Origin: a virus
DNA: 64,000 nucleotides
IMG/VR virus record: IMGVR_UViG_3300025849_003059
Location: 15,929-79,928 of that record
Reading direction: 5' to 3' (one strand)
Shown: piece after piece, positions 1 to 64,000 of the stretch
How positions within the stretch are numbered: position 1 is the stretch's first letter
Layout: the number at the start of each line of letters is the position of its first letter
The notes under the pieces: model-generated
What the model saw: the letters and a program-made list of their open reading frames with translations, nothing else
What the model was told of the DNA's origin: nothing
The model's database searches: none
Program-made: the position numbers and the translations under genes

Positions 1-50
1 TCTGCTTTTGGGGTAAGTGAAATTTCGTTAAGAATATCTAGTAGTTTCAT
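1..50 (-). CDS. 5' fragment of a probable internal head protein (runs off the window start)
   Basis: ATG at 50-48 reads MKLLDILNEISLTPKA and stays open to position 1. The N-terminus has the same MKLxxxLxE style as neighbouring genes. Not in the ORF track. Confidence 0.7.
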   Translation of the reverse strand, partial: MKLLDILNEISLTPKA

Positions 51-51
51 A

Positions 52-1050
52 TTAGAGTTTTGCTTGATATAGTGCTTCTTGTTTATCGGCTGAAGTTTTG
101 TATTTCTTGGGGTTTAATTTTAAATCTTTAAGAGATTTATCTAACCATTTTTCAAATACCCCTCTACCATACTTTCTTTCAATCTTATCAAGTATATCGT
201 AGAATGCAGTTTCAGATTTTGCTTTCTTTCTAAAAGCAATCACTTCTTTTTTACTTTCACCAAAAAGTTTTTTAGTAAGTCTTGCATTTGGATTATTAGG
301 TTTACCAGCCAATGCCGATGCAAAGTTGATTCTACCTTGTAGGTTTGCTTTCTTAAGAGCTTTGAATAATTTCTTATCGTTTATTCTATTCTTATCAATA
401 AAATCTTGTACTGCTGAACCACGAGTACCAGTTAGTGCTGCAATACCCATTGCTAACTTACCAGCTTCGTTTACTGATTCTCTTGTTAGTTTGTATCCTT
501 GTTTTGCAAGTGTTCCAACGAAATCACTTAAATCTTTTTTGTTCTTGAAGATTTTTATATCAAAGAAATCACTGCCATCTTTGTGTTTCTTTTTTCCATC
601 GTGATAAGATACTGTGTATTTTGCTTTACCAATACCATCTTGTCTTTTGAATCTTTTCTTACCTTCTTTTACATCAACACCTTTTACATTCTTCATTGAT
701 TGTTTGTCAAGAATCATTGTGTTGTGATTATTTCCTAAACTCTTAGCAAATTTTTCAGCATCTTTTCTATCTTTATATCCAGCTGCTGCAGGTTTACCAA
801 AGACACCTTTCTTTTGGTAAAGAACATAGAACATATTAGAATTTCTATCTTCGTTTACTGATTCAATTGCGTATTTTGCTTCTTTATCATCCCATTCTTT
901 TTTAGACATAGAACCAATAGAGTCAACACCACTCTTAGATAGAATGTTATCCATATTCTTTTTCAAGAACATATTTGCTGCTCTTTGTGATTTGAATACT
1001 TTAAGTAATTTCTTACCTTTACGAGTGTCTATAAATGATACAAATTCCAT
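52..1050 (-). CDS. Modular hypothetical protein, probable internal head protein
   Basis: Track ORF 52..1074 starts at TTG; ATG at 1050 follows AGGAGAA and is the likelier start. Lys-rich modules are separated by ESVNE/VKE/GES linkers. Confidence 0.75.
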   Translation of the reverse strand: MEFVSFIDTRKGKKLLKVFKSQRAANMFLKKNMDNILSKSGVDSIGSMSKKEWDDKEAKYAIESVNEDRNSNMFYVLYQKKGVFGKPAAAGYKDRKDAEKFAKSLGNNHNTMILDKQSMKNVKGVDVKEGKKRFKRQDGIGKAKYTVSYHDGKKKHKDGSDFFDIKIFKNKKDLSDFVGTLAKQGYKLTRESVNEAGKLAMGIAALTGTRGSAVQDFIDKNRINDKKLFKALKKANLQGRINFASALAGKPNNPNARLTKKLFGESKKEVIAFRKKAKSETAFYDILDKIERKYGRGVFEKWLDKSLKDLKLNPKKYKTSADKQEALYQAKL

Positions 1051-1058
1051 ATTTTCTC

Positions 1059-1796
1059 CTAACACTTCTTCCAAGTTCCACCTTTACCCTTGTAGTTCTT
1101 AGCTGCCCAACCATTAGCGTAGGCAGAAGGATAAACATCAAATTTCTTTTTTGCTGCTGCTTTAGATGCAGACCATTTACCAGCATCGGTAGGACAATTC
1201 TTTTCCATTAAGGTTTCAACCTTTTTTCCGAATTCGTAAAGAGCTCTTTCTTGTTCGTTTAATTCGTTTTCTTCTTTGATACGAGTTACGATATTACCAC
1301 TCTCAGTTCTTTTAGAGATTGTTACTGCTTGTTCGTTTACTGATTTATCACCACCACATCCACAACCACAGCCACATCCACCATCTTTAGATTCTGATAT
1401 ACCTAATCTTTGTTTCATCTGGTCCTCTGTGATTTCGCCAATCTTGTAGTACCTTGAAAGAATGTGTCCCATATCTTCATATAATCCACCCATTCTTTGG
1501 TCAAGTGCCTTAGCTTCAAGAGCAACTTTATCGAATTGTTTACCCAACTTATCCAATTCACTCATGTTTCTCTTAACTGTATGCTTATCGAACCAATCAT
1601 CACCTTCTCTAATAGCAAGTGTTCTAGCGGCTTCAGTAATTCCACCAAGTGTTTCAGCTACCTTTACGATATCTGATTTTCTATCCATAGATTCTTGGTA
1701 TTTGTTGTAAGTAGAAACAATTTCTAAGAAGTGTTTTTTTACTTCATTAGAAAGAGGTCTTTCTTCGTTTTCTTTAAGTAGTTGGGTTAATTTCAT
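1059..1796 (-). CDS. Hypothetical virion-associated protein with a CGCGCGC tract and a C-terminal KKKFDVYPSAYANGW module
   Basis: 245-aa ORF with AGGAGA RBS and MKLTQLLKE start. The C-terminal module resembles a motif I recall from aquatic T4-like phages. Confidence 0.75.
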   Translation of the reverse strand: MKLTQLLKENEERPLSNEVKKHFLEIVSTYNKYQESMDRKSDIVKVAETLGGITEAARTLAIREGDDWFDKHTVKRNMSELDKLGKQFDKVALEAKALDQRMGGLYEDMGHILSRYYKIGEITEDQMKQRLGISESKDGGCGCGCGCGGDKSVNEQAVTISKRTESGNIVTRIKEENELNEQERALYEFGKKVETLMEKNCPTDAGKWSASKAAAKKKFDVYPSAYANGWAAKNYKGKGGTWKKC

Positions 1797-1809
1797 TTTG
1801 TTCTCCTAA

Positions 1810-2574
1810 TTATATTCCTCTTATCAAACTTCCTATTTTTAATCTTCCTTCTTGTTTTTGTTGTGCATCTTTGAAAGATTTTAATATTGTATTTGCCAAT
1901 TTATGTGAACCATTCATTTTTAAATCGAATACTAAACCTTCAATTGCAGTAGCACCACCCCATCCAGCTTCTTGAGATGATTTAATTCCTAATTCATATG
2001 CATCATCATCAACATCATCTGCGTATTGAGAAGCATATTTAGCTCTAACCACATCCATTTTTTTATCGTAATCTTTATCATCGAATTTTGGATAATCTGG
2101 TTTCTCTCGTAACTCTGGTTTACCTTCTAAATCTGCAACTAACCATCTTGCTTCAGTATGGAAATTAGAATCAGTTAATGCTTCAACAGCTGCTTGAGCC
2201 ATTTTCTTTTCGTATTCTTCTTTACCTATTTTTTTTGGTGAGATTCCAGCTTTCTGAGCTGCTTTACGAATTGCCTTGTTAACTTCTGGGTTTGCTTGGC
2301 CAGTTCCTTCTACTGAATTAGGAGTTGATAAATCTTCGCCACCATCCTTCTTAGGTTCATCTTTATCTTTATTAAATATGTTTACTTTAGGAGTATCTTT
2401 TTTACCAGGTTCTTGTACGGCACTATCCTTATCATCTTTTCTTTTTTCATGAGTACCCGCTTTGATTGCAGAATCTCTTGCAACTTTAGTTTTGAATACA
2501 GAAGTTGTACCAGTTTCTTTACTTGTAGCAGTAAATACCTCAGCCTCATTTATAAATTGTGATAGTTTAATCAT
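1810..2574 (-). CDS. Hypothetical protein, probable internal head protein
   Basis: 254-aa ORF starting MIKLSQFINE, with AGGAAC upstream. Confidence 0.75.
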   Translation of the reverse strand: MIKLSQFINEAEVFTATSKETGTTSVFKTKVARDSAIKAGTHEKRKDDKDSAVQEPGKKDTPKVNIFNKDKDEPKKDGGEDLSTPNSVEGTGQANPEVNKAIRKAAQKAGISPKKIGKEEYEKKMAQAAVEALTDSNFHTEARWLVADLEGKPELREKPDYPKFDDKDYDKKMDVVRAKYASQYADDVDDDAYELGIKSSQEAGWGGATAIEGLVFDLKMNGSHKLANTILKSFKDAQQKQEGRLKIGSLIRGI

Positions 2575-2596
2575 CTTTTTAGTTCCTTTTTTAAAT

Positions 2597-2737
2597 TTAT
2601 TTTGAAACAGTTATGTTACCACCAATAGATGGAGACTTTCCACTTGATGTTGTTGGTTTTGTTATACCACCTAACGATATTTCCTTTGATTCAACTGGTT
2701 GAGTTGGTTTTGTTGGGTTTACATCTCCTATTGCCAT
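2597..2737 (-). CDS. Small Pro/Thr/Ser/Gly-rich protein (46 aa)
   Basis: Hand translation MAIGDVNPTKPTQPVESKEISLGGITKPTTSSGKSPSIGGNITVSK. AGGAG lies 6 nt before the ATG and the ORF fills the gap between neighbours. Not in the track. Confidence 0.6.
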   Translation of the reverse strand: MAIGDVNPTKPTQPVESKEISLGGITKPTTSSGKSPSIGGNITVSK

Positions 2738-2739
2738 AA

Positions 2740-2946
2740 TTAACTCCTATTTTTAAATTTATATTCTTTTGTTTCTTCTTTATGCGTGTATAAATCAAGT
2801 TTACCATCTTCAGTTAACTTAACTTCATAATTAGTTTTTCTAATATCATTGTGGCCTCCTTTAAATGGAGTATCTCCAACAGCTTTTTTAACTGTTCCAA
2901 GGTCAATTGTATTTTTGGCCATATAATCTTGAATACTAAATCCCAT
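2740..2946 (-). CDS. Hypothetical protein (68 aa)
   Basis: ORF tightly packed in the operon. Confidence 0.65.
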   Translation of the reverse strand: MGFSIQDYMAKNTIDLGTVKKAVGDTPFKGGHNDIRKTNYEVKLTEDGKLDLYTHKEETKEYKFKNRS

Positions 2947-2952
2947 AACTTA

Positions 2953-3543
2953 TTAATTTAATTCTGTTATAATTTCTCTCATCATATCTTGAGCTTTACA
3001 GTAATCTCCACAAACAACTTGTTCTTGTAATTGTTTATTTACTGATTCATTCATTGGAGTCATAAATGCTCCATGTGTTGATGGGTTAGAAACAAAATCC
3101 CAACCGATTAACTCAAAATCTTCACCTACTTGTACTTTACCACCTGATAAAGGTTCTACTGAACCCATACCTCTTGATGATATACCTAAAAGAATTCCTG
3201 CTTTAAGTAGTTCTTTTAAGATGTTACCACTCGGTGTTGGAAGTATCTCTACTGTACCTACTAAATCATCATTATCCCAATGAATCTCTCTTACATTGTG
3301 TGATACGTTCTTCAAGTTGATTACTGAAGAATCTGGATGGTCTAATTCACCAAGAGCACGTCTTTCTTTTATAAGTGTTTCGTACTTCTTAGCTTCTCTT
3401 TGTAGAATCTCCATTGGATATATTCTACCATTCTGATTTTCTGCACCAGCTCTCTGTAAAATACCTTTAACAATAGTTCTTCCACTATCATCTTCTTTTA
3501 CTTTACCTTCGAATAATCTGGTTTCTATTAGTAGTTTACTCAT
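2953..3543 (-). CDS. gp21: Prohead core protease (T4 gp21-like)
   Basis: Motifs NQNGRIYP, ALGELDHP, LGISSRGMGS and DFVSNPSTHGA. Likely start ATG at 3543 (TAATG overlap with the upstream ORF). Confidence 0.93.
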   Translation of the reverse strand: MSKLLIETRLFEGKVKEDDSGRTIVKGILQRAGAENQNGRIYPMEILQREAKKYETLIKERRALGELDHPDSSVINLKNVSHNVREIHWDNDDLVGTVEILPTPSGNILKELLKAGILLGISSRGMGSVEPLSGGKVQVGEDFELIGWDFVSNPSTHGAFMTPMNESVNKQLQEQVVCGDYCKAQDMMREIITELN

Positions 3544-3719
3544 TATGCTCCCCACATTTTACGTTTCTTAAATAAATCAAAGAAAATTGCAGATACTTCT
3601 TGTCGAATTAAATCTCGAATAAGTTTTTCATCGTCATTCGTGATTTCTTCGCTGATTCTATCCAATTTTACATTTTGGATTTCTTCATTGATGATATCGT
3701 ACAACTCTCTCTTAGTCAT
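3543..3719 (-). CDS. Small hypothetical protein (58 aa)
   Basis: Hand translation MTKRELYDIINEEIQNVKLDRISEEITNDDEKLIRDLIRQEVSAIFFDLFKKRKMWGA. Its stop overlaps the protease ATG. Not in the track. Confidence 0.7.
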   Translation of the reverse strand: MTKRELYDIINEEIQNVKLDRISEEITNDDEKLIRDLIRQEVSAIFFDLFKKRKMWGA

Positions 3720-3995
3720 TTATTTTTTTTCTTTTTTCTCAATTGCCTTTTGAAGTGCTGGTGGTAGTTTTTTCTGAGCTGCGGTCAACTCTTCTGCCAC
3801 TTGTTCTTTTTTTTCTCCTCTACCTTTCCAAGTAGCATCGATTTTATTAAAGAATGCCTTCTTTTCTTCATCAGACATAGATGGAATTGATTTTCCAGCT
3901 TTTTCCAATGCTTTTTTGAAGAATTCTTGATATTCGTTTTCTTCAATCATTGTTTCTCTGATGATTTCTTTTAATCTATTTTTTGATATTTTCAT
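3720..3995 (-). CDS. Putative prohead core protein (gp67/gp68 position)
   Basis: 91 aa with EYQEFFKKALEK...DEEKKAFFNKID, lying between portal and protease. Confidence 0.5.
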   Translation of the reverse strand: MKISKNRLKEIIRETMIEENEYQEFFKKALEKAGKSIPSMSDEEKKAFFNKIDATWKGRGEKKEQVAEELTAAQKKLPPALQKAIEKKEKK

Positions 3996-4807
3996 TTTTC
4001 AATCTCCTGTATTGTTCGAGCGATATTAATTAATCTCTCCTTTATCTTATAAATATGATTATTTGTTCTTTTCCAATACTGATTGGAATCCAACTCATTC
4101 ATAGTTTTGATTTTATTATACCAATTGAAAAATTTCTCAGTTTCTCTTAGTTGATATTTTAATTCTTTTAAACCCATTGCCATCTTCTTATGAGGATGCA
4201 TTGTTTCATCGTTCTTTAATTCTAACCAACGATTAACAGGTCTTTTCACTTTAGCTTCGTTTACTGATTCTTTTAAATACTTTTTCCAATCTGAAAAATC
4301 TGGTGCTTTGTCAACTTCAATAAAATTACTTTTATATCTTAACTTAGGTTGTTTACTTAAATCATATCCTAATCTAACAGCAACTTTCTTTTTTAAATCT
4401 ACATAAAAAAGTGCACCATGATAATCAATTAAGTATGCACCTTTTTTACCATCAATAAATCCAGGTATATTTTTTAATAATACACCAGGAGATGTTAATC
4501 CTAAACCAGAATGTCCTGCAATATATTTTACAGGTGTATCTTTAGTAAGTTGAAAATATTCATGTCCTCTTTTTGGAGATACCAATCCTTCATTAATATC
4601 ATCTTCATCAATCTTACCAACTATCTTCATACCAAATTGAGTTGAAATCTTTTTCTTTCTTTTCTTATCTTTTCTACCACCATCAGAGAAAGCACCAGGC
4701 ACATTATAACCTGCCACATTACCTGTTGCAGTTGCTTCATCTAATTCTTTTTCAATTTCTTGAATTAGTTCATCAATAAAGTTATTAAGGTTTTTTTCCA
4801 TTGACAT
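3992..4807 (-). CDS. Modular hypothetical head-region protein
   Basis: 271-aa ORF with LDE, INE and ESVNE linkers. Confidence 0.75.
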   Translation of the reverse strand: MSMEKNLNNFIDELIQEIEKELDEATATGNVAGYNVPGAFSDGGRKDKKRKKKISTQFGMKIVGKIDEDDINEGLVSPKRGHEYFQLTKDTPVKYIAGHSGLGLTSPGVLLKNIPGFIDGKKGAYLIDYHGALFYVDLKKKVAVRLGYDLSKQPKLRYKSNFIEVDKAPDFSDWKKYLKESVNEAKVKRPVNRWLELKNDETMHPHKKMAMGLKELKYQLRETEKFFNWYNKIKTMNELDSNQYWKRTNNHIYKIKERLINIARTIQEIEK

Positions 4808-5654
4808 TTTTTATTTCCTTTACTAACTCATAAGACATCATTAAAGCGGAAACCTGGTCATCGTTAATTTTCTTACCGATTTTTTGTTTTTTCAAAACAT
4901 TAATAGTTTCACGCAATTTAATTTTTGTAATCTTATCTTTCATTCCTTTATACAAATCATGTAATTCGGTAATTGTTCTTATAAGTTCTTTCTCAAAGTA
5001 ATCACCAAATTTAGATGTGTTAGTAATGTTGTTAATATACTCTCTTAATAATCCTTTTTGTATTTCATTTAAGTTAGTATATTTTTTGTTGAAAGTTTCT
5101 ACAAGAATTTTATAAGTAAGTAATCTTAAATCCTTTTCTTGTTTTTTGTAATCTTCAACGAGTCTGTCCTCTTTTTGTTTAAGAGTTGGAATTGAGTTGG
5201 AAATATGTTCAACGATAGTAAGTTTAGAATCAAAAATATCTTTTACATCAAGAATATCATTTTTCTTTCCTTCAAATAATTTATGTACTGATGCTAAAAT
5301 CTTGTAATTGGTAACAGGCGAAGATAAAAGATTATCAATTTCAAAGTTTTCTTTTATTGATTTAACAAGATTGAATTTCTCTCTTTTTAATTTTGAGTAA
5401 TTAATTTTCGTATGTGCTTCTAATATGGCATCAATAAATTTCTCAGCTTTAAGTTCTGAGTTATATTTTTCATTTATTAACAGATTATACAATCGAAGTT
5501 CTTTGGCAAGTTCAGTTTTTCCACTAAAGAATTCTCTAACAATTTCTTTAGCTTTTTCTTCACCACCATTTAAAACTTCAAGTGTAATCTGACGGGTTAG
5601 TATTTCGAAAAGAAAACCCGTATTCTTGAATTTTGAATGTCTTACTTTTTTCAT
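4785..5654 (-). CDS. Hypothetical helical protein downstream of portal
   Basis: The track start at 5669 is TTG; ATG at 5654 gives MKKVRHSKFKNTGFLFEIL. Confidence 0.8.
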   Translation of the reverse strand: MKKVRHSKFKNTGFLFEILTRQITLEVLNGGEEKAKEIVREFFSGKTELAKELRLYNLLINEKYNSELKAEKFIDAILEAHTKINYSKLKREKFNLVKSIKENFEIDNLLSSPVTNYKILASVHKLFEGKKNDILDVKDIFDSKLTIVEHISNSIPTLKQKEDRLVEDYKKQEKDLRLLTYKILVETFNKKYTNLNEIQKGLLREYINNITNTSKFGDYFEKELIRTITELHDLYKGMKDKITKIKLRETINVLKKQKIGKKINDDQVSALMMSYELVKEIKNVNGKKP

Positions 5655-5694
5655 TTTAATAATTTCCAATTACAATATTATAAAATTACTCTAT

Positions 5695-5702
5695 TATAAA
5701 TA
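5695..5702 (-). promoter_or_regulatory. TATTTATA putative late-promoter motif
   Basis: Intergenic copy of a motif found before ten minus-strand genes and, inverted, before the plus-strand gene. Confidence 0.6.
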
Positions 5703-5727
5703 TAAATTTATAAAAGATTAACTATTT

Positions 5728-7455
5728 TTAATCATTATCGAGGATATTGGATTCATCCAACATATCCTTCATTTCATGTAAATACTTACGTTTTGCTGAT
5801 ATACCGTTGATAACTTTCAACGCTTTTTCCTCAGAAGTACGAGAACGTTTTGATGTTCTCTCCTTATCACCTAAAGGGTCTCTACCTAATGGATGTTTAT
5901 CTTTTCCATAAGTTCCACCTTCACGAGGCCTTCCACCTTTATCTTTAATTTCTTGTTTGATATTTTCAATTTGTTCTTCAATATCATCTGGTTCTTCAGA
6001 TTCCATTGCAGGGTCGTTACCCTCATCTTCAATCATACGATAACGATATCTATCTTTAATATCATCAAGTATTTTTGTTCTTTCATCATCTTGAGCACCA
6101 TCTGCAACTTTAAAGATGTTTTCGTAAACCCATTCTTTAGATAACATATTTAATCCTTGAATATCTTGAGCCAATCTAATTTTTTCACTCCACAAGTTTA
6201 CTTTTTCTTGTTCGTAAATTGTAGATGGATTTACAAGTTTTAATTCAAAGTTAGTCATTTCAAAATCTTGAATTCCTTGTGAGTACAAATGAACTATTGC
6301 AATCTTAGATAATTCTGAAATAAGTGTTCTTTGGATTCTTTCAATCGTTCTTGCAAATCTTACATCTTCTGCAGCAAGAGTTGCTTTACCATTTATATTT
6401 TCTTCGTATCCTAAATAAGCTTTTGGAATCTTTAATGCTGCAAACATTTTGTTTTTTAAATAATCAATATCATCAATAGTTGCGTACTCTAAACCTGCAA
6501 GGTTATCAATAGATGTACCACTATCACCGCCACGAACAGGAAGATAGAAATCTTCTGTTAAGTTTTGCATATTGTACTTTAAGTTGTAATCACCAGTATT
6601 TCTATCGATGAAAGGAACTTTCTTCATCTTGTTGATGATTCTCTGCATATAGTTATCCACTTCTGTTGGTGGGATATTACCAATATCAATTTTGAAAACT
6701 CTTTTTTCAGGTGCTCTCATGATTCTATGGATTAACATAGCATCTTCCATTAGAGATAATTGTTTCCACAATCTTCTTCCATTCTCAATCATAGATTTAC
6801 CATATGGTAACCAGTTAGTATCTGCTAACAACCTAAAATGAGCAATTTCAAAGTTTTCATATTCTTCTTTTCCATTCGGGTCCTCAGTAATTTTAAACTT
6901 TACTGAATTTGGATTCGATGGGTCTGTTCTTTCTAATCTTTCTGTATTGTAAACTGAATGAGGAGTAACATTTACGATACCTTTACCTTCTGCAACTTCT
7001 AAACCTAAGAAGAAATCTCCATATTTTACCAAGTTTCTTGTCCAAGGCCATAGGTTAAACTCTACATTAAGAATATCGTAGAATAAGTTTTCTAATAATC
7101 CTTGTACTTTTGGATTATCCGATTGAACAAGAAGTACATCACCAAATTCGTTCTTTAATGTACATTCATCTGCATATATATCAAGAGCCGATGCTAATAT
7201 CGGGTCGTTATCCATTGCATCGTAATCTCTAAAAACTTCTCTACGAACTTGTTGGTATGCCATTGATTGTGCACCACCTGCTTGTTCAAAAAAAGATTTC
7301 TGTAATTTTGTGTATCTATCTCTTAAAGAAGATAAGTTTGTTTGTTGACGTTCATCACCATCAAACACTTTTCGTTTACCATCTTTATCGATAGTAACTA
7401 CTGCTTGTGCTCTAAAGAGTTTTGTTAACCTCCCAAAAAATGAAGTATCTGCCAT
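5728..7455 (-). CDS. gp20: Portal protein (T4 gp20-like)
   Basis: Motifs MEDAMLIHRIMRAPEKRVFKIDIGNIP, EDFYLPVRGG, IDDIDYLKNKMFAALKIP and EDVRFARTIERIQ. Confidence 0.95.
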   Translation of the reverse strand: MADTSFFGRLTKLFRAQAVVTIDKDGKRKVFDGDERQQTNLSSLRDRYTKLQKSFFEQAGGAQSMAYQQVRREVFRDYDAMDNDPILASALDIYADECTLKNEFGDVLLVQSDNPKVQGLLENLFYDILNVEFNLWPWTRNLVKYGDFFLGLEVAEGKGIVNVTPHSVYNTERLERTDPSNPNSVKFKITEDPNGKEEYENFEIAHFRLLADTNWLPYGKSMIENGRRLWKQLSLMEDAMLIHRIMRAPEKRVFKIDIGNIPPTEVDNYMQRIINKMKKVPFIDRNTGDYNLKYNMQNLTEDFYLPVRGGDSGTSIDNLAGLEYATIDDIDYLKNKMFAALKIPKAYLGYEENINGKATLAAEDVRFARTIERIQRTLISELSKIAIVHLYSQGIQDFEMTNFELKLVNPSTIYEQEKVNLWSEKIRLAQDIQGLNMLSKEWVYENIFKVADGAQDDERTKILDDIKDRYRYRMIEDEGNDPAMESEEPDDIEEQIENIKQEIKDKGGRPREGGTYGKDKHPLGRDPLGDKERTSKRSRTSEEKALKVINGISAKRKYLHEMKDMLDESNILDND

Positions 7456-7495
7456 GTTTTCCTAATTTATGTTATAACCTTTATTAATTAATTTA

Positions 7496-7885
7496 TTACC
7501 ATTTTCTACAAGACCAATATCTTGCTTTGTGTCTTGGACCTGGTGAATCACAGTTGTGTCTTGCTCTAAATGCTTTTCTTGCATCTGGATTATTCTTTCG
7601 AATAGACATTGTTTTTTCTCCTGATTTCTTTGCGGAACTTCCTCCATGTCCGAAGTTTACTTTGACAACATTTCCTTTAGGGTTTTTAACATATACTTTG
7701 AATTTCTTGGTATCACCTTGCATCGGTTTACCTAATTTTACAGTTCTACCTTGATATTCTGCTTCATTTATATCAGATTTATATTCTTTCATAAATTCAC
7801 AAAATTCTTTTATATCATGGTAATTTTCCACAGTATATTCTTCTGTATGTACTTCTTCTTTAAGTAATTCCTGCAATGATATCAT
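7496..7885 (-). CDS. Conserved T4-like phage protein (DUF6321-like, recalled)
   Basis: Motifs EAEYQGRTVKLGKP, KKFKVYVKN, KVNFG and FRARHNC...ARYWSC; N-terminus MISLQELLKE. Confidence 0.7.
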   Translation of the reverse strand: MISLQELLKEEVHTEEYTVENYHDIKEFCEFMKEYKSDINEAEYQGRTVKLGKPMQGDTKKFKVYVKNPKGNVVKVNFGHGGSSAKKSGEKTMSIRKNNPDARKAFRARHNCDSPGPRHKARYWSCRKW

Positions 7886-7902
7886 ATTTTATTCTCCTAA
7901 TA

Positions 7903-7910
7903 TATAAATA
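7903..7910 (-). promoter_or_regulatory. TATTTATA putative late-promoter motif
   Basis: Intergenic, just upstream of the AGGAGA RBS of the 7885 gene. Confidence 0.6.
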
Positions 7911-7915
7911 TAGAG

Positions 7916-9508
7916 TTATTTAATTAACCAAGTTAAATCTTCATTTGAATCACCAACTCTCATTTTCCATGGGTTTTCTTCCATCGCTGAATTACCACCA
8001 AAGCCCATTCCTGCAACATCCAATTGATGTGCTCCAATACCACCTAATGCTTGTTTTGTTAAATCAATTCCTTCTTGTCTTAATCGGAGGGCAGTATCTC
8101 TAACCCACAATCCGATTGATAATGACATTGTTAAATCATCATTATAACCTCTCATAGCTTCTGCTCTATTACCATTCCATATAAATGTAAATAATTCATC
8201 GATAGTTCTTGATGAACGAATAGTAATATCCTTTTCTCTAATATATTGTTCTAATTTAGATATGATTAAAGGTCTTGTTTTAGATGTTGTACTAAATCCA
8301 GCAACCATTCCTCTATCTTGTCTATTATATTTGTTATTTAATTGATTTTCGGTATCTACATATTTTAAGTCCTTACTCATATAGAAAGTATTTTGATAAC
8401 CTCTATCAATTACTTGTTGTAAAACTGCCCAACCAATATTTGCATTCTCAACTACAAGTAATGCGTTGTTATAATCAGTTGCAAGGGAAACTAAAAAGTT
8501 TCCAAAATCTTTTGTATCTAATTTACCTTTATATTCTGCAACTTGCGCTGCTTCTTCTATATCAATTACATGACAAGCTGAAAAGTCACTTGAATCTCCA
8601 CGAGCAACATCCGCAACTACCATATAAGATTTCTGATAGTTTGGATATTCCCATTTCCACAAGTTTCCATCAAATCCTGTCTTTTCAACAGGTTCTTGTA
8701 CAAATGATTCTTTATAGAACATTAAAAGTTGTGGGTCAATCACAGTATCACCCGAAGATACAAAATCACAATCACATTCTTGTGCTGCTCCTTTTTTTCC
8801 TAATAATACCTCTTGTTCATCTCTCCAATCTTGGTCTCTTTCTGGATGTACACTCCAATGTAATCTAATTGTGTTAAAAGTATTTGTTTCTTCTTCTGCA
8901 CCTACCCAAGTTTTGTGAAAGAAGTTTCCTACACCATTTGGTGTTGAAAGTATGATTGCATTACCACCAGTCGATAGTGTAGATTGTGCTGATACCCATA
9001 TATCTTCAATCTTATCAATAAATGCTGCCTCATCAAATACTAATAGAGATAGTGCTTCAGAACGACCAGCATCTCCAGCGGCTGAAGTTGCTTTTATCTG
9101 AGAACCGTTCGAGTATCTTAGAGATAGTTTATTATCCTCTACTGTTGTTTGTTTTAACCACGATGGTAAGTACTGGTTCATCACACGAACCTTCGTTACA
9201 AGGTTCTTAGCAACTTCTTGTTTAGTTGCAATTACCAATACATTAAAATCTTGATTGAATAGCATTTTCCAAAGAGAAAATCCCGCGGTTAGGGTTGAGA
9301 TACCCGTTTGTCGAGATTTAAGAATGATGTTGTATCTATGTTCTGCAAACTCATTTAAAGTTCTTTCTTGAAACTGATATAAGTGAAAAGGAATTTTACC
9401 TCTAACTGGATGTTGTATCATACAGTACTTCTTCATGAAGTATATAGGGTCTTGAGCACATTTCTGATACTCAATTTTTATTATTTCCTTTAAACTTTGT
9501 TTAGCCAT
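7916..9508 (-). CDS. terL: Terminase large subunit (T4 gp17-like)
   Basis: Walker A-like LKSRQTGIST, Walker B LLVFDEAAF, coupling motif LSTPNG, nuclease ADVARGDSSD and C-terminal YNDDL. Confidence 0.95.
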   Translation of the reverse strand: MAKQSLKEIIKIEYQKCAQDPIYFMKKYCMIQHPVRGKIPFHLYQFQERTLNEFAEHRYNIILKSRQTGISTLTAGFSLWKMLFNQDFNVLVIATKQEVAKNLVTKVRVMNQYLPSWLKQTTVEDNKLSLRYSNGSQIKATSAAGDAGRSEALSLLVFDEAAFIDKIEDIWVSAQSTLSTGGNAIILSTPNGVGNFFHKTWVGAEEETNTFNTIRLHWSVHPERDQDWRDEQEVLLGKKGAAQECDCDFVSSGDTVIDPQLLMFYKESFVQEPVEKTGFDGNLWKWEYPNYQKSYMVVADVARGDSSDFSACHVIDIEEAAQVAEYKGKLDTKDFGNFLVSLATDYNNALLVVENANIGWAVLQQVIDRGYQNTFYMSKDLKYVDTENQLNNKYNRQDRGMVAGFSTTSKTRPLIISKLEQYIREKDITIRSSRTIDELFTFIWNGNRAEAMRGYNDDLTMSLSIGLWVRDTALRLRQEGIDLTKQALGGIGAHQLDVAGMGFGGNSAMEENPWKMRVGDSNEDLTWLIK

Positions 9509-9509
9509 T

Positions 9510-10178
9510 TTATTTTTTGCCTATTTTCCAATACATAGAACCACCAACGAATGGTTTATACAAACCAAGTTGATTTGACATTCCAATGTTTAGACCATAG
9601 ATGTTCATCTTTTTAGTTTTTACTAAAAGATTACCACTAAAGTTATTTAATCCATTTGTTTGGTCCATACCTAATCCAAATCCATAGTAGAATTCTAATT
9701 TAGGTAGTTCTTTTACGATAGTTGTATTGTAAACTGTTGGAATCTTAAAGAACCAATCAATTTCTCTTGATTCGATTCTGTTTTGTGAGATAACATCAGT
9801 AAGAATACCATATCCTAAACTACTTGCTGGTTTATTACCTAAAGAATCTGTAACTTCTTTGGGGAAATCATAATCAAGGTTTAGAGTATCAGTTACAGTT
9901 ACCTTAGAGAAGTAATCTTTAATGATAGCAAGTGAATCTACATCTACTGGTATCTCAACTTCTTTAATTACTTCCTTTGTAATGTACTTTGGTACATACT
10001 TTGTTACTTGTACTTCTTTTTCAACGTAAATTGTATCAGTTTCTTGTTTGATTAGTTCATAATCTTTACCATCTACCTTTACAATTTCTTTATCACCATA
10101 ATCAGTACCACATCCTCTTTGTAATGCGATAATAACTACAAGCGAAATTATTATTATTTCTTTTATATATTTTTTCAT
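9510..10178 (-). CDS. Membrane-anchored or lipoprotein-like protein
   Basis: N-terminal hydrophobic helix IIIISLVVIIAL followed by QRGC; beta-rich C-terminus. Confidence 0.6.
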   Translation of the reverse strand: MKKYIKEIIIISLVVIIALQRGCGTDYGDKEIVKVDGKDYELIKQETDTIYVEKEVQVTKYVPKYITKEVIKEVEIPVDVDSLAIIKDYFSKVTVTDTLNLDYDFPKEVTDSLGNKPASSLGYGILTDVISQNRIESREIDWFFKIPTVYNTTIVKELPKLEFYYGFGLGMDQTNGLNNFSGNLLVKTKKMNIYGLNIGMSNQLGLYKPFVGGSMYWKIGKK

Positions 10179-10834
10179 AAGTAATGTTCCATATTAACTT
10201 TTCGTAACTTATCAAAAACTTCGTTTCTTTCTTTTTCTAATTGTTTAATTTCTTTTTGACCATTTTTTATCATTTCGTTTATATCTGCACGAACTTCTTC
10301 GATTGGTTTTGGAAGTTTCCACGTTTCAGTAACCTTTCCATCTGAACCTATCATCTCATATTCTTCTTTTAAATCAGCTAAAGATTGTTTTAATTCATCT
10401 AATTTAGCTTTTCCAAAAATTAACATACGAGTAAACACTCTGTAATTAGAATATTCTGTAAATACTCCCTTTACTTTTAATTCATGTTCTCTTTGAACAG
10501 TACAATCTAAACAATATCCTCCTTTTTGAATAAGCTTCTTATCTGCAGGAGTTTTTTTAAGTGTAGTACATTCAGAATTTTTACATTTTGATTTATCTTC
10601 AAGATATTTTCGAATCTCTTGGATTGATTCGTGGTTTTTACCAGTCTTTAGGATATATCCTTCCTTTTTCTCATATCTATTATGGTCATCTGTCCAAACA
10701 TCACCCACTTTACGAGTTTCTTTTGCTTTCGTATATCCAACAGTAGTATTTTTAGCATACTCACCTGTTTCAACCATATCAACCAACTTTCTACGAGTTG
10801 GGTGCATATATTTCTTTTTGAATTCTTTACCCAT
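10175..10834 (-). CDS. Hypothetical protein with a possible Zn-binding Cys cluster
   Basis: CKNSEC...YCLDC followed by coiled-coil sequence. Confidence 0.7.
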   Translation of the reverse strand: MGKEFKKKYMHPTRRKLVDMVETGEYAKNTTVGYTKAKETRKVGDVWTDDHNRYEKKEGYILKTGKNHESIQEIRKYLEDKSKCKNSECTTLKKTPADKKLIQKGGYCLDCTVQREHELKVKGVFTEYSNYRVFTRMLIFGKAKLDELKQSLADLKEEYEMIGSDGKVTETWKLPKPIEEVRADINEMIKNGQKEIKQLEKERNEVFDKLRKVNMEHYL

Positions 10835-10861
10835 TGTTACATATTAGGTTATAATGTTGTA

Positions 10862-10869
10862 TATAAATA
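10862..10869 (-). promoter_or_regulatory. TATTTATA putative late-promoter motif
   Basis: Intergenic, upstream of the 10834 start. Confidence 0.6.
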
Positions 10870-10894
10870 TATAAAATTAAAGAAACCGATAAAT

Positions 10895-13800
10895 TTAAAA
10901 GAAAATACCAAGTATTTGGTTTACCGATGCGAATGTACCTGTAAGTTTAAAAGTATTTCCTTTATATAAGAATACAATACCTTCATTTGGTACAATTTTC
11001 TTAGAACCACCGATAGATTTTAATCTACCAAGTTCTAATTTAAGTTTTTCAATCTTTTTTGGGTCACCTGATTTCTTAACATCTTTTATTGTCTTATCAA
11101 TTCGTTTTTTCATATCTCGAACTGCTGAATCAGGGTTAACTGTTAATGCAGATGAAGTGAATTCTAATACTTCTGCACCTAAACCTAAGAATATTTGTTC
11201 AAACTTCATTAAGTTCTTCTTACCAATCTTCTTTTGGTCATCTTTATCTGTTTTCTTAGCCCATTCTAATGTTTTTTCATCAGTAATGTTCTTTTTATCT
11301 AATCTAAATCCTTTATCCATGAACGCCCATCTCTTAACTAACCCCATTTTGGTTTTATTATCAAGTGATGAAGGTGAGTTCTTATCAACCCATTGTTCCC
11401 ACCATGCTTGATGGTAGTTTGCAACACCATCGGTATCCTTTAAACTGAATTCTTTTTGTAATTTAGATATCTGTGATGAGTATTTGCTACGTTTTTTAGT
11501 TAAATCTTGTGATTTTGGTAATTTTACAACAGGTGGACCTTTGATTGTGTAACTATCTTGTACATCTTTGTTCACTTGTTTAATCATACCAGCTAATATT
11601 CTAGCAGCATCACCATTTTCACCAATTGCAACACCTTCTTCATTGAATTCCATAGTACCATGGAACACAAGTAACGCCTGACCATAAGGAATAACGTTTA
11701 CTGATGTTGGGTATATCACTTCAAGATTCATAAAACACGCACCTTGTTTGAATATCTTATCTCTTTGTTTATCCGATAACGATTTGATAGCATTTGAGAG
11801 GTCTTTCATCGCATAATTGTATGCATCACTCAATCCACCCCTACCTTGGAACTTATCCGATACCCCTTTGATATCTAAAGCGTTCTCACCTCTGTTCTTT
11901 AGGTGTCCTTTGTTCCTCGCTGCCACTAACCTACCATCTCTCCATGAAATAGCAAGTGCTTGACCATCTGTTTTCTCTCTTGTGAACTCAAGTGTACCTT
12001 CTAAAGCACGATTTACGATATCTTTAAGTTGTCCAAAGGTTAAATTGATATCAGTATCAAATGGATGAGACATGTGTCCATACGCACCACCTTCTGTAAG
12101 TATTGATTCACCCAATCCACCTCTATCGTGTTTAGAAAATTTACCTAATTTATCGAAAGCTCTGAATGATTTAACTTTGTTTACCTTTTTTGGTGTCATT
12201 ACAGATAGTTGTTTGTACTTCATATGGTTTTTAACAATATAAAATACATTTGCAGTGTTACCACCAACATCTTCTATAAACTTTTTATACTTCTTTACTA
12301 ATGAAGCAGATACTTTCTCGTGTCCGAAGTGTGTGATGTGTCCTTTCTTTGGGTGAATACCCGCAGTTTCATCTTTTCCTATATCATGGAACATTGCTGC
12401 AATTGCAATATCAATATCATCATCTTTGATTGAACGATTTACAACCATAATTGTATGTTTGAGAACATTTCCTTCTGGATGTTTATCTAATCTCTGTCCA
12501 AAGTTCTTTAAGTTATACACTCTCTTTTGTAAATCAGAAGGCATCTTTTTAAATAAGGATTTGAAATCTGTAATTCCTAATTCCTTTAATCCTTCTTTAA
12601 CTACTTTGTCTTTTTTTAACATTTTGTGTAATTCTACACCATCTGCATCTTTTCCAAACCCTTTACCGATTTGTTTTTTCCAAAGTAACTCTAAAAACTT
12701 CTTTTTTTGTTTTGGTGATAATCCTTTTATCTTTTGATTAATTTGTTTTCTGTTTTTATAAACATATTTTTTGAAATCCATGTAAAAGAAATCATTTACT
12801 TCTTCCTTAATTTCACCTTCTTTTTTAGTAAACTTCTGTGCTTCTGCATCTCTTAATTGAGGTAGGAATCTAAATCTTGCTCTTTTAAGAACTCTTCCTT
12901 TTTTTCTCATTACATTTTTGTGAACTATCTTTGCTTGTTGAATAGATAAATCTTTTTTAGCAATACCTGGAAATAATTCTTCTCTAAATTCATCATAAAC
13001 TTGTAGATATGCCTTTTTGTATGCAATTTTCTTTAATTTAGAAAGAGGTTTTTTTCTCATCATAGTTCTTTTTCTTCTTCTTGCTATTTGAGCTCGTTTA
13101 CCTGCCATCGCTGCTTTTCTTCTAAGTAAATCTGCTGGTCTAAGCTTACCTTTACTTCTTTCATCGATATCTACATCTTCAGATAATCCCATTTTCTCTT
13201 GCCATGAATCAAAAGCATCGAAATCATATTCTTGTTTCTGAGAATCCCACCCACATGAATGACATAAATATTTTTCATCATCTTCGGATTCAATATCCCA
13301 AGAATGATTACACTTTTCACACTTTACAGCAGTTCCTGCGAGTTCTGATACGAATCCTTCTTTAACCATTCTAAAGGTAACCACTTTTCTGCCATTGATT
13401 GTTGGCATTCCATGTTCATCTTTACCGATTGATTTAATAACTGTCTTTTTGTTCTTAAATCTACCAGTCATAATGGTATCACCAACTTTAACTGGTAATA
13501 CTATATTTTCATTTAAAGATGCTTCGTATTCTTCTTGTGATTTCTTATCACCTTTTTGAGAATCTAATGATGCATCTTTGGTATCTTTAGTAGTATCCAA
13601 TCCTTTTACCAATTCGTAACCAACTAATGCTGCTTTACGAGTAACGTGCTTAAACCATTTAGAATAAGCATCACTTGAATAGATATCCACTTGGTTAGTT
13701 GCAGTTTGTGTACCAAGTACACCTGCTGGGAATGGGGTTACTGCCTTTACAGGTCCATCAGGATAAATCGGATGGTCATAATAATCTTCTAACTCTTTGT

Positions 13801-14572
13801 TAGTAATCATATTTACTACTTCGTATCCAATTCTCTTTGCCCTATCTACATTTATACGAGAGAACACATCATAGTTTGGGAAGAATACATTTGGTCCATC
13901 ATCTGATTGTCCTATGCCTGATTTGGAGCTCTCATTTATTAACCACTCTTCTATCATCTCTTTAGAAATTTCAATTCCTTCATCAAGTTTATCTGTAATC
14001 ATCTTAAAGATGGTTGCATTAAACTTTCCATAGGCTCTTTTCTTAAAGAAGTTTTGTTTTTGTTCGTCCGAACCAACTGATAACCCATTACGAGTTTCAG
14101 TTCCACTTATACCACCACCACTTTGGGGTGCAGCATAAACGTACCCACCATCTCTATAACCAACCGATGGTTCTCCCTTATAGGGTTGGAAGTATTTACC
14201 ACCTAATCGGTTTTTATCCTTCATACCCACAACAGTTACAAATGCAGTTGTTTCTTCATCAAACTTTTTAAGTATCTCTGTGGGTTTGTATGGATTTTTA
14301 ACTTTGAATATTTTGGATTTTGGAATTCCAAACATTGTAGTTGCAATTTTCACCTTTTCTTTGAAATTAAAAGGTGATTTGGGTTTTTCAACCTTATCAG
14401 ATGTACCAACGAATACATTATCCTTACCGAACTTTTTGACAAGGTGTTGGTAAGTACCATAGTGTCCTTTGTGCATAGGTTGAAACCTACCCACATAGAT
14501 AACTACTGTTTTTTTAATAGGATTCTCATCCTCCATTATACTCTCTACGAGAAATTTGGAAAGTTCATTCAT
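10895..14572 (-). CDS. Multidomain polyprotein: HxGH nucleotidyltransferase (NMNAT/cytidylyltransferase-like), Zn ribbon, HD phosphohydrolase, KxDG ligase-like domain
   Basis: GRFQPMHKGH...SPFNFKEK...ISGTETR; CEKC...CHSC; HPEGNVLKHT...FHDIGK...GHEKVSA; EGGAYGHMSHPFD...EKTDG. Confidence 0.75.
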   Translation of the reverse strand: MNELSKFLVESIMEDENPIKKTVVIYVGRFQPMHKGHYGTYQHLVKKFGKDNVFVGTSDKVEKPKSPFNFKEKVKIATTMFGIPKSKIFKVKNPYKPTEILKKFDEETTAFVTVVGMKDKNRLGGKYFQPYKGEPSVGYRDGGYVYAAPQSGGGISGTETRNGLSVGSDEQKQNFFKKRAYGKFNATIFKMITDKLDEGIEISKEMIEEWLINESSKSGIGQSDDGPNVFFPNYDVFSRINVDRAKRIGYEVVNMITNKELEDYYDHPIYPDGPVKAVTPFPAGVLGTQTATNQVDIYSSDAYSKWFKHVTRKAALVGYELVKGLDTTKDTKDASLDSQKGDKKSQEEYEASLNENIVLPVKVGDTIMTGRFKNKKTVIKSIGKDEHGMPTINGRKVVTFRMVKEGFVSELAGTAVKCEKCNHSWDIESEDDEKYLCHSCGWDSQKQEYDFDAFDSWQEKMGLSEDVDIDERSKGKLRPADLLRRKAAMAGKRAQIARRRKRTMMRKKPLSKLKKIAYKKAYLQVYDEFREELFPGIAKKDLSIQQAKIVHKNVMRKKGRVLKRARFRFLPQLRDAEAQKFTKKEGEIKEEVNDFFYMDFKKYVYKNRKQINQKIKGLSPKQKKKFLELLWKKQIGKGFGKDADGVELHKMLKKDKVVKEGLKELGITDFKSLFKKMPSDLQKRVYNLKNFGQRLDKHPEGNVLKHTIMVVNRSIKDDDIDIAIAAMFHDIGKDETAGIHPKKGHITHFGHEKVSASLVKKYKKFIEDVGGNTANVFYIVKNHMKYKQLSVMTPKKVNKVKSFRAFDKLGKFSKHDRGGLGESILTEGGAYGHMSHPFDTDINLTFGQLKDIVNRALEGTLEFTREKTDGQALAISWRDGRLVAARNKGHLKNRGENALDIKGVSDKFQGRGGLSDAYNYAMKDLSNAIKSLSDKQRDKIFKQGACFMNLEVIYPTSVNVIPYGQALLVFHGTMEFNEEGVAIGENGDAARILAGMIKQVNKDVQDSYTIKGPPVVKLPKSQDLTKKRSKYSSQISKLQKEFSLKDTDGVANYHQAWWEQWVDKNSPSSLDNKTKMGLVKRWAFMDKGFRLDKKNITDEKTLEWAKKTDKDDQKKIGKKNLMKFEQIFLGLGAEVLEFTSSALTVNPDSAVRDMKKRIDKTIKDVKKSGDPKKIEKLKLELGRLKSIGGSKKIVPNEGIVFLYKGNTFKLTGTFASVNQILGIFF

Positions 14573-14593
14573 ATTTGGTACACCTTGTCAGTA

Positions 14594-14601
14594 TATAAAT
14601 A
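14594..14601 (-). promoter_or_regulatory. TATTTATA putative late-promoter motif
   Basis: Intergenic, upstream of the 14572 start. Confidence 0.6.
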
Positions 14602-14616
14602 TTGAAAAGGGTAAGT

Positions 14617-14736
14617 TTAATGATTTTTGTAAATAAAGGGGTCTCTTTTACGAAGCTCTTCTAGTTTCTTTTTATAAATCTTTTCTTTTCTTCGATTCTC
14701 AAAATATAATTTGATTTTTTTTATTATTCCGAACAT
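14617..14736 (-). CDS. Small basic protein (39 aa)
   Basis: Hand translation MFGIIKKIKLYFENRRKEKIYKKKLEELRKRDPFIYKNH. It fills the gap after the 14724 gene. Not in the track. Confidence 0.65.
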   Translation of the reverse strand: MFGIIKKIKLYFENRRKEKIYKKKLEELRKRDPFIYKNH

Positions 14737-16130
14737 AGTATTGAGTGATATTTGTTATTAAACTGATTTTTTATTATTTTTTGTAAATTTTCATAATATT
14801 CTTTTGATACATTTTTACATTTAAAAGTTTCTAAGTGATTTCTATTATAAATAAGTATCGATTCTAATTTTTTTGTAAGAACATCCCATTCTTTTGTTGT
14901 TAAGTTCATCAAATTATCAATAACTTTAGTAATTTTAATAAATCTTTCATGAGGCTGGATTTCATCATCGTAACTTTCATCCCAAAACTCACCAAATGTT
15001 TTAAATCCATAAAACTTTAATAGTTTAAGAAAGTTAGCAGGTCCTACAACTACAAAAGGATGATAATTTATTATAGGTTTTCCAATTTTTTCAGTTAATC
15101 TTAAGTTATTAAAAAATGTAGATTCTGTTACAATACTAAAATATGAATTTTCATACATTTTATAATCATCAAAATAAACTTTATCAAAATCAGTATCCAT
15201 TTTATCTGCTATTCTTTTTTGTGTACTTAAAAATATTTCATACCCCTCACTTAGTGTTGATATTAAATTATCAATATTATCCTGGCCGTTATAAACCTTT
15301 AGATTTTTAATAAACTTGTACTCTCTGCCAAAATTGATATCATATGATAAAAACATATTATCATATTTCTTTCCAAGTAAAAAAGATATAATGGCAATTC
15401 TATAATCTTTTAATCTCTTATTGAGACATACTACTTTATACTCTCTATTACGTTTAAAACCATTTACTATATTTTTTTGTTGAGTTAACTCCTCGATATT
15501 TTCAGAACTTAGTTGAAGTGCCCAAGGATACATAAAATATTTTACATTTAATGGAAAATTATATTTTTTTTCAAATTTTTCTTTATATTCATCAAAAATT
15601 GCACTATCGGTTTGTATTATAATTTTTTCTAGTGGAATATCTCTTTCTTTACAATGGTGATATATCTGTTCTAATACAGTATATGTTAAACCTTCTTGTT
15701 GGTTTCTAAAATATAAAAAAAAGTTTGATTTTGTTTTAAGAGAATCTACAACTATATCTGATAAATTTTCTATATATGATGTTTTTAAAGATAATTCTTT
15801 ATATTGTTCATCAACTGGATTCATTCCATATTCAAAATTACCAGCAGTGTTTATTAAATATAAATAAGTTACCTCTGTTGATGTAATATAACCTTCAGTA
15901 TTAAAATTTAAAGTTGATGTCATATCTACATCTTGCGTAGTAAAATATAAATCCCAATTTGATGCATATGGAAGAAATCCACTATTCATCATATATTTTT
16001 GTCTATAAGAATGAATAGTATGACCTTTTAATTTTACATGATGCATCATATCATCTATGATAAACTGCGGTAATGCGTTTGGAATCCTTATATCATCTAT
16101 TATATTATCAAAAACAAGTCGAATATTCAT
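14724..16130 (-). CDS. TEK-family putative glycosyltransferase (GT10-like C-terminus), paralogue 1
   Basis: CLNKR...SYFSIVTES...LTEKIGKPIINYHPF...GFKTFGEFWDESYD. Confidence 0.5.
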   Translation of the reverse strand: MNIRLVFDNIIDDIRIPNALPQFIIDDMMHHVKLKGHTIHSYRQKYMMNSGFLPYASNWDLYFTTQDVDMTSTLNFNTEGYITSTEVTYLYLINTAGNFEYGMNPVDEQYKELSLKTSYIENLSDIVVDSLKTKSNFFLYFRNQQEGLTYTVLEQIYHHCKERDIPLEKIIIQTDSAIFDEYKEKFEKKYNFPLNVKYFMYPWALQLSSENIEELTQQKNIVNGFKRNREYKVVCLNKRLKDYRIAIISFLLGKKYDNMFLSYDINFGREYKFIKNLKVYNGQDNIDNLISTLSEGYEIFLSTQKRIADKMDTDFDKVYFDDYKMYENSYFSIVTESTFFNNLRLTEKIGKPIINYHPFVVVGPANFLKLLKFYGFKTFGEFWDESYDDEIQPHERFIKITKVIDNLMNLTTKEWDVLTKKLESILIYNRNHLETFKCKNVSKEYYENLQKIIKNQFNNKYHSILCSE

Positions 16131-17551
16131 TAGAATAATTTTATATAAGTTTGGTTATTATTATCAAGCAATTTTATTAAGTTTTCCTTAACAATTTGTT
16201 TAACAGAGTGTTCATCATATTTTAACAATAAATTTCTATTGTGTTTTAAAATTGGAAGCATTTCGTTATACATATCATTCCATTCATTTTTAGATTTATT
16301 TATTAAATTTTTACATAAATTAAATAATGCTATCATTCTATCATTGGGTGATTCCATTTCATCATAACTTTCATCCCAAAAATCATTAAATGTTTTGAAA
16401 CCATATGTTTTTAATTCCTTAAGTGTATATGGAGAACCTACCAAAACAAATGGATGATATTGCATTATTGGTTTTATGGTCTTTTCTGATATAAATCGTG
16501 TGTTATCTTGGAATTCTGTTTCAGTTACTATACTGAAATATGAATTGGTGTATATATCTTTACTTTCCCAACCATACCCTTCAAGAGATTCAATATTATC
16601 ATAATCAACAATTCTTTTTTGATTATTTAAAAGTTTTTTATATCCATCTTTTGCTTTTTGTTTATATTCTTCATTATAAAATATTCTTTGTCTTTTAAAA
16701 TGATGGTCATCTAATTTATCAATAAAAAATGGAAATAGATTTAAATTCATATCATATGAAGTGAAAGAATTTTCTAACAAATTTTCGTTTTCAAGTAATG
16801 ATAAAAGTAAAATTCTATGAAATCGTAATCTTCTATTTAAACATAAAAACTTTTTTGTTTTTGGTTTATTTAAATCACTCTCTACTACTATACTACTTTT
16901 TTTATATTTTTCATTTTTTATTTTATCATATAAAACAGTTTTTAATTCAAAGTTTTTAAATGGAATAGCCCAATTGAATAAACAAATTTTAATTTTATCG
17001 GTTTGGGGAAATTGTTGTAAATATTCATCGTGTAATTCAGATATATTTAATGTACTTGTAATAAAAATTATACTGGTTGGATTTATTTTATGTTTTTTAC
17101 ATTCAAAATATATTTTATCTAAAATATTTCTATCATTATACCCTTCCATTTGATATTCTAAAACCAAATAAAAGTTTTTTGCATTTAAATACTCTAATGT
17201 AGTTGAAGATATATTAGAAAATACACTATTTTCATATTCTTTCATACCAAGAGTAGCTAAAATATTTGAAAATGCAGTTATTGTATAGATGTATATTTCA
17301 TCTGAATTACCTATTGTGTTTGTATCTTTATTATAGGTAATTTCATTTATACAATATTCACCTTTAAATAGCCCTCTCAATAATCTTGGTTTATTTACTT
17401 GTATTGCACCATAAGTATCTTGATAATCTTGATAAAATTCTGAAGATTGTTCAAAATCATGTTTTACAAATAAATCATAATGATTTGGATTGTATCCATT
17501 TGGAATAGGTCCATGTGGTCCTATTATATCATATACATCATTAATTTTCAT
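16130..17551 (-). CDS. TEK-family putative glycosyltransferase, paralogue 2
   Basis: CLNRR...SYFSIVTET...ISEKTIKPIMQYHPF...GFKTFNDFWDESYD. Confidence 0.5.
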   Translation of the reverse strand: MKINDVYDIIGPHGPIPNGYNPNHYDLFVKHDFEQSSEFYQDYQDTYGAIQVNKPRLLRGLFKGEYCINEITYNKDTNTIGNSDEIYIYTITAFSNILATLGMKEYENSVFSNISSTTLEYLNAKNFYLVLEYQMEGYNDRNILDKIYFECKKHKINPTSIIFITSTLNISELHDEYLQQFPQTDKIKICLFNWAIPFKNFELKTVLYDKIKNEKYKKSSIVVESDLNKPKTKKFLCLNRRLRFHRILLLSLLENENLLENSFTSYDMNLNLFPFFIDKLDDHHFKRQRIFYNEEYKQKAKDGYKKLLNNQKRIVDYDNIESLEGYGWESKDIYTNSYFSIVTETEFQDNTRFISEKTIKPIMQYHPFVLVGSPYTLKELKTYGFKTFNDFWDESYDEMESPNDRMIALFNLCKNLINKSKNEWNDMYNEMLPILKHNRNLLLKYDEHSVKQIVKENLIKLLDNNNQTYIKLF

Positions 17552-18089
17552 AGTACAATTCAGGATATTCTACTATAATATGTATTCCACCCCAATCTAA
17601 TGCACGTTGATATGCAGGTACTATTTTTTCTATCTTATCTAATTTTGTAATTGTACAGTTTGTAGTTATTTTTTCAAAGGCATCTGTATAATCTGCTTTG
17701 TGTTGATGGCCTGGGTCTAATGGTTTATCACTTCCCTTACCAACTCTTACAATTACATTTGGTTTCCACTCACCATCAGACATTGCTTCTAATTTATCTA
17801 AATGGTTTACTAATTGATTACAAGCAAGAATTAAGAAATCCCATCTTGGATAAAATGTAACAACTTGATGACCGGTCATTGCCAATCCCATTGTCATTCC
17901 CATTTGAGTTTCTTCCATTACTGGTGTTTCTATCATTCTTTCTTTTGGTAATCCCTCAATCGTTTTACTCATTGGGTTACCATAATAAACTATCTGTTGT
18001 CCGATGAATATTGTTTTATCATCTTCCATTGTAAGTTTCATTGCTTCAGTTAAAGCATCTAAATAAGGTGTGTATTCTGGTTGTGCCAT
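17541..18089 (-). CDS. TPP-dependent E1-beta / transketolase pyrimidine-binding subunit (no C-terminal domain)
   Basis: IETPVMEETQMGMTMGLAMTG...FLILACNQLVN...GHQH. Confidence 0.85.
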   Translation of the reverse strand: MAQPEYTPYLDALTEAMKLTMEDDKTIFIGQQIVYYGNPMSKTIEGLPKERMIETPVMEETQMGMTMGLAMTGHQVVTFYPRWDFLILACNQLVNHLDKLEAMSDGEWKPNVIVRVGKGSDKPLDPGHQHKADYTDAFEKITTNCTITKLDKIEKIVPAYQRALDWGGIHIIVEYPELYYEN

Positions 18090-19081
18090 TATGGTTTTGA
18101 ATTTGGGTCAAACTGGTCTTTGTTTTCTTTATACCATTTTAGTGCATCTTCCAATCCACTTCTTAAATCGTACTTTGGTTTCCAACCGAGTTTTAATAAT
18201 TTTTCATTTGATAATAATCTTGTAGGAATCATCGGTGCTTTGTTGTTTACAAATTCGATTGGATTATCGTTACCTTCAATTTCTTTGATAAGATTAAGAA
18301 CTTCCATTACTGTATGTCCTTTACCATAACAAACATTATAGATATCGTATTTATCTACTTTCTCTGCAACTGTAATAAATCCACCTACCATATCATCTAC
18401 ATGAATAACATCTCTTACTTCAGTACCATCACCCCAAAGTGGGATTGGATTTAATCCATCTGCTACTTTTCTGATATTTGCTGGTGTAACATGACACTTT
18501 TCGAAATCAAACTTATCATTCGGTCCAAACGAGTTGGAAGGTCTAATGATTACACATTGCATCGGGTCGTGAATCTGATTAGAGAAAAACTCACATAAAG
18601 TTTCTCCATATCTTTTCATCCAACCAACTGCCTTATACGCAGGATATATGTTTGGTGTTTGTACATTCATATCTTCAGTACAATATTCTCCACCAATATC
18701 TGGATAAGTTGTATTAGAAGAAATAAACATAAACTTACGAACCTTGTTTCTCCAACTCTGTTCCATAAGATTTGTATTCATTTCAACATTAGGAGTTACA
18801 TGGAGTAGTGGATTCACCTTGGTATCTAACGCATTAGACGTATTCGCAGCACAATGAAAGATAACATCTACACCTTTTGATACTAAATCACAAAAAGATG
18901 CTTCTCTCAAATCCCCATTGACATGTTCAACATTCTCATAACCATCGAAATCTTGACGTAACTCCCTTGACCAACTTGTTGACCTTAGGTTAGTGTAACC
19001 ATTTTCATATAACGATTTTAATAGTCTTGAACCTATGAACCCACTTGCCCCAGTAACTAATATTTTATCTGTTTTTTTCAT
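18089..19081 (-). CDS. NAD-dependent epimerase/reductase (GDP-fucose synthase-like)
   Basis: TGASGFIG, YxxxK-like YKAVGWMKR, RPSNSFGPND and WGDGTEVRD. Confidence 0.85.
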   Translation of the reverse strand: MKKTDKILVTGASGFIGSRLLKSLYENGYTNLRSTSWSRELRQDFDGYENVEHVNGDLREASFCDLVSKGVDVIFHCAANTSNALDTKVNPLLHVTPNVEMNTNLMEQSWRNKVRKFMFISSNTTYPDIGGEYCTEDMNVQTPNIYPAYKAVGWMKRYGETLCEFFSNQIHDPMQCVIIRPSNSFGPNDKFDFEKCHVTPANIRKVADGLNPIPLWGDGTEVRDVIHVDDMVGGFITVAEKVDKYDIYNVCYGKGHTVMEVLNLIKEIEGNDNPIEFVNNKAPMIPTRLLSNEKLLKLGWKPKYDLRSGLEDALKWYKENKDQFDPNSKP

Positions 19082-20009
19082 AATGTTTGTATGTTCTTTT
19101 TATTCCTTGTTCGAATCCTAGTTTTGGTAACAACTCATATTTTTCTTGAATTTTGGTTGACATTTTTCTTCTCATATCACCATTAGGTTTAGTTGTATCC
19201 CAATTAATTTTTATTTCCTTACCACTTGCTTTGGCAACAGTTTCAATCATTCTTTTTATTGATATTTCTTCACCACTACCTAAGTTAGTAGTTATGTGTA
19301 ATTTATCTTCATAACATCTTATACATCCTTCTGCTACATCATCTGCATAAATGAAATCTCTTGTAGGTGTTCCATCTCCCCATGCCTCAATTTCATCAGT
19401 TGCCTCATAAATCTTTCTACAAGTTGCACCAATTACAGTTGCACCTTCACCAAAGTTATCATATTCACCAAAAATATTTGCTGGTCTTACAATTGTCCAC
19501 TTATCATATCCATGTTGTACTTTATATGCTTCTAAATACAACTCTGGTATTCTTTTACTCCAAGATGGAAACCAATCATTTGGTGATGGAAGTGTTTTCC
19601 AAACTGTATCTTCTATAAATTCTTCTGCTGGTTCATATACACCAACTGAACTCATGAAAACCAACCAACAATTATGTTTATGACAATTTTCAATTATATT
19701 AATATTACCTTTAATAGATGGTTCTAAAAAATCTAATGGTTTTTCTTTTGCTCTGATTGGTGAACCTTTAATTCCAAATGCATTAATTACACCATCAAAC
19801 TTATAATATTCAAAGAACACTTCTAATTCTTTTGAATTACGAATATCCATTCTTTCAAAATGAAATTCTGTTTCTGATGGTAAAAATTTAGAATAGTTTA
19901 TATCAATTCCAATTACTCTATACCCTCGTCTTATTAAACCATGAGTTAGATATGTACCAACTAACCCACTACAACCTGTTACTAATATTGTTCCTAAAAA
20001 ACTACCCAT
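19065..20009 (-). CDS. NAD-dependent epimerase/reductase (GDP-fucose synthase-like)
   Basis: TGCSGLVG, RPANIFGEYDN, WGDGTPTRDFIYADD and WDTTKPNG. Confidence 0.85.
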   Translation of the reverse strand: MGSFLGTILVTGCSGLVGTYLTHGLIRRGYRVIGIDINYSKFLPSETEFHFERMDIRNSKELEVFFEYYKFDGVINAFGIKGSPIRAKEKPLDFLEPSIKGNINIIENCHKHNCWLVFMSSVGVYEPAEEFIEDTVWKTLPSPNDWFPSWSKRIPELYLEAYKVQHGYDKWTIVRPANIFGEYDNFGEGATVIGATCRKIYEATDEIEAWGDGTPTRDFIYADDVAEGCIRCYEDKLHITTNLGSGEEISIKRMIETVAKASGKEIKINWDTTKPNGDMRRKMSTKIQEKYELLPKLGFEQGIKRTYKHYEKNR

Positions 20010-20632
20010 TTGCCTGTCCCATAATGTGGGAATTTTGATTCATACTTATAATAGATTACATCTTTTGGTATTTCTCTTTGAATACCACCCCATGTATCTA
20101 ATGTTGGGGTATTTGTACTTACACCATTATCTTCCACAACAAAGTGAAGTGGTAAATCATAGTTTCTCGCATATTTGTGAACTTCATAGAAGATTCCACT
20201 TTCAAATGCCATATCACCTAAAAAAACCCAAACCTTATTTGGACTACCTTGAAGTTTTAAAGCCTTTGCTACACCAAGTGCTATTGGTAAAGTACCAGTT
20301 ACAATTGCTGATGAATAAAATTTAGAATCTTTATCTACAATTGTGATAGATTTACCATCTAATATTTTTTGTTTTAATACTGAAGGTTCTACTCCATGTA
20401 AAAGTGCATGATAATGTGACCTCCAAGTTGAAAATACCCAATCTTCTATACCAATTTTATTAAATATTTTGATAAGTTCACTTTCATTACCATTTGATAA
20501 ATGAATGGGTCCTTTGATTTCTCCATTTTCCCAATGTGAAATGATATCGTTTTCAAAATCAATTAAATCTTGTTTTGACCAATTTCCATCAACCCATCTA
20601 TCTTCGTGATAATCTAAATTTTTAATGTTCAT
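19994..20632 (-). CDS. TPP-dependent E1-alpha-like subunit
   Basis: TPP-binding motif LGDMAFESG...VVEDNG, plus IHLSNGNE and WRSHYH. Confidence 0.85.
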   Translation of the reverse strand: MNIKNLDYHEDRWVDGNWSKQDLIDFENDIISHWENGEIKGPIHLSNGNESELIKIFNKIGIEDWVFSTWRSHYHALLHGVEPSVLKQKILDGKSITIVDKDSKFYSSAIVTGTLPIALGVAKALKLQGSPNKVWVFLGDMAFESGIFYEVHKYARNYDLPLHFVVEDNGVSTNTPTLDTWGGIQREIPKDVIYYKYESKFPHYGTGKWVVF

Positions 20633-21206
20633 ATCTGTCTCGTTTTGATAAGATTGGTGATTGTACTGGCCAATCTATTTTAAATCGTTTATCGTTAAAC
20701 ACAATGGTTTTCTGTGCGGTTTCATCGTTGTACTCACCTTGGTATGCCATTTTGTAAAAGAACATTGAATTATCTTCCATAACAAAATGTCCATTTGCAA
20801 ACATTGGTGGTATAAGAACTTGTGTACCAGTTTCAGGTGAAAGTACAAATGATTCCCATTTTCCATAAGTTGTTGAATGGGGTCTAACATCCAATACTAC
20901 TAAGTAAATTTTACCATGAGGACAACTAACTAATTTCCAAGTTTTCTCATCATAGTGCATTCCTCTAAGAACTCCATACTTTGATTTTGAAAATCTATCG
21001 TGTTTAAATTGTAATCCTTTGTTTCTTTCATTTGCAGGTAATAACCTATCATAATAATCTGAATGATATGTTGTAGATATTGAACCTCTGAACTCGTAAT
21101 AAGTAGATGGTTGTACTACCTTCACTTCATTGAGCACTGAACCATTGTAATAATGGAAATCATTCCAATCTCTTTCTTTATAAAATATACTTCTATTTAA
21201 TGCCAT
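20622..21206 (-). CDS. rfbC: dTDP-4-dehydrorhamnose 3,5-epimerase (cupin)
   Basis: SKSKYGVLRGMHY, KLVSCPHG...VVLDVR and FANGHF. Confidence 0.88.
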   Translation of the reverse strand: MALNRSIFYKERDWNDFHYYNGSVLNEVKVVQPSTYYEFRGSISTTYHSDYYDRLLPANERNKGLQFKHDRFSKSKYGVLRGMHYDEKTWKLVSCPHGKIYLVVLDVRPHSTTYGKWESFVLSPETGTQVLIPPMFANGHFVMEDNSMFFYKMAYQGEYNDETAQKTIVFNDKRFKIDWPVQSPILSKRDRYEH

Positions 21207-22158
21207 AACCTAGTGGAAAATCATTTCTATATTTAGAACTTAAATCTGATATTAGAATTGTGTAAGTTTTTATTAACTCTTCTATACCCTTTTCTAATGT
21301 ATATTGAGGTTTCCATGCATTAGATTCTAATTTTTGATTAGATACTACATAATCTCTTTTATCAGGGTCCTCGTAATTATCGTTGTAGAAAATTTGAAAA
21401 GATGGTATCTGTTCTTGTATTGCTTCACACAATTGTTGTTTAGTAAGATTTGCTTCTGATAACCCTACATTGTACACTTCACCACTATGTAGATAATATT
21501 CTTCAATCATACTTCTAAATACCAAAGCAACATCTCTGATGTGAATGAAGTTTCTTACAAATTTCTTTTCAAATAATACTATGGATTTATCTGTTAGGGC
21601 TTTGTAAACAAATTCGTTTACTAATAAATCCATTCTCATTCTTGGTGAAGTTCCAAAAACAGTAGCAAGACGTAAAGAGATTCCTCCTATCCCAAGAACC
21701 TCTTTTTCTGCCTCAACTTTGGTTTTTCCATAGTGGGAAATCGGGTTAAGTGGACTTTCTTCAGTACACACCCCATTCTCTCCTATCCCATATCCACTAT
21801 TTGTGTTCGGATAAACCACCTTTTTATCATTTTCTTTTGCAATATCACAAACAAACTTAACGTGCTCGTAATTTATTTGTGTTGCTAATTCTTTATCTCT
21901 TTCACAAGCAGGAAATCCTACGATTGCTGCAAGTGGAATAATTACATCATTTTGTAATACTAATTCTTTTAGTAATTCTTTATCTCTTACATCACCATTA
22001 ATGAATTTAAAAGTTTCATAGTGTGAAAAGTTTATAACAGATGTTTGATTATACATCATGTTATCTAATATTGTAACTTGTTTTGAATCTTGTAATAATA
22101 CTTCTGTAATTACAGAACCTAAGTAACCTGCACCACCAGTAATTAGTATTTTTGTCAT
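21193..22158 (-). CDS. NAD-dependent epimerase/dehydratase (extended SDR)
   Basis: TGGAGYLG, YGKTK and LRLATVFG. Confidence 0.88.
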   Translation of the reverse strand: MTKILITGGAGYLGSVITEVLLQDSKQVTILDNMMYNQTSVINFSHYETFKFINGDVRDKELLKELVLQNDVIIPLAAIVGFPACERDKELATQINYEHVKFVCDIAKENDKKVVYPNTNSGYGIGENGVCTEESPLNPISHYGKTKVEAEKEVLGIGGISLRLATVFGTSPRMRMDLLVNEFVYKALTDKSIVLFEKKFVRNFIHIRDVALVFRSMIEEYYLHSGEVYNVGLSEANLTKQQLCEAIQEQIPSFQIFYNDNYEDPDKRDYVVSNQKLESNAWKPQYTLEKGIEELIKTYTILISDLSSKYRNDFPLGYGIK

Positions 22159-23357
22159 AAAACTGTATTTTTAATAATCAATTCATTTAATTCGCTAAAT
22201 GTATTTGAAAACGATTGATTTCTTGAGTTATCTAAAATTTTATTTTTTAAAATAAAGTTATCCCACGAATTTCTATTAAAATCTTTTGAATTCATGCTAT
22301 TCAAAACACCGAACATACTATCTTTAACATGAGGTGGAATATATTCCTTATATAAATATATATTAAATTTTTTATTTATCGTATTTTTTACAGCATTTGG
22401 TAAGTTTGATGGTGCATAAAAATCAGGCCATGATACATCAATAAAGTATGGATTCATTTTCATGTCCAAACACCAATCTACTAATTCATCTAAATAAAAT
22501 ATACTTAAATTTGTAACTGTAACTGCAACGTCAAAATCAATTTTATCTGATTTGTATTTTAACCAGTTTTCAATATTAGATTTTACTTGATTCCAATCTC
22601 CATGGTGTCTTATATAATTAAACCTATCTTTAGTAGCATCAATAGAGAATGAAATAACTACTCTTTTAAATTGTTTAAGTATATCAATATATTCTTCTCT
22701 AAATATTGTACCATTTGTATTAAAATGTAGTTCTTGATTTTTAGAATATCCAAGTTCTATCGATTTTTTTAGAGTTTCCCATTGTTTTTTTATCAACATT
22801 GGTTCTCCACCGTACATATCAATGTGTGTTATCTCGGATAGGTTCTCTTCAATCTCATTCCAAAAAATTGAAGAATCATCATATGATTTATAATAAGTTT
22901 TTACCCATTCTTTATAAACATTATCATCAGAATGACCACCACTATCATCATGTAGTATTCTATGTTCATCAAACCATTTAATTGATGCACCAACTGAACA
23001 CATTCTACAAGCAAGATTACAAGTATTACCAAGATTTAGTTCTAAAAATTTTAATTTAATAGAATCATCTATATGAAATCGTTCATTATCATTTATTCTT
23101 TTACTTTTATTTGAATTTTTTTCATCTACCCAACATCGTTTACACCCATCGTGTTTAATCCCATTTTCCAAATCCTCAATAAGTTGTTTCCTATCAGGAC
23201 TGTGCATCATTTCTTCAAAAGTGTGTGTATCGGTTTTTATGATATTTCCTTTTGTATCTTTGAATGGTTTAGATTCATCGTAATAACAACATGGGGTGAT
23301 ATAACCACCATTTGCTACTCGTAATCCACTATAAGAATGTACACATCTTAAATCCAT
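22155..23357 (-). CDS. Radical SAM protein with N-terminal SPASM/twitch-like Cys cluster (1 of 6)
   Basis: CNLACRMC and GGEP; N-terminal C...PCC...CKRC. Confidence 0.9.
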   Translation of the reverse strand: MDLRCVHSYSGLRVANGGYITPCCYYDESKPFKDTKGNIIKTDTHTFEEMMHSPDRKQLIEDLENGIKHDGCKRCWVDEKNSNKSKRINDNERFHIDDSIKLKFLELNLGNTCNLACRMCSVGASIKWFDEHRILHDDSGGHSDDNVYKEWVKTYYKSYDDSSIFWNEIEENLSEITHIDMYGGEPMLIKKQWETLKKSIELGYSKNQELHFNTNGTIFREEYIDILKQFKRVVISFSIDATKDRFNYIRHHGDWNQVKSNIENWLKYKSDKIDFDVAVTVTNLSIFYLDELVDWCLDMKMNPYFIDVSWPDFYAPSNLPNAVKNTINKKFNIYLYKEYIPPHVKDSMFGVLNSMNSKDFNRNSWDNFILKNKILDNSRNQSFSNTFSELNELIIKNTVL

Positions 23358-23689
23358 TATGATTCTATAATTTTAAAATTATCAAATATTTCAATATATT
23401 CTTTTAATTTTTTTGAAAGTATTTTATTTAAATCAATTCCATCTAAAATTGATTTTCTTTTATTTTTTACAACAATCAAAAATGTATTTGAATTATCATT
23501 TAACATTTGGGATGTTAGTCGATGTGTTAATGTTTTTTTATGGTTTGGATATTTTTCTTTGAATGATTTTTTATCAGTAATTGTATTTTTTAGTATATTT
23601 GATAAATTTTCTTTTTGATAATTAAATGGTACATATCCATTTGGTGTTAAAAAATCATACACAACGTAAAACTTTGTAAAATCTCTCAT
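23357..23689 (-). CDS. Hypothetical protein resembling the N-terminus of the TEK-family proteins
   Basis: YDFLTPNGYVP compared with YDIIGPHGPIPNG in the 16130 gene. Confidence 0.55.
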   Translation of the reverse strand: MRDFTKFYVVYDFLTPNGYVPFNYQKENLSNILKNTITDKKSFKEKYPNHKKTLTHRLTSQMLNDNSNTFLIVVKNKRKSILDGIDLNKILSKKLKEYIEIFDNFKIIES

Positions 23690-25110
23690 AATTTTACATT
23701 TACCATCTTTGCTTTTGGTGATATTTCTTCAATACTAACTAATTCATACTTTAAAGAATTCATACCATCGGATTTATAATCCCAATCACCTTGTTGCATT
23801 TGTCTTATATATCTTCTTTCGTTTCTTGCGGTTGTTTCTCCCTTTTTCCACTTACCATCAATTAATCCTTCATCTTCATGTTCTAAACAAAACATTCTAC
23901 CAGGTACTCTGTGTGGTACTGTTGTGTATGGGATGTTAATATCTTCTTTTATATATTCACAGTTATTTATTTTACCTTCCACTTCATCAATTAAATCAAT
24001 TGCTTTACCTTTTTTAAAATTCATGTGAAATACCAATCCATCATCTGTCGGTTTTTTCGAAAGATTTTCTACTTCTTCTTTTGATAGTGGTCTATCCCAC
24101 ATCTTTACATCTGCTATATCTCCTTTAAACCATTTAGATACATCATTATCTTCAACTGATGTTGTTGTTCCTAAATAATATGGAGTATTTCCATATCTCT
24201 TTAAATGTCCTTCAAAATATTGAGGTGATTTAGTACCAGTACCCCATCTAGCATCAGATTCTTTTCCATTCATATATAAATGAACTTTACCATCATCTAC
24301 AACTAAAGTAACCCATGCCCATAATCCTTCGTAGCGTTTCATCCATTGATATAAATGATTTCCTTTATTGTTCCAAAGTTGAGCTGTGTACGCTCTTGAG
24401 TTATTATAAGATAATCCCCAATCATATCCTGGTCGTCTGAATATGGGGTATTCTACAAATCTCCTATCTTCATCACCAATCAAGTAAATAGGAACTTTAT
24501 CTTCTTGTTGTTGTGCTCGTACTAAAACAGAAACAGTATGTTCTCTTGTAGTAACATTTCTAAGTTTTCTTGATGTTGGTATTTCTACATAAGATGAATT
24601 ACCATCAAATCTTAAAAATTCCATATCTTTACCATCAAAATCCATGTAAGTATCATCTGCATAACCTTCTAATACACATCTCCAAAACAAATCATCATCT
24701 TCCATACCCCAATCCCAATAATCATTAGAGTATCCATTAGTATTCATTACTTGCTCTTTTGAAAATAAAATTGCTCCACCAAAATATTCTTCATATTTTA
24801 GTTCATAGTTCATTTGTGAAATTTGAGTTGCAATATGTCTTGGTTTTTCAGTAGGGTAGGAATAATCACATCCTTCTTCTGGTACCATATCGATATCATG
24901 CCAAACAATATAATCACAACCATCCTTGAATGCTTGTTCTGCAGCAATATTTTTCATTGCACCTCTGTTAAATAACTTATCATCTGTTTGGTGACCAAAA
25001 TACATACAATAGTCGATACCCCTTTCTTCAAGAAATTTACCAATTCTTGGTACAAACTCCTTTAGATGGGCTTCTCTGTTTCTATATGGTACACAAACTC
25101 CTAGTTTCAT
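23686..25110 (-). CDS. GT7 (beta-1,4-galactosyltransferase-like) with inserted LamG domain (1 of 3)
   Basis: VPYRNR, FNRG, HDIDM, YFGG and WGMEDDD; LamG FDGNSSYV...GDIADVKMWDRPLS; tail DGMNSLKY. Likely start ATG at 25110 (MKLGV). Confidence 0.88.
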   Translation of the reverse strand: MKLGVCVPYRNREAHLKEFVPRIGKFLEERGIDYCMYFGHQTDDKLFNRGAMKNIAAEQAFKDGCDYIVWHDIDMVPEEGCDYSYPTEKPRHIATQISQMNYELKYEEYFGGAILFSKEQVMNTNGYSNDYWDWGMEDDDLFWRCVLEGYADDTYMDFDGKDMEFLRFDGNSSYVEIPTSRKLRNVTTREHTVSVLVRAQQQEDKVPIYLIGDEDRRFVEYPIFRRPGYDWGLSYNNSRAYTAQLWNNKGNHLYQWMKRYEGLWAWVTLVVDDGKVHLYMNGKESDARWGTGTKSPQYFEGHLKRYGNTPYYLGTTTSVEDNDVSKWFKGDIADVKMWDRPLSKEEVENLSKKPTDDGLVFHMNFKKGKAIDLIDEVEGKINNCEYIKEDINIPYTTVPHRVPGRMFCLEHEDEGLIDGKWKKGETTARNERRYIRQMQQGDWDYKSDGMNSLKYELVSIEEISPKAKMVNVKL

Positions 25111-25517
25111 ATTGAATCTGCAATTGCTTGTTTGAATTTTGTTGTACTCCATCCATGAGAACGGTCTATCCAATGAATAAGAGTACCAATTTCTTTTCCT
25201 GTGTAATCTTTATCTACATAATCATCTCCTAAGAATCTTACATCAGGATTTATACTTTTAATTAAAAATAAAAGTTCTTCTTCTGTATTATAGGTAAGTA
25301 TTGTGTGATACCATGTAAACTGTTTTAACATTTCCCTTCTTTCATCTACCGAAAGAATTGGTTTTTTCTTTTCAGGTCTTTCAATAGTTGGGTCATCATG
25401 TAATAGTATAAATAATTTTTCACAATTATTTTCTATTTCTTGAAACATTTTTAGATAACCTGGATGTAAAACATCGAAGTTACCACAAATGATTCCTATT
25501 TCTGGTGTTTCTTTCAT
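25107..25517 (-). CDS. Cytidylyltransferase (TagD/RfaE-II-like)
   Basis: GNFDVLHPGY, ERREML, LGDDY and WSTT. Confidence 0.85.
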   Translation of the reverse strand: MKETPEIGIICGNFDVLHPGYLKMFQEIENNCEKLFILLHDDPTIERPEKKKPILSVDERREMLKQFTWYHTILTYNTEEELLFLIKSINPDVRFLGDDYVDKDYTGKEIGTLIHWIDRSHGWSTTKFKQAIADSI

Positions 25518-26776
25518 AATATAGGATTTAATGATTGATATAATTCAGGAAATATATCTTTCCATTTTTCTTTTCTAAATCTATCTACTCTTTCAGTAGT
25601 ATCAATAAACGTTTCTCGTTCACCATTGTAATCTGCATTATAATATCTACCATAAACATCCTCATAAAACTCATCTGATAATAATCCTTTAATAGAATCC
25701 AATTTTTCTTGTCTATCTTTTTTTGGAATGATATTTGCTGATTGGTATTCGGGTGCATGAACGTGATTTGAAATTACTCTCCTAATCAAACCACTTCCAT
25801 CTAAGTTGAATATACCACGTTTTACTAAATACTGAGTAAGTTCTTCCATATAAAGAAAATTAAAAGAACTTAATGTTTGTGTAATAGTATAGTAAAAATT
25901 ATGGTCATTATATTGAGTAATAAATTTCTTTATATTATCTATTGTTAATTTAAAGTTTGCATTTTTTCTAATATAATCATTTCTATCACCAAAATCATCT
26001 ACTGATATTGAAATACCAACAAATTGAAAATGTTTTAATTTTTCTAATGCTGGTTTTATCTTTTCAAAATCATAATTAGCATTTGTGATATAAAATATTT
26101 TCATTCTACTTGCTAATCCATCTTCAATTAATCTATCCAATAACTTAAAGTGTTTTGGAACTAAAAATGGTTCTCCACCACTAATATGTAATTGGTCTAT
26201 CATTGGAGAATGTGATATTAGTGCATCATAAAAAGTTTCATCTTCTACCCAATCATAGTTAGTATATTTTTTTTCTTGTAACTCATCATAATTACTTGGA
26301 AAATTTACCTCATCTTTCAATTTCATATAATCAGTAATCCAACTCGTTGATGATTCTGCATTACAACTTCTACATTTTAAATTACAATAGTTACCTAATC
26401 TAATTTCTACATTTCGTAAATCAATTGAAATAGTTCCATCTTCTTTTGTGGATTTATCAACATCAGTCATATAAAATGAATCTTTCTGTCTTTTACTTTT
26501 ACCACCTGCTAATTCTACATCATGACAAGTTTTACACGCTGGTGGAACTTCACCATTTACCATTTGCTTTCTGATTTCTTTAAATGAATCAGAATTTACA
26601 ATTGCTGGAATTCCTTCACGAATGTTTATTTTTTCATACCCACCATCAGATAAAATATTTGATGCAGCAGATTGGCCATGTGCGTGATTAGATACACAAC
26701 AAACAGAACAAACTCCATGTGGATGAACACTAATGTGTTTCCAAGGTAAATCACATAAAAATCTTGTTTCTTCCAT
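25514..26776 (-). CDS. Radical SAM protein (2 of 6)
   Basis: CNLKCRSC and SGGEPF; N-terminal CDLPW...VCC...CKTC. Confidence 0.9.
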   Translation of the reverse strand: MEETRFLCDLPWKHISVHPHGVCSVCCVSNHAHGQSAASNILSDGGYEKINIREGIPAIVNSDSFKEIRKQMVNGEVPPACKTCHDVELAGGKSKRQKDSFYMTDVDKSTKEDGTISIDLRNVEIRLGNYCNLKCRSCNAESSTSWITDYMKLKDEVNFPSNYDELQEKKYTNYDWVEDETFYDALISHSPMIDQLHISGGEPFLVPKHFKLLDRLIEDGLASRMKIFYITNANYDFEKIKPALEKLKHFQFVGISISVDDFGDRNDYIRKNANFKLTIDNIKKFITQYNDHNFYYTITQTLSSFNFLYMEELTQYLVKRGIFNLDGSGLIRRVISNHVHAPEYQSANIIPKKDRQEKLDSIKGLLSDEFYEDVYGRYYNADYNGERETFIDTTERVDRFRKEKWKDIFPELYQSLNPIL

Positions 26777-28080
26777 TAGTAAAGTTTATTCATTGATAAC
26801 CCTTTATCATGTGGAATGGCGTTGTACCATTCTGCATACTCTGGGTTTATGTCTACAAATCTAAATTTTTCTTCTCTACCATCATCCAATAATTCTGTTG
26901 TATATTTTAATGCTTTTTCAACTTGGTCTTGTGTTTGTGCCAAGGGTTCATCTAAGAAATTAAAAATACTTTCATATTTAGGTCTTAATTCATTTGCATT
27001 TTCATCATCTAATGATTTTAAATGTCTTATATATCTTTTCTTAACTTCTTGTTTTAATGAATCTGGTAAAATATTGATATGATAGTGATGAGGATTTGTT
27101 AATACATTGTTAAGATGGATATTAAAATGAGGTACACCCAAACTTTTCATATGTTCAATAAAATCTGGTATCTGTAATACGTTAAATATGTTAGTTGTAC
27201 ATGATACATGAAAATTTATGTTTGCATCTAAACATTTTTTTATATTATCTTCAATAACATTCCACTTTGTACCTTTACGAGAATATTCTGCACTGTCACC
27301 ATATCCATCTATTGATGCAAATATTGTTACATTACCATAATCTTGTTCTATAAATGGTTTCCACAATTCTAAATTATCATATTGTTTAAATTTAAGATAT
27401 CCTAAATTTGTATTATATCGTAATCTTAAATTTGTATTTCCTACTTCAACAAGTTTTTGTAATATGTAATAATGTTCCTCCATTAAAAGCGGTTCACCTC
27501 CTGCAAAATATATTTCTTCTACACTACGAACAAATTCATCTAAGTAAAGGTTTATGTCTTTTTTAGAATAATCATTTATATTAATAATTGCCTTTGGTAA
27601 TGGAGAACCCCCATATAGTTTTACTTCATCCTCATACCATTTAGAAGATAAAAATGAACCACACATTCTACACTTCATATTACATAGATTTGAGAATCTA
27701 AAATCCCAATAAAGTAATTTGAAATCATCATTATGACCATCTTCAGAAGTGTTATCTGTTAATGTTGGAATATGTTTCTCAAACCAACGATTTGAAGAGG
27801 TTCTCGTTGAATCTAATCCATTTTCTTCTTGTTGATAACACTTTCTACAACTATTGTGTTTCTCTCCACTCAGCATATCTTTACGAATGGATTTCATTGA
27901 ATCATTGTTCCATATTTCTTCTAAAGTATTATCTTTTAGATTTCCAACTTCTTCTCTCCAATCAGTAAGACAACAAGGATACACATTACCATTAGGCCAT
28001 GTATTTAAATGTATCCAAGGTAATACACAAAACGATTTAGATACTTTATCTCCAGGATTTTCTAATTTCTGATTATCCAT
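26776..28080 (-). CDS. Radical SAM protein (3 of 6)
   Basis: CNMKCRMC and AGGEP; N-terminal CVLPW...PCC...CRKC. Confidence 0.9.
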   Translation of the reverse strand: MDNQKLENPGDKVSKSFCVLPWIHLNTWPNGNVYPCCLTDWREEVGNLKDNTLEEIWNNDSMKSIRKDMLSGEKHNSCRKCYQQEENGLDSTRTSSNRWFEKHIPTLTDNTSEDGHNDDFKLLYWDFRFSNLCNMKCRMCGSFLSSKWYEDEVKLYGGSPLPKAIININDYSKKDINLYLDEFVRSVEEIYFAGGEPLLMEEHYYILQKLVEVGNTNLRLRYNTNLGYLKFKQYDNLELWKPFIEQDYGNVTIFASIDGYGDSAEYSRKGTKWNVIEDNIKKCLDANINFHVSCTTNIFNVLQIPDFIEHMKSLGVPHFNIHLNNVLTNPHHYHINILPDSLKQEVKKRYIRHLKSLDDENANELRPKYESIFNFLDEPLAQTQDQVEKALKYTTELLDDGREEKFRFVDINPEYAEWYNAIPHDKGLSMNKLY

Positions 28081-29443
28081 TATCTTCTACCTTTTCAATT
28101 GTTTTTAACGTTTTAAACCAATCTATAAATTCTGTTGGCATATATTCATCTATTGGCATTTTTCTTCTTACTGCATATTGTTCTACGAAGTTTTTGAAAT
28201 CATGGTGTTTATTTTCAAACGTATCGGTATCTTCATATGAAGTATCTACTTTTCTTAAATATTCTATAACTCGTTTAAATTGATTTTCCTCCCAACCAAT
28301 CATATATTCTTTGTTTCTATTTAATGCTTCTTCAATTTTATCTGCCAATTGATTTTTTACTTCTTGTGAAATAATATTAATTGATTGAAATGATGGGAAT
28401 CTTAGAATATTTACAGACATAAAAAATTCTTCTTTATTTACAAACTTTTTTCTCCAATCTATAATTTTATCCATAAACTCAGCTATTGACCAAATAGATA
28501 GTGCTGATATTGTCATCATTATATGAACTGAACGAATGTTTTCAGAATCATGTAATCTAAACATATTTTTTTCCCATGTATCCCACTCAAATCCATCTCG
28601 TACAAACTCTTGGTTTTTACCAATACATTCTGCTGAGGTGTAAACATCAAACGATTTAAAGTTTTTACCAGCATCTATTAAGGTACTTATTCTAGCATCA
28701 TCCATTATAAGATTTGAATTTATTGAAAAGTCAAATGTTTCATTATCACATATTTCAAGTAATTGCCAAAATGAAGGGGAACGCAATGGTTCTCCTCCAG
28801 ATACGCGTAATTCATGTAATCCATGTCTAATCTCTTTAAACCATTCATAAAATTTTGAAATATATGGATTTCTTTGATTTTTAGAACCATACGGCATTGC
28901 ATGATGACCAGTATTTTTGAAGGTATGTCCACCTGATGTTTTCATGTTTTGATATGGGCCTTTTGAAGTAATATCAGTATTCCACGTTGATGAAAATTCA
29001 GCGTTACAATATGAACAAGCAAGATTACATAAATTATCAAATGCCAATTCAACTGTTTTTGGAATTACATTAGCATCCCAAGGCATATTTTTAATTGCTA
29101 ATATTTCTTCTTTGGTGTATCTTTGTGTTTGGTAAACCCTATCTGAAAATATTCCACTTTCTTTTGTTGCAGCATCTTCTACTCTCCAACAATAAGAACA
29201 TTCTGCTGGTCTTTCTCCTTCTAACATTTTTTTACGTTGTTCTTTTTTGAACTGTGTATTGTGTAGTGCAGATTTATCTTTATCTAATTCGGGTCTTGGG
29301 ATTGAATGTGCGAGTGGATGATGACAGGATGCGGTTCTACCATTACCTAACCATATCGATACATTATACCATTTTGCTGCACAAAAGGATTTAGATATTG
29401 AATCTATAACATTTTTAGTTTCTACTAAATGTGAGGTTGACAT
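28073..29443 (-). CDS. Radical SAM protein (4 of 6)
   Basis: CNLACSYC and SGGEP; N-terminal FCAAKW...SCHHP...ECSYCW. Confidence 0.9.
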   Translation of the reverse strand: MSTSHLVETKNVIDSISKSFCAAKWYNVSIWLGNGRTASCHHPLAHSIPRPELDKDKSALHNTQFKKEQRKKMLEGERPAECSYCWRVEDAATKESGIFSDRVYQTQRYTKEEILAIKNMPWDANVIPKTVELAFDNLCNLACSYCNAEFSSTWNTDITSKGPYQNMKTSGGHTFKNTGHHAMPYGSKNQRNPYISKFYEWFKEIRHGLHELRVSGGEPLRSPSFWQLLEICDNETFDFSINSNLIMDDARISTLIDAGKNFKSFDVYTSAECIGKNQEFVRDGFEWDTWEKNMFRLHDSENIRSVHIMMTISALSIWSIAEFMDKIIDWRKKFVNKEEFFMSVNILRFPSFQSINIISQEVKNQLADKIEEALNRNKEYMIGWEENQFKRVIEYLRKVDTSYEDTDTFENKHHDFKNFVEQYAVRRKMPIDEYMPTEFIDWFKTLKTIEKVEDNG

Positions 29444-30795
29444 AACTTATAAAATTTAGTTAATTGTGGAAAAATTTCTTCAAAATTTAATTTTCTTCTT
29501 TTATCATATTCTTCTGTAAATAAATAGAAATCTTTTCTATTTCTATTAAGTTTATCAGATTCTGGTTTTATATTCATATATTCTACAAGTCTTTCTAATT
29601 GATTGATTTGTTCTTCTGTTAAAAATGTATCAGATTCCCAATTAGAATTTTTACTTGAGTTAATAAGATTATTAATGTTTTTTTGAAATGTACTTTTTGT
29701 TTCATCATCAAGATTTTGGATTGATAAAAACTCTGGATATCTTAAATAGTTTGTCATAAACTGAACTTTATTGAAATCTACATCATTAATATATTTTGAA
29801 CGTAATTTTAAAATATATCTAATAAAATCATCATAACTTACAACACTTGTTAAATTTACAGTAGTCATTATTGAAAATAAAACATTTTTAACATTAGATA
29901 AAACCTTTTCACAGTTTTTTTCCCATTTTTCTTGAATAGTTCCGAATCTAATGTATTCATTATGTTTACCAGTTGCTTCTCCACTTGTAAATAATTGTAA
30001 TTCTTTTACTTTACCATCTAACTTATTTAGTTTATCAATTAATTTATCAATCAACATATCAGGTATCATAAGATTCGTGTTTATTGAAAAAATTAAATTT
30101 GGATTTGGATTTTCAATTAACTCATCCATTACTTTCCAAGTATCTTTTGATAAAAGTGGCTCACCACCTGTAATTCTTAATGTGTGTAACTTTGGATAAA
30201 GTTCTGGCCACCATTTCCAAAAGGCTTCAACATAAGGATTGTGTTCTGATTTTTTATATGGTATTTTTAAATTATCTTTAAAATAATTTATATCATTATA
30301 TTTTGTAGATGTAGGATACCCTCCAAATTTTTCCACCTCTTCCATCCATGTGGATGATATATCAGGTGAACAATATGCACATTTCATATTACAAGTACTT
30401 GAAAACGAAACTTCCAAATAACTTGGTTCAATATCTTGTGTTCGTTTTTCTAATATCTCATCTTTCTTTACTTGAGAAAATGAGTTTGCTGATTTGTATA
30501 TTCTATCTGAAATATACTCTTTACCCAAATCTTCTATCTTCCAACAATACTCACATTCAGAAGGACGTTGACCTTTCAACATCTGTTTCATCTGCCTTTT
30601 CTTATACTTTGTATTATGTAAGGCTTTATGGTTCTTTTCTAACTCTCTTAGAGGTATTTTGTGAGGGGTTGGGTGATGACACGAATGGTTATAACCATTT
30701 TGTAGGTAAAGTGTTAATTGAGACCACTTTGCTAAACAGAAACTAGTTGAAACTTCATCGAGTTGGTTTCTAATATCATTGTAAAAATTCTTCAT
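29425..30795 (-). CDS. Radical SAM protein (5 of 6)
   Basis: CNMKCAYC and TGGEP; N-terminal FCLAKW...SCHHP...ECEYCW. Confidence 0.9.
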   Translation of the reverse strand: MKNFYNDIRNQLDEVSTSFCLAKWSQLTLYLQNGYNHSCHHPTPHKIPLRELEKNHKALHNTKYKKRQMKQMLKGQRPSECEYCWKIEDLGKEYISDRIYKSANSFSQVKKDEILEKRTQDIEPSYLEVSFSSTCNMKCAYCSPDISSTWMEEVEKFGGYPTSTKYNDINYFKDNLKIPYKKSEHNPYVEAFWKWWPELYPKLHTLRITGGEPLLSKDTWKVMDELIENPNPNLIFSINTNLMIPDMLIDKLIDKLNKLDGKVKELQLFTSGEATGKHNEYIRFGTIQEKWEKNCEKVLSNVKNVLFSIMTTVNLTSVVSYDDFIRYILKLRSKYINDVDFNKVQFMTNYLRYPEFLSIQNLDDETKSTFQKNINNLINSSKNSNWESDTFLTEEQINQLERLVEYMNIKPESDKLNRNRKDFYLFTEEYDKRRKLNFEEIFPQLTKFYKLCQPHI

Positions 30796-32209
30796 TTAGT
30801 TTTTTACATTGATTAAAAAAGTCAACTAACTCTGGAAATGTTTCGTGGAAATTAGTTCCTCTACGTTTATCGTGTGCAGAAATAAAATTGTAAAAATCTC
30901 TACGAGTCCTCTTAAGTGTTTCTTCATCCACTTCTTCGTCAAACCAATCAATAATTCTTTTTATTTTTCCAATTTCAATTTGAGTAAATCCTAAGTAATG
31001 GTCTTTCCAATCTTCAATTTCCCATAAAGGTTTAACCGTATGCATTGTTTCTGCTTGAGTTACAAACTCTTCTAATCTTTCTTTAAACTCTCTTGGTAGT
31101 ATTTTAACAGTTTGATGGTGTGGGTATCTTAAATACGCAGAATCTAATGTTAGGGCAGTTACCCAATATCTATCTGGTGAGTTGTGTAGTGTTTTCATTT
31201 CAAAAACCCACTCTAAAAGTTCACCATAACGTAAAATTGATAGTGCGTTGAAGGTTGACATTATAGCTATTGATAATTTTGTTGTTTTTGAAAGAAGTTC
31301 ATCAACTCTTTTTTGCCAAATAGGGAAATCTAATCCATTTCGTGCATATTCTGCTTGTTCTCCAAAAGTATCTACTGATGTAAATACTGTAAGTTCTTTT
31401 ATTCTTCCACTTTCTTCTAATTCAATCATTTTTGCTAAGAACTTATCGTATATTTTATCAGGTATACCTAAGTTTGTGTTTATAGAAAGTTTTAAATTAG
31501 TGTTTGGATTATCTGTTGTAAGAATGTGTTCTACTACCCTCCAAAAATCAGGTGACATTGTTGGTTCACCACCCGTTATTCTAAAAGTATCCATATCTTT
31601 ATACAAATCTGGCCACCACTCCCAAAATGCATCTACATATGGGTTTGCTTCAGAATGTTTATATGGCATTTTACCATTTTCTTGTAACCATTCTAAGTTT
31701 CCAAAGTTATCTGATGTTGGGTATGCACCATGTTGTTTTATTTCCTCTACCCACTTTGATGAATATTGAGGACCACAATAAGAACACTTAAAATTACAAG
31801 CATTTGAGAAGGCAACTTCAACATATTTTGGATTGTAGTTTTCTCTCCAACCCAATTCTTTGATTTTATCAAAATGTGGTTTAGACCAAGGTTCAAATGA
31901 TTTATAGTGTCTATCAGAAAACTCAGGTCCACTATCTTCAACCTTCCAACAATAATCACACTCTGGTGGTCTTTCGTTGTTAAGCATCATTTTTCTTTGC
32001 TTCTTCTTGTGTCTTGTGTTGTGAAGTGCGGTTGGGTTTCTTTTTAATTCTCTTAATGGAATTTTATGTGGAATGGGGTGATGACACGAGTGTGTTTCAC
32101 CTGTTTGAAGATGTATTGTAACTTGAGTCCATTTTGCTAAACAAAATCCACAACCAACATCATCTAGTTGTTCTCTAAAATCATATAACTGTCCTCTATG
32201 GTCTATCAT
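30776..32209 (-). CDS. Radical SAM protein (6 of 6)
   Basis: CNFKCSYC and TGGEP; N-terminal FCLAKW...SCHHP...ECDYCW. Confidence 0.9.
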   Translation of the reverse strand: MIDHRGQLYDFREQLDDVGCGFCLAKWTQVTIHLQTGETHSCHHPIPHKIPLRELKRNPTALHNTRHKKKQRKMMLNNERPPECDYCWKVEDSGPEFSDRHYKSFEPWSKPHFDKIKELGWRENYNPKYVEVAFSNACNFKCSYCGPQYSSKWVEEIKQHGAYPTSDNFGNLEWLQENGKMPYKHSEANPYVDAFWEWWPDLYKDMDTFRITGGEPTMSPDFWRVVEHILTTDNPNTNLKLSINTNLGIPDKIYDKFLAKMIELEESGRIKELTVFTSVDTFGEQAEYARNGLDFPIWQKRVDELLSKTTKLSIAIMSTFNALSILRYGELLEWVFEMKTLHNSPDRYWVTALTLDSAYLRYPHHQTVKILPREFKERLEEFVTQAETMHTVKPLWEIEDWKDHYLGFTQIEIGKIKRIIDWFDEEVDEETLKRTRRDFYNFISAHDKRRGTNFHETFPELVDFFNQCKKLNEEFLQ

Positions 32210-33654
32210 AAACTGATTTTTATCATATTAACTAGTTTCTTTTTTGATACTTTTTTTTCTTTAAATCTTAGAGTATTTAAACCTTCAATTTTATAATTAT
32301 CAAAATCTTCTCTAACTTCATTATAAAATCTAATTTGATTTTTTCTAGTATCAGAATGTATCCACTTATTTCCAATAGATGAATTTGATTTATGTTTTAA
32401 AGATTTAAATCTACTTTCTCTTCTATGTGGTTTTGGTAGATATGATTTAAAAGATTCTATACCCTTGTATAAATATGTATTGTATAATTTTATGTTATTC
32501 TGCTGAGCTATATCAATACATTCTTCTTTTTTAGAAAATTCTGGTAATATCTGACATAATAAAAATTCTGATGATATGAAGTTATCAAAATTTCTTATTT
32601 TGGGTGTTGTTGGATTTTCGTATATTGATTTAACTTCGTTTGAATCTAATCCAACATCATATATTTCAACTACACCAACTTTTCCAATTAAAAATTCTTT
32701 GTTTGTTTTTTTACTATTAGGTGCACCTACAAATATCTCATCAGTTGATAATTGTAAAATTTCAGTATCCATTTCTATTTTTTCAATCAATTCACCATTG
32801 ACGTAAAATGAAATAAATTTATTATCTTCATATGTCATTGTTAGATGTGTCCATGCTTCACCCATTATATCAGAAGATATTGAATATGCTTTTTTATTCA
32901 AATCATAAGTCTGACAAAAGTATCTACGAAAGGAATTGTAAAATAATCCAATGTTGTAGCCTGGTATAGATAATATTGGGAATTCATCATAATCTTTATT
33001 TTTACTTAATTTTATTTCTTCTGGTTTTACTAAAACTGAAATAGTGAAATCATCTTCCAATAAAATAGAATCTTTTGTTGAAATTTTTATATAACTTCTA
33101 TCACCATCTAATTTGAATGAATGAATTTCACTTACATTGGAATTACCAAACACTTCTTTGTCAATATCCAATCCTGCTTGAATACATCTTATCAATAAAT
33201 CATCATCTTCGAATCCCCATCCCCAATATTCATTGGAGAATCCATTGATAGTTTTAAAATCTTCTTTGGTAAACATTGTTACTCCACCAAAGTAATCAAA
33301 GAATGTTGTTTCGTAATCGTGTTCTTGTAAATGAGTTGCTAAATGTAAAGGTTTATCTGAATATGAGTAATCTACATCTTCTGGTAACATATCAACATCA
33401 TGAAATACAAAATAATCACACCCTTTATCAACGGCATACTTATATCCTGCATTCAGAAGTTTACCTCTATTAAAAGGTTTATCATCTGTCTGTTCAACGA
33501 TGAAGATTTCATAATCAATATCCTTAATATAATCTTTCATATGAGATAAGAACCTTTTCAGTTGTTGTTCTCTATCTCTATATGGAACTATTATACCAAG
33601 TTTATGAGTTATCTTCTTCTCCTTGAGTCTCTTTGTTCTCTTGGATTCTCTCAC
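32206..33654 (-). CDS. GT7 with inserted LamG domain (2 of 3)
   Basis: VPYRDR, FNRGKLLN, HDVDM and WGWGFEDDD; LamG LDGDRSYI; tail EGLNTL. Confidence 0.88.
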   Translation of the reverse strand: MRESKRTKRLKEKKITHKLGIIVPYRDREQQLKRFLSHMKDYIKDIDYEIFIVEQTDDKPFNRGKLLNAGYKYAVDKGCDYFVFHDVDMLPEDVDYSYSDKPLHLATHLQEHDYETTFFDYFGGVTMFTKEDFKTINGFSNEYWGWGFEDDDLLIRCIQAGLDIDKEVFGNSNVSEIHSFKLDGDRSYIKISTKDSILLEDDFTISVLVKPEEIKLSKNKDYDEFPILSIPGYNIGLFYNSFRRYFCQTYDLNKKAYSISSDIMGEAWTHLTMTYEDNKFISFYVNGELIEKIEMDTEILQLSTDEIFVGAPNSKKTNKEFLIGKVGVVEIYDVGLDSNEVKSIYENPTTPKIRNFDNFISSEFLLCQILPEFSKKEECIDIAQQNNIKLYNTYLYKGIESFKSYLPKPHRRESRFKSLKHKSNSSIGNKWIHSDTRKNQIRFYNEVREDFDNYKIEGLNTLRFKEKKVSKKKLVNMIKISL

Positions 33655-33877
33655 TTCCTCTTTCGGGTCTGTTTATACTTCCTTTTGTTCTTGTTTTGAA
33701 AATTTGAAAAAATTCATTCAAATACCACTCTAATCTTTCAGACCATTCTACTAGTCCAACATCCTCGTTGTAATCATTTCGTTCTTCGAGGGCATCTGCG
33801 ATTCTTCCAAAAGCCTTAGCCATCTTTTCATAGGCCTCAACTTTTCTTTCTTCAAAGTTATTATCTTTATCTGCCAT
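33602..33877 (-). CDS. Hypothetical acidic protein (91 aa)
   Basis: ORF between two GT7 genes. Confidence 0.6.
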   Translation of the reverse strand: MADKDNNFEERKVEAYEKMAKAFGRIADALEERNDYNEDVGLVEWSERLEWYLNEFFQIFKTRTKGSINRPERGSERIQENKETQGEEDNS

Positions 33878-33881
33878 AATA

Positions 33882-35339
33882 TTAAGTTATTATTCTTACT
33901 AATTTATATTCACTTCTATCTTGGATATCCATTATTTTATATTTTAATGTAGATAATCCAATTTTTTTATAATCAAGTTCATCTGTTAACACTTCGTTAA
34001 AGAAAATATCAGCATTCTCTTCAATATCAGGGTCATATTCATAATATTTTTCAATAATATTTTCATCATCATCGTGTACTAATGACTTGTACTTACCATC
34101 CAATCTAACTGGTATGGAAATTTCATCTGTTAGGTATATTTCTTCATTTGATAAATTAAAATTACTACCTTCAATATTTAAATGATTGTAATTCTTACCT
34201 GAATCTAATACCACCCTATTTTTATATAACTTATCAAAGTTAAAAAAGTTACTCAATACAATACCATATTTATTTTTTAATAAATCAAGGTTAGATTTTC
34301 CATTATAATATAGGTCAGATACGATATCATCATTTATTTTACTAGAAATACAAAAGATATCTGCTAGTTTAATTTCAGAATTTGTATCTGATATTTTAAT
34401 TGAATGATTTTTATAATCGTATAATTTAAAATCTTTTGGTAAGTTACCACTAACTTTAATATTATTAAGATATAATGATATTTTATCATCATCAAAAGAA
34501 AAAACTGCATGATTCCATGTGTTTTTATAATAAGTTTGACTTATCTCTTGGTGTTTTTCTTTTGTATCCCATATTTGACCTATTAAGTATTTACCATCTG
34601 ATAAAAATAGACCAGAATCACATCCTTCAAACGCAAATAAGTTTTTAGGATAATCACCTCCATTATCTTTAAACCATAATGATATTGTAAACTGTTTTTC
34701 TATATCGTTTTGGGTTAATTTATTTATAACACCATAGAATCTAGTATCTTTTTCGATTTCAACTAAATTTAGTGTTTGTTTTTTTGGATTATTGCTCAAA
34801 TCAACATCTTCAATTCTATATGGTAGGATATCATCATTATTATATTTTGAATATGTTTTGTTTAAATCATAATATACTTCAAGATATGCATCACTTTTTT
34901 CTAATCTATATAATAAATCTAAATCACTAAAACCATAACCATAGTATTCTGGTGAGTAACCATTTGAATTTTCAAAATCTTCTCTATTAATTAACAAAAC
35001 ACCACCCATATATTGAGGATAGGGTAGTTCACCATTATGAGCCTCAACATCATTTGCTAAATGAGTTGGTTCATCAACATAAGAATAATCACATTCATCT
35101 GTCATTGGTAACATATCAATATCGTGGAAACAAAAATAGTTATATTCTGCATCTATTTCCTTAACAACAGCATTACATAGTTTTCCATAATTAAATGGTC
35201 TATCATCTGCTTGTTCAGCTATAAAAATATCATAATCAATTCCTTTACCATCTAAGAATTCATGCATATGAGGAACAAATGTATTTAAATGTTCTTCTCT
35301 ATCTCTATATGGAACGATTATTGCTAATTTATCACTCAT
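33882..35339 (-). CDS. GT7 with inserted LamG domain (3 of 3; degenerate EDDD motif)
   Basis: VPYRDR, FNYGKL and HDIDM; GYGFSDLD replaces WGxEDDD; tail IGLSTLKY. Confidence 0.82.
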   Translation of the reverse strand: MSDKLAIIVPYRDREEHLNTFVPHMHEFLDGKGIDYDIFIAEQADDRPFNYGKLCNAVVKEIDAEYNYFCFHDIDMLPMTDECDYSYVDEPTHLANDVEAHNGELPYPQYMGGVLLINREDFENSNGYSPEYYGYGFSDLDLLYRLEKSDAYLEVYYDLNKTYSKYNNDDILPYRIEDVDLSNNPKKQTLNLVEIEKDTRFYGVINKLTQNDIEKQFTISLWFKDNGGDYPKNLFAFEGCDSGLFLSDGKYLIGQIWDTKEKHQEISQTYYKNTWNHAVFSFDDDKISLYLNNIKVSGNLPKDFKLYDYKNHSIKISDTNSEIKLADIFCISSKINDDIVSDLYYNGKSNLDLLKNKYGIVLSNFFNFDKLYKNRVVLDSGKNYNHLNIEGSNFNLSNEEIYLTDEISIPVRLDGKYKSLVHDDDENIIEKYYEYDPDIEENADIFFNEVLTDELDYKKIGLSTLKYKIMDIQDRSEYKLVRIIT

Positions 35340-36214
35340 ATTCTAATAACCTTTTTTGTTATCGTATCCCAATGTTTATAAGATGAATGTAAATTATCTT
35401 CTGAATCTTGTATGTAAAATTCTTTATCAGATATATCAATCTTATAATCATTTAATTGTATTGCTCTATACATTTTTTTATATTCTTTCCAAAATGTATA
35501 ATCTTCTTTTGTATTCGATACTTCTTTTAACCTATCCAACACAGTAGAATCCCATTTGAAGTGATGAACTTGTACAAACCCACTACCATCTTCTAAAATA
35601 TTTTTTTTGTTTATGTGTCCAATTGGGTATCGTTGTGGATGAAATATACTTCCATATCCCCAAGTATTTTTACCATCTCCTAAATCAACATAGTGTTGTC
35701 CTGCGGTAACATTAACTGAACCTTTCATTACACAAACCTTATTTGGACATGCACCACTCAATGGATTTCTAAAAAATCCAACATTAGGGAACTCTTTCCA
35801 TATATCACTATCTTTCGATATATTTGGGAATTCCCCATTCACACCTATTCTATCCAAAAATCCACCAGTAATAAATGTCCAACCATTTTCTTCACATCGT
35901 TGAATCATTGTTCGTAATGGAATTGGATATATGTGAAACTCATCGTCGTCCGAAACCACCCACCATTCATTTGGTTTTGTTTGTTTTACTTTGTTGTATA
36001 ATTCAGTTACCTTCTCCCAATGAAATTTAGGTTCTGTAACAACCATATAAGGTTCTACACCACACTTCTTTACTTCTTCAAGTATTCCATCATCTTCACT
36101 CTGTCTGTACACTACAACGAAGATTTCATCTACTATCGATTCGTAGTGTTTTATCATATGGGGAAGCAAAGTAGTATTGTGTCCTACTATCGTAACCAAA
36201 TTTATTTTTTGCAT
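35336..36214 (-). CDS. Glycosyltransferase family 2-like (GT-A fold)
   Basis: WWVVSDDDEF DxD motif; VHHFKW. Confidence 0.7.
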   Translation of the reverse strand: MQKINLVTIVGHNTTLLPHMIKHYESIVDEIFVVVYRQSEDDGILEEVKKCGVEPYMVVTEPKFHWEKVTELYNKVKQTKPNEWWVVSDDDEFHIYPIPLRTMIQRCEENGWTFITGGFLDRIGVNGEFPNISKDSDIWKEFPNVGFFRNPLSGACPNKVCVMKGSVNVTAGQHYVDLGDGKNTWGYGSIFHPQRYPIGHINKKNILEDGSGFVQVHHFKWDSTVLDRLKEVSNTKEDYTFWKEYKKMYRAIQLNDYKIDISDKEFYIQDSEDNLHSSYKHWDTITKKVIRI

Positions 36215-36984
36215 TTTTGTATGAATGTTAAACCGGTAGAAGATGGTTTAGATTTAAATATACCATTGTTAAAAAAGTTAAAAACCTCCCAATCTTTATC
36301 TTCTTTTAATTCTTTAATTAATTTTGAAGGTCCTTCTGCAAATTCATCGTGATGATTTTGGTCTGTGATATCTTTTGTTATAATATATTCTTTTTCGAAT
36401 GAATCATCAGTATCGTGTATTGATATTATTCCATGAGGTGAGAGTAATTTGGAATATAATTCAAAATCAAGTTTTACATCCTCGTATGTATGACCGGCAT
36501 CTATATGAAGGTAGTCAATTTTTATATCTTCTTTTACAAAAAAGTTATAATAAGCATTTTCAGTAGTTTCATTTATAATTCTTGGAAAAAACTTTTTTCT
36601 TAGATAGGAATTTTCTTCTAACCAATCTACATTACCTCCAACTCCATTTGCGGCATCTACTAAAAAAGTAACACCGATATCTCCCCAATTATAATCTCTA
36701 TTTCCTTCGAAGATTCCGGCATCATATAAATCAATTCTTGATTGTGTCATGATTCGTGGAATGAATCCACCACCACTCCCTAAACATACACATACTTTTG
36801 CACGAAGATAATGAATAACACTATACACCAACAAACCATCTCCCATACTAAATTCAGTAGCACCATGTGTCCATCTATATGCTAGTGGAGAATGTTCAGT
36901 ATATTCACGACCATCTTCAGCTTTCTTAGTATATAAGTTATTGGTTATAAAATCTTTTATATAATTTAAATTAAGAATATTCAT
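36202..36984 (-). CDS. Class I SAM-dependent methyltransferase (Methyltransf_24-like)
   Basis: VCLGSGGG; IDYLHIDAGHTYEDVKLD...LSPHGIISIHD. Confidence 0.85.
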   Translation of the reverse strand: MNILNLNYIKDFITNNLYTKKAEDGREYTEHSPLAYRWTHGATEFSMGDGLLVYSVIHYLRAKVCVCLGSGGGFIPRIMTQSRIDLYDAGIFEGNRDYNWGDIGVTFLVDAANGVGGNVDWLEENSYLRKKFFPRIINETTENAYYNFFVKEDIKIDYLHIDAGHTYEDVKLDFELYSKLLSPHGIISIHDTDDSFEKEYIITKDITDQNHHDEFAEGPSKLIKELKEDKDWEVFNFFNNGIFKSKPSSTGLTFIQKCKK

Positions 36985-37027
36985 TTAGTGTTTATAGTTA
37001 TAAAGCTTAACCCCCTACCCCCTTGTA

Positions 37028-37035
37028 TATAAATA
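37028..37035 (-). promoter_or_regulatory. TATTTATA motif heading the ~22-kb glycan operon
   Basis: Intergenic copy. No further sizeable intergenic gap occurs until about 14.6 kb. Confidence 0.6.
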
Positions 37036-37063
37036 TATAAAAATATATAAAACGTAAAATAAA

Positions 37064-38143
37064 TTACCAAAAAGAAAGTATTTGAGTTCGGACATTATCT
37101 GCCCATTCTTTTTTATTATCGAATCGTTTCATGAATCCTATTAATTTATCTCTTTCAATTGAACGTTCTTGGTGAGAATCTCGTAAGATTTGTTTGATAC
37201 ATTTATCAAATTCGTTTTTAGTAGATGCTCTATATTTGTAATCTAATTCGGGTGCCCAATCTTTATTAATTATTGGTAATTTTCCATAATCAACCGCCTC
37301 AAAGATACTATATCCAAATGGTTCTCTAAAAGATGCTCCATGAAAAATACCCCAATTTTTTGTGAAAAAAGCATTCTTTATTTTTGGGTCCCATTGGTAA
37401 ATATCTACTGAAGGCATTTGATATCGTGTGGTATCTCTTAAATTTTTTACATCAAACTGACCGGTCAATGCATATCCTTTATCTATACCATGCATCCAAT
37501 GTAAACACTTTCTAGTTTCAGCTCTAGCAGCATAACCAACTGTTCCATTATTAACGTTTGGAGTTAATGAAGCAGGACCTCTGAATTCATAATAGTTTGG
37601 TAAATAATAAGTATAGTTTGGAAAATCTGATAATAATTGAGAACTATTTAAACCTATCCAAATTCTTCTTTTACAAGTTAATAAAAATTCACTATACCAC
37701 TTTTCATCAACTTTTGTTTGAAATTGTAATCTATCTAATTCTGGTAGATATTTCCATATCTCTTTCATATCTTTTGGATATGCATGTACGAAACAAATAC
37801 CAAATATATCTTCAAACTTCCATAAATGTTCTCTCATGTGATAATGAGGATGTAAGAAATGAACCCAATTTGATTCTCTACCCCATTGTTCAGTAATAGA
37901 TGGGTCATCATAGTGAAAGTGAAATCTTAGACCAGGTGGAAGTGATTCTTCTTTAAAATTACTAGGTCTTTTTGAATCAATTAACAATCTATATCTTCTT
38001 TTATTTGGTAGTTTTGTCCATACTTCCTTTAAAAAATTATTTACCCAAATATCTGCTCCACCTTGAACTGTATTTCCTGCACCAGTACAAACTAAAAGAA
38101 TCCAAGGTGTTGATTTTGATGATTTTTTAACAACTTCTGACAT
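37064..38143 (-). CDS. Glycosyltransferase, GT-B/GT4-like
   Basis: REPFGYSIFEAVDYGKLPII matches the GT4 E-x7-E motif; N-terminal GGADIW. Confidence 0.75.
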   Translation of the reverse strand: MSEVVKKSSKSTPWILLVCTGAGNTVQGGADIWVNNFLKEVWTKLPNKRRYRLLIDSKRPSNFKEESLPPGLRFHFHYDDPSITEQWGRESNWVHFLHPHYHMREHLWKFEDIFGICFVHAYPKDMKEIWKYLPELDRLQFQTKVDEKWYSEFLLTCKRRIWIGLNSSQLLSDFPNYTYYLPNYYEFRGPASLTPNVNNGTVGYAARAETRKCLHWMHGIDKGYALTGQFDVKNLRDTTRYQMPSVDIYQWDPKIKNAFFTKNWGIFHGASFREPFGYSIFEAVDYGKLPIINKDWAPELDYKYRASTKNEFDKCIKQILRDSHQERSIERDKLIGFMKRFDNKKEWADNVRTQILSFW

Positions 38144-38160
38144 ATGTTATAACACTTTTA

Positions 38161-38168
38161 TATAAATA
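38161..38168 (-). promoter_or_regulatory. TATTTATA putative late-promoter motif
   Basis: Intergenic, upstream of the 38143 start. Confidence 0.6.
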
Positions 38169-38186
38169 TATTTATTTTGAAATTCT

Positions 38187-41100
38187 TTAAATTTGGTCCC
38201 CTGGGTCTGGTCCATCACCACCACCACCACTAGATACTCCAGCTTGATTAATGGTAATAACTCTTGTGAAAGTCTGGCTATCATCTTCTAAATCAAATGT
38301 TGCAGTTCGTGAACTACTACTTGTATTTGCTTCTACATAGACATAAAGGTATGGTGTACCATTTGTACTTTGAGTAGTGGTTTGACTTTGAGTAGAACTA
38401 CCTACACTATTAGATGTACTTACAGTAGCAAAAGTACCACCCGTAGTTCTTGTTATACTCCAATCTTGTGCATCTGCAGTTGAATTTCTATATGCATATA
38501 ATCCAAATGAGTATGTAGTTTGTGATGTTGTTGGTGATAACGTTATTGAAGTTCCTGAAATTGGAGTAGATGAGCCCCCTTGAAACCAATCAAAATCTAA
38601 TGGAGCTCCTAGCTGAGCAAGTGAAACTGTTTCAGTATCCGATGTTGAAGCTTGTGTTAACGTTAAAGTACCTGTTCTTGGTAAATCATTTGAACTAGCG
38701 GTTACTGTTATTGTATTGGAAGTACCCGAAGTACCACTTGTTGTATTAATAGTAAAACCAGTACCCGTTACAGCAGCAGTCCAATCATATGTTGAATTTA
38801 GTGTTACACTTTTATCTTCACCAGTAGATACGAAACTTAAAGAAGTAGGTGTTACTATAAATGTAACAGCAAATTCTTGTATCAAACTAACAGTTTCAGT
38901 ATCAGAACCAGCGTTGTTTGATAAAATACATTCAACTGTACCAGTAAAATTAGATGTAGTTGTGTTATTACCTTGTGGAATTACACCAACAGTATAAGAA
39001 CCCGCGGGTACTCCACTCATTATGGCAACCCAATAATCTGTTATACTGTTTTGAATAGTTGTTTGTGCATTTGTTGATATTAGTTTAAACCTATCTCCAC
39101 CTTGTGAATCACCATATATTCTTGCAGTAGCGGTTGTTTCATTACTACCTGCACTTCTACCAAATGTAATGGTTTGATATTCTGTACTTGTGTTTGTATC
39201 ATCATATGCAAATGTTAATGTGGGTGAAGCACCAGATGGACTCGTAATAGTTGTTACTGGTTCAGTCTCTGGTGGGTCTGATGAATTTTGTGTAAAGTCT
39301 AAAGTATCAATTACCGCACCACCTGGTTTTTGTACTGTTATAGTAAATTGTCTTTGTGATTGGTAATAGTCACCATTTGTATAGTTTGAATACACAGTTA
39401 TTAGTGTAACAGTACCATCACCAGTATCGGTTGATGTTCCATCTATACTTACCCAATCTCCAACCGAACCTATCGATACATAACTTATTGATGCTTCCCA
39501 TTCAGTATTCCACACATCCACTACATCTACTGAAACAGAAAATGATGTACCAATTGCTCCTATTGGTGAACCTTGTGATGTTGAAAGTGATATTGTTTCT
39601 AATGCACCTAATTGAGTTGTTGATTCTTGACCAGAAACACTTCCTCCACTATTTGAATAACCAGTACTTGGTACATCAACAGTAACATCAACTGTACGAG
39701 TTGTATTTGTAGTTACTACTGGATAATATCCTAAACTATAATCAGTACTATAACTTAAAGATGAGATTGTTCCAGTCGTATTAGTTGGTGCAGTTACAAG
39801 ACCGGTGTTTCTATTTACAGCAAATCCACTAACACCTGCATCTGCGTATGTAAATGCATTAATTGCAGGTTGTGTAACTGTTTGAGTTTGATTATTTAAA
39901 TTACCACCAGTATTAGAATATCCAGAAGGTATCCCAATTAAATCAAACTGAACTGTTTGTGGGGTATCTTCTGTTACTTCTAAGAATGTTCCAGTATCAA
40001 TATTAACAGATGAAACATTACCTACTGTTGCTGATATACTACCATCTTGTCCAATTGTAATAGCACCACTCCAATCACTTAATGTAAATGCAGATAATTG
40101 TTGATACTCATGAGTTAAACTAACTATTGAACTATTTGTAATTGTTGTAGCAGGGTTACCATATGATACACTTACACTTAAAACACCAGTAATATCCGCA
40201 CTACCAGTATTTTGTGCAGTTGGTAATACGTTTACTTTAAATGTTGATGAAGAAGGGCTGGTTACATTTGCATTCCACCTATCTCCAAATGGGTTTGATA
40301 CTGTCAATCCACCATCACCTGTTCCATAATCAACAAGTTTAAATCTACCATCTTGTATTCCAGGGTCGTAATTAATGTTAACACTATTAATAGTATTTCC
40401 ATTGTTTGTTATACCTAATGTAAAAGTTTGTTCATAAGATGATAAAATCTCATTATATGCCCAAGTCATTGAAGTTGGACTACCACTAAGTGTTGGTGGA
40501 GATGCACTTACTTGAGATACAGTAAAAGTAATACTAAAATTTGGATTTGAATCAACAGTAACAGTAACCGTTGCATTATAAGTTCCACCAGAAGTGTTTA
40601 TACTATTTGGATAAACAACAAAACTGAATGTTGATTGGGATATACTAAACTTATTAGCGTTTGTACCAGATAAACTGGCTCCCCCAGGACTTAACATTCC
40701 ATAGTTCGAAGCTACATCAATAGTATAACCGTCTGAGACAGTATTCTCATCATAAGCAAATCCTTGTGATATTACATAATTACCACCAAACTCACTTATT
40801 TCATTACCACTTAATTCTATGTAAGGATATTTGCTAACAGTACCAGTTGTTGTTACAGTAGGGTCATCAATATTTGTAGGGTCTACTGTTATTGTTGTTG
40901 TAAGTAAAGATGATGTAGATGAGTTTGCATTACCTTTTACATAAATAAATGCATCTCCAGTACCACTAATAGTATTAGTAACAAACGCACCACTTGACCC
41001 ATTTCTGTGTGAGAAATTAGTATAATCACTCAAAGTAGCATCCCATGTTACTTCTGACTCTGGACTTGTTTCAATTTTATAATACTCATCTTCTCCACCT

Positions 41101-41627
41101 TGATATCCATATGATATAATATTTGTAGGTATGGGTTGTGGTACAATTTGTAATATTGCATCATTATCATCTTGATGAACACTATACGTTATATTAGAAC
41201 TAAGTTCTGGTGATTCAAGTGTAATATTTCCACTTCTTGATGTACCATTTAACGCTTGTTGACTTGTTGTCAATGTAAAAGTTTGATTTGAACCAGATGA
41301 ACCTGATACGATATTAGGAGTAACCCAATCTAAACTATCGGCATTTATAAAAAAATTACCATCAGATGTGTAAGTTATGGTATGTGTTTCTCCTGCAGCA
41401 GATGAACTAACAATTGATGTTGGTGAAATATTATTAATGAATGTTGCAAAGTCATCTAAACTTAATCCATAAAACTCATCAAATTCAATTGGGTCAGTAC
41501 CATCTGTTTCATAAACAACACCAAAAGAATCCGCCGCAGATTCAAAATCAATAGCAGTTTCATCTGCATTTCCTAATTCTTCATTTAGGTCATCAGTAGA
41601 TATTGTTCCTGAGCTTGGTAGTGGCAT
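38187..41627 (-). CDS. Tail-fibre-associated adhesin with Ig-like/BACON-like repeats
   Basis: N-terminus MPLPSSGTISTDDLNEELG is typical of genes next to S74 fibres. S/T-rich beta repeats include SLSFVSTGEDKSVTLNSTYDWTA...RTGTLTLT. Confidence 0.7.
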   Translation of the reverse strand: MPLPSSGTISTDDLNEELGNADETAIDFESAADSFGVVYETDGTDPIEFDEFYGLSLDDFATFINNISPTSIVSSSAAGETHTITYTSDGNFFINADSLDWVTPNIVSGSSGSNQTFTLTTSQQALNGTSRSGNITLESPELSSNITYSVHQDDNDAILQIVPQPIPTNIISYGYQGGEDEYYKIETSPESEVTWDATLSDYTNFSHRNGSSGAFVTNTISGTGDAFIYVKGNANSSTSSLLTTTITVDPTNIDDPTVTTTGTVSKYPYIELSGNEISEFGGNYVISQGFAYDENTVSDGYTIDVASNYGMLSPGGASLSGTNANKFSISQSTFSFVVYPNSINTSGGTYNATVTVTVDSNPNFSITFTVSQVSASPPTLSGSPTSMTWAYNEILSSYEQTFTLGITNNGNTINSVNINYDPGIQDGRFKLVDYGTGDGGLTVSNPFGDRWNANVTSPSSSTFKVNVLPTAQNTGSADITGVLSVSVSYGNPATTITNSSIVSLTHEYQQLSAFTLSDWSGAITIGQDGSISATVGNVSSVNIDTGTFLEVTEDTPQTVQFDLIGIPSGYSNTGGNLNNQTQTVTQPAINAFTYADAGVSGFAVNRNTGLVTAPTNTTGTISSLSYSTDYSLGYYPVVTTNTTRTVDVTVDVPSTGYSNSGGSVSGQESTTQLGALETISLSTSQGSPIGAIGTSFSVSVDVVDVWNTEWEASISYVSIGSVGDWVSIDGTSTDTGDGTVTLITVYSNYTNGDYYQSQRQFTITVQKPGGAVIDTLDFTQNSSDPPETEPVTTITSPSGASPTLTFAYDDTNTSTEYQTITFGRSAGSNETTATARIYGDSQGGDRFKLISTNAQTTIQNSITDYWVAIMSGVPAGSYTVGVIPQGNNTTTSNFTGTVECILSNNAGSDTETVSLIQEFAVTFIVTPTSLSFVSTGEDKSVTLNSTYDWTAAVTGTGFTINTTSGTSGTSNTITVTASSNDLPRTGTLTLTQASTSDTETVSLAQLGAPLDFDWFQGGSSTPISGTSITLSPTTSQTTYSFGLYAYRNSTADAQDWSITRTTGGTFATVSTSNSVGSSTQSQTTTQSTNGTPYLYVYVEANTSSSSRTATFDLEDDSQTFTRVITINQAGVSSGGGGDGPDPGDQI

Positions 41628-41629
41628 TT

Positions 41630-44600
41630 TTATTTATCTTTTAATTGTTTAATTTGTTTTTCTAACTTATTAACTTTTTTAGAAAGTTCTTTTACTGCCT
41701 CAATAAGTAATGGAGTTAATTTTTCATATTTTACACCCCTATATCCATGAGATTTGTTCATTTGAACAATTTCAGGTAAGATATATTCTATCTCTTGTGC
41801 AATTACACCAATATCATGTCCTTCAAATTTATGAACATCAGAGAATCCTTCCTTCCAATCAAAAGAAACTCCACTTATTTCATTTAATTTCTCAAGAGCA
41901 TCAGGTATAAGTTTTACGTTTTGTTTTAATCGTGAATCTGAAGTTGAATATGCTGATATATTACCCGATGCATCTATATGACCATCAACAAAAAAATGAC
42001 CAGTTACAGATAATGCAGGAGTTGATGCATTTGAATCTATTTCTGCAATTATCTTTTTGTTTGCAGATGATACAACTTGGAATCCACCTCTACATATTTC
42101 TGTAAATTGGTTATCTGCACCAGCAGCAACTGTTACACTTGGAGTTGTTAGTTTTGGAGTGTACCATGTTAAAGTTAAACTATCACTTGGTTCATTATCA
42201 TCTACGCCATATATATCAACACTAGATGCAACATTACCAATACCGGTCCTTATCTCATAATATGTATTATTTTCTAAAAGTACATTAAACCTTGCTGTCT
42301 TAGAAGTACTAATAGATAACTCATGAGCTGAAATGGAATTTGTAGATATATTAAATGTTTTAGTAGAAACTAATGTATTTGGATTGGAAGTACTTCCTTT
42401 ATATAAATAAACATATAGAGTTGCACTTACTTCATGATAACCCAATGTAGCAAGAGCATCATCAAATTCCGAGTTTATATGTTTAGAACTTGGACCACCA
42501 CCTGTTATTGTAGCTGCAATTGTTGCAGATATTCCATCTAAAGTAGAATTATTAATATGCATTTGTACATTATTATCTTTAGTGAATATGGTAGAATCTG
42601 AAACTGATAATCCAAATGTTTGAGAATTTAAAACATAATCATAATCAGTATTAGTTGTAGTTGTAGTGATTGCTCCACTAAAAGTGGGTGGTGTTATTAC
42701 AGTAGTTGGTGTTAATGTTGTTGTATTATTTATTACTACTGAAGCAGAATCATCATTTCTAAATTCAATAAAAGGTGTTAAACCAGTCTCTAATAAAAAC
42801 GTATTATTTTCAGTTGATAATTCTGTACCATTAAAATCAAATCCTGCTATTTTACCAGCAGAAGCAGTTATTTCACCTGCTATTTTTAATTGACTTCCAT
42901 TCCATGCCATTGCTCCATCTTCACCACCAAGATAAAAGTTTCCACTATTATCCATGTAAGATTTCCATTCCCCATCTCCACTTGAACCAGATGGTTTATA
43001 GTAATACCCTAAGTTAGTATTTGATAAATGTAAACCACTTTTTACAGGAACATCTATACTTGCAAGAGGGAAGAGTGCATCTGGTCCAAATGACATAGCG
43101 TATTCCCAACCTGATGCTGATACAATACCACCGGGAAATTGTTCCGAACCACTTATAATTCCATCAGGCAATTGTTCTGAACCACTTATAATTCCATCAG
43201 GCAATTGTTCCGAACCACTTATAATTCCAGCGGGTAGGTTGTTACCTAAATCACTACCATCACCCAATGTAATATTTCCACTTATTGATAATGCTTCTCC
43301 ATCCCAAACAAGTTTATTACCTAAAGACATTCTACCAACAGAACCACTATCATCTACATAAAATGGGGTACCTGAACTATTAAAACTGCCAGAACCAATA
43401 TATATTCTATTAGGAAAACTACCACTTTCAGCTGCTAATCTAATACCATTTTGCCCAACACCAAATACATTTGAGATATATCCATTTGTACCACCAATAT
43501 TTGGTGAGTAAATAAATCCTTCATCTATAAATGTATTTCCATCACCATCTTCTAAAGCAGTTGTACCATCAATCACACCTTGTAAATCATTATTTACTTG
43601 TGCTGAAGATGCAGATGCGAAATCTGCGGTACTTTGTGCTAATGAAGCAGAATCTAATGCTCCACTTGTGTAAAGAGAAGAAGTAATTAGAGTTTCTGTA
43701 ATAAGGTCAGGTACATTAGAAAATTGTATCGAACCTCTAATAGTTAATGAATTCCCATCCCAAAGTAATTCATCTCCGAACAATCCACTTTCTATTGAGA
43801 ATGAACCAGTACCGGTATTTCCATTAATTCCTAAGAAAATTCCACTACCAACATTATATCCTTGAGTACCAGTATCGGCCGATTGGTCTATTGAAATCCA
43901 AGGATAATTTGTTCCACCTGCTATTGTAATATTTGCCGCAGAAGTTGAACCACTATTATTTGTACCAATGTTTATTGTGTTTTGTACATATGATTCTGAG
44001 AATATTGCTAATTCTGCTGCTACAAAACGAGAACCACTTCCTAACTCTTCCCAATATGTAGCATTTGGAGGTGTTTGAGCACCAGAATCTGTACCAGGTC
44101 CACTACCTGTTATAGCTAAGTAAAATATATCATTGTATAAAACTGCATCTGCTCTTGATAAAGCATCACTTTCATTGAATGAATAATCTCTACTACCGGT
44201 CCAAAGACCAGTAAACACAAGACCAGGTCCATTAGAACCACTAAGGCCGGGTTGACCTTGTTCACCTTCTCTAACAATGTTGAAATGTGCTTCTCTACCA
44301 AAGAAATATGTAGTTCCCAATTCATCAGTATAATCTACATTAATTTGTAATGATGATGATTCTGTTAACATCGTACCAGGTACACCACCATAATTATTTG
44401 TTGTTGGTGCAACTTCATTTGGTGTAATACCGGAACCAGTTACACCAGAAATTCTGTAAGTGTTATTTCCACCATTATTATCATATGTTATTTCATCACC
44501 CTCTACATAAAGTGTTGTAGAACCACTTGTATAAACATAAGATGATGATGGAATTAGACCACTATAAAAAGCAGGTAATATACCTATTTCGGGTCTTAGA

Positions 44601-47600
44601 ACAAGAACAACTCCACCTAAGAAAGATATTGGGGTTATTGTTGTTGAGTTATCTACTTGAACTCCAAATGAATCTGATGCTGAAAAGGCATATGTTAAAG
44701 AACCTGAATTAATATCGAGTGATGAACCACTTAAGAAATATGTTTGAACACCTGATGTTGAATCATCAGATAAAAGAGTTAGTGGTGGTGCACTTCCAAC
44801 TACTGAAGCAGAATTTGCTGTAATTGTTTCGGTATTTGTAGCTAAATTTTTTCTTTTAACTGTAATAGTAGATACTTGTGTTGATGGGTTTACATTTCCA
44901 TCACTTTGTTTAAACGTGATTACACTTCTATCATTATTAACAATTAAATCTGCAGGTGTAATACCATCTTCTAATCTAAAAATAGTTTCAAACTCTTGTA
45001 CATCATCAACTGAAGCAGTGTAGACTACAGAACCAACATCATAAGTAGTATCACTACCACTAAAGTTTGCAACTGTAAGAAGTGCATTAGTTTCTGTTAT
45101 ATTTGTTAAACCACCAGGATAATCTCCACTATATGTTGATGGGTCTATGTAATTTCCATTTTTATCAAAAGCAGAAGATTCGAATGTTATAGAACCAGTT
45201 AAAGCATTTGTTTTGGAAAAATTAAATCTAGTTTGTTGAAAGTTAGGATTTGCTATTGAACCACTATAAAATCTAAAAGCAGTTCTATCAGTTTCAAATG
45301 TAAGTAATTTAACTACTTCATCACTAACCTTATTACCACCACTAAATTCTTTACTTGCCTTTAATTCAACTGGAATATAATTATTATTTACATCGTATAA
45401 CTCAAAACGATAATCAAATGTTTCTACTGGTAATGTTCTATCTTGTTCATCAAATACATCAAAAACTTTTGGTGAAAATGATGCATCTTGTGAAGGTTTT
45501 AAATCTACACTAGCTATTTGCCAACCATCCCCTCTAAACGAAAATCCTAATTTACCCGAACCAGAATATGGCATGGTAAACAAATGTTGTATTTGTTGTC
45601 TTGAATTAAATGCTGAAGTTGCGGTATATGATACTAAACTTTCATAAAAAGGATTATCAATACCACCACTTGGGTAAGAACCTGTTATATAAGCATTAAT
45701 TGTTTTAGGTACAATAGTATCTGGTTCTTTTAAAGAACGAGAAACAAACACTGCTGGTTCTGTAAACGTAGTTGTATCTGTTCCATTTACTGAAGATGCA
45801 GTATAGATACTATCTAATCTTTCTACTAATACATTTTCCACAATACCATCTACTGTATCAAATACATAAGGAATGTTAAATGTAGTATCTGGTATGGTTA
45901 CATCGGTTGTAATATCAAAATCATCTGTAATATAAGTTCCATCGGTTGCTGTAGTAACAAAAGGATAATTAGATAAATTGTATAATGAATTTCCTGCAAT
46001 TAGTGGAAGTTGTGATGTATAATAATCAGTTGAAGTAACTGAACCAGTTATTGTTGTACTACCAGATAATGGAAATATTTCTCTTGCTTTTAGTGAACTA
46101 AATGAATTCGTACCAATATCAGATATTGCAGTTATTTCATGTAAATTTGCATTTAAAGGTTCGGATGTTCTATTGGTTCTGTAATCAATATAAATAAAGT
46201 GAGAATTACTACCAGATTGTAAATCAAAAATAGCTTGAGAACCAGTTGATAAAAACCAAGTTGGAGTACTTGTAAAATCACCACTATCAATTGAATCTAA
46301 AATAATATTTGTACTGCCAGAATATGATTGTAATACAGATTGAGATGTTGCAGAATTATTATAAAAGAACATTGCATCTGTTTCTACGTTTCTTAATGCA
46401 ATTGCTGCTCTTAATTCTTGTGAAGCAGATTGATAATATTCTATCTGAAATTCAACTGAACCTGTATTTGTTGGTATTGAGGATGACCCACTATCGGTTA
46501 ATAAAACAATATTAAACTGACCGATTGAGGATGAGATTGGATTTGTTGCAGTAATTAATGAATTATAATTTGCAAGAGATGTTTTATAAGTATCACTATG
46601 TAATGTATCATCTACATGAACACTACCAGTTAAAGAACCAGTTGGAAACCAACCAGTAAATACAACATCTTGGTCGTATATATAATCAGTATTATTAATA
46701 TCACTTGAAGATGATATAGATGATGCTACATATATTTGGTCTGATTGTTCTACATAAACATTTTCAATTACATCATTATCATTTCTAAAAATGTATGGAA
46801 TCTGTAATGGTTTTGTAAAATTATCATCAGATGATGATGGAGATGTGAATTCTGTTGTTAAAAAGTTTCTATCACTAAATTCAGTCGATGAGTATGGATA
46901 CCCACTACTTCCATAAATATAATCCCCACCCCTTGGTGGTACTCTTGGTACAAATAATTCAGTAGAACCTGTTGAAATCCAATTTGAACCACTTAAATCA
47001 AATAAATCGTATAAATCATATGAACGTTGTGCTGGTGTTAGTTCTGTGAAATCCAACTCACCAGTAAATACCATTATTCCTTGTTCAAAATCTAATTCAA
47101 CAATATATCCAGTCGTTGTATCACTTCCAATTGTAAGAACTGCTTGACCATTTACTAAACTTACTACTCCACTTAATGTACCATCAGTTGAATTATGTGA
47201 AAACGTTATATCACCAGTATCAAAGTTCATTGAGTTTATTTCGTAGGTAGTTCCATACAAAATATCACCATCAAGAGAATCTAATCTTTTTACATTTATC
47301 AGTTCTGCGTTAAGTGGTTCTATATTTCTTAAAGTTCTATAATCAATATGAACGTAATGATAACCGCTATCATTATAATCTATAATTGTTTGTGAACCAG
47401 TATCCCATGTTGATATAACTGAAGTATCATTATAATCATTTGTATCAATATTTTCCAAAGAATACTCAGTAGATGTTCTAAATGATTCTAGTTCATCTAA
47501 TTCAGTTGAACTGTGTTTATAATAAAATTTAGCATCTGTTCCTATGTTTTCTAATCCAAACAATGCAATTCTTGTTGAGCCAGAATCATATGTTTCAACA

Positions 47601-49351
47601 ATAGTTCTAACATCGGTTGGTGAACCACCAGTTGGTAAAGTAAACGAACCACTATCTAACCAAACTACAAGATTAAACTCACCACAGAAAGACCCTGAAC
47701 GTGCAACTATGTTTGTTTTATTAGAAGAATCTGTTTGTACTCGTGAATTCGTTCCCCAATCCCCACTTGTTGTATCAAATGTTAAAGTTGTATCGTGTGA
47801 ATGTGTATATGCAAATCCACTTGGTATTGCTGTATAAACTGAACCTGTTGAGTTTTGTGGAGTATCAAAAAATGATAATCGTGTATCATCATAAACTAAT
47901 GGTTTGGTTAAATTTACACTAGATGAATTTGGTGTTTCTATTCCACTATAAGAACTTTCAGAAACATAAGTTGGTTCTACTTCAGGTAATTGACTTGAAT
48001 CAAATTGATAAAAGTAAGTTCTTGCATAAGATTCAGAAACAACTGTTGTTTCTCCTATGATTATATCTTCAACCGAACCACTAACTAAAGTTTTAAAATT
48101 TAATTCGTAATCAACATTTTCATATAAATCAAAATTAGTATCAACTAATAAATCAATTGATTCTGTTTGTTGACTACTTGTTGGTACGTTTATTTTTATA
48201 GATTCATATAATAAATCATCATCAAATGATATATCAGTAGAAGAACCACTAATTTGTAAAGATGAAGTTGTCCAATATCTCTCAACATTTCCCGCACTTA
48301 ATTTACCAAACCCACCATCTAATTCAGAACCAGGAACAAGAGGGTCTCTTAAAAGATTTCCTGCTACAATCTTTATTTCATCTTGAAATTTAAAATCACC
48401 AACATCAGAACGTGATTTTTTATATATTTTCATTTTATCAACATTACCAGTAAACGTATCTAAGTTTTTAAGTTTGATTTTACCGAAAGATGCTGTAACC
48501 GCAGAGTTAACTGTTGTTCTCGCAGCAAAATCAGTAAATGTTGTTTCAAAACTTACTGGTGTTGAATTATTTATAATATTGTTTTCACTATCTACAAATG
48601 GTTTATCTACTAGTAAAGTGTTGCTGTTTATAACTTCTTTTATTGTGGCTTCATAATTCAATGATGGGATTTTTATAATATTTTCATCCATCGCTGATTT
48701 GAAATTATTACCACTTTGTTTTTCTAATCTATATAAAGTTCCTGCTCTCCATGTATCTAAATTAGTTCCAACTGGTGGTGTTTCTGCTAATCCAATCAAA
48801 GAACCAGATTGTATTATTTCGGGTGCAGTTTGTTCTACAATAACAGATTCAACCTCTTCTATATCAATTGACGGTTTTTTATAAAATATTACAGGAGTTT
48901 TATTGCTTTCATTTTTATTGATGAAAAAATTCTTTTCCCACTTAACATTGTAAGCACCAACCCATTCTTCGGGTACTGGTTTTTTTAATCCATCTACATC
49001 AAAATAATCTTTTAATTCACCAAGTATGGTGATTTTAGCTGGACCAACTGGTGTTGTTTGATAAACGTGAGAGGAAAGAACAACTGAGTTCCCTTCATAA
49101 TAATCAGGTACACCACGACCTGGTTCTACATAAATAGTACCACCATCTGCATCTACAATTTCTATTTTAAGTTCGGTGGATTCTCTTAAGCATTCAGAAC
49201 CTTCTAATAGAAATAAATTTTTACCTGCAGTAAATATATCTGCAAACTTACTTACTCTAAAATATTCTGAATTTAGTTCTTTATCGGTTATATAAGTGTT
49301 ATAACCACTTAAATTCTCAAATTTGTTACCAACCTTTACTATACACGCCAT
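41630..49351 (-). CDS. Giant tail fibre/spike protein with C-terminal peptidase S74 chaperone domain
   Basis: C-terminal SDSRLKQNV...ALEKLNEISGVSFDW...IGVIAQEIE...VKYEKLTPLLIEAVKEL; 2573 aa. Confidence 0.85.
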   Translation of the reverse strand: MACIVKVGNKFENLSGYNTYITDKELNSEYFRVSKFADIFTAGKNLFLLEGSECLRESTELKIEIVDADGGTIYVEPGRGVPDYYEGNSVVLSSHVYQTTPVGPAKITILGELKDYFDVDGLKKPVPEEWVGAYNVKWEKNFFINKNESNKTPVIFYKKPSIDIEEVESVIVEQTAPEIIQSGSLIGLAETPPVGTNLDTWRAGTLYRLEKQSGNNFKSAMDENIIKIPSLNYEATIKEVINSNTLLVDKPFVDSENNIINNSTPVSFETTFTDFAARTTVNSAVTASFGKIKLKNLDTFTGNVDKMKIYKKSRSDVGDFKFQDEIKIVAGNLLRDPLVPGSELDGGFGKLSAGNVERYWTTSSLQISGSSTDISFDDDLLYESIKINVPTSSQQTESIDLLVDTNFDLYENVDYELNFKTLVSGSVEDIIIGETTVVSESYARTYFYQFDSSQLPEVEPTYVSESSYSGIETPNSSSVNLTKPLVYDDTRLSFFDTPQNSTGSVYTAIPSGFAYTHSHDTTLTFDTTSGDWGTNSRVQTDSSNKTNIVARSGSFCGEFNLVVWLDSGSFTLPTGGSPTDVRTIVETYDSGSTRIALFGLENIGTDAKFYYKHSSTELDELESFRTSTEYSLENIDTNDYNDTSVISTWDTGSQTIIDYNDSGYHYVHIDYRTLRNIEPLNAELINVKRLDSLDGDILYGTTYEINSMNFDTGDITFSHNSTDGTLSGVVSLVNGQAVLTIGSDTTTGYIVELDFEQGIMVFTGELDFTELTPAQRSYDLYDLFDLSGSNWISTGSTELFVPRVPPRGGDYIYGSSGYPYSSTEFSDRNFLTTEFTSPSSSDDNFTKPLQIPYIFRNDNDVIENVYVEQSDQIYVASSISSSSDINNTDYIYDQDVVFTGWFPTGSLTGSVHVDDTLHSDTYKTSLANYNSLITATNPISSSIGQFNIVLLTDSGSSSIPTNTGSVEFQIEYYQSASQELRAAIALRNVETDAMFFYNNSATSQSVLQSYSGSTNIILDSIDSGDFTSTPTWFLSTGSQAIFDLQSGSNSHFIYIDYRTNRTSEPLNANLHEITAISDIGTNSFSSLKAREIFPLSGSTTITGSVTSTDYYTSQLPLIAGNSLYNLSNYPFVTTATDGTYITDDFDITTDVTIPDTTFNIPYVFDTVDGIVENVLVERLDSIYTASSVNGTDTTTFTEPAVFVSRSLKEPDTIVPKTINAYITGSYPSGGIDNPFYESLVSYTATSAFNSRQQIQHLFTMPYSGSGKLGFSFRGDGWQIASVDLKPSQDASFSPKVFDVFDEQDRTLPVETFDYRFELYDVNNNYIPVELKASKEFSGGNKVSDEVVKLLTFETDRTAFRFYSGSIANPNFQQTRFNFSKTNALTGSITFESSAFDKNGNYIDPSTYSGDYPGGLTNITETNALLTVANFSGSDTTYDVGSVVYTASVDDVQEFETIFRLEDGITPADLIVNNDRSVITFKQSDGNVNPSTQVSTITVKRKNLATNTETITANSASVVGSAPPLTLLSDDSTSGVQTYFLSGSSLDINSGSLTYAFSASDSFGVQVDNSTTITPISFLGGVVLVLRPEIGILPAFYSGLIPSSSYVYTSGSTTLYVEGDEITYDNNGGNNTYRISGVTGSGITPNEVAPTTNNYGGVPGTMLTESSSLQINVDYTDELGTTYFFGREAHFNIVREGEQGQPGLSGSNGPGLVFTGLWTGSRDYSFNESDALSRADAVLYNDIFYLAITGSGPGTDSGAQTPPNATYWEELGSGSRFVAAELAIFSESYVQNTINIGTNNSGSTSAANITIAGGTNYPWISIDQSADTGTQGYNVGSGIFLGINGNTGTGSFSIESGLFGDELLWDGNSLTIRGSIQFSNVPDLITETLITSSLYTSGALDSASLAQSTADFASASSAQVNNDLQGVIDGTTALEDGDGNTFIDEGFIYSPNIGGTNGYISNVFGVGQNGIRLAAESGSFPNRIYIGSGSFNSSGTPFYVDDSGSVGRMSLGNKLVWDGEALSISGNITLGDGSDLGNNLPAGIISGSEQLPDGIISGSEQLPDGIISGSEQFPGGIVSASGWEYAMSFGPDALFPLASIDVPVKSGLHLSNTNLGYYYKPSGSSGDGEWKSYMDNSGNFYLGGEDGAMAWNGSQLKIAGEITASAGKIAGFDFNGTELSTENNTFLLETGLTPFIEFRNDDSASVVINNTTTLTPTTVITPPTFSGAITTTTTNTDYDYVLNSQTFGLSVSDSTIFTKDNNVQMHINNSTLDGISATIAATITGGGPSSKHINSEFDDALATLGYHEVSATLYVYLYKGSTSNPNTLVSTKTFNISTNSISAHELSISTSKTARFNVLLENNTYYEIRTGIGNVASSVDIYGVDDNEPSDSLTLTWYTPKLTTPSVTVAAGADNQFTEICRGGFQVVSSANKKIIAEIDSNASTPALSVTGHFFVDGHIDASGNISAYSTSDSRLKQNVKLIPDALEKLNEISGVSFDWKEGFSDVHKFEGHDIGVIAQEIEYILPEIVQMNKSHGYRGVKYEKLTPLLIEAVKELSKKVNKLEKQIKQLKDK
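43139..43237. repeat. Three tandem 33-bp repeats encoding LP(D/A)GIISGSEQ
   Basis: ttgttccgaaccacttataattccatcaggcaa at 43139, 43172 (1 mismatch) and 43205 (diverged 3' end). Confidence 0.95.
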
Positions 49352-49373
49352 ATATAATCCCTATTAATACTTC

Positions 49374-49410
49374 TATAAATATCGTACAAAATAGTTATTG
49401 AATATTTATA
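49374..49410. promoter_or_regulatory. Divergent pair of TATTTATA motifs
   Basis: Minus-strand copy at 49374-49381 faces the tail fibre gene; plus-strand copy at 49403-49410 faces the RHH gene. Confidence 0.6.
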
Positions 49411-49440
49411 TATAGAAATACATAGAAAGTTATAGAATGA
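49411..49440 (+). repeat. Three direct repeats with 10-bp period (xATAGAA), candidate operator
   Basis: tatagaaata catagaaagt tatagaatga; the last unit contains the RHH start codon. Confidence 0.5.
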
Positions 49441-49598
49441 GAAAATATACTACAATACAGATAAAAAAAGAAACCCATGAACTCTTACAAGGGTATTGCA
49501 AGGAACATGGGTATAAATTAAGTGGTTTGGTTGAAACTCTGATTAAACAGAAAGTGGGTACACCAAAACCTCAGAATATTTTAAAGGTTAGAACTTAA
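49437..49598 (+). CDS. Ribbon-helix-helix (CopG/Arc-like) DNA-binding protein (53 aa)
   Basis: Hand translation MRKYTTIQIKKETHELLQGYCKEHGYKLSGLVETLIKQKVGTPKPQNILKVRT fits a beta-strand (TTIQI) plus two helices with a G turn. Not in the track. Confidence 0.7.
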   Translation: MRKYTTIQIKKETHELLQGYCKEHGYKLSGLVETLIKQKVGTPKPQNILKVRT

Positions 49599-52500
49599 CA
49601 TTTGAAAATCCATTTACCTTTTTAATTTCAATTAATCCATCTACAACATCTCTCATCGAGTCGATGTGTGATATTACCATAACGAAATCAAACTGTGTTT
49701 TAAGGTATGTAAACAACATAAAGAGGGATTGTAGGTTTTCACTATCTAATGTACCAAATCCTTCATCTATCACAAGGAAATTAGGTCTTGGAAGGTTACA
49801 TACATTTATTAGAGCAACTCTGATTGCTAAACCACTAATGAATCTTTCCATTCCACTACACATTTCCAAACTCCATCTTTGGTCTCCATACACAAGATAT
49901 GCATTAATATTTCTACCATCAATCTCTAACTGCATTCCAAACTCTACGATTTGTGCAAGGATATTGTTTACCTCACCTTCAATCATTGGTAAAGATTTCT
50001 CAATCAATTCATATGATACACCATCTTTACCAAGTGCATTTAAGTAAAAATCAAACAACTTAGATTGTTCTTCTAAATCTTTTACTTCTTGGATTCTATC
50101 TTCAATCGTTTCTTTTTGATTTTGAAGAGCAGATATCTTCCCATTTAATTTAAGAACATCACTATTGATTCTCTTTAATTCATCCTTTACGCCTGATTGT
50201 TTTTGTCTTACATCAGTAATCTGATTTCGTATCTCTTTATTCTTCTGAATTTGTTTTTCATTCTTGTAATACTCATCAATTAGTTGCGTTTGTTGTGTAA
50301 CTTGAGTATCTAAACGAATTTCTTCGGTTTCTGTTGTTGATAACTTGTTAATAAGTTGATAAATTTCTCTATCTAATTTATCTTCCTTATCTTTAGCATC
50401 TTTGTATTTATCCCATTCATCCGCATATCCCTTTAGAGAATCAATCTCAATACTCAAATCTAATTTTTCTTTCTCAACCTCTTGTAGATTACTTTCTATT
50501 TCTTTTATTTTAGAGTTAACACTATCCTTTTGTTCTAATATTGTTTGTGAATTTTCGATACAGATATCACAATTTTCATTATATTTGTGAGAATCTAAAT
50601 GTTCTTTTCGTTCATATAAAGAATCTTTTTTAATATTGATTTTATCAATTTCACCTTCAATAGTACCAATATTTGTTTTAAGGCTAGTTAATGTATTTAT
50701 TCCCTCTTCTAAATCTTCTTCATCAAATTTATCTAATATCTCTTCTAATACAATTTGTTGTTCTTCTCTAAAGGTTATCCTATCTTGTAAAGAACCTTTT
50801 GTTGTTTCGAGTCCTCCTACCTTCGTTTCGAGGTTTTTCAATCTTTTTTCTAATTCCTCGATTGAAACCCCGCTATCAGAATTTAACTTTACTATCTTTT
50901 CATTTAACTTAATAATTTGTCTATTAAGGATATCATCTTCTTCCTTCAAGGCTTTTTGAGACATCTCTAAAAGTTTGTACTCATTCTTGTCGGTTTTTAA
51001 TTCAGTGTCGATGTCTGCTAGTTTTTGAGTAAAATCATCAGACTTGAATTTTCTGATAAGTGTTGCATTATCCCTATTTTCATCAGATGCCTTTTGATAT
51101 AGTTTATCAAATATATCTACTCCAATGAATTGAGATAATATCTCCTTACGTTCCGATTGTGATTTATCAATGAATAGTGCGTTGTTTCCTTGTAGGGAAA
51201 GGGCAGTTAAAACGAAATCCTCAAACTTACCTAAGTATTTTTCAATGTTCTTATTAGTTTCTCTTCGTTGTTCTCCATTAAGTGATTCGATTACACCACC
51301 ATCTTCTTTCCAAAAAGATACATCTACCTTGAGATTGGTTTTCTTTCTTGTCCACTTAGCAGTTCGTTCTATAAAGTAATCTACCCCATCTATCTCAAAG
51401 TTAAACTTACAATAAAAGTTATCTTTACGATTGTTTAAAACGTTCTTAGAAACGTTTGTACGAGATGTTCTATCGTAGATACAGAATGAGAGTGCATCCC
51501 ACATAGATGATTTACCTGATGCGTTAGGAGCAAAGATACCCATGATACCTCTTGCGTTATCGAATCTGATAAGATTATCTTCCCCATAGGAGAACATATT
51601 AGAAAAGTTAAATTGTTTTGGTGTCCAAAGAATGTTGCCAGCAATTTCAGAGGTATCTATTTGTGTATTAAGTTCTGAATTGATATCTTGTATCTTATCT
51701 AATTCTTCTGCTTCTAATAGATACTGTCTTTCTAAGTAATCTCGTATTAGAGAATTTTGGAAAGTTGTATCTTTTACATCACCAACAATGTTTTTGTTTA
51801 CCTTTTGATTTGTCTTTAATTGTCCTATTGTATCGGTTCTTGTTACAGTAACTTCAGCAACTTTAAATAACTTCTTTAGTTCAGTTATTTTTCGTTTCAT
51901 ATCACTTGGTTCAGTATTGGTGAACCTTAATCTTAATCTTGGATACCTTGGAAGTTTAGTTCCAACCTCATCATATACCCATTGTGGTATTTCGCCATCT
52001 ACTACATCAACAGTTAAGAATCCATAATCGTTATGTAGATGATGTTCGGTGAAGGTTCGAGTGGGAACATCCCACAATAAGTAACCATGATTTTCGAGTA
52101 GTTCTCCATGATTCTGTTGAATCATCGAACCTGCGTAGGCAACCCACTCATATCCTTCTCCAAATGTCTGTCTTTTGTGTATATCTCCTAAGAGAGCCAT
52201 ATCATATCCATCAAACATATCTACTTTAAATGAATTGGATGATACAGTATAACCGATATCGGTCTGTGCTTTGTTTACTGGTCCATGAAATAAAACTATT
52301 TTATTTTCTCCGTCTACATCTTTTCCCTTCGGCCAGTTTTCCTTATCATCCATAATGGAATAAGGAACAAGAGTAAGATTATGAAGATTATAAACTCCAG
52401 TATCTTTAAGATAATGAATCCTATCGTTTTTAAGATTTTCAATAATTGGTGTAAGTACATCTAATCTATGTGAATTATTTAAATTACAATCGTGATTACC

Positions 52501-52746
52501 TGTAATCAATACAGTTTCACGCAACTTAGCACATTCTGTTAAGAACCAACTTATTTCTTGTACTAGTTCTGGTGACATCTCTGTTTTAGCATGAGCAATA
52601 TCACCCGCAAGATAAATAATAGAATCTTCTATTTTATCTTCTTTTACTTGTTTTAAAAATTTCTTAAATACTAATCTGTATTCTTTATGTCTTTGCAGAT
52701 TTCTAATATGTAAATCCGCAAGATGATAAATCTTATTTATAATCAT
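49588..52746 (-). CDS. Mre11/SbcD nuclease fused to Rad50/SbcC ATPase (T4 gp47+gp46 in one ORF)
   Basis: Phosphoesterase motifs DLH, GDIAH, GNHD, FHG and GDIH; Walker A APNASGKS; hook CDIC; signature CSGME; Walker B/D-loop IDEGFGTLD; H-loop ISH. Confidence 0.92.
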   Translation of the reverse strand: MIINKIYHLADLHIRNLQRHKEYRLVFKKFLKQVKEDKIEDSIIYLAGDIAHAKTEMSPELVQEISWFLTECAKLRETVLITGNHDCNLNNSHRLDVLTPIIENLKNDRIHYLKDTGVYNLHNLTLVPYSIMDDKENWPKGKDVDGENKIVLFHGPVNKAQTDIGYTVSSNSFKVDMFDGYDMALLGDIHKRQTFGEGYEWVAYAGSMIQQNHGELLENHGYLLWDVPTRTFTEHHLHNDYGFLTVDVVDGEIPQWVYDEVGTKLPRYPRLRLRFTNTEPSDMKRKITELKKLFKVAEVTVTRTDTIGQLKTNQKVNKNIVGDVKDTTFQNSLIRDYLERQYLLEAEELDKIQDINSELNTQIDTSEIAGNILWTPKQFNFSNMFSYGEDNLIRFDNARGIMGIFAPNASGKSSMWDALSFCIYDRTSRTNVSKNVLNNRKDNFYCKFNFEIDGVDYFIERTAKWTRKKTNLKVDVSFWKEDGGVIESLNGEQRRETNKNIEKYLGKFEDFVLTALSLQGNNALFIDKSQSERKEILSQFIGVDIFDKLYQKASDENRDNATLIRKFKSDDFTQKLADIDTELKTDKNEYKLLEMSQKALKEEDDILNRQIIKLNEKIVKLNSDSGVSIEELEKRLKNLETKVGGLETTKGSLQDRITFREEQQIVLEEILDKFDEEDLEEGINTLTSLKTNIGTIEGEIDKINIKKDSLYERKEHLDSHKYNENCDICIENSQTILEQKDSVNSKIKEIESNLQEVEKEKLDLSIEIDSLKGYADEWDKYKDAKDKEDKLDREIYQLINKLSTTETEEIRLDTQVTQQTQLIDEYYKNEKQIQKNKEIRNQITDVRQKQSGVKDELKRINSDVLKLNGKISALQNQKETIEDRIQEVKDLEEQSKLFDFYLNALGKDGVSYELIEKSLPMIEGEVNNILAQIVEFGMQLEIDGRNINAYLVYGDQRWSLEMCSGMERFISGLAIRVALINVCNLPRPNFLVIDEGFGTLDSENLQSLFMLFTYLKTQFDFVMVISHIDSMRDVVDGLIEIKKVNGFSNVKF

Positions 52747-53522
52747 AAAATTTTGTTTTCTTTAATGAACGAATAAAGTTCACTTGCAATTATTGTATAT
52801 CCTTCTTTGTTTGGATGTTGGGTGGCACGAGTATCATGCCTTTCTAAATGTTCCCAAATATCTTTTCTGTTTGTCATATTTAACAATTCTCTAAAAGTAA
52901 AATTTAAACCACCATAGATAGTAGATTTATCTATTTGATTTGTAAAATCATTTTTAAGAGGAGGTTGAACCATTTTTTCAAAAGATTCCATCATAACATA
53001 TTTTATGTTGTAATGTCTAAATAATTTTTGTAAAAAAATAATATAGTTTTGATTTGTTATATTATAATAATCTTGAGTAAATAATTCTGTAACGAAGAAT
53101 TTTTTATATTTTGTTAAAAAGTTATTAAATTTTGAGGAAACCCCATGTTCATCATATGAGTTATAAAATCTATCAGGCGTTTCTAATAAATGTTTTACAG
53201 ACCAAGATATCCACTCACCATCTGGTAAGTAAGGTACATAATCTCTTAGTGAAGATGAAAACATTACACAAACAAAATCATCAGATGTTACATTTCCATT
53301 CTCAATATCTTTAACTATATCATTAAACATTTTTCTGTTTGAATTTCCGCTAATACCTCTATTTAGATATTTTGGAATATTCAATTTATCAGAAAGAAAT
53401 TTAGGCCAGGAATTTTCATTTCTGAATATTCTTTTTTCATTTGGAGATAATGTTGATTCAATAGAAACATCTGCCCCTTCACCCTCTGTCCACGAACATC
53501 CATAGGATACTAATCTATTCAT
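52743..53522 (-). CDS. SGNH/GDSL-like hydrolase or acyltransferase
   Basis: GCSWTEG, RGISGNSN and QHPNKEG. Confidence 0.7.
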   Translation of the reverse strand: MNRLVSYGCSWTEGEGADVSIESTLSPNEKRIFRNENSWPKFLSDKLNIPKYLNRGISGNSNRKMFNDIVKDIENGNVTSDDFVCVMFSSSLRDYVPYLPDGEWISWSVKHLLETPDRFYNSYDEHGVSSKFNNFLTKYKKFFVTELFTQDYYNITNQNYIIFLQKLFRHYNIKYVMMESFEKMVQPPLKNDFTNQIDKSTIYGGLNFTFRELLNMTNRKDIWEHLERHDTRATQHPNKEGYTIIASELYSFIKENKIL

Positions 53523-54690
53523 ATAAAAATGTTTTTAAATGTGATTCTTGGTTTTTTCCATACTCTTCCATTTTATTAAAATTATGAATTAATCTTATTT
53601 TATTTTTTTGATAAATTTTATGTATTTCTAATTTATCTTTTGATAAAAATTTATTTAAGCATTCTAATTGTAATTTTACCAAATCTACTGTATTTAATGT
53701 ATCGCTCATATCCATTTCGAAAATATCATCAAATAAATCAAAATCAAGATTTTTTAAAAATTTATAAGTAAAACTATTTCCAATTATAAATGGAAATTGA
53801 AAAGTTAAAAAAGGTTTCCACAATTTTTCAGATGTATAAAAGGGAATTTTGTTTTCTACTTGTGTATCATTTACAATACCCACATAACTATTGTGTCTAT
53901 GAAGTAATTCTAATCTTGAATTTTTATTTGTAAAACTATATTTTGAATATTTTTTTATGTATTCTTCATTTCTATTTCTATCAAAACTAAAAGGAATTTT
54001 ATTTTTAGTTTCTTCAAGAAGTTTGTTATCTATCTCATCAAATGCACCAAATCCTAATATTTGGTCATGTAGAAAATTCCAATGTTCTTCACCATAGTTA
54101 TGTTTCATTGAAAAAGAAACCCACCCATCGTTTAAATTATTATTTTTTATAAGAGATTGGTATGTTAAAAACCTATCCCATCTTAAAAACCCAAATGGTG
54201 CTATAAATTTTTTATATTTTAGATTATCACTAAATGAATCAAATAAATATTTTGATACTTGTAAATCACTTGATTTAGAATAATTCCACGCATAGTAGTT
54301 AAACGAATCTGCAGATGTATTAAATACACATGGAGTAACAACTCTATAATTTTTTTTAGTAACTTTGTAATACAAATCATCTTCAGTAATTTTACTTACA
54401 ATATCGTAACAAAAAATTAAAAATGATAAATCTTTAAATTCATGTAATATTTTATCGTAATCACTATTAGTTGCATCGTAGTTTGAAAAATGGTCAAAAA
54501 CAATTAAATCATCTTTTGTTAAGGAATCTTTATGATTTCTTATAACTTCTTGTATATTCCATTCATGTGATGGTTTACACTCCGCAACATGAACATATGG
54601 AATATACAATGTATCTAGTATATCTTTTGTACACTTTAATTGAGATTCTTTTTTATTAATAGAATATTCTCCACCAAAATACTTTATCAT
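53515..54690 (-). CDS. TEK-family putative glycosyltransferase, paralogue 3
   Basis: VGIVNDT...FYTSEKLWKPFLTFQFPFIIG. Confidence 0.5.
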   Translation of the reverse strand: MIKYFGGEYSINKKESQLKCTKDILDTLYIPYVHVAECKPSHEWNIQEVIRNHKDSLTKDDLIVFDHFSNYDATNSDYDKILHEFKDLSFLIFCYDIVSKITEDDLYYKVTKKNYRVVTPCVFNTSADSFNYYAWNYSKSSDLQVSKYLFDSFSDNLKYKKFIAPFGFLRWDRFLTYQSLIKNNNLNDGWVSFSMKHNYGEEHWNFLHDQILGFGAFDEIDNKLLEETKNKIPFSFDRNRNEEYIKKYSKYSFTNKNSRLELLHRHNSYVGIVNDTQVENKIPFYTSEKLWKPFLTFQFPFIIGNSFTYKFLKNLDFDLFDDIFEMDMSDTLNTVDLVKLQLECLNKFLSKDKLEIHKIYQKNKIRLIHNFNKMEEYGKNQESHLKTFLYE

Positions 54691-55628
54691 AACCCTTTTA
54701 ATTTTTGTGAAATAATATCACCAAACCCAGTCTCTTCGGATTCTTTTAATTTAGTGTTCACTTCAGAGAACCCCATATCAGATGCATCTTTATCTGTGGG
54801 TTTTATATTTTTTGTATCGATTCCTTGATTCTGATATTGAACTGTATAATATAATGCTTGTTGTTGTGCATCTTCATCTAATAAAATATTAATACTTTTA
54901 ACTTCTTTTTCGTATATAGTATCATTTAATTTTTTTGGTACAAATTTACCAAGTAGCGGGATTGCATTTCTCTTCACAGCCATTGCATCAAATACTCCCT
55001 CTACTAAAGTAATGGGTTCATCCCAATTTATTTGATTCTCAAACATGATAACGTTTTTCGAAACCGGCGGATTCTTATACTTAAACGTTTCTTCATCGAA
55101 TACAGAACGTGCGATGAAGTAATTGAGTCTATTATCGCTATCATAACTTGGAATAATAATACGATTGGCATAATGGCCACCATCACAATAACCAATATTA
55201 TAGCGTTTAATATCCCCTTCGCTAATACCTCGTTTTCTTGCATATTCTTTCACCTTTCTGAACAATGGGTTAATACCCTTTGGTTCTATTAGAAGTGATT
55301 GAAACTCACTCGGTAACCTTAACTCTACCTTTTCTTCTTCGGTATTATTACTATATACAACATAATCATCACCATAAACCTCATATATCTTTTTTAACTT
55401 ACGAGAATCTACGTGCAATCTTCTAAGTAAACTTTGGATTCGTTTTCCCTTAGAATCACAAACCCAACAATGCCACTTTTGACTTTGTAAGTTTATCTGT
55501 AACTTTTTCTTGTGATGATGACAGAATGGGCAATAGTGTGCTTGTTCATCCCCTTTCATGGATGTACCTGGTCCTAAGACATCATCTAATATGTTTATAA
55601 CTGATTGTTTTTCGTGGTGTGAAAGCAT
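54687..55628 (-). CDS. DNA primase (T4 gp61-like)
   Basis: Zn finger CPFC...HCWVC, KYKNP and TOPRIM LVEGVFDA...LLDED. Confidence 0.9.
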   Translation of the reverse strand: MLSHHEKQSVINILDDVLGPGTSMKGDEQAHYCPFCHHHKKKLQINLQSQKWHCWVCDSKGKRIQSLLRRLHVDSRKLKKIYEVYGDDYVVYSNNTEEEKVELRLPSEFQSLLIEPKGINPLFRKVKEYARKRGISEGDIKRYNIGYCDGGHYANRIIIPSYDSDNRLNYFIARSVFDEETFKYKNPPVSKNVIMFENQINWDEPITLVEGVFDAMAVKRNAIPLLGKFVPKKLNDTIYEKEVKSINILLDEDAQQQALYYTVQYQNQGIDTKNIKPTDKDASDMGFSEVNTKLKESEETGFGDIISQKLKGL

Positions 55629-55648
55629 GGTTACTACTTTAAACTCTA

Positions 55649-55680
55649 CAAATATACGAAATTATTTCCAATTTTCCAAA
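55649..55680 (-). promoter_or_regulatory. Bacteroidota-type primary-sigma promoter (-33 TTTG, N20, -7 TATATTTG)
   Basis: Coding strand TTTG-gaaaattggaaataatttcg-TATATTTG upstream of primase. Confidence 0.7.
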
Positions 55681-56831
55681 TAATTTAAGAAATTTGTTTC
55701 AAGCCATTTTCTTTTATGTTTTTTATTTTTGTACAAATCTCTATTAAAATTACATATTTTTTCTATTTTATTATCATCCCATTTAGATAATAACTCTTCT
55801 GCTGCATCAGATACTGCTTGCATTCTCTCTGAATCTGATAGTGTATCATAGTTTTCATCAATACAAACATTAAATGTTTTAAAACCATAATCATTAATAT
55901 ATTTTAGAGTATTTTTTGTAGATACTACAACAAAAGGAACTCCATATGCTAGACATCTCCATGTTTTTTCTGATATATGTACTACATCTGAAAATCTTTG
56001 TTCTGGTTGTTTGTATATACTTTCAACAATTATATTTACTTTTGAATCAAATAACCATTTAACTTTTACACCATCAATCCCAACTTTTAGGTTTTTATTA
56101 ATTGGATATTCGTTTGGTAGTGTTTTTACTGTATTATCTCCAAGGTCTCCAAATAATTCTCTTCTAAAATCTATATTAAATTTGAAAAACTCAATGTTTA
56201 TTAAGTCAACTAACGTATATCTTAGTTTGTATTTTTTAAAAAAATTATTAGACCAAATCTTTTCTAAAAACTTTAATTTAAACTCTTTTACTGATTTATT
56301 AAGTATTAGAAAATCAGTTTGTGGTTTTTTTGTTCTATATTTTATTATATCGTCATCTGGTGAATTTATTGGGCTACCTGCGATAAAGTTTGTTTTTTCT
56401 ATTAATTTTTTATTTGAATACTCAGCTTTGTTAAAAGAATTAAAAAAGCCAGGATAATGAAGTATATTGAATTTATATTTTCTAAATTCAACTGTTTTAA
56501 ATTTATCTATTATAGAATTATTTGTTAAAAAAACAATATTATCTGTAAGTAATAAATTTTCTGTAAAATAATCAAGTATGATATCATACTCTCCAATATC
56601 TGGGTTTCCTTCTTGACTACAATCTACAATTATCTTTTTATTAGGATTTTTTAAAAATATACGTTTTATTGGTTCTGCGTTGTTTTTAAATTCATTAAAT
56701 GAAGTTATAAAGAAAGAACCTTCTGGTATTTCTTCATCAATTAATTCTTCAACAGTAGATAATCCAAGTATATCCAATAGGTCATAAACCAAAGGTGTAA
56801 AGGATTTAAAATTATAACAATAAAACTGCAT
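55662..56831 (-). CDS. TEK-family putative glycosyltransferase, paralogue 4
   Basis: FLILNK...VNIIVES...ISEKTWRCLAYGVPF...GFKTF...IDENYD. Confidence 0.5.
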   Translation of the reverse strand: MQFYCYNFKSFTPLVYDLLDILGLSTVEELIDEEIPEGSFFITSFNEFKNNAEPIKRIFLKNPNKKIIVDCSQEGNPDIGEYDIILDYFTENLLLTDNIVFLTNNSIIDKFKTVEFRKYKFNILHYPGFFNSFNKAEYSNKKLIEKTNFIAGSPINSPDDDIIKYRTKKPQTDFLILNKSVKEFKLKFLEKIWSNNFFKKYKLRYTLVDLINIEFFKFNIDFRRELFGDLGDNTVKTLPNEYPINKNLKVGIDGVKVKWLFDSKVNIIVESIYKQPEQRFSDVVHISEKTWRCLAYGVPFVVVSTKNTLKYINDYGFKTFNVCIDENYDTLSDSERMQAVSDAAEELLSKWDDNKIEKICNFNRDLYKNKKHKRKWLETNFLNYLENWK

Positions 56832-56859
56832 AATTAGTTTATATTATAAGGGTTACATA

Positions 56860-56891
56860 CAAATATACGAAAAATAATTTAATTTTCCAAA
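56860..56891 (-). promoter_or_regulatory. Bacteroidota-type primary-sigma promoter (-33 TTTG, N20, -7 TATATTTG)
   Basis: Coding strand TTTG-gaaaattaaattatttttcg-TATATTTG upstream of the 56831 start. Confidence 0.7.
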
Positions 56892-57352
56892 TCTTTTCTA
56901 AAAAACTTTCCTAAAAGGTTATCATTTAGTGATAATTCATCTGCTAGGACATCGTGTGAGAATTGTTCTTGCAGTTCATAATATGTAAGGGATTTCTTAC
57001 TAGAACAAAATCTAAGAATTCTTAATTCCAATCTATCATTGATATCATCCCTATTATCTTCTTTTAACAATCTTTCGTTTTCTTCAAACCAACCTTTAAC
57101 AACGTTATTAGATGAACGATACTCTTTCCAATCTGATTCTTTATGAACCATCTCATATTTTTTCATTCTTTTATCTTCTAATGCTGCTATTTCTCGTTTT
57201 CCGAACTTACGTTTTCTAATTGATACTACTTGTTTCTTTCCAATGTAGTATTCATCAGTTTTTCCATTTGTTATTTTGTAGATAAAACCAAAAGTTCCCT
57301 CTGGCATATCTGATAGTTCTGTTATTGGATGACCTTTATATGTCCATATCAT
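56879..57352 (-). CDS. GIY-YIG-like nuclease-domain protein
   Basis: GFIYKITN...YYIGKK...WKEYRSS. Likely start ATG at 57352 (MIWTYKG). Confidence 0.75.
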   Translation of the reverse strand: MIWTYKGHPITELSDMPEGTFGFIYKITNGKTDEYYIGKKQVVSIRKRKFGKREIAALEDKRMKKYEMVHKESDWKEYRSSNNVVKGWFEENERLLKEDNRDDINDRLELRILRFCSSKKSLTYYELQEQFSHDVLADELSLNDNLLGKFFRKDLEN

Positions 57353-57908
57353 AGTTAAAAATTTTGAAATCATTTAAGTACCTCTCTCGTACCCAAGTTA
57401 GAACATCCTTATCAATATATAGATGTTTGTAAAAATTGTATTGATTTAATTCTGGATGTTTATCATAAATTGGATTACGATTTAGATGTGGTATATTTTC
57501 ATTTGATTCTACTTTATCTAAAATAAAATTCACATCGTTTATGAAATTTTCATACCTACCAATAAAACTTACTTTTTTATCTTTGGTACTCCCATTTCGT
57601 ATAAAATAGCTTTGGGGAAAAAACAAATAATCATTTTTATCGATAGTTTCTATGAATCTATGTACTGACATAAATCCATCTTTTCTACATTGATGATTAT
57701 ATGCAGATGCAAATCGAGTGTAAGGATTTCTTACAAAACACATGATGTAGTAATCCTTTATGTTCTCAAATTTACCAATATGATTATGTGATTTAGAAAC
57801 CCATTCAGTACCCACTACGTTTTGTAGTACCGATGTAATAGATGTACCACCAGTTTTAGGTATATGAATAAATCCCCATTTTTTGGAACGATTTATTAAT
57901 AAACTCAA
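57336..57908 (-). CDS. Sulfotransferase (Sulfotransfer_2 family)
   Basis: 5'-PSB motif FIHIPKTGGTSI, 3'-PB motif FVRNPYTRFASAY and FIGRYEN; TTG start. Confidence 0.85.
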   Translation of the reverse strand: MSLLINRSKKWGFIHIPKTGGTSITSVLQNVVGTEWVSKSHNHIGKFENIKDYYIMCFVRNPYTRFASAYNHQCRKDGFMSVHRFIETIDKNDYLFFPQSYFIRNGSTKDKKVSFIGRYENFINDVNFILDKVESNENIPHLNRNPIYDKHPELNQYNFYKHLYIDKDVLTWVRERYLNDFKIFNYDMDI

Positions 57909-57918
57909 ATTATATAGT

Positions 57919-58107
57919 TTATAATTTTACGGTAGATGAATAAGGAGTTTGGTTTAACTTACCACCTCTTGCTGCTGCTAGAGCCTTTTCATCTTTTGAT
58001 AGTTTCTTTAAATCAAAATCTCCTGCTGATATTGGAGTTTTATCTTTTCCTTTATCTGCAAGTTTTGCAAATTCTGATTTGTCGTACAAGTCTTTAATTG
58101 AAGCCAT
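57919..58107 (-). CDS. Hypothetical protein (62 aa)
   Basis: ORF with an upstream AGGAAAA and TATTTATA motif. Confidence 0.7.
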   Translation of the reverse strand: MASIKDLYDKSEFAKLADKGKDKTPISAGDFDLKKLSKDEKALAAARGGKLNQTPYSSTVKL

Positions 58108-58128
58108 AGTTTGTTTTCCTTTGTATTA

Positions 58129-58136
58129 TATAAATA
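58129..58136 (-). promoter_or_regulatory. TATTTATA putative late-promoter motif
   Basis: Intergenic, upstream of the 58107 start. Confidence 0.6.
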
Positions 58137-58138
58137 TG

Positions 58139-59434
58139 TTATAAATCAATTCTAACGATAAAATTGAGTGCCATATCTGGATAATTTTTTATTGGTTTAG
58201 GTAACTTTGCCACTGCTACCATGTTATTGTTATCATCATACAACCCTATTGTTGATACGAATGTTGTTAAATATGAACCAGTCGGGTCTGTTATTGTCTT
58301 TGAATAGTAATCATCCCATGAACCTGTTATTGAACCAGTAGTTCCATAGTATTCTTCTTTTCTACTAATATCTGTTATTTCTTTTATTTTTCTTGCCCCT
58401 CCTGGTCTAACATTGAAAATCTCAGTTGTTTCAAAATCATATGAACCACTTAGAGTTACATTTACCGCAGATGGGTTTTGTGAATAATTAAATTCGCAAT
58501 CTTTTACAGAACAAAGAACTTCCAATTCATTTAATGTTTTAGTAGAACGATATTGTAAATCATATGTTGTAACATCTTCTAAACTAACATCATTGTGAAC
58601 ATCGTGTGTGGTAATTGCTATTAAACCATCTTGATATAATACATTACCATACTGTAATGGTTTTAATGGTGAACCTAAGAAATTTAAAGGTTCTGTAAAA
58701 TGTATTGTACCTTGTGTTCTAATATCAGATGAACCTGAAATATATTCTCCACCAATATCGTTTGTAAACATATCCCATCGTTCAAGTGTATGAATATCAG
58801 TATCACCTTCTAATGTTAATGTCATTGTAGGATTCATTAAATCCAACCCATAACTAAGTTTTACAGATTCAGTTACAAGTGTATCCGATACCTTAAGATA
58901 TACTCCTTTATCTAAATCTCCATTATTACTTAATGAACCAGTTCCAAATGAACCAAAATCTGCATCTAAAAATTGATATTTTTTTCGTTCACCTACAAGA
59001 TTTCCAAATCCATCATCATAAATTAAAGAACCAGAGTTTAATTGGTCTGAATAAAGCTTTACTGAACCTGGTTTTATCCCTTCACCCACTCTACTTTGAG
59101 TTATTGGTATTAAGAAAAGAGTTTCATCGATTCTTCTTTCATTTGAAAAATCTCCCATATCTGTTACCATACCAAACATATTTATTAAACCATTATCGGT
59201 AAAATACTTGTGTTTAATAGATTGATACATTGGGTATTTATGGAAAGAATCATTAATAGAACCACTTATAGTTCTATCAAATGAACTACTATCAAATTGT
59301 CCACTACCTGTATGATATACAGAACTCTTATCATATATCTTTAATACAGGATAATCTGCATGAGTTGCAGCAAATCTTTTATAAACTTTAAATTGTCTAT
59401 TAGATACGTTTGATTTTGGTATGTTCTTTAGCAT
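58139..59434 (-). CDS. Putative virion structural protein (SGS-rich; C-terminus paralogous to the 59511 gene)
   Basis: EFNYSQNPS...STIGLYDDNNNMVAVAKLPKPI. Confidence 0.65.
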   Translation of the reverse strand: MLKNIPKSNVSNRQFKVYKRFAATHADYPVLKIYDKSSVYHTGSGQFDSSSFDRTISGSINDSFHKYPMYQSIKHKYFTDNGLINMFGMVTDMGDFSNERRIDETLFLIPITQSRVGEGIKPGSVKLYSDQLNSGSLIYDDGFGNLVGERKKYQFLDADFGSFGTGSLSNNGDLDKGVYLKVSDTLVTESVKLSYGLDLMNPTMTLTLEGDTDIHTLERWDMFTNDIGGEYISGSSDIRTQGTIHFTEPLNFLGSPLKPLQYGNVLYQDGLIAITTHDVHNDVSLEDVTTYDLQYRSTKTLNELEVLCSVKDCEFNYSQNPSAVNVTLSGSYDFETTEIFNVRPGGARKIKEITDISRKEEYYGTTGSITGSWDDYYSKTITDPTGSYLTTFVSTIGLYDDNNNMVAVAKLPKPIKNYPDMALNFIVRIDL

Positions 59435-59449
59435 ATATTTACTCCTCTA

Positions 59450-59457
59450 TATAAATA
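59450..59457 (-). promoter_or_regulatory. TATTTATA putative late-promoter motif
   Basis: Lies between the terminator and the AGAGGAG RBS of the 59434 gene. Confidence 0.6.
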
Positions 59458-59462
59458 TATCG

Positions 59463-59492
59463 AAACAAAAAACCCCACTCACGGTGGGGTTT
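59463..59492 (-). terminator. Rho-independent terminator
   Basis: Minus strand AAACCCCAC-cgtga-GTGGGGTTT followed by TTTGTTT, just after the 59511 stop. Confidence 0.85.
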
Positions 59493-59510
59493 ATTAGAGG
59501 TTAAGTTATT

Positions 59511-60746
59511 TTAAAAATCAAGTTTAACTTTTATAAGTACTTCTTTATCAAATGATTTTTCAATAGGTTGTGAAGTTTTAGCCACTGCTAACATTTCGTT
59601 AGCATCGTTATAAAGTCCAATTGATGTTATGTAAGTTCTAGGGTCTTTTTCAAATGATGATTCTCTAAAAGTACCATCTGAACCGCTTACAAACGTTGGG
59701 TTATTTGAAAAGTTAAATTCTCTGTTCTGTGCTCTTACAAAGTAGTGAGATGTAGAAAGATTTTCTACTCTTCTTGCTTGGAAATCACCACCACGTTCTA
59801 ACATATGATGTATTAAGTATTGGTTCTTTCCTTCATAATCAAATCCTTTGTAAAGTGATGCAAGTTCGTTTGAACCACTGTCAACACTTAAACCAACTTC
59901 AGCCATAATAGCTGATGGGTTAAGTACTATTAAACCTTGGTCTGGATAAAACTTACCATATCCTTGTCCTTCTGCAGCTGATGCACTTGAGTAAAGTTGT
60001 TTTATTGTTGCTGGGTTCTCTGTTCCTAAGTTAAGTGAACCACTTGCAATATTAAACACTCTTCCCGCTTTTCCTACGGTATCTGAGAATTTCTTACCAC
60101 TATCATCAATATATCTAAAAGTACCATTAGAACCACTTAAAATGAATTCTAAGTTACCAGGGTCAACTGATTCTTTATAGCGGGCACGTGCTATGTTGAT
60201 AACAAAAATATCATCTGAATCTATTGAAGTACCTGAAGCAGATGCAAATGAGAATAACTCATCATCTTGTTCTAGTAGTATTTGTCTATATTGAGCGTAA
60301 GTTGCTTTGGATGCTTGGGTAGATGTATCATCATTTCCTAATGAAGTTGAACCACTACCATATTTGTTACCAAATGCTACTGCGTATTGTACTTCTGCAG
60401 ATGCATCAGTACCAGGGTCTGTTGAATATACATTTAAATAATATTCTGTTGAAGCTGCAGTTTGTGCTGATGAAGTAAAGAAATTAGATAGAGAACCAGT
60501 ATCACCAGTCCAAAGACCAGTTGTTACAGTTTCTACTTTTCCTTGTACAGTATCAAACTCTCCAAATCTTTTATAGATTCCAGTCGAAAGGTTTCCACCT
60601 TGTGCTGCAACTTTATCACCACCACTTAAATATTGGTTGATGATTTCCGATAATTGTTCAGAAGTAACGTTACCATTCTGAGAAGATAGATATGCTGCTA
60701 AATCAGATGATAGATTTACTCCTGCTTGTCCTGTTATTTGTGCCAT
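59511..60746 (-). CDS. Putative virion structural protein (SGS-rich)
   Basis: EFNFSNNPT...TSIGLYNDANEMLAVAKTSQPI, paralogous to the 58139 gene. Confidence 0.65.
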   Translation of the reverse strand: MAQITGQAGVNLSSDLAAYLSSQNGNVTSEQLSEIINQYLSGGDKVAAQGGNLSTGIYKRFGEFDTVQGKVETVTTGLWTGDTGSLSNFFTSSAQTAASTEYYLNVYSTDPGTDASAEVQYAVAFGNKYGSGSTSLGNDDTSTQASKATYAQYRQILLEQDDELFSFASASGTSIDSDDIFVINIARARYKESVDPGNLEFILSGSNGTFRYIDDSGKKFSDTVGKAGRVFNIASGSLNLGTENPATIKQLYSSASAAEGQGYGKFYPDQGLIVLNPSAIMAEVGLSVDSGSNELASLYKGFDYEGKNQYLIHHMLERGGDFQARRVENLSTSHYFVRAQNREFNFSNNPTFVSGSDGTFRESSFEKDPRTYITSIGLYNDANEMLAVAKTSQPIEKSFDKEVLIKVKLDF

Positions 60747-60763
60747 CTTTTATAGTTCCTTAA

Positions 60764-61393
60764 TTATTTTGGCTGTACATATGTAACTGTTACTGGAATA
60801 GTTTGTGAACCACCAGTTTCATTACCATATACAGTAATCGTTGTTTTAATAGTTGCTGTAATATTTGGATTAGCAATAAATGTAAATGATAATCCAGTTT
60901 CAATTGCAGCAGTTGTAGTAATTTCATCACCAAGTGCTAGAGGAATTGTACCTGAAGTTGCTGCTAAACCTTGTCCTACAATAGAACCTGCATTCTTGTT
61001 TGAAAGAATAATAGTATATCCACTTTGTGAATTACCAGCTGGTGAAGTTGTTGGAGTAAGAGATACTTGACCTGAATTCTGATTTACAGAAACCGAAGGA
61101 ATACCAAATTCTACTTTTGGAATTTTCTTTGTACCCTTTGGTAAAGTTACCAATTTATATTTTAATGCCTGAGTTTCATCTGGTGAAGCCTCAGTAATTG
61201 GGATTGCTTTAATTGCTGCATCATAATAAGCACTACCCTTTGGATGTGCCGGTTCGTATAATGAGTAATCTATCTCATCATCACCTAATGCGAATTTTGT
61301 GATGTTTAATCCACCACCGTTTGCTAGTAGTTCTCTACCCTTTCTTGTAAGGATAGCATCTACTGTAATTTCTGCGTTATCTAAATATGCCAT
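60764..61393 (-). CDS. Putative tail/baseplate structural protein
   Basis: VDAILTRKGRELLA...ITKFALGDDEIDY resembles baseplate/fibre N-terminal segments. Confidence 0.55.
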   Translation of the reverse strand: MAYLDNAEITVDAILTRKGRELLANGGGLNITKFALGDDEIDYSLYEPAHPKGSAYYDAAIKAIPITEASPDETQALKYKLVTLPKGTKKIPKVEFGIPSVSVNQNSGQVSLTPTTSPAGNSQSGYTIILSNKNAGSIVGQGLAATSGTIPLALGDEITTTAAIETGLSFTFIANPNITATIKTTITVYGNETGGSQTIPVTVTYVQPK

Positions 61394-61418
61394 AATTGTT
61401 CCTCTATGTTATTCAATA

Positions 61419-61426
61419 TATAAATA
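61419..61426 (-). promoter_or_regulatory. TATTTATA putative late-promoter motif
   Basis: Intergenic, upstream of the 61393 start. Confidence 0.6.
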
Positions 61427-61450
61427 TAACTATTTTTAAAATTATTGTTT

Positions 61451-64000
61451 TTATTTCTTATCAACCTCTAAAATTGGTTCACCTTTTCCTCTTGCTGTAT
61501 CAGAAACTTTAAGAATATTAGGATTCGTACAGAAAGTTTCTACAGGTGAACGACCATCTAAAGTTGTTCTTGATGTTTGTATTGAAGGAGATTTAAATCC
61601 TCTTTTACCATATTTATCACCTAAGTTTGAACCTGGTAATCTTCCACCATTTGAATTAGCTGCAACAGCAGATAAAATATTATCTCCACTTGGTGCAGGG
61701 TCTCCTATTTCATTAAACACTACTATTTTTCTTGTTTTAGTAACATCAACCAATCTATATAGTGGTTCTTTGAACCATCTTTTACCATCGGCAGTTTTCT
61801 GACCAGTACCAGGAATTGCTTGTCTTTCCTTTTCTGTATATTGTTCAGTTACAATCCAAACTTGTTTTCTTTCTTTTATCAATCTTCCATTACCATCTAA
61901 ACGAGTAATATTTGCAACTCCATTTCTAGCAAGAATTCCAGCAAGACCATTTCTAAGATTTCTTGGGTCTATACCAATTTGTGATTGACCACCTCGAACA
62001 TCAAACTGTCTTAATAACTGTTGAATTTTAAGTGTATCTGTAATTCTACCATCTTGTAAATCAACAGAAGATACAAATGTTGGTCCAACACTTCTTAAAA
62101 TACCATTATACTGACTTCTATTAAATGTAAATCTTGGAGTAAATCTTCTTAAAATACCAGGATTTATTCTTCTTGCATCAGTTTTAAACTTAAATCTATC
62201 AAAAAGATTCACACGAGTATCTTGTCTTTTAATATTTTGTGGTCTGATTTTAACTGTATCTCTTAAATTAATCGTAGGTTGTTTAATTTTTGCAAGAACA
62301 TCAATAGCAGTTGGTTTTTTATGCTCTACTTTACTTCTTTCAAGTATATGTGGTTCAATTAATAATCCACTTGATGTAATTGCTCTAGCAGGAACAAGTG
62401 TTTCTAGTGTTTCAAACAAGGATTGGTCTATATATCTTACTAATTGAATATATTCATAAAGATTTATTGTATATCTTTCAAAATAATAGTTTCTAAGTTT
62501 CTTTAATTCAGTATATTCGTGATTATATCTATCATTAGGGTCTCCAATATACTCATCTAATTCAAATTGTCCGATTGATTTAAGGATATCATTGTTAATC
62601 TCTTTAATTGGTGAGAAAAATAATCCTAATTTGTTAGAATCAATTGGTGCAGTATCAAATGATTTTTTAGTTGAACGTTCTCTATAAGAAAGACTTAATC
62701 CATTTGTTATATTTTCTGTTGGTGATAGAGCCTCTTGTACTTCAAATCTAAATTTATTACCAACATTAAATCCACTTGAAGGAACATTTGCAGTTACAGT
62801 TCTTTCATATGTTGTATAATGATATGGATAAGTACTATTACTATCAAAGTTTGATGCAGTTACAAAATCAACGTCATATGTTTCGTTAATTGAAACATTT
62901 TTAATAGAAGTATCTGCATTTCTATCTTTTGGATATTCAAAATCTAAACGAAGAATTAAATCTTCGGTAGAAGATGAATGATGATTTCCATCAATTGCAT
63001 CTGGCATTAAAGTATGGTTATCAATTCTTGATTCTGATAATGCGGTTGTCCAATATCTAAATTCATCAACTGAACCTGTAAATGTAGAACCACCGATTGT
63101 TAATTGGTTATCCAATTCCCAAGATGAAGTAGGTACATTATTAATTGACATTGATACTGCATTTCTAATTCGTTCATTAAAAGCTTCTTTTGCAAATACT
63201 TCAAACGAACCAGTTCCAAGATGTTGTACTACAATCTGAGTATATTCTTCATTAAAGAATGGCATTAGTTCAGATGATTGCGATAATATTGTAGAACCAC
63301 TTAAATATTGGAATTCTACTTTACCTTGAGTACCAGTGCCAGGATAGACAACACCAACATTCCACCCACTTGATGATATAAATGTTTGAGTTTGTCTTTC
63401 TTCTGTATTCAATCGAATTTCAACTGAATTTGGATGGTCTACTGTTTCTGTATATTCTTTCCATGGAATCAATATAGATTCAGAACCACTTATGTTTATT
63501 GCAGCAGTTCTATCTTCAAATGAATACTTAGTTACACCACCATCTCCATTTCTTGGTCCACCAAACTCCATTATAGTTAACATTGATGAAGGAACTCCAT
63601 AACAAGCAAGTGCTGCTTTTACTGCTCTACTTGAACCTTTGTGTTTCATCAAGTAAGGTAAGTTATTTAGTAATCTTCTCCAAACTTCGTTCTGTCTATC
63701 CTTACCCGTCATTGAGTTTACAGAAGTACCATCTTCTGTTGTACCAAATGCATATTGCCAAAGTGCCTGTGCGTTAGCACCCATTTTAGCATCCCATCCA
63801 AGAGATTTTAACATTTGAGATAGTAATCCATCCCTTATACCACTTGAATATTTGTGTTCTAAATTTTTCTTTTCTGCTATTGATTTTGTATAAGACCAAA
63901 GAACATCAAAATGATGACCCATCATATTAAAGAATGTGATAAACTCAGGTCCTTCTTGGTCATCAATTACATGCTGTGGTAAATTATTTACTAAGAAATC
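61451..64000 (-). CDS. Large structural protein with LamG-like segment (5' truncated by the window edge)
   Basis: The frame stays open from 63925 to 64000 (DFLVNNLPQHVIDDQEGPEFITFFN). It contains LTIGGSTFTGSVDEFRYWTTALS. Confidence 0.7.
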   Translation of the reverse strand, partial: DFLVNNLPQHVIDDQEGPEFITFFNMMGHHFDVLWSYTKSIAEKKNLEHKYSSGIRDGLLSQMLKSLGWDAKMGANAQALWQYAFGTTEDGTSVNSMTGKDRQNEVWRRLLNNLPYLMKHKGSSRAVKAALACYGVPSSMLTIMEFGGPRNGDGGVTKYSFEDRTAAINISGSESILIPWKEYTETVDHPNSVEIRLNTEERQTQTFISSSGWNVGVVYPGTGTQGKVEFQYLSGSTILSQSSELMPFFNEEYTQIVVQHLGTGSFEVFAKEAFNERIRNAVSMSINNVPTSSWELDNQLTIGGSTFTGSVDEFRYWTTALSESRIDNHTLMPDAIDGNHHSSSTEDLILRLDFEYPKDRNADTSIKNVSINETYDVDFVTASNFDSNSTYPYHYTTYERTVTANVPSSGFNVGNKFRFEVQEALSPTENITNGLSLSYRERSTKKSFDTAPIDSNKLGLFFSPIKEINNDILKSIGQFELDEYIGDPNDRYNHEYTELKKLRNYYFERYTINLYEYIQLVRYIDQSLFETLETLVPARAITSSGLLIEPHILERSKVEHKKPTAIDVLAKIKQPTINLRDTVKIRPQNIKRQDTRVNLFDRFKFKTDARRINPGILRRFTPRFTFNRSQYNGILRSVGPTFVSSVDLQDGRITDTLKIQQLLRQFDVRGGQSQIGIDPRNLRNGLAGILARNGVANITRLDGNGRLIKERKQVWIVTEQYTEKERQAIPGTGQKTADGKRWFKEPLYRLVDVTKTRKIVVFNEIGDPAPSGDNILSAVAANSNGGRLPGSNLGDKYGKRGFKSPSIQTSRTTLDGRSPVETFCTNPNILKVSDTARGKGEPILEVDKK

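What the first reader, a model, noticed from the sequence alone, without database searches (positions are those of the whole stretch)
10895..14572. 1225-aa polyprotein joining NMNAT-like, CCA-type HD and KxDG ligase-like enzymes: candidate injected counter-defence kit
Seen in sequence: an N-terminal GRFQPMHKGH...SPF..KEK...SGT domain (~14.0-14.5 kb), a KOW-like module, a CxxC-CxxC ribbon (~13.3 kb), a basic helical module, an HD domain HPEGNVLKHT...HDIGK...GHE (~12.1-12.5 kb) and a C-terminal EKTDG domain (~10.9-12.1 kb). Linkers are LDE/INE/LNE/VKE/IKE/LGESILTE. Established: GRFQP-H-GH is the NadM/NMNAT signature. The HD pattern resembles the 2'-nucleotidase/cyclic phosphodiesterase domain of multifunctional CCA enzymes. 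KxDG is motif I of RNA/DNA ligases. Healing plus sealing is how T4 Pnk/Rnl1 repairs cut tRNA, and NMNAT is used in phage NAD reconstitution. Inference: the protein is packaged, protease-processed and delivers RNA-repair and/or NAD-restoring enzymes at infection, against anticodon nucleases or NAD-depleting defences.
Basis: partly seen in the sequence, partly recalled or inferred. Interest (0 to 1): 0.8.

Follow-up and report, generated by a model that had tools for sequence, protein, structure and literature searches.

The report
Modular phage cargo protein with RNA-repair enzymes
A marine T4-like jumbo phage encodes, just upstream of its DNA-packaging and head genes, a 1225-residue chain of separable enzyme modules (an NMN-adenylyltransferase-like enzyme, an HD phosphohydrolase and a previously unmodelled RNA-ligase-like enzyme). 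Its leader peptide and module seams look like head-protease cleavage signals, so it is probably loaded into the capsid and cut into a ready-made RNA-repair kit, but this is not proven.

Summary
Window 10895-14572 (-) is one 1225-aa ORF. It carries a NadM/archaeal-NMNAT-like HxGH nucleotidyltransferase, a small beta module, a CxxC-CxxC ribbon, a very basic helical stretch, an HD domain, and a 398-aa C-terminal domain.

The C-terminal domain has the fold and motif order of Rnl1-type RNA ligases but matches no Pfam, NCBIfam or PHROG model.

The family is very large, with more than 2700 marine metagenome proteins. It is built from cassettes: the ligase domain is nearly always C-terminal, usually coupled to the NTase, and the middle modules vary. 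Relatives add a CCA-adding enzyme, an AAA_33 kinase, DUF5661 or GNAT.

Three lines of comparative evidence favour capsid targeting and protease processing:
- Every module seam carries hydrophobic-x-Glu.
- The 10-residue leader MNELSKFLVE has the pattern of the T4 IPIII capsid-targeting sequence. About ten neighbouring head-module genes share it, including the S77 (gp21-type) prohead protease.
- In a relative with unfused NTase and ligase genes, each gene carries its own copy of that phage's leader.

Packaging itself is untested. The NAD-restoring reading is weak, because complete relatives lack NAMPT.

Other agents of this scan noted the same family on other genomes. Verdict: a new variant of known kinds (T4 heal-and-seal repair, CTS-targeted internal proteins, polyvalent proteins).

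The parts
14594..14602 (-). ATATTTATA promoter-like motif about 20 nt upstream of the start codon
   Evidence: 14 matches in the window against 5.75 expected. Ten lie 15-30 nt upstream of minus-strand gene starts, including head and tail-fibre genes. Function is inferred.
14543..14572 (-). Leader, residues 1-10, MNELSKFLVE: candidate capsid-targeting propeptide ending in L-V-E
   Evidence: Same length and pattern as T4 IPIII MKTYQEFIAE. The motif occurs in the first 18 aa of 12 of 65 ORFs of the contig, all in the head module, against about 1 expected. It precedes whichever module comes first in relatives.
13979..14542 (-). HxGH (HIGH) nucleotidyltransferase, residues 11-198, NadM/archaeal NMNAT-like
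   Evidence: Pfam PF01467. Three motifs align to NMNAT structures. Foldseek probability 1.0 to NaMNAT/NMNAT/PPAT. pLDDT 80-92.
13931..13978 (-). Acidic linker, residues 199-214, with the seams LDE198, MIE208 and INE214
   Evidence: pLDDT below 50. Homology breakpoints cluster at 196-214.
13508..13930 (-). Module B, residues 215-355, unknown function, ending in a disordered acidic linker and LNE355
   Evidence: A separable homology block, q212-326, in many relatives. Low-confidence fold. No family hit.
13358..13507 (-). Small beta module, residues 356-405 (SH3/KOW-like), mobile within the family
   Evidence: Four short strands. It is found at different positions in about 100 relatives, preceded by Glu (mostly hydrophobic-x-Glu) in every complete row shown and usually followed by h-x-E.
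13160..13357 (-). Zinc-ribbon module, residues 406-471 (C418-x2-C421 ... C437-x2-C440), acidic
   Evidence: The sequence itself. Weak HypA, MJ0042 and Zn_ribbon hits. Seams at VSE410 and LSE465/IDE471.
12803..13159 (-). Basic helical module, residues 472-590 (pI 11.4, 34% K+R)
   Evidence: AF2 helices. Composition. Homology breakpoints at 581-593 next to IKE590.
12593..12802 (-). Second helical module, residues 591-660, ending VKE660/LKE664
   Evidence: Upstream contexts vary between relatives, but h-x-E is kept at the seam before the HD module.
12092..12592 (-). HD phosphohydrolase module, residues 661-827, ending LGE822/LTE827
   Evidence: Pfam HD E 5e-7, above cut-off. NCBIfam HDIG and the HD part of a CCA enzyme. 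pLDDT 75-93.
10898..12091 (-). RNA-ligase-like covalent nucleotidyltransferase domain, residues 828-1225. Motifs: GGAYGHMxHPFD, EKTDG (K867), NKG, NLE (E951), FHG, EGIVF (E1197) and FKLTG (K1209), with a roughly 170-aa helical insert between IIIa and IV.
   Evidence: AF2 pLDDT 91.5. Almost all of the Foldseek top 50 are ligases. VIA Z 9.3 to Naegleria RNA ligase and 9.0 to T4 Rnl1. hhalign places K867 on Rnl1 K99 and E951 on E159.
2953..3555 (-). Prohead core serine protease (Peptidase_S77, T4 gp21 family), the presumed processing enzyme; it carries the same leader type (MSKLLIE)
   Evidence: Pfam PF03420 E 4e-26. PHROG head maturation protease E 1e-49. Leader.
7916..9508 (-). Large terminase, the conserved downstream neighbour
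   Evidence: PHROG TerL. TerL lies on the same strand within 6 kb downstream of the ligase end in 70 of 70 IMG/VR relatives.

Best explanation
P0001 is a late-module 'cargo polyprotein' of a marine T4-like jumbo phage.

A 10-residue T4-CTS-like leader would take it into the prohead core. There the phage's gp21-type (S77) protease, which cuts after Glu, would remove the leader and cut the hydrophobic-x-Glu seams. That would release a NadM-like adenylyltransferase, an HD phosphohydrolase, a new Rnl1-like RNA ligase and several small or basic modules.

These products would travel with the DNA into the next host. There the HD module (removal of 2',3'-cyclic or 3'-phosphate) and the ligase module (sealing) would repair broken RNA, most likely tRNA cut by host nucleases, before any phage gene is expressed.

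Shown here: the domain identities, the fold, the conserved catalytic motifs, the cassette architecture, the seam motifs, the shared leader, and the position in the head module.

Inferred: cleavage, packaging, ejection, the RNA substrate, and what the NTase makes.
For: Enzyme identities.

RNA-repair theme: relatives carry PolyA_pol (a CCA-adding enzyme), AAA_33 kinase and HD between the same NTase and ligase. The complete relative G001 encodes the kinase as a separate gene.

Processing and targeting:
- An S77 protease lies in the same head module. gp21 homologues cut C-terminal to Glu, and the first 10 residues of IPIII suffice for head incorporation (PMC5694885, PMC9026906).
- The leader motif occurs in 12 of 65 ORFs of the contig, all in the head module, against about 1 expected.
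- In G001, 19 ORFs carry the motif against about 6 expected. Eight of them cluster in the head module, and the separate kinase gene starts MSLKSLITE.
- In L010 the unfused NTase, the ligase and two other genes each start with the phage's own IGPY[IL]xE leader.
- [LI]-x-E directly precedes the ligase domain in 105 of 135 non-redundant members, in a segment AF2 leaves disordered.
- The kinase, HD and beta modules all begin right after h-x-E, whatever lies upstream.
- Motif placement relative to linkers gives P = 0.0015. Homology breakpoints lie a median of 3 residues from the seams, against 21 at random.

Context: a promoter-like motif is shared with structural genes. TerL lies downstream in 70 of 70 relatives.
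Against: There are no virion proteomics or cleavage data for any family member.

About 20% of non-redundant members have Cys or Met instead of Glu before the ligase domain.

Stand-alone ligase genes in L007 and L010 sit among replication and recombination genes, not head genes.

This protein has no 5' kinase, so it could not by itself seal 5'-OH ends. The 83-kb contig is only about 32% of a genome, so a separate kinase cannot be checked.

Motif V is K-L-T rather than KxK. No sequence profile of known RNA ligases matches, and hhalign to T4 Rnl1 is weak (E 0.06).

Linkers are Glu-rich in any case. The breakpoint counts are not phylogenetically independent.
Confidence: 0.5

Rival explanations
1. 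A cytoplasmic, uncleaved multidomain RNA-repair or tRNA-maturation enzyme made late in infection. The N-terminal helix and the Glu-rich linkers are ordinary structural features or recombination seams, and nothing is packaged.
For: Phage tRNA repair enzymes such as T4 Pnk and Rnl1 act in the cytoplasm (annotation). Stand-alone family members lie among replication genes. About 20% of seams before the ligase lack Glu. AF2 puts residues 2-13 in a helix.
Against: The leader is shared with the prohead protease and about ten head-core genes but with none of the roughly 40 other genes on the contig. It is portable: it precedes different first modules and sits on unfused orthologues in a lineage-specific form. 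The seams keep h-x-E while the flanking modules change.
Confidence: 0.25
2. The NTase module is a true NMNAT that rebuilds NAD+ against NAD-depleting defences (as in NARP2 or NadV/NatV). The ligase and HD are an unrelated second weapon.
For: The GRFQPxHxGH, xPFxxxE[RK] and SGTExR motifs align with archaeal NMNAT and NadM. The closest folds are NMN/NaMN adenylyltransferases.
Against: NCBIfam NMNAT scores are far below cut-off (26.7 against 127). Two CheckV-complete relatives have no NAMPT/NAPRTase to supply NMN. The NTase is coupled to the ligase domain in fused, reversed and unfused arrangements, which points to a shared task. A subset replaces HxGH with GxHH.
Confidence: 0.12
3. The ligase domain seals DNA rather than RNA, for example nicks or ends of the injected genome, or acts like T4 gp63 with a second, morphogenetic role such as tail-fibre attachment. 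Either would explain its place among late structural genes.
For: DNA ligases also appear among the fold matches at Z 5-7. T4 Rnl1 is annotated as RNA ligase and tail-fibre attachment catalyst. The gene sits between glycan/tail-related genes and TerL.
Against: The best structural matches are RNA ligases (Rnl5, Rnl1, REL1, Rnl2, Trl1). The co-occurring modules in relatives act on tRNA or RNA ends: a CCA-adding enzyme with a PolyA_pol RNA-binding domain, a kinase and HD. No OB or DNA-binding ligase domain is present.
Confidence: 0.08

Closest known systems
T4 Pnk + Rnl1 (gp63) tRNA heal-and-seal pathway against PrrC
   Same: Phage-encoded end-healing plus an Rnl1-like ligase. The fold match to T4 Rnl1 is Z 9.0 over 191 residues. 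Motifs I, Ia and III line up (K867/K99, K888/K119, E951/E159). Relatives add a P-loop kinase.
   Different: No detectable sequence-profile membership. A roughly 170-aa helical insert lies before motif IV, where Rnl1 has a C-terminal domain. Motif V is K-x-T. A new GGAYGHMxHPFD motif is present. Healing is by an HD rather than a HAD phosphatase. The domain is fused to a NadM-like NTase, and the gene is late and in the head module rather than early and cytoplasmic.
T4 internal proteins and Alt (CTS-targeted, gp21-processed, ejected with the DNA)
   Same: A 10-residue N-terminal leader of the same pattern, ending hydrophobic-x-Glu. A gp21-family S77 protease lies in the same module. Cargo identity varies behind a conserved leader.
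   Different: The cargo here is a chain of up to about ten modules with internal seams, not a single small protein. The enzymes are RNA-repair types rather than nuclease inhibitors or an ADP-ribosyltransferase. Packaging is not shown.
Polyvalent proteins of phages and conjugative elements (Iyer et al. 2017, PMC5512222)
   Same: Many unrelated conflict-related enzyme domains sit in one polypeptide of a portal-terminase phage, proposed to be packaged and released by proteolysis.
   Different: There is no embedded peptidase; release would be by the trans-acting prohead protease. That survey did not describe RNA ligase fused with a HIGH NTase, and it reported few polyvalent proteins in cyanobacteria and archaea.
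Bacterial class II CCA-adding enzyme with a C-terminal HD domain (Cca)
   Same: The HD domain is most similar to Cca HD (TIGR02692 region 254-345). Relatives carry PolyA_pol and PolyA_pol_RNAbd next to it.
   Different: This protein has no PolyA_pol head. In relatives the order is HD then PolyA_pol, with an h-x-E seam between them.
NadM / archaeal NMNAT (MJ0541, Francisella NadM)
   Same: Three signature motifs and the fold.
   Different: Scores are far below the family cut-offs. There is no Nudix partner and no NAMPT in complete relatives. It is consistently linked to a ligase domain.

Membership tests
Covalent nucleotidyltransferases / ATP-dependent RNA ligases (Rnl1-like) | Motif I KxDG with a nucleophilic Lys | tested here: met
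   EKTDG: K867, D869 and G870 are invariant in 55 sequences down to 39% identity. hhalign places K867 on T4 Rnl1 K99.
Covalent nucleotidyltransferases / ATP-dependent RNA ligases (Rnl1-like) | Motifs III (acidic), IIIa (aromatic) and IV (EG), in that order | tested here: met
   E951, E1197 and G1198 are invariant; F970/H971 are invariant or nearly so. E951 aligns with Rnl1 E159 (a weak alignment).
Covalent nucleotidyltransferases / ATP-dependent RNA ligases (Rnl1-like) | Motif V KxK | tested here: inconclusive
   FKLTG: K1209 is invariant, but the second position is a nearly invariant Thr (T1211), not Lys.
Covalent nucleotidyltransferases / ATP-dependent RNA ligases (Rnl1-like) | Adenylyltransferase-domain fold | tested here: met
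   pLDDT 91.5. Almost all of the Foldseek top 50 are RNA or DNA ligases, though the best E is only 6.6e-3. VIA Z 9.3, rmsd 4.0 over 186 aa to Naegleria RNA ligase; Z 9.0 over 191 aa to T4 Rnl1.
Covalent nucleotidyltransferases / ATP-dependent RNA ligases (Rnl1-like) | Match to a curated RNA-ligase sequence model | tested here: not met
   No Pfam, NCBIfam or PHROG hit on residues 828-1225, even at E up to 1 for Pfam and NCBIfam. A profile search against PDB sequences finds no ligase.
Covalent nucleotidyltransferases / ATP-dependent RNA ligases (Rnl1-like) | Self-adenylylation and RNA sealing | not testable with these tools
   Needs biochemistry.
NadM / archaeal NMN adenylyltransferase | GRFQPxHxGH, xPF[TS]xxER-like and SGTExR motifs, plus the Rossmann-like HIGH fold | tested here: met
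   Alignments to 1f9a, 4yp5 and 2qjt. Foldseek probability 1.0.
NadM / archaeal NMN adenylyltransferase | Score above the curated family cut-off | tested here: not met
   NF002243 26.7 bits against 127. TIGR01527 22.5 against 181.
NadM / archaeal NMN adenylyltransferase | NMN + ATP -> NAD+ activity | not testable with these tools
   Indirect evidence only: no NAMPT/NAPRTase partner in two complete relatives.
HD-domain metal-dependent phosphohydrolases | Pfam HD above the gathering score, with H...HD...H residues | tested here: met
   PF01966 30.5 bits against 22. HPEGNVLKH, FHDIGK and GHE are present.
Cca-type HD (2',3'-cyclic phosphodiesterase / phosphatase of CCA enzymes) | HD fused C-terminal to a PolyA_pol head and body | tested here: not met
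   No PolyA_pol in P0001. In relatives the HD lies upstream of PolyA_pol.
T4-type CTS-targeted, gp21-processed head internal proteins | A gp21-family protease encoded by the phage | tested here: met
   Peptidase_S77 E 4e-26 at 2953-3555.
T4-type CTS-targeted, gp21-processed head internal proteins | A short N-terminal propeptide ending hydrophobic-x-Glu, shared among head-core proteins | tested here: met
   12 of 65 ORFs against about 1 expected, all in the head module. T4 IPIII comparison.
T4-type CTS-targeted, gp21-processed head internal proteins | Presence in virions and cleavage after Glu | not testable with these tools
   No proteomics were found for any homologue.
Polyvalent proteins (Iyer et al. 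2017) | Multiple conflict-related domains with an embedded releasing peptidase | tested here: not met
   It is multidomain, but no peptidase domain lies in P0001. The protease is a separate gene.
Complete heal-and-seal RNA repair kit | A 5'-OH polynucleotide kinase | tested here: not met
   There is no kinase or P-loop family hit in P0001 and none on the 83-kb contig, which is 32% complete. A kinase is present inside relatives' polyproteins or as a separate leader-bearing gene in G001.

The most novel reading that the evidence does not exclude
The near-obligate pairing of a NadM-like adenylyltransferase with this new ligase family reflects one coupled reaction. The NTase module would make or regenerate the ligase's nucleotidyl donor, either NAD+ from the released NMN or another adenylylated cofactor. 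The result would be an RNA ligase system that keeps working in a host whose ATP or NAD pools are being destroyed by defence systems, delivered pre-made inside the capsid as protease-released cassettes.
Probability: 0.1. Interest if true: 0.88.

Novelty: new variant of a known kind. Interest (0 to 1): 0.7.

Why it matters
If the reading is right, abundant marine jumbo phages bring their RNA-repair enzymes with them instead of expressing them after entry. That would answer how a phage survives nucleases that act before its first genes are translated.

It would also extend the T4 capsid-targeting system from small inhibitor proteins to long, freely shuffled enzyme polyproteins cut by the head protease.

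Independently of packaging, three findings stand:
- The C-terminal domain is a large RNA-ligase-like family that no model library covers: 1765 clusters at 50% identity with E up to 0.001.
- It has unusual topology.
- It has a conserved, unexplained partnership with a NadM-like enzyme.

All three points can be tested directly by biochemistry and virion mass spectrometry.

Tried and rejected
- Sequence-profile routes to name the C-terminal domain gave no ligase: Pfam, NCBIfam and PHROGs on the whole protein and an A1 profile against PDB sequences. The eS6 and TetR hits fall in the basic, low-complexity helical insert, and I treat them as spurious.
- hhalign of A1 against T4 Rnl1 is statistically weak (E 0.06). 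I used it only for motif register.
- ESM Atlas feature searches of modules 215-355 and 472-660 gave nothing usable.
Occurrence in cellular genomes or prophages was therefore not surveyed.
- Literature searches for Mel-JY01, packaged RNA ligase, NMNAT plus RNA ligase in phages, marine T4-like virion proteomes, and CTS in cyanophages found no description of this family. PMC5062991 (Burroughs and Aravind 2016) is not held.
- NAMPT and AAA_33 searches on the window's own contig were negative but uninformative, because the record is about 32% complete.
- One search was a mistyped reference and returned an error.
- I did not use complex prediction. No specific binding claim is made.

Full report
**What is there**

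Window 10895-14572 (minus strand) is a single ATG-initiated ORF of 1225 codons, stored as P0001. About 8 nt upstream of the start lies an AAGGTG Shine-Dalgarno-like sequence, and about 20 nt upstream the motif ATATTTATA. That motif occurs 14 times in the window against 5.75 expected. Ten copies lie just upstream of minus-strand gene starts, including head and tail-fibre genes.

The window belongs to an 83,472-bp IMG/VR virus record that CheckV rates 32% complete. Its GC content is about 30%.

In transcription order the surrounding genes are:
- a large NDP-sugar / radical-SAM / glycosyltransferase cluster
- two unknown genes of about 470 aa each
- P0001
- unknown genes of 219 and 222 aa
- TerL
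- a 129-aa gene
- portal
- several small unknown genes
- a Peptidase_S77 (T4 gp21-type) prohead protease
- more small genes
- a ribosomal-protein-S21-like gene
- a 403-aa gene
- the major head protein

TerL is 54-57% identical to the TerL of Microcystis phage Mel-JY01 and of the Flavobacterium 'immuto' phages, and about 32% identical to cyanophage gp17. This is a distant T4-like myovirus with a genome of roughly 200-280 kb.

**Domains**

*N-terminal nucleotidyltransferase, residues 11-198.* This is an HxGH nucleotidyltransferase. Pfam CTP_transf_like scores above its cut-off and PHROG calls it a cytidyltransferase. Three motifs (GRFQPMHKGH, KSPFNFKEK, SGTETR) align with the corresponding motifs of MJ0541, M. 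thermoautotrophicum NMNAT and Francisella NadM. Foldseek gives probability 1.0 to NaMN/NMN adenylyltransferases and PPAT. NCBIfam NMNAT scores are far below the curated cut-offs. I therefore call it NadM-like, substrate unproven.

*HD domain, residues 661-827.* Pfam HD scores above its cut-off. The best NCBIfam hit is the HD part of an actinobacterial CCA enzyme.

*Middle modules.* Between the NTase and the HD lie five modules:
- an unknown module (215-355)
- a small four-strand beta module (356-405)
- a CxxC-CxxC ribbon (406-471)
- a very basic helical stretch (472-590; pI 11.4)
- a further helical piece (591-660)

*C-terminal domain, residues 828-1225.* No Pfam, NCBIfam or PHROG model hits this domain. 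With a 55-sequence alignment it folds at pLDDT 91.5.

Almost all of the top 50 Foldseek PDB matches are RNA or DNA ligases, led by T4 Rnl1 and fungal Trl1, although E-values are only around 1e-2. VIA-align gives:
- Z 9.3 to Naegleria RNA ligase (rmsd 4.0, 186 aligned)
- Z 9.0 to T4 Rnl1 (191 aligned)
- Z 8.7 to T. brucei REL1
- Z 8.5 to T4 Rnl2
- Z about 8 to Trl1
- Z 5-7 to DNA ligases

The invariant residues fall in ligase motif order: K867-x-D-G (I), N887-K888 (Ia), E951 (III), F970-H971 (IIIa), E1197-G1198 (IV), K1209 (V). A weak hhalign to T4 Rnl1 (E 0.06) nevertheless puts K867 on K99, K888 on K119 and E951 on E159.

The domain differs from known Rnl families in three ways:
- A helical insert of about 170 residues lies between IIIa and IV.
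- Motif V reads K-L-T, with a nearly invariant Thr where a second Lys is expected.
- An invariant GGAYGHMxHPFD motif sits at the N-terminus.

AlphaFold DB clusters that match are unnamed, or are labelled 'Cytidyltransferase-like domain-containing protein' or 'RNA ligase domain-containing protein'.

**The family**

More than 2700 proteins match the whole protein, almost all from marine metagenomes. The ligase domain alone finds 1765 clusters at 50% identity. It sits at the C-terminus in nearly every case, in proteins of 396 to 1930 aa, including stand-alone forms of about 410 aa.

Of 35 diverse members, 29 carry the NTase. Variable middle modules include HD (9 members), DUF5661 (8), PolyA_pol (7), AAA_33/Zeta-toxin-type kinase (4), ROS_MUCR, GNAT and an intein.

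P0149 (1930 aa) reads NTase, DUF5661, AAA_33 kinase, HD, PolyA_pol + RNA-binding domain, ligase. That is every activity of a tRNA heal, re-CCA and seal pathway in one chain.

P0010 is 83% identical to P0001 over the first 826 residues and 99% identical over the ligase domain. It has a 385-aa PolyA_pol module inserted exactly at the HD/ligase seam.

Among IMG/VR relatives whose ligase domain is at least 84% identical, the gene ranges from about 900 to 2100 codons. TerL follows on the same strand within 6 kb in 70 of 70 loci.

Mel-JY01 has a 639-aa NTase + ligase form seven genes upstream of TerL.

**Evidence for targeting and processing**

1. *The protease.* The phage's protease belongs to the gp21 family. 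Characterised members cut C-terminal to Glu after a short motif. In T4, 10-20-residue N-terminal propeptides (capsid-targeting sequences, CTS) direct internal proteins into the prohead, and the first 10 residues of IPIII suffice for incorporation (PMC5694885; PMC9026906).

2. *The leader.* P0001 starts MNELSKFLVE. T4 IPIII starts MKTYQEFIAE. The pattern [LIVM]..[hydrophobic][LIVM].E occurs within the first 18 residues of 12 of 65 ORFs on the contig, against about 1 expected. All 12 lie in the head module, and the protease itself is one of them. None of the roughly 40 genes beyond P0001 has it.

3. *The leader is portable.* In relatives it precedes whichever module comes first, whether the NTase or the beta module. 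Stand-alone ligases begin with leaders such as MITFRQYISE|GG or MRNIGPYLIE|GG. In locus L010 the NTase (182 aa) and the ligase (419 aa) are separate neighbouring genes. They and two other genes each begin with that phage's own version of the leader, [IL]GPY[IL]x(1,2)E. In the CheckV-complete 276-kb relative G001, the AAA_33 kinase is a separate gene far from the head module. It starts MSLKSLITE and has the seam MIIE|GVDDPGIL, the same seam type that precedes kinase modules inside polyproteins.

4. *The seams.*
   - P0001 has 19 [LIVM]xE tripeptides. Twelve touch AF2 low-confidence segments, which make up 12.6% of residues, against 5.4 expected after shuffling within structure classes (P = 0.0015). 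Only two lie inside a well-folded domain.
   - 324 BLAST breakpoints against relatives cluster at 196-214, 321-355, 399-415, 452-471, 581-593 and 654-669. Their median distance to a seam Glu is 3 residues, against 21 at random. These counts are not independent events.
   - Directly before the ligase domain, P3 is L or I in 130 of 135 non-redundant members and P1 is Glu in 105 of them. AF2 leaves this segment disordered.
   - The beta, kinase and HD modules all start right after h-x-E, whatever lies upstream.

**Caveats**

- No virion or cleavage data exist for any member.
- P1 is Cys or Met in about 20% of members.
- The stand-alone genes in L007 and L010 sit among replication and recombination genes. 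T4 IP genes are also scattered, so this is not decisive.
- P0001 lacks a kinase. The incomplete contig cannot show whether a separate kinase exists.
- The NAD-reconstitution idea is weakened because two complete relatives lack NAMPT/NAPRTase.
- It is also weakened by the persistent NTase-ligase coupling, seen fused, in reversed order in P0264, as neighbouring genes in L010, and in distant AFDB clusters. That coupling remains unexplained.

**Comparison with what is known**

The parts resemble three known systems:
- T4 Pnk/Rnl1 repair
- T4 CTS-targeted internal proteins
- the 'polyvalent proteins' of Iyer et al. 2017 (PMC5512222)

Among the passages of that survey retrieved, none links an RNA ligase to a polyvalent protein. 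It invoked embedded peptidases for release and noted few polyvalent proteins in cyanobacteria and archaea.

What appears to be new, and was not found in the held literature:
- RNA-repair cassettes behind a CTS-like leader with prohead-protease seams
- a ligase family with no existing model
- its NadM-like partner

Earlier notes of this scan describe the same family on other genomes. I re-derived the points used here independently.

**Verdict**

I class this as a new variant of known kinds.

My sub-estimates for the parts of the explanation:

| Claim | Confidence |
|---|---|
| Domain identities | about 0.9 |
| RNA-repair role | about 0.6 |
| Capsid targeting and processing | about 0.55 |
| Full explanation taken together | 0.5 |

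Noticed in passing
window 1-7885, and G000:C1:15407-15978 (just outside the window): About ten head-module ORFs start with the same leader type: 254 aa MIKLSQFINE, 245 aa MKLTQLLKE, 129 aa MISLQELLKE, 271 aa MSMEKNLNNFIDE, 91 aa, 58 aa, protease MSKLLIE, 76 aa MKLLDILNE and 114 aa MKLQNIIDE. They are probably prohead-core or internal proteins. Most have no family assignment.
   Followed up: partly
window 5695, 7903, 10862, 14594, 37028, 38161, 49374, 49402(+), 58129, 59450, 61419: ATATTTATA occurs 14 times against 5.75 expected, mostly 15-30 nt upstream of gene starts of head, tail-fibre and other late-looking genes. It is a candidate late promoter that differs from T4 TATAAATA.
   Followed up: partly
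L010:6623-11260 (ENA scaffold, 89 kb): A relative in which the NTase, ligase, a 128-aa gene and a 344-aa gene are separate, and each begins with [IL]GPY[IL]x(1,2)E. A very basic 86-aa protein and a Peptidase_C92 gene lie between them. It looks like the unfused counterpart of the polyprotein.
   Followed up: partly
G001:C1:244764-245582 (L093:1360-2178): In a complete 276-kb relative, the AAA_33 kinase is a separate 272-aa gene. It has a CTS-like leader (MSLKSLITE) and further h-x-E sites before the P-loop domain, and lies about 140 kb from the head module.
   Followed up: partly
G000:C1:15024-15353 (about 0.6-0.9 kb before the window start): A ribosomal protein S21-like gene (phrog_21469, E 4e-8) sits inside the head module, between internal-protein-like genes and the major head protein.
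   Followed up: no
window 25107-25517: A second, small cytidylyltransferase-like ORF (GNFDVLHPGY motif) lies inside the sugar / radical-SAM cluster. It is distinct from the NadM-like domain of P0001 and is probably a sugar-phosphate nucleotidyltransferase.
   Followed up: no
IMG/VR loci L011-L090: The ligase domain is 84-98% identical across relatives while the whole gene varies from about 900 to 2100 codons, which implies fast cassette gain and loss at the seams. TerL lies downstream in 70 of 70 loci.
   Followed up: yes
G000:C1:82642-83208 (beyond the window end): A 188-aa ORF at the contig end encodes a Pro/Gly-rich run (PPSPRGGGGGGGGG), atypical for this 30% GC phage. It may be an assembly chimera or a foreign insert.
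   Followed up: no

Follow-up and report, generated by a model that had tools for sequence, protein, structure and literature searches.

An uncultured and widespread marine phage codes for a glycan island of ~23 kb directly behind its giant tail-fibre gene (positions 14724 to 38143, minus strand, of the window, by which we mean the whole 64,000-nucleotide stretch analyzed), and we tentatively propose that its 23 open reading frames (ORFs) specify a cytoplasmic glycosylation and tailoring system that is co-expressed with the virion genes and whose likely acceptors are the Ser/Thr-rich fibre proteins. The source record (83 kb) represents ~32% of a T4-like phage genome of roughly 200 to 260 kb; its portal protein is nearest among cultured phages to those of Microcystis phage Mel-JY01 (51%) and Flavobacterium phage immuto (45%), and identification as a pelagimyophage or cyanomyophage was rejected on this protein. 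The island comprises three GT7-LamG, six radical SAM, three SDR, and two 'TEK' genes, together with single-copy genes for Methyltransf_24, GT2-like, GT-B-like, cytidylyltransferase, and RmlC proteins and a truncated TPP E1 alpha/beta pair. ORF junctions range from -67 to +4 nt and are operon-like, the sole exception being a 79-nt gap between unk359 and the methyltransferase gene, in agreement with an earlier note on this DNA that described about two dozen overlapping or abutting genes. Genes for the 2573-aa fibre and a 1146-aa BACON protein are 5′ of the island, and a 1225-aa multidomain protein followed by terminase, portal, and prohead protease are 3′, which places it between the S74 fibre and the head genes as that note had it. 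The gene content also upholds the note's reading of a glycan-building and tailoring locus. Its enzyme list stands by family match for the GT7-LamG, radical SAM, cytidylyltransferase, SDR, RmlC, E1, and methyltransferase genes, and is weaker for the GT2 (below the Pfam cut-off) and the 'GT4' (no family match).

There are about seven transferases, of which the three GT7 enzymes are confirmed. GT7c (33882-35339, minus strand, as for all island genes) has GT7N (3e-22), GT7C (2e-12), and Laminin_G_3 (5e-7) matches and is beta-1,4-galactosyltransferase-like; GT7a (23686-25173) has the same three domains, and GT7b (32206-33654) is supported by its B4GalT identity and an AF2 model (mean pLDDT 77). The DxD, WGxEDDD, C-terminal His, and DGLN motifs are all invariant, so the GT7 enzymes keep the full set of B4GalT catalytic motifs. 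Between their EDDD and C-terminal segments these enzymes carry an inserted LamG jelly-roll of ~190 residues, an architecture seen solely in viral clusters and absent from GenBank phage records. Just 5′ of a GT7-LamG gene there is always unk91 (33602-33877), coding for a small acidic helical protein that is Cys-free, has 32 to 40% identity in L065, L082, and L083, and gives no family match. The GT2-like GT-A protein (35336-36214) scores 25.1 bits to Glyco_tranf_2_4 (Pfam cut-off, 27.5), and its SDDDE and HHFKW motifs are invariant across three lineages. The product of unk359 (37064-38143), formerly 'GT4', has no match in Pfam, NCBIfam, or PHROG but is a probable GT-B glycosyltransferase, judging from an E-x7-E-like motif, weak fold matches to GlgM, PimA, and BshA (E ~3e-3), and Glycos_transf_1 domains carried by its Atlas neighbours. 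The two TEK proteins (473 and 468 aa; 14724-17551) are real paralogues, as claimed earlier, with 30% mutual identity. They have no match in PDB or Pfam and belong to a virus-only family, with Atlas clusters that are 100% viral and sometimes fused to SDR or methyltransferase domains; a weak GT10 lead in the Atlas (0.78) makes them possible GT10-like transferases.

No island protein contains a hydrophobic 19-mer above KD 1.7 or a membrane segment, and all of the enzymes look soluble. Because of this, and because no genes for base hydroxymethylation were found, virion proteins, or some other acceptor in the cytoplasm, fit better than DNA, as had been suggested. Transfer of the glycans to hydroxymethylated phage bases, in evasion of restriction and CRISPR, would have precedent: T4-like phages glucosylate their DNA, and 5hmC is known to receive diverse glycans from GT-A and GT-B enzymes of phages (10.1101/2023.12.21.572611). 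Clusters for thymidine hypermodification appear to include radical SAM enzymes (PMC8989533), and one Atlas neighbour cluster of unk359 has a T4 AGT domain. A relationship between unk359 and T4 alpha-glucosyltransferase (AGT) is nevertheless ruled out (profile comparison probability, 0.1%). Neither a thymidylate-synthase-like hydroxymethylase nor a TET/JBP enzyme is encoded in the 83-kb record, the sole candidate in a 76%-complete relative is an ordinary ThyA (matching solved thymidylate synthases, E ~1e-75), and the island methyltransferase is not a DNA C5-methyltransferase. Known DNA-glycan clusters adjoin base-modifying and replication genes (10.1101/2023.12.21.572611), whereas the island is not among replication genes, and seven transferases with lectin-like domains far exceed any known DNA glycan. 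We therefore regard DNA hypermodification as very improbable.

Sugar-nucleotide functions are assigned to an optional six-gene module (17541-22158), in which family matches identify SDR3 (21193-22158), RmlC (20622-21206), an E1-alpha-like protein (E1_dh, 212 aa; 19994-20632), SDR2 (19065-20009), SDR1 (18089-19081), and an E1-beta-like protein (Transket_pyr/E1-beta, 182 aa; 17541-18089); the SDRs are of the epimerase/dehydratase type. Among relatives, the module is present only in L003/L057, L056, L059, and L065/L066. The small cytidylyl/adenylyltransferase (25107-25517; CTP_transf_like, 1.4e-12) is RfaE domain II/TagD-like (rfaE_dom_II 1e-13, below cut-off), and its gene is kept in all close relatives. 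The gene content does not demonstrate the complete pathway claimed earlier: the island has no kinase or mutase and no sugar-1-phosphate nucleotidyltransferase of the usual type, and the sugar-nucleotide module is missing in most relatives. We suggest that the SDR3-RmlC-E1alpha/beta-SDR2-SDR1 enzymes would take a host NDP-hexose to a 4-keto-6-deoxy intermediate and epimerize it, with the minimal TPP enzyme adding a two-carbon branch, as for AviB1/AviB2 and Pau11/Pau12, prior to reduction. The cytidylyltransferase could activate a second phospho-substrate, and the soluble transferases (GT-B-like, GT2-like, three GT7, and perhaps the two TEK proteins) would build the oligosaccharide, with the LamG, inserted beside the acceptor site, plausibly serving as an acceptor-recognition module. 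Tailoring of the sugars would fall to the six radical SAM enzymes, acting by H-atom abstraction, and to the SAM-dependent methyltransferase (36202-36984; Methyltransf_24, Pfam E 8.5e-11), which has 67 to 88% identity in relatives and is also in the L082 and L083 cassettes. The remaining gene, unk110 (23357-23689), codes for a small basic protein that is poorly conserved (35 to 41% identity in relatives) and has no family match.

Five of the radical SAM genes are in tandem (25514-32209): rSAM2 (25514-26776), rSAM3 (26776-28080), rSAM4 (28073-29443), rSAM5 (29425-30795), and rSAM6 (30776-32209); the sixth, rSAM1 (22155-23357; E 1.9e-86), is separate. All six match NCBIfam NF033640 (E 1e-84 to 1e-120), a family with an N-terminal Twitch domain and no characterized member, consistent with the earlier assertion that the array lacks a characterized counterpart. 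The CxxxCxxC motif and four Twitch cysteines are invariant. The paralogues share 22 to 29% identity, compared with 45 to 96% to same-order orthologues in other phages, and each represents an orthologous group that separated long ago. Most cassettes with GT7 genes have an rSAM6-type gene after them; in L001 and L002 the array is instead upstream of the GT7 genes. In bacterial MAGs, the neighbours of NF033640 copies are carbamoyltransferases, oxygenases, and lipases and not clear glycan genes, which speaks against the proposed reading. The chemistry would most likely be oxidation or epimerization, as in the Twitch enzyme BtrN, although characterized SPASM/Twitch enzymes are mostly peptide maturases and secondary NCBIfam matches include PapB, SkfB, and XyeB. 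The array could then act on protein, introducing cross-links, epimerized residues, or oxidized side chains into fibres separately from glycosylation, and arrays are also found behind giant proteins with no GT7 genes within 10 kb. We consider this improbable, as among PDB proteins the Twitch domain matches only the carbohydrate-type dehydrogenase BtrN in sequence, and the small conserved ORFs are Cys-free and do not resemble precursor peptides. Thioether chemistry in particular is unlikely with four cysteines in the 2573 residues of the fibre and one in the 1146 of the BACON protein.

The analogues also raise the prospect of a diffusible product, a free, heavily tailored oligosaccharide or aminoglycoside-like metabolite directed against competitors or manipulating the host. 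The closest characterized analogues of two modules (BtrN; AviB1/AviB2 and Pau11/Pau12) belong to antibiotic pathways, related arrays are accompanied by carbamoyltransferase, APS-kinase-like, sulfotransferase, and 2OG-oxygenase genes, and a similar cyanophage radical SAM gene was read as 'antibiotic synthesis' by its authors (PMC12801897). There is little probability of this, however, given that the island contains no aglycone- or cyclitol-forming enzyme, aminotransferase, exporter, or resistance gene, that the inserted LamG points to a large acceptor, and that structural and fibre modules consistently surround the cassette.

The island has a promoter-like motif, ATATTTATATA, ahead of it, as do the fibre gene (at 49374) and the head and packaging genes on both the terminase and portal sides, but no such motif precedes the replication genes (49.6 to 57.9 kb). 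The TATTTATA copies reported earlier are indeed on the coding strand, at 38161-38168 (17 nt 5′ of the first island gene) and 37028-37035 (43 nt 5′ of the methyltransferase gene), and the island has this motif in common with structural genes and is directly behind the tail fibre, in partial support of the earlier reading. Ten of the 18 coding-strand copies fall in intergenic DNA, which is 3.2% of the window, and these are 15 to 43 nt before start codons except for one that is 220 nt from the next ORF of at least 100 aa and directly followed by a small ORF. The motif differs from TATAAATA, the late consensus of T4, and a search for gp55 homologues gave none in the genomes covered, all of which are partial. 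Going by the motif in common with structural genes, expression of the island may be 'late'. Short contigs identical to the island are found across its length in two marine metatranscriptomes, for which DNA carry-over may account.

We suggest that the island supplies the enzymes of a phage 'host-recognition cluster' and is transcribed with virion genes from ATATTTATATA-type promoters, and that the most likely acceptors would be virion proteins in the same cytoplasm, above all its two neighbours. The giant fibre (41630-49351, minus strand; C-terminal Peptidase_S74, E 1e-13) has 23% S+T and a pI of 4.3, and the 1146-aa protein (38187-41627, minus strand; BACON E 1.8e-4, below cut-off), probably a fibre-associated structural protein, has 31% S+T and a pI of 4.1. 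Fibres are commonly Ser/Thr-rich in any case.

Related viral contigs show that the cassette is conserved yet modular, with one to seven radical SAM genes and with fibre homologues upstream in close relatives. A position behind large fibre-like genes recurs, in support of the proposed reading: a 3499-aa protein (L090) and a 1526-aa protein (L081) precede radical SAM arrays, and in a second phage contig, L083, which is differently organized, the cassette, including a TEK homologue, is between an S74 fibre and tail sheath. Between relatives the cassette is hypervariable, like surface-antigen loci, and the main rival to virion glycosylation is remodelling of the host envelope: the phage enzymes would make new NDP-sugars and add or edit sugars on undecaprenyl-linked O-antigen, capsule, or S-layer glycan intermediates for display via the host flippase and exporter, blocking superinfection or stopping readsorption of progeny to infected cells and debris. 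Remodelling of this kind was proposed for the analogous pelagimyophage region (PMC7029224), and SDR, RmlC, and Fcl-like enzymes are typical of O-antigen synthesis. Against remodelling, the island contains no initiating phosphoglycosyl transferase, flippase (Wzx), polymerase (Wzy), ligase, ABC exporter, or Gtr-type membrane protein; such an absence is still compatible with it, since cytoplasmic-face O-antigen transferases are often soluble and can use undecaprenyl-linked host intermediates. Also against it are the motif common to the island and the head and fibre genes, and the restriction of GT7-LamG and TEK to viral clusters rather than bacterial surface-glycan loci. We judge remodelling to be rather unlikely, though a real contender.

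Virion glycosylation by virus-encoded cytoplasmic transferases placed with structural genes is a feature of chloroviruses and mimiviruses, and giant viruses also code for sugar-nucleotide synthesis and methylation. We know of no radical SAM enzymes, GT7-LamG fusions, or TPP-dependent sugar branching in these systems or in that of mycobacteriophages. The latter (Freeman et al. 2023, cited in PMC12619734) similarly has cytoplasmic transferases encoded with structural genes, but uses one or two transferases and host sugars. All of these systems glycosylate virions, as we tentatively propose for the phage described here. The radical SAM enzymes share with BtrN a CxxxCxxC core and a four-Cys Twitch domain, to which the similarity is confined (E 0.002) and in which the four cysteines of rSAM3 align one-to-one; their Twitch domain precedes the core, whereas that of BtrN follows it, and their genes form ordered arrays of one to eight paralogues. 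The likeness to animal B4GalT1 and B4GalT7 (36 to 40% identity over ~155 residues; GT7b residues 16 to 167) contrasts with the LamG insertion and the lack of a membrane anchor. The E1 alpha/beta-like TPP pair is, like AviB1/AviB2 and Pau11/Pau12 (PMC4425429, PMC4753412), located among NDP-sugar genes (4-keto, epimerase, and reductase), but is much smaller than Pau11 (325 aa) and Pau12 (345 aa), and only the PP and Pyr domains remain. The general arrangement of glycosyltransferase and radical SAM cassettes beside marine myophage tail fibres was already described in 2020 (PMC7029224), without family assignment, enzyme anatomy, or mechanism and with a preference for host O-chain modification; the island resembles the pelagimyophage and cyanomyophage host-recognition cluster described there, likewise a large hypervariable region adjoining the tail fibres.

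The island comprises 23 ORFs (window 14724-38143), all on the minus strand, and their junctions abut or overlap (-67 to +4 nt) with the single exception of a 79-nt gap behind the first gene. Transcription order begins with unk359 (37064-38143), a Methyltransf_24 methyltransferase gene (MT), and a GT2-like protein, followed by the GT7-LamG enzyme GT7c, the small protein unk91, and GT7b-LamG. Then come five radical SAM genes (rSAM6 to rSAM2), a 136-aa cytidylyltransferase (CytT), GT7a-LamG, unk110, and rSAM1, a sugar-nucleotide block (SDR3, RmlC, E1-alpha-like, SDR2, SDR1, and E1-beta-like), and finally two paralogous "TEK" proteins. This agrees with the gene inventory of the earlier note apart from three weak assignments. 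The GT4 designation of unk359 draws only on an E-x7-E-like motif, neighbors in the Atlas protein-cluster resource, and weak GT-B fold matches; the AF2 model is poor at residues 198 to 279, and the fold does not separate GT4 from a DNA transferase. The GT2 match falls below the Pfam cut-off, and the TEK proteins are real but match no family or solved structure: a TEK profile gives only spurious lipocalin matches in the PDB and nothing in Pfam, and the likeness to GT10-like fucosyltransferases is an Atlas feature score of 0.78 to 0.79 with no profile match in either database. A PHROGs search with the island proteins that have no family assignment returned nothing. We note that GC content is 25 to 27% over the TEK genes (14000-18000) and around rSAM1 and unk110 (22000-24000), compared with 30 to 35% in the flanks, and these parts may be more recent acquisitions.

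The source record is 83,472 bp in IMG/VR and is rated 32% complete; ORFs of at least 100 aa are nearly all on one strand, and they include a T4-like portal, large terminase, and prohead protease. Microcystis phage Mel-JY01 (51%) is the closest cultured phage by portal protein, with Flavobacterium phage immuto (45%) next. A relative represented by a 200,815-bp contig has this island too, including three GT7-LamG genes, seven radical SAM genes, and the sugar block, with the same long cytidylyltransferase-bearing protein behind it, and the true genome size is therefore about 200 to 260 kb. Near-identical DNA turns up in the metagenomes of at least seven studies, from marine, estuary, and seawater samples, and searching the island's nucleotide sequence against 50,697 GenBank phage records gave no match.

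The island lies between tail fiber and head genes, as had been proposed. The upstream 2573-aa protein is identified as a tail fiber by its C-terminal Peptidase_S74 chaperone domain, and it is adjoined by an 1146-aa protein with a weak BACON match. Both are strongly acidic and rich in serine and threonine (23% in the fiber and 31% in the BACON protein, versus 8 to 14% in the island enzymes). A 33-nt tandem repeat is present in the giant fiber gene (43137-43229; 2.8 copies, 96% matching). Downstream are a 1225-aa multidomain protein and two further genes, and then terminase, portal, and protease. The 1225-aa protein (10895-14572, minus strand) has an N-terminal cytidylyltransferase-like domain, an HD domain, and its own copy of a promoter-like motif, ATATTTATATA, at 14594; in the 200-kb relative the gene again comes after the island and carries CTP_transf_like and DUF5661 domains. 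Outside the island, a 259-aa protein beside an SbcC-like gene (52743-53522, minus strand) matches GDSL/SGNH hydrolases weakly (E 4.7e-4, below the cut-off) and might act as a glycan esterase or transfer acyl groups.

All three GT7 proteins match both Glyco_transf_7N and Glyco_transf_7C above gathering scores (47 to 83 bits versus cut-offs of 23 to 27). PDB matches stand at E 1e-34, and GT7b is 36 to 40% identical to the animal enzymes B4GalT1 and B4GalT7 over residues 16 to 167. In an 18-sequence comparison that takes in the three paralogues, H85-D86-x-D88, W144...E149-D150-x-D152, H421, and G458 are invariant or almost so; these make up the B4GalT-type catalytic motifs (DxD, WGxEDDD, the C-terminal metal-binding His, and DGLN). 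A LamG jelly-roll of about 190 residues (approximately 174 to 360 of GT7b) interrupts the GT-A catalytic domain, with the DxD and WGxEDDD motifs before it and the invariant His and DGLN after it in the three paralogues and their relatives. An AF2 model of GT7b (mean pLDDT 77) has the same domain layout. The lectin-like domain thus sits inside a catalytic domain whose catalytic residues are intact, a layout that is a variant of the contiguous GT-A domain of CAZy GT7. It is found in 2,491 proteins (E <= 1e-5), in viral Atlas clusters only, and GT7b and one TEK protein had no match as queries against GenBank phage records. From their listed starts, GT7b (33654, GTG) and GT7a (25173, TTG) share 53 and 67 nt with the genes before them, and the true starts may be further downstream; the GT7b N terminus is modeled at low confidence.

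The six radical SAM proteins match NCBIfam NF033640 (N_Twi_rSAM) over nearly all of its 398 positions at 283 to 401 bits, against a curated cut-off of 170 bits. The CxxxCxxC cysteines (C133, C137, and C140) and Twitch cysteines (C18, C37, C78, and C81) are invariant in all six, and the N-terminal Twitch cysteines align one-to-one with those of BtrN, no other PDB sequence giving a meaningful match. A literature search found no characterized NF033640 member. The paralogues are mutually only 22 to 29% identical, whereas each has orthologues in other viral contigs at 45 to 96% identity with the order kept, which makes them old, specialized subfamilies lined up like pathway steps and not the outcome of recent amplification. 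The order is 6-5-4-3-2(-1) in close relatives, 6-4-3 in three viral loci (L063, L082, and L083), 5-4-3-3'-2 in L004 to L012, and 6-4 or 6 alone in L052 to L061. In most GT7-bearing cassettes an rSAM6-type gene is directly behind the GT7 genes, and in L001 and L002 the array is upstream of them. Several relatives have ORFs of 194 to 227 aa between radical SAM genes (L082:5976-6620, L082:7965-8558, L063:3454-4038, and L065:6617-7300), three of which are mutually homologous, while the fourth has a sub-threshold Laminin_G_3 match (E 2.7e-4); for another, LamG similarity by BLAST was 0.36. No RiPP precursor peptide gene with a modifiable core was encountered beside the radical SAM genes; unk91, a conserved acidic helical protein, and unk110 are both without cysteine.

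NF033640-type proteins are numerous (5,499 at E <= 1e-10), and two bacterial metagenome-assembled genomes (MAGs) are rich in them, with 24 matches (21 above the family cut-off) in a Bdellovibrionales MAG and 14 in a marine gammaproteobacterial MAG. We note that the six-paralogue alignment is too divergent to seed a genome scan, and that a scan with a single protein gave few cellular loci. Among the neighbors of NF033640 genes, in the MAGs as well as on other viral contigs, are genes of carbamoyltransferase, APS-kinase-like, sulfotransferase, CMP-sugar synthetase, 2OG-oxygenase, epimerase, and GDSL type; this is a tailoring context. At the MAG loci (L084 to L089), NF033640 genes are clustered with carbamoyltransferase, a GFO/IDH/MocA-radical SAM fusion, B12-radical SAM, GDSL lipases, and 2OG oxygenases, and some of these "bacterial" contigs look phage-like, being dense and one-stranded with giant ORFs.

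The motif TATTTATA has 18 coding-strand copies in the window, of which 10 lie within the 3.2% outside listed ORFs; about 0.6 would be expected by position alone, an estimate that ignores the AT-richness of the spacers. These 10 (5695, 7903, 10862, 14594, 37028, 38161, 49374, 58129, 59450, and 61419) share the extended consensus ATATTTATATA, and all but one are 15 to 43 nt 5' of a start codon; the remaining copy (58129) is 220 nt from the next listed ORF and has a small ORF directly behind it. Copies precede the fiber gene, both 5' island genes, the 1225-aa gene, the genes adjoining terminase and portal, and three genes at 58 to 61 kb, but none stands ahead of the SbcC-primase replication block (49.6-57.9 kb). 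This distribution supports co-regulation of the island with virion genes, as read from the motif, and suggests two promoter classes in the phage, the motif marking structural, fiber, and island genes and not the replication block. Late expression, proposed in the earlier note, can be put forward only provisionally, because TATTTATA differs from the T4 late consensus TATAAATA and a search for a T4 gp55 homologue found none in two genomes, both partial and hence uninformative. Short contigs identical to many sites across the island are present in two marine metatranscriptomes; these give island coverage, neither strand, level, nor timing, and could reflect DNA carry-over. Metagenome contigs over 18300-38250 also contain alternative junctions (e.g., 23499 to 32230 and 25276 to 32696) that would fit co-occurring relatives with other cassette orders, although with short anchors and paralogous GT7 genes they may be artifacts.

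Close relatives share a core of unk359-MT-GT2-GT7c-unk91-GT7b-CytT-GT7a together with one to seven radical SAM genes. The sugar-nucleotide block is optional, being present among relatives only in L003/L057, L056, L059, and L065/66, and the number of TEK genes differs. In a differently organized 107-kb phage contig (L083), an S74 fiber is followed by DUF6734, MT24, a GT2-like gene, and a 61-aa unk91 homologue. Two GT7-LamG genes and then three radical SAM genes come next, and after these a TEK homologue, UDP-glucose dehydrogenase, and tail sheath. Radical SAM arrays also lie behind a 3499-aa protein on a 330-kb contig and a 1526-aa protein on another, and thus the link between cassette and giant fiber gene is repeated in several lineages. 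Just 3' of the cassette in L082 is a 908-aa gene with intein/Hint domain matches (L082:15843-18569).

The 23 island proteins have no transmembrane-like segments and no Pfam families for an initiating phosphoglycosyl transferase, flippase (Wzx), polymerase (Wzy), or ABC exporter, and the island is therefore not a self-contained surface-polysaccharide pathway of the O-antigen or capsule type. DNA is an unlikely acceptor. Of the enzymes that form 5-hydroxymethyl-pyrimidines, usually encoded next to such pathways, neither a ThyA-like hydroxymethylase nor TET/JBP with a C5-methyltransferase was found in the source record (32% complete), and a 76%-complete relative has canonical ThyA only and no Tet_JBP, although the Tet_JBP search matched nothing in control genomes either. 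Moreover, unk359 appears unrelated to T4 AGT (hhalign probability 0.1%), T4 BGT is among its fold matches only at E about 1e-2, behind GT4-type enzymes, and known DNA-glycan clusters adjoin base-modifying and replication genes (10.1101/2023.12.21.572611). This leaves cytoplasmic proteins, above all the adjacent Ser/Thr-rich fiber proteins, or host lipid-linked intermediates. Envelope remodeling through the latter is the less likely of the two readings. We tentatively favor virion proteins as the acceptors, at somewhat less than even confidence, because of the promoter motif, the repeated fiber- or tail-module placement, and the virus-only GT7-LamG and TEK families. The transferase genes are behind the S74 fiber and before terminase, where virion glycosylation would place them, and likewise in L083.

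A candidate chemistry can be outlined. SDR3 has similarity to GalE, heptose epimerase, and dTDP-glucose dehydratase, and with RmlC would yield an epimerized 4-keto-6-deoxy NDP-sugar. The E1-like genes (E1_dh, 1.9e-13; PDH E1-beta, 5e-14) form a TPP pair among the SDR and RmlC genes that would attach a two-carbon branch in the manner put forward for AviB1/AviB2 and Pau11/Pau12 (PMC4753412), and the Fcl-like SDR1 and SDR2 would reduce the branched product. The likeness to AviB1/AviB2-type branching is the alpha/beta-like pair within an NDP-sugar gene set; however, the island subunits are not full-length, at 212 and 182 aa (matches covering profile positions 6-168 of 300 and 7-140 of 327) compared with about 325 and 345 aa for the full-length E1 subunits Pau11 and Pau12 (PMC4425429). 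The minimal pair retains only the PP domain (212 aa, with the GD...EDNG TPP-binding motif) and the Pyr domain (182 aa). By analogy to BtrN, the radical SAM enzymes would abstract a sugar hydrogen, leading to oxidation or epimerization. More speculatively, and improbably on present evidence, the N-terminal-Twitch arrays could form a new class of enzymes that edit glycans at the polymer level, working as radical epimerases or oxidases on fiber-attached sugars and recruited to the same acceptor by LamG modules such as those inserted in the GT7 enzymes. If so, members gained and lost within the arrays would provide a combinatorial "glycan code" on the apparatus with which marine phages recognize their hosts.

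Marine myophages carry tens of kilobases of sugar genes beside their tail fibers, and the purpose of these has been a puzzle ever since cyanophages were first sequenced. The present locus is a well-defined case, with a conserved, ordered, and expressible cassette, and it joins three families without biochemistry: GT7-LamG and TEK, both confined to virus clusters, and NF033640, with thousands of members. Finding the target of the cassette would show whether or not phages abundant in the ocean glycosylate their own particles and would give a large radical SAM family its first function. The general phenomenon is already published, with glycosyltransferase and radical SAM cassettes described in a fiber-side hypervariable region of marine myophages (PMC7029224); the moraphage report (PMC12619734) concerns another lineage and is relevant as a general citation only. 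New here are the family identity of the array (NF033640) and its ordered orthologous structure, together with the intact but interrupted GT7 enzymes, the shared promoter motif, and the recurrence of the cassette beside fibers in several lineages.
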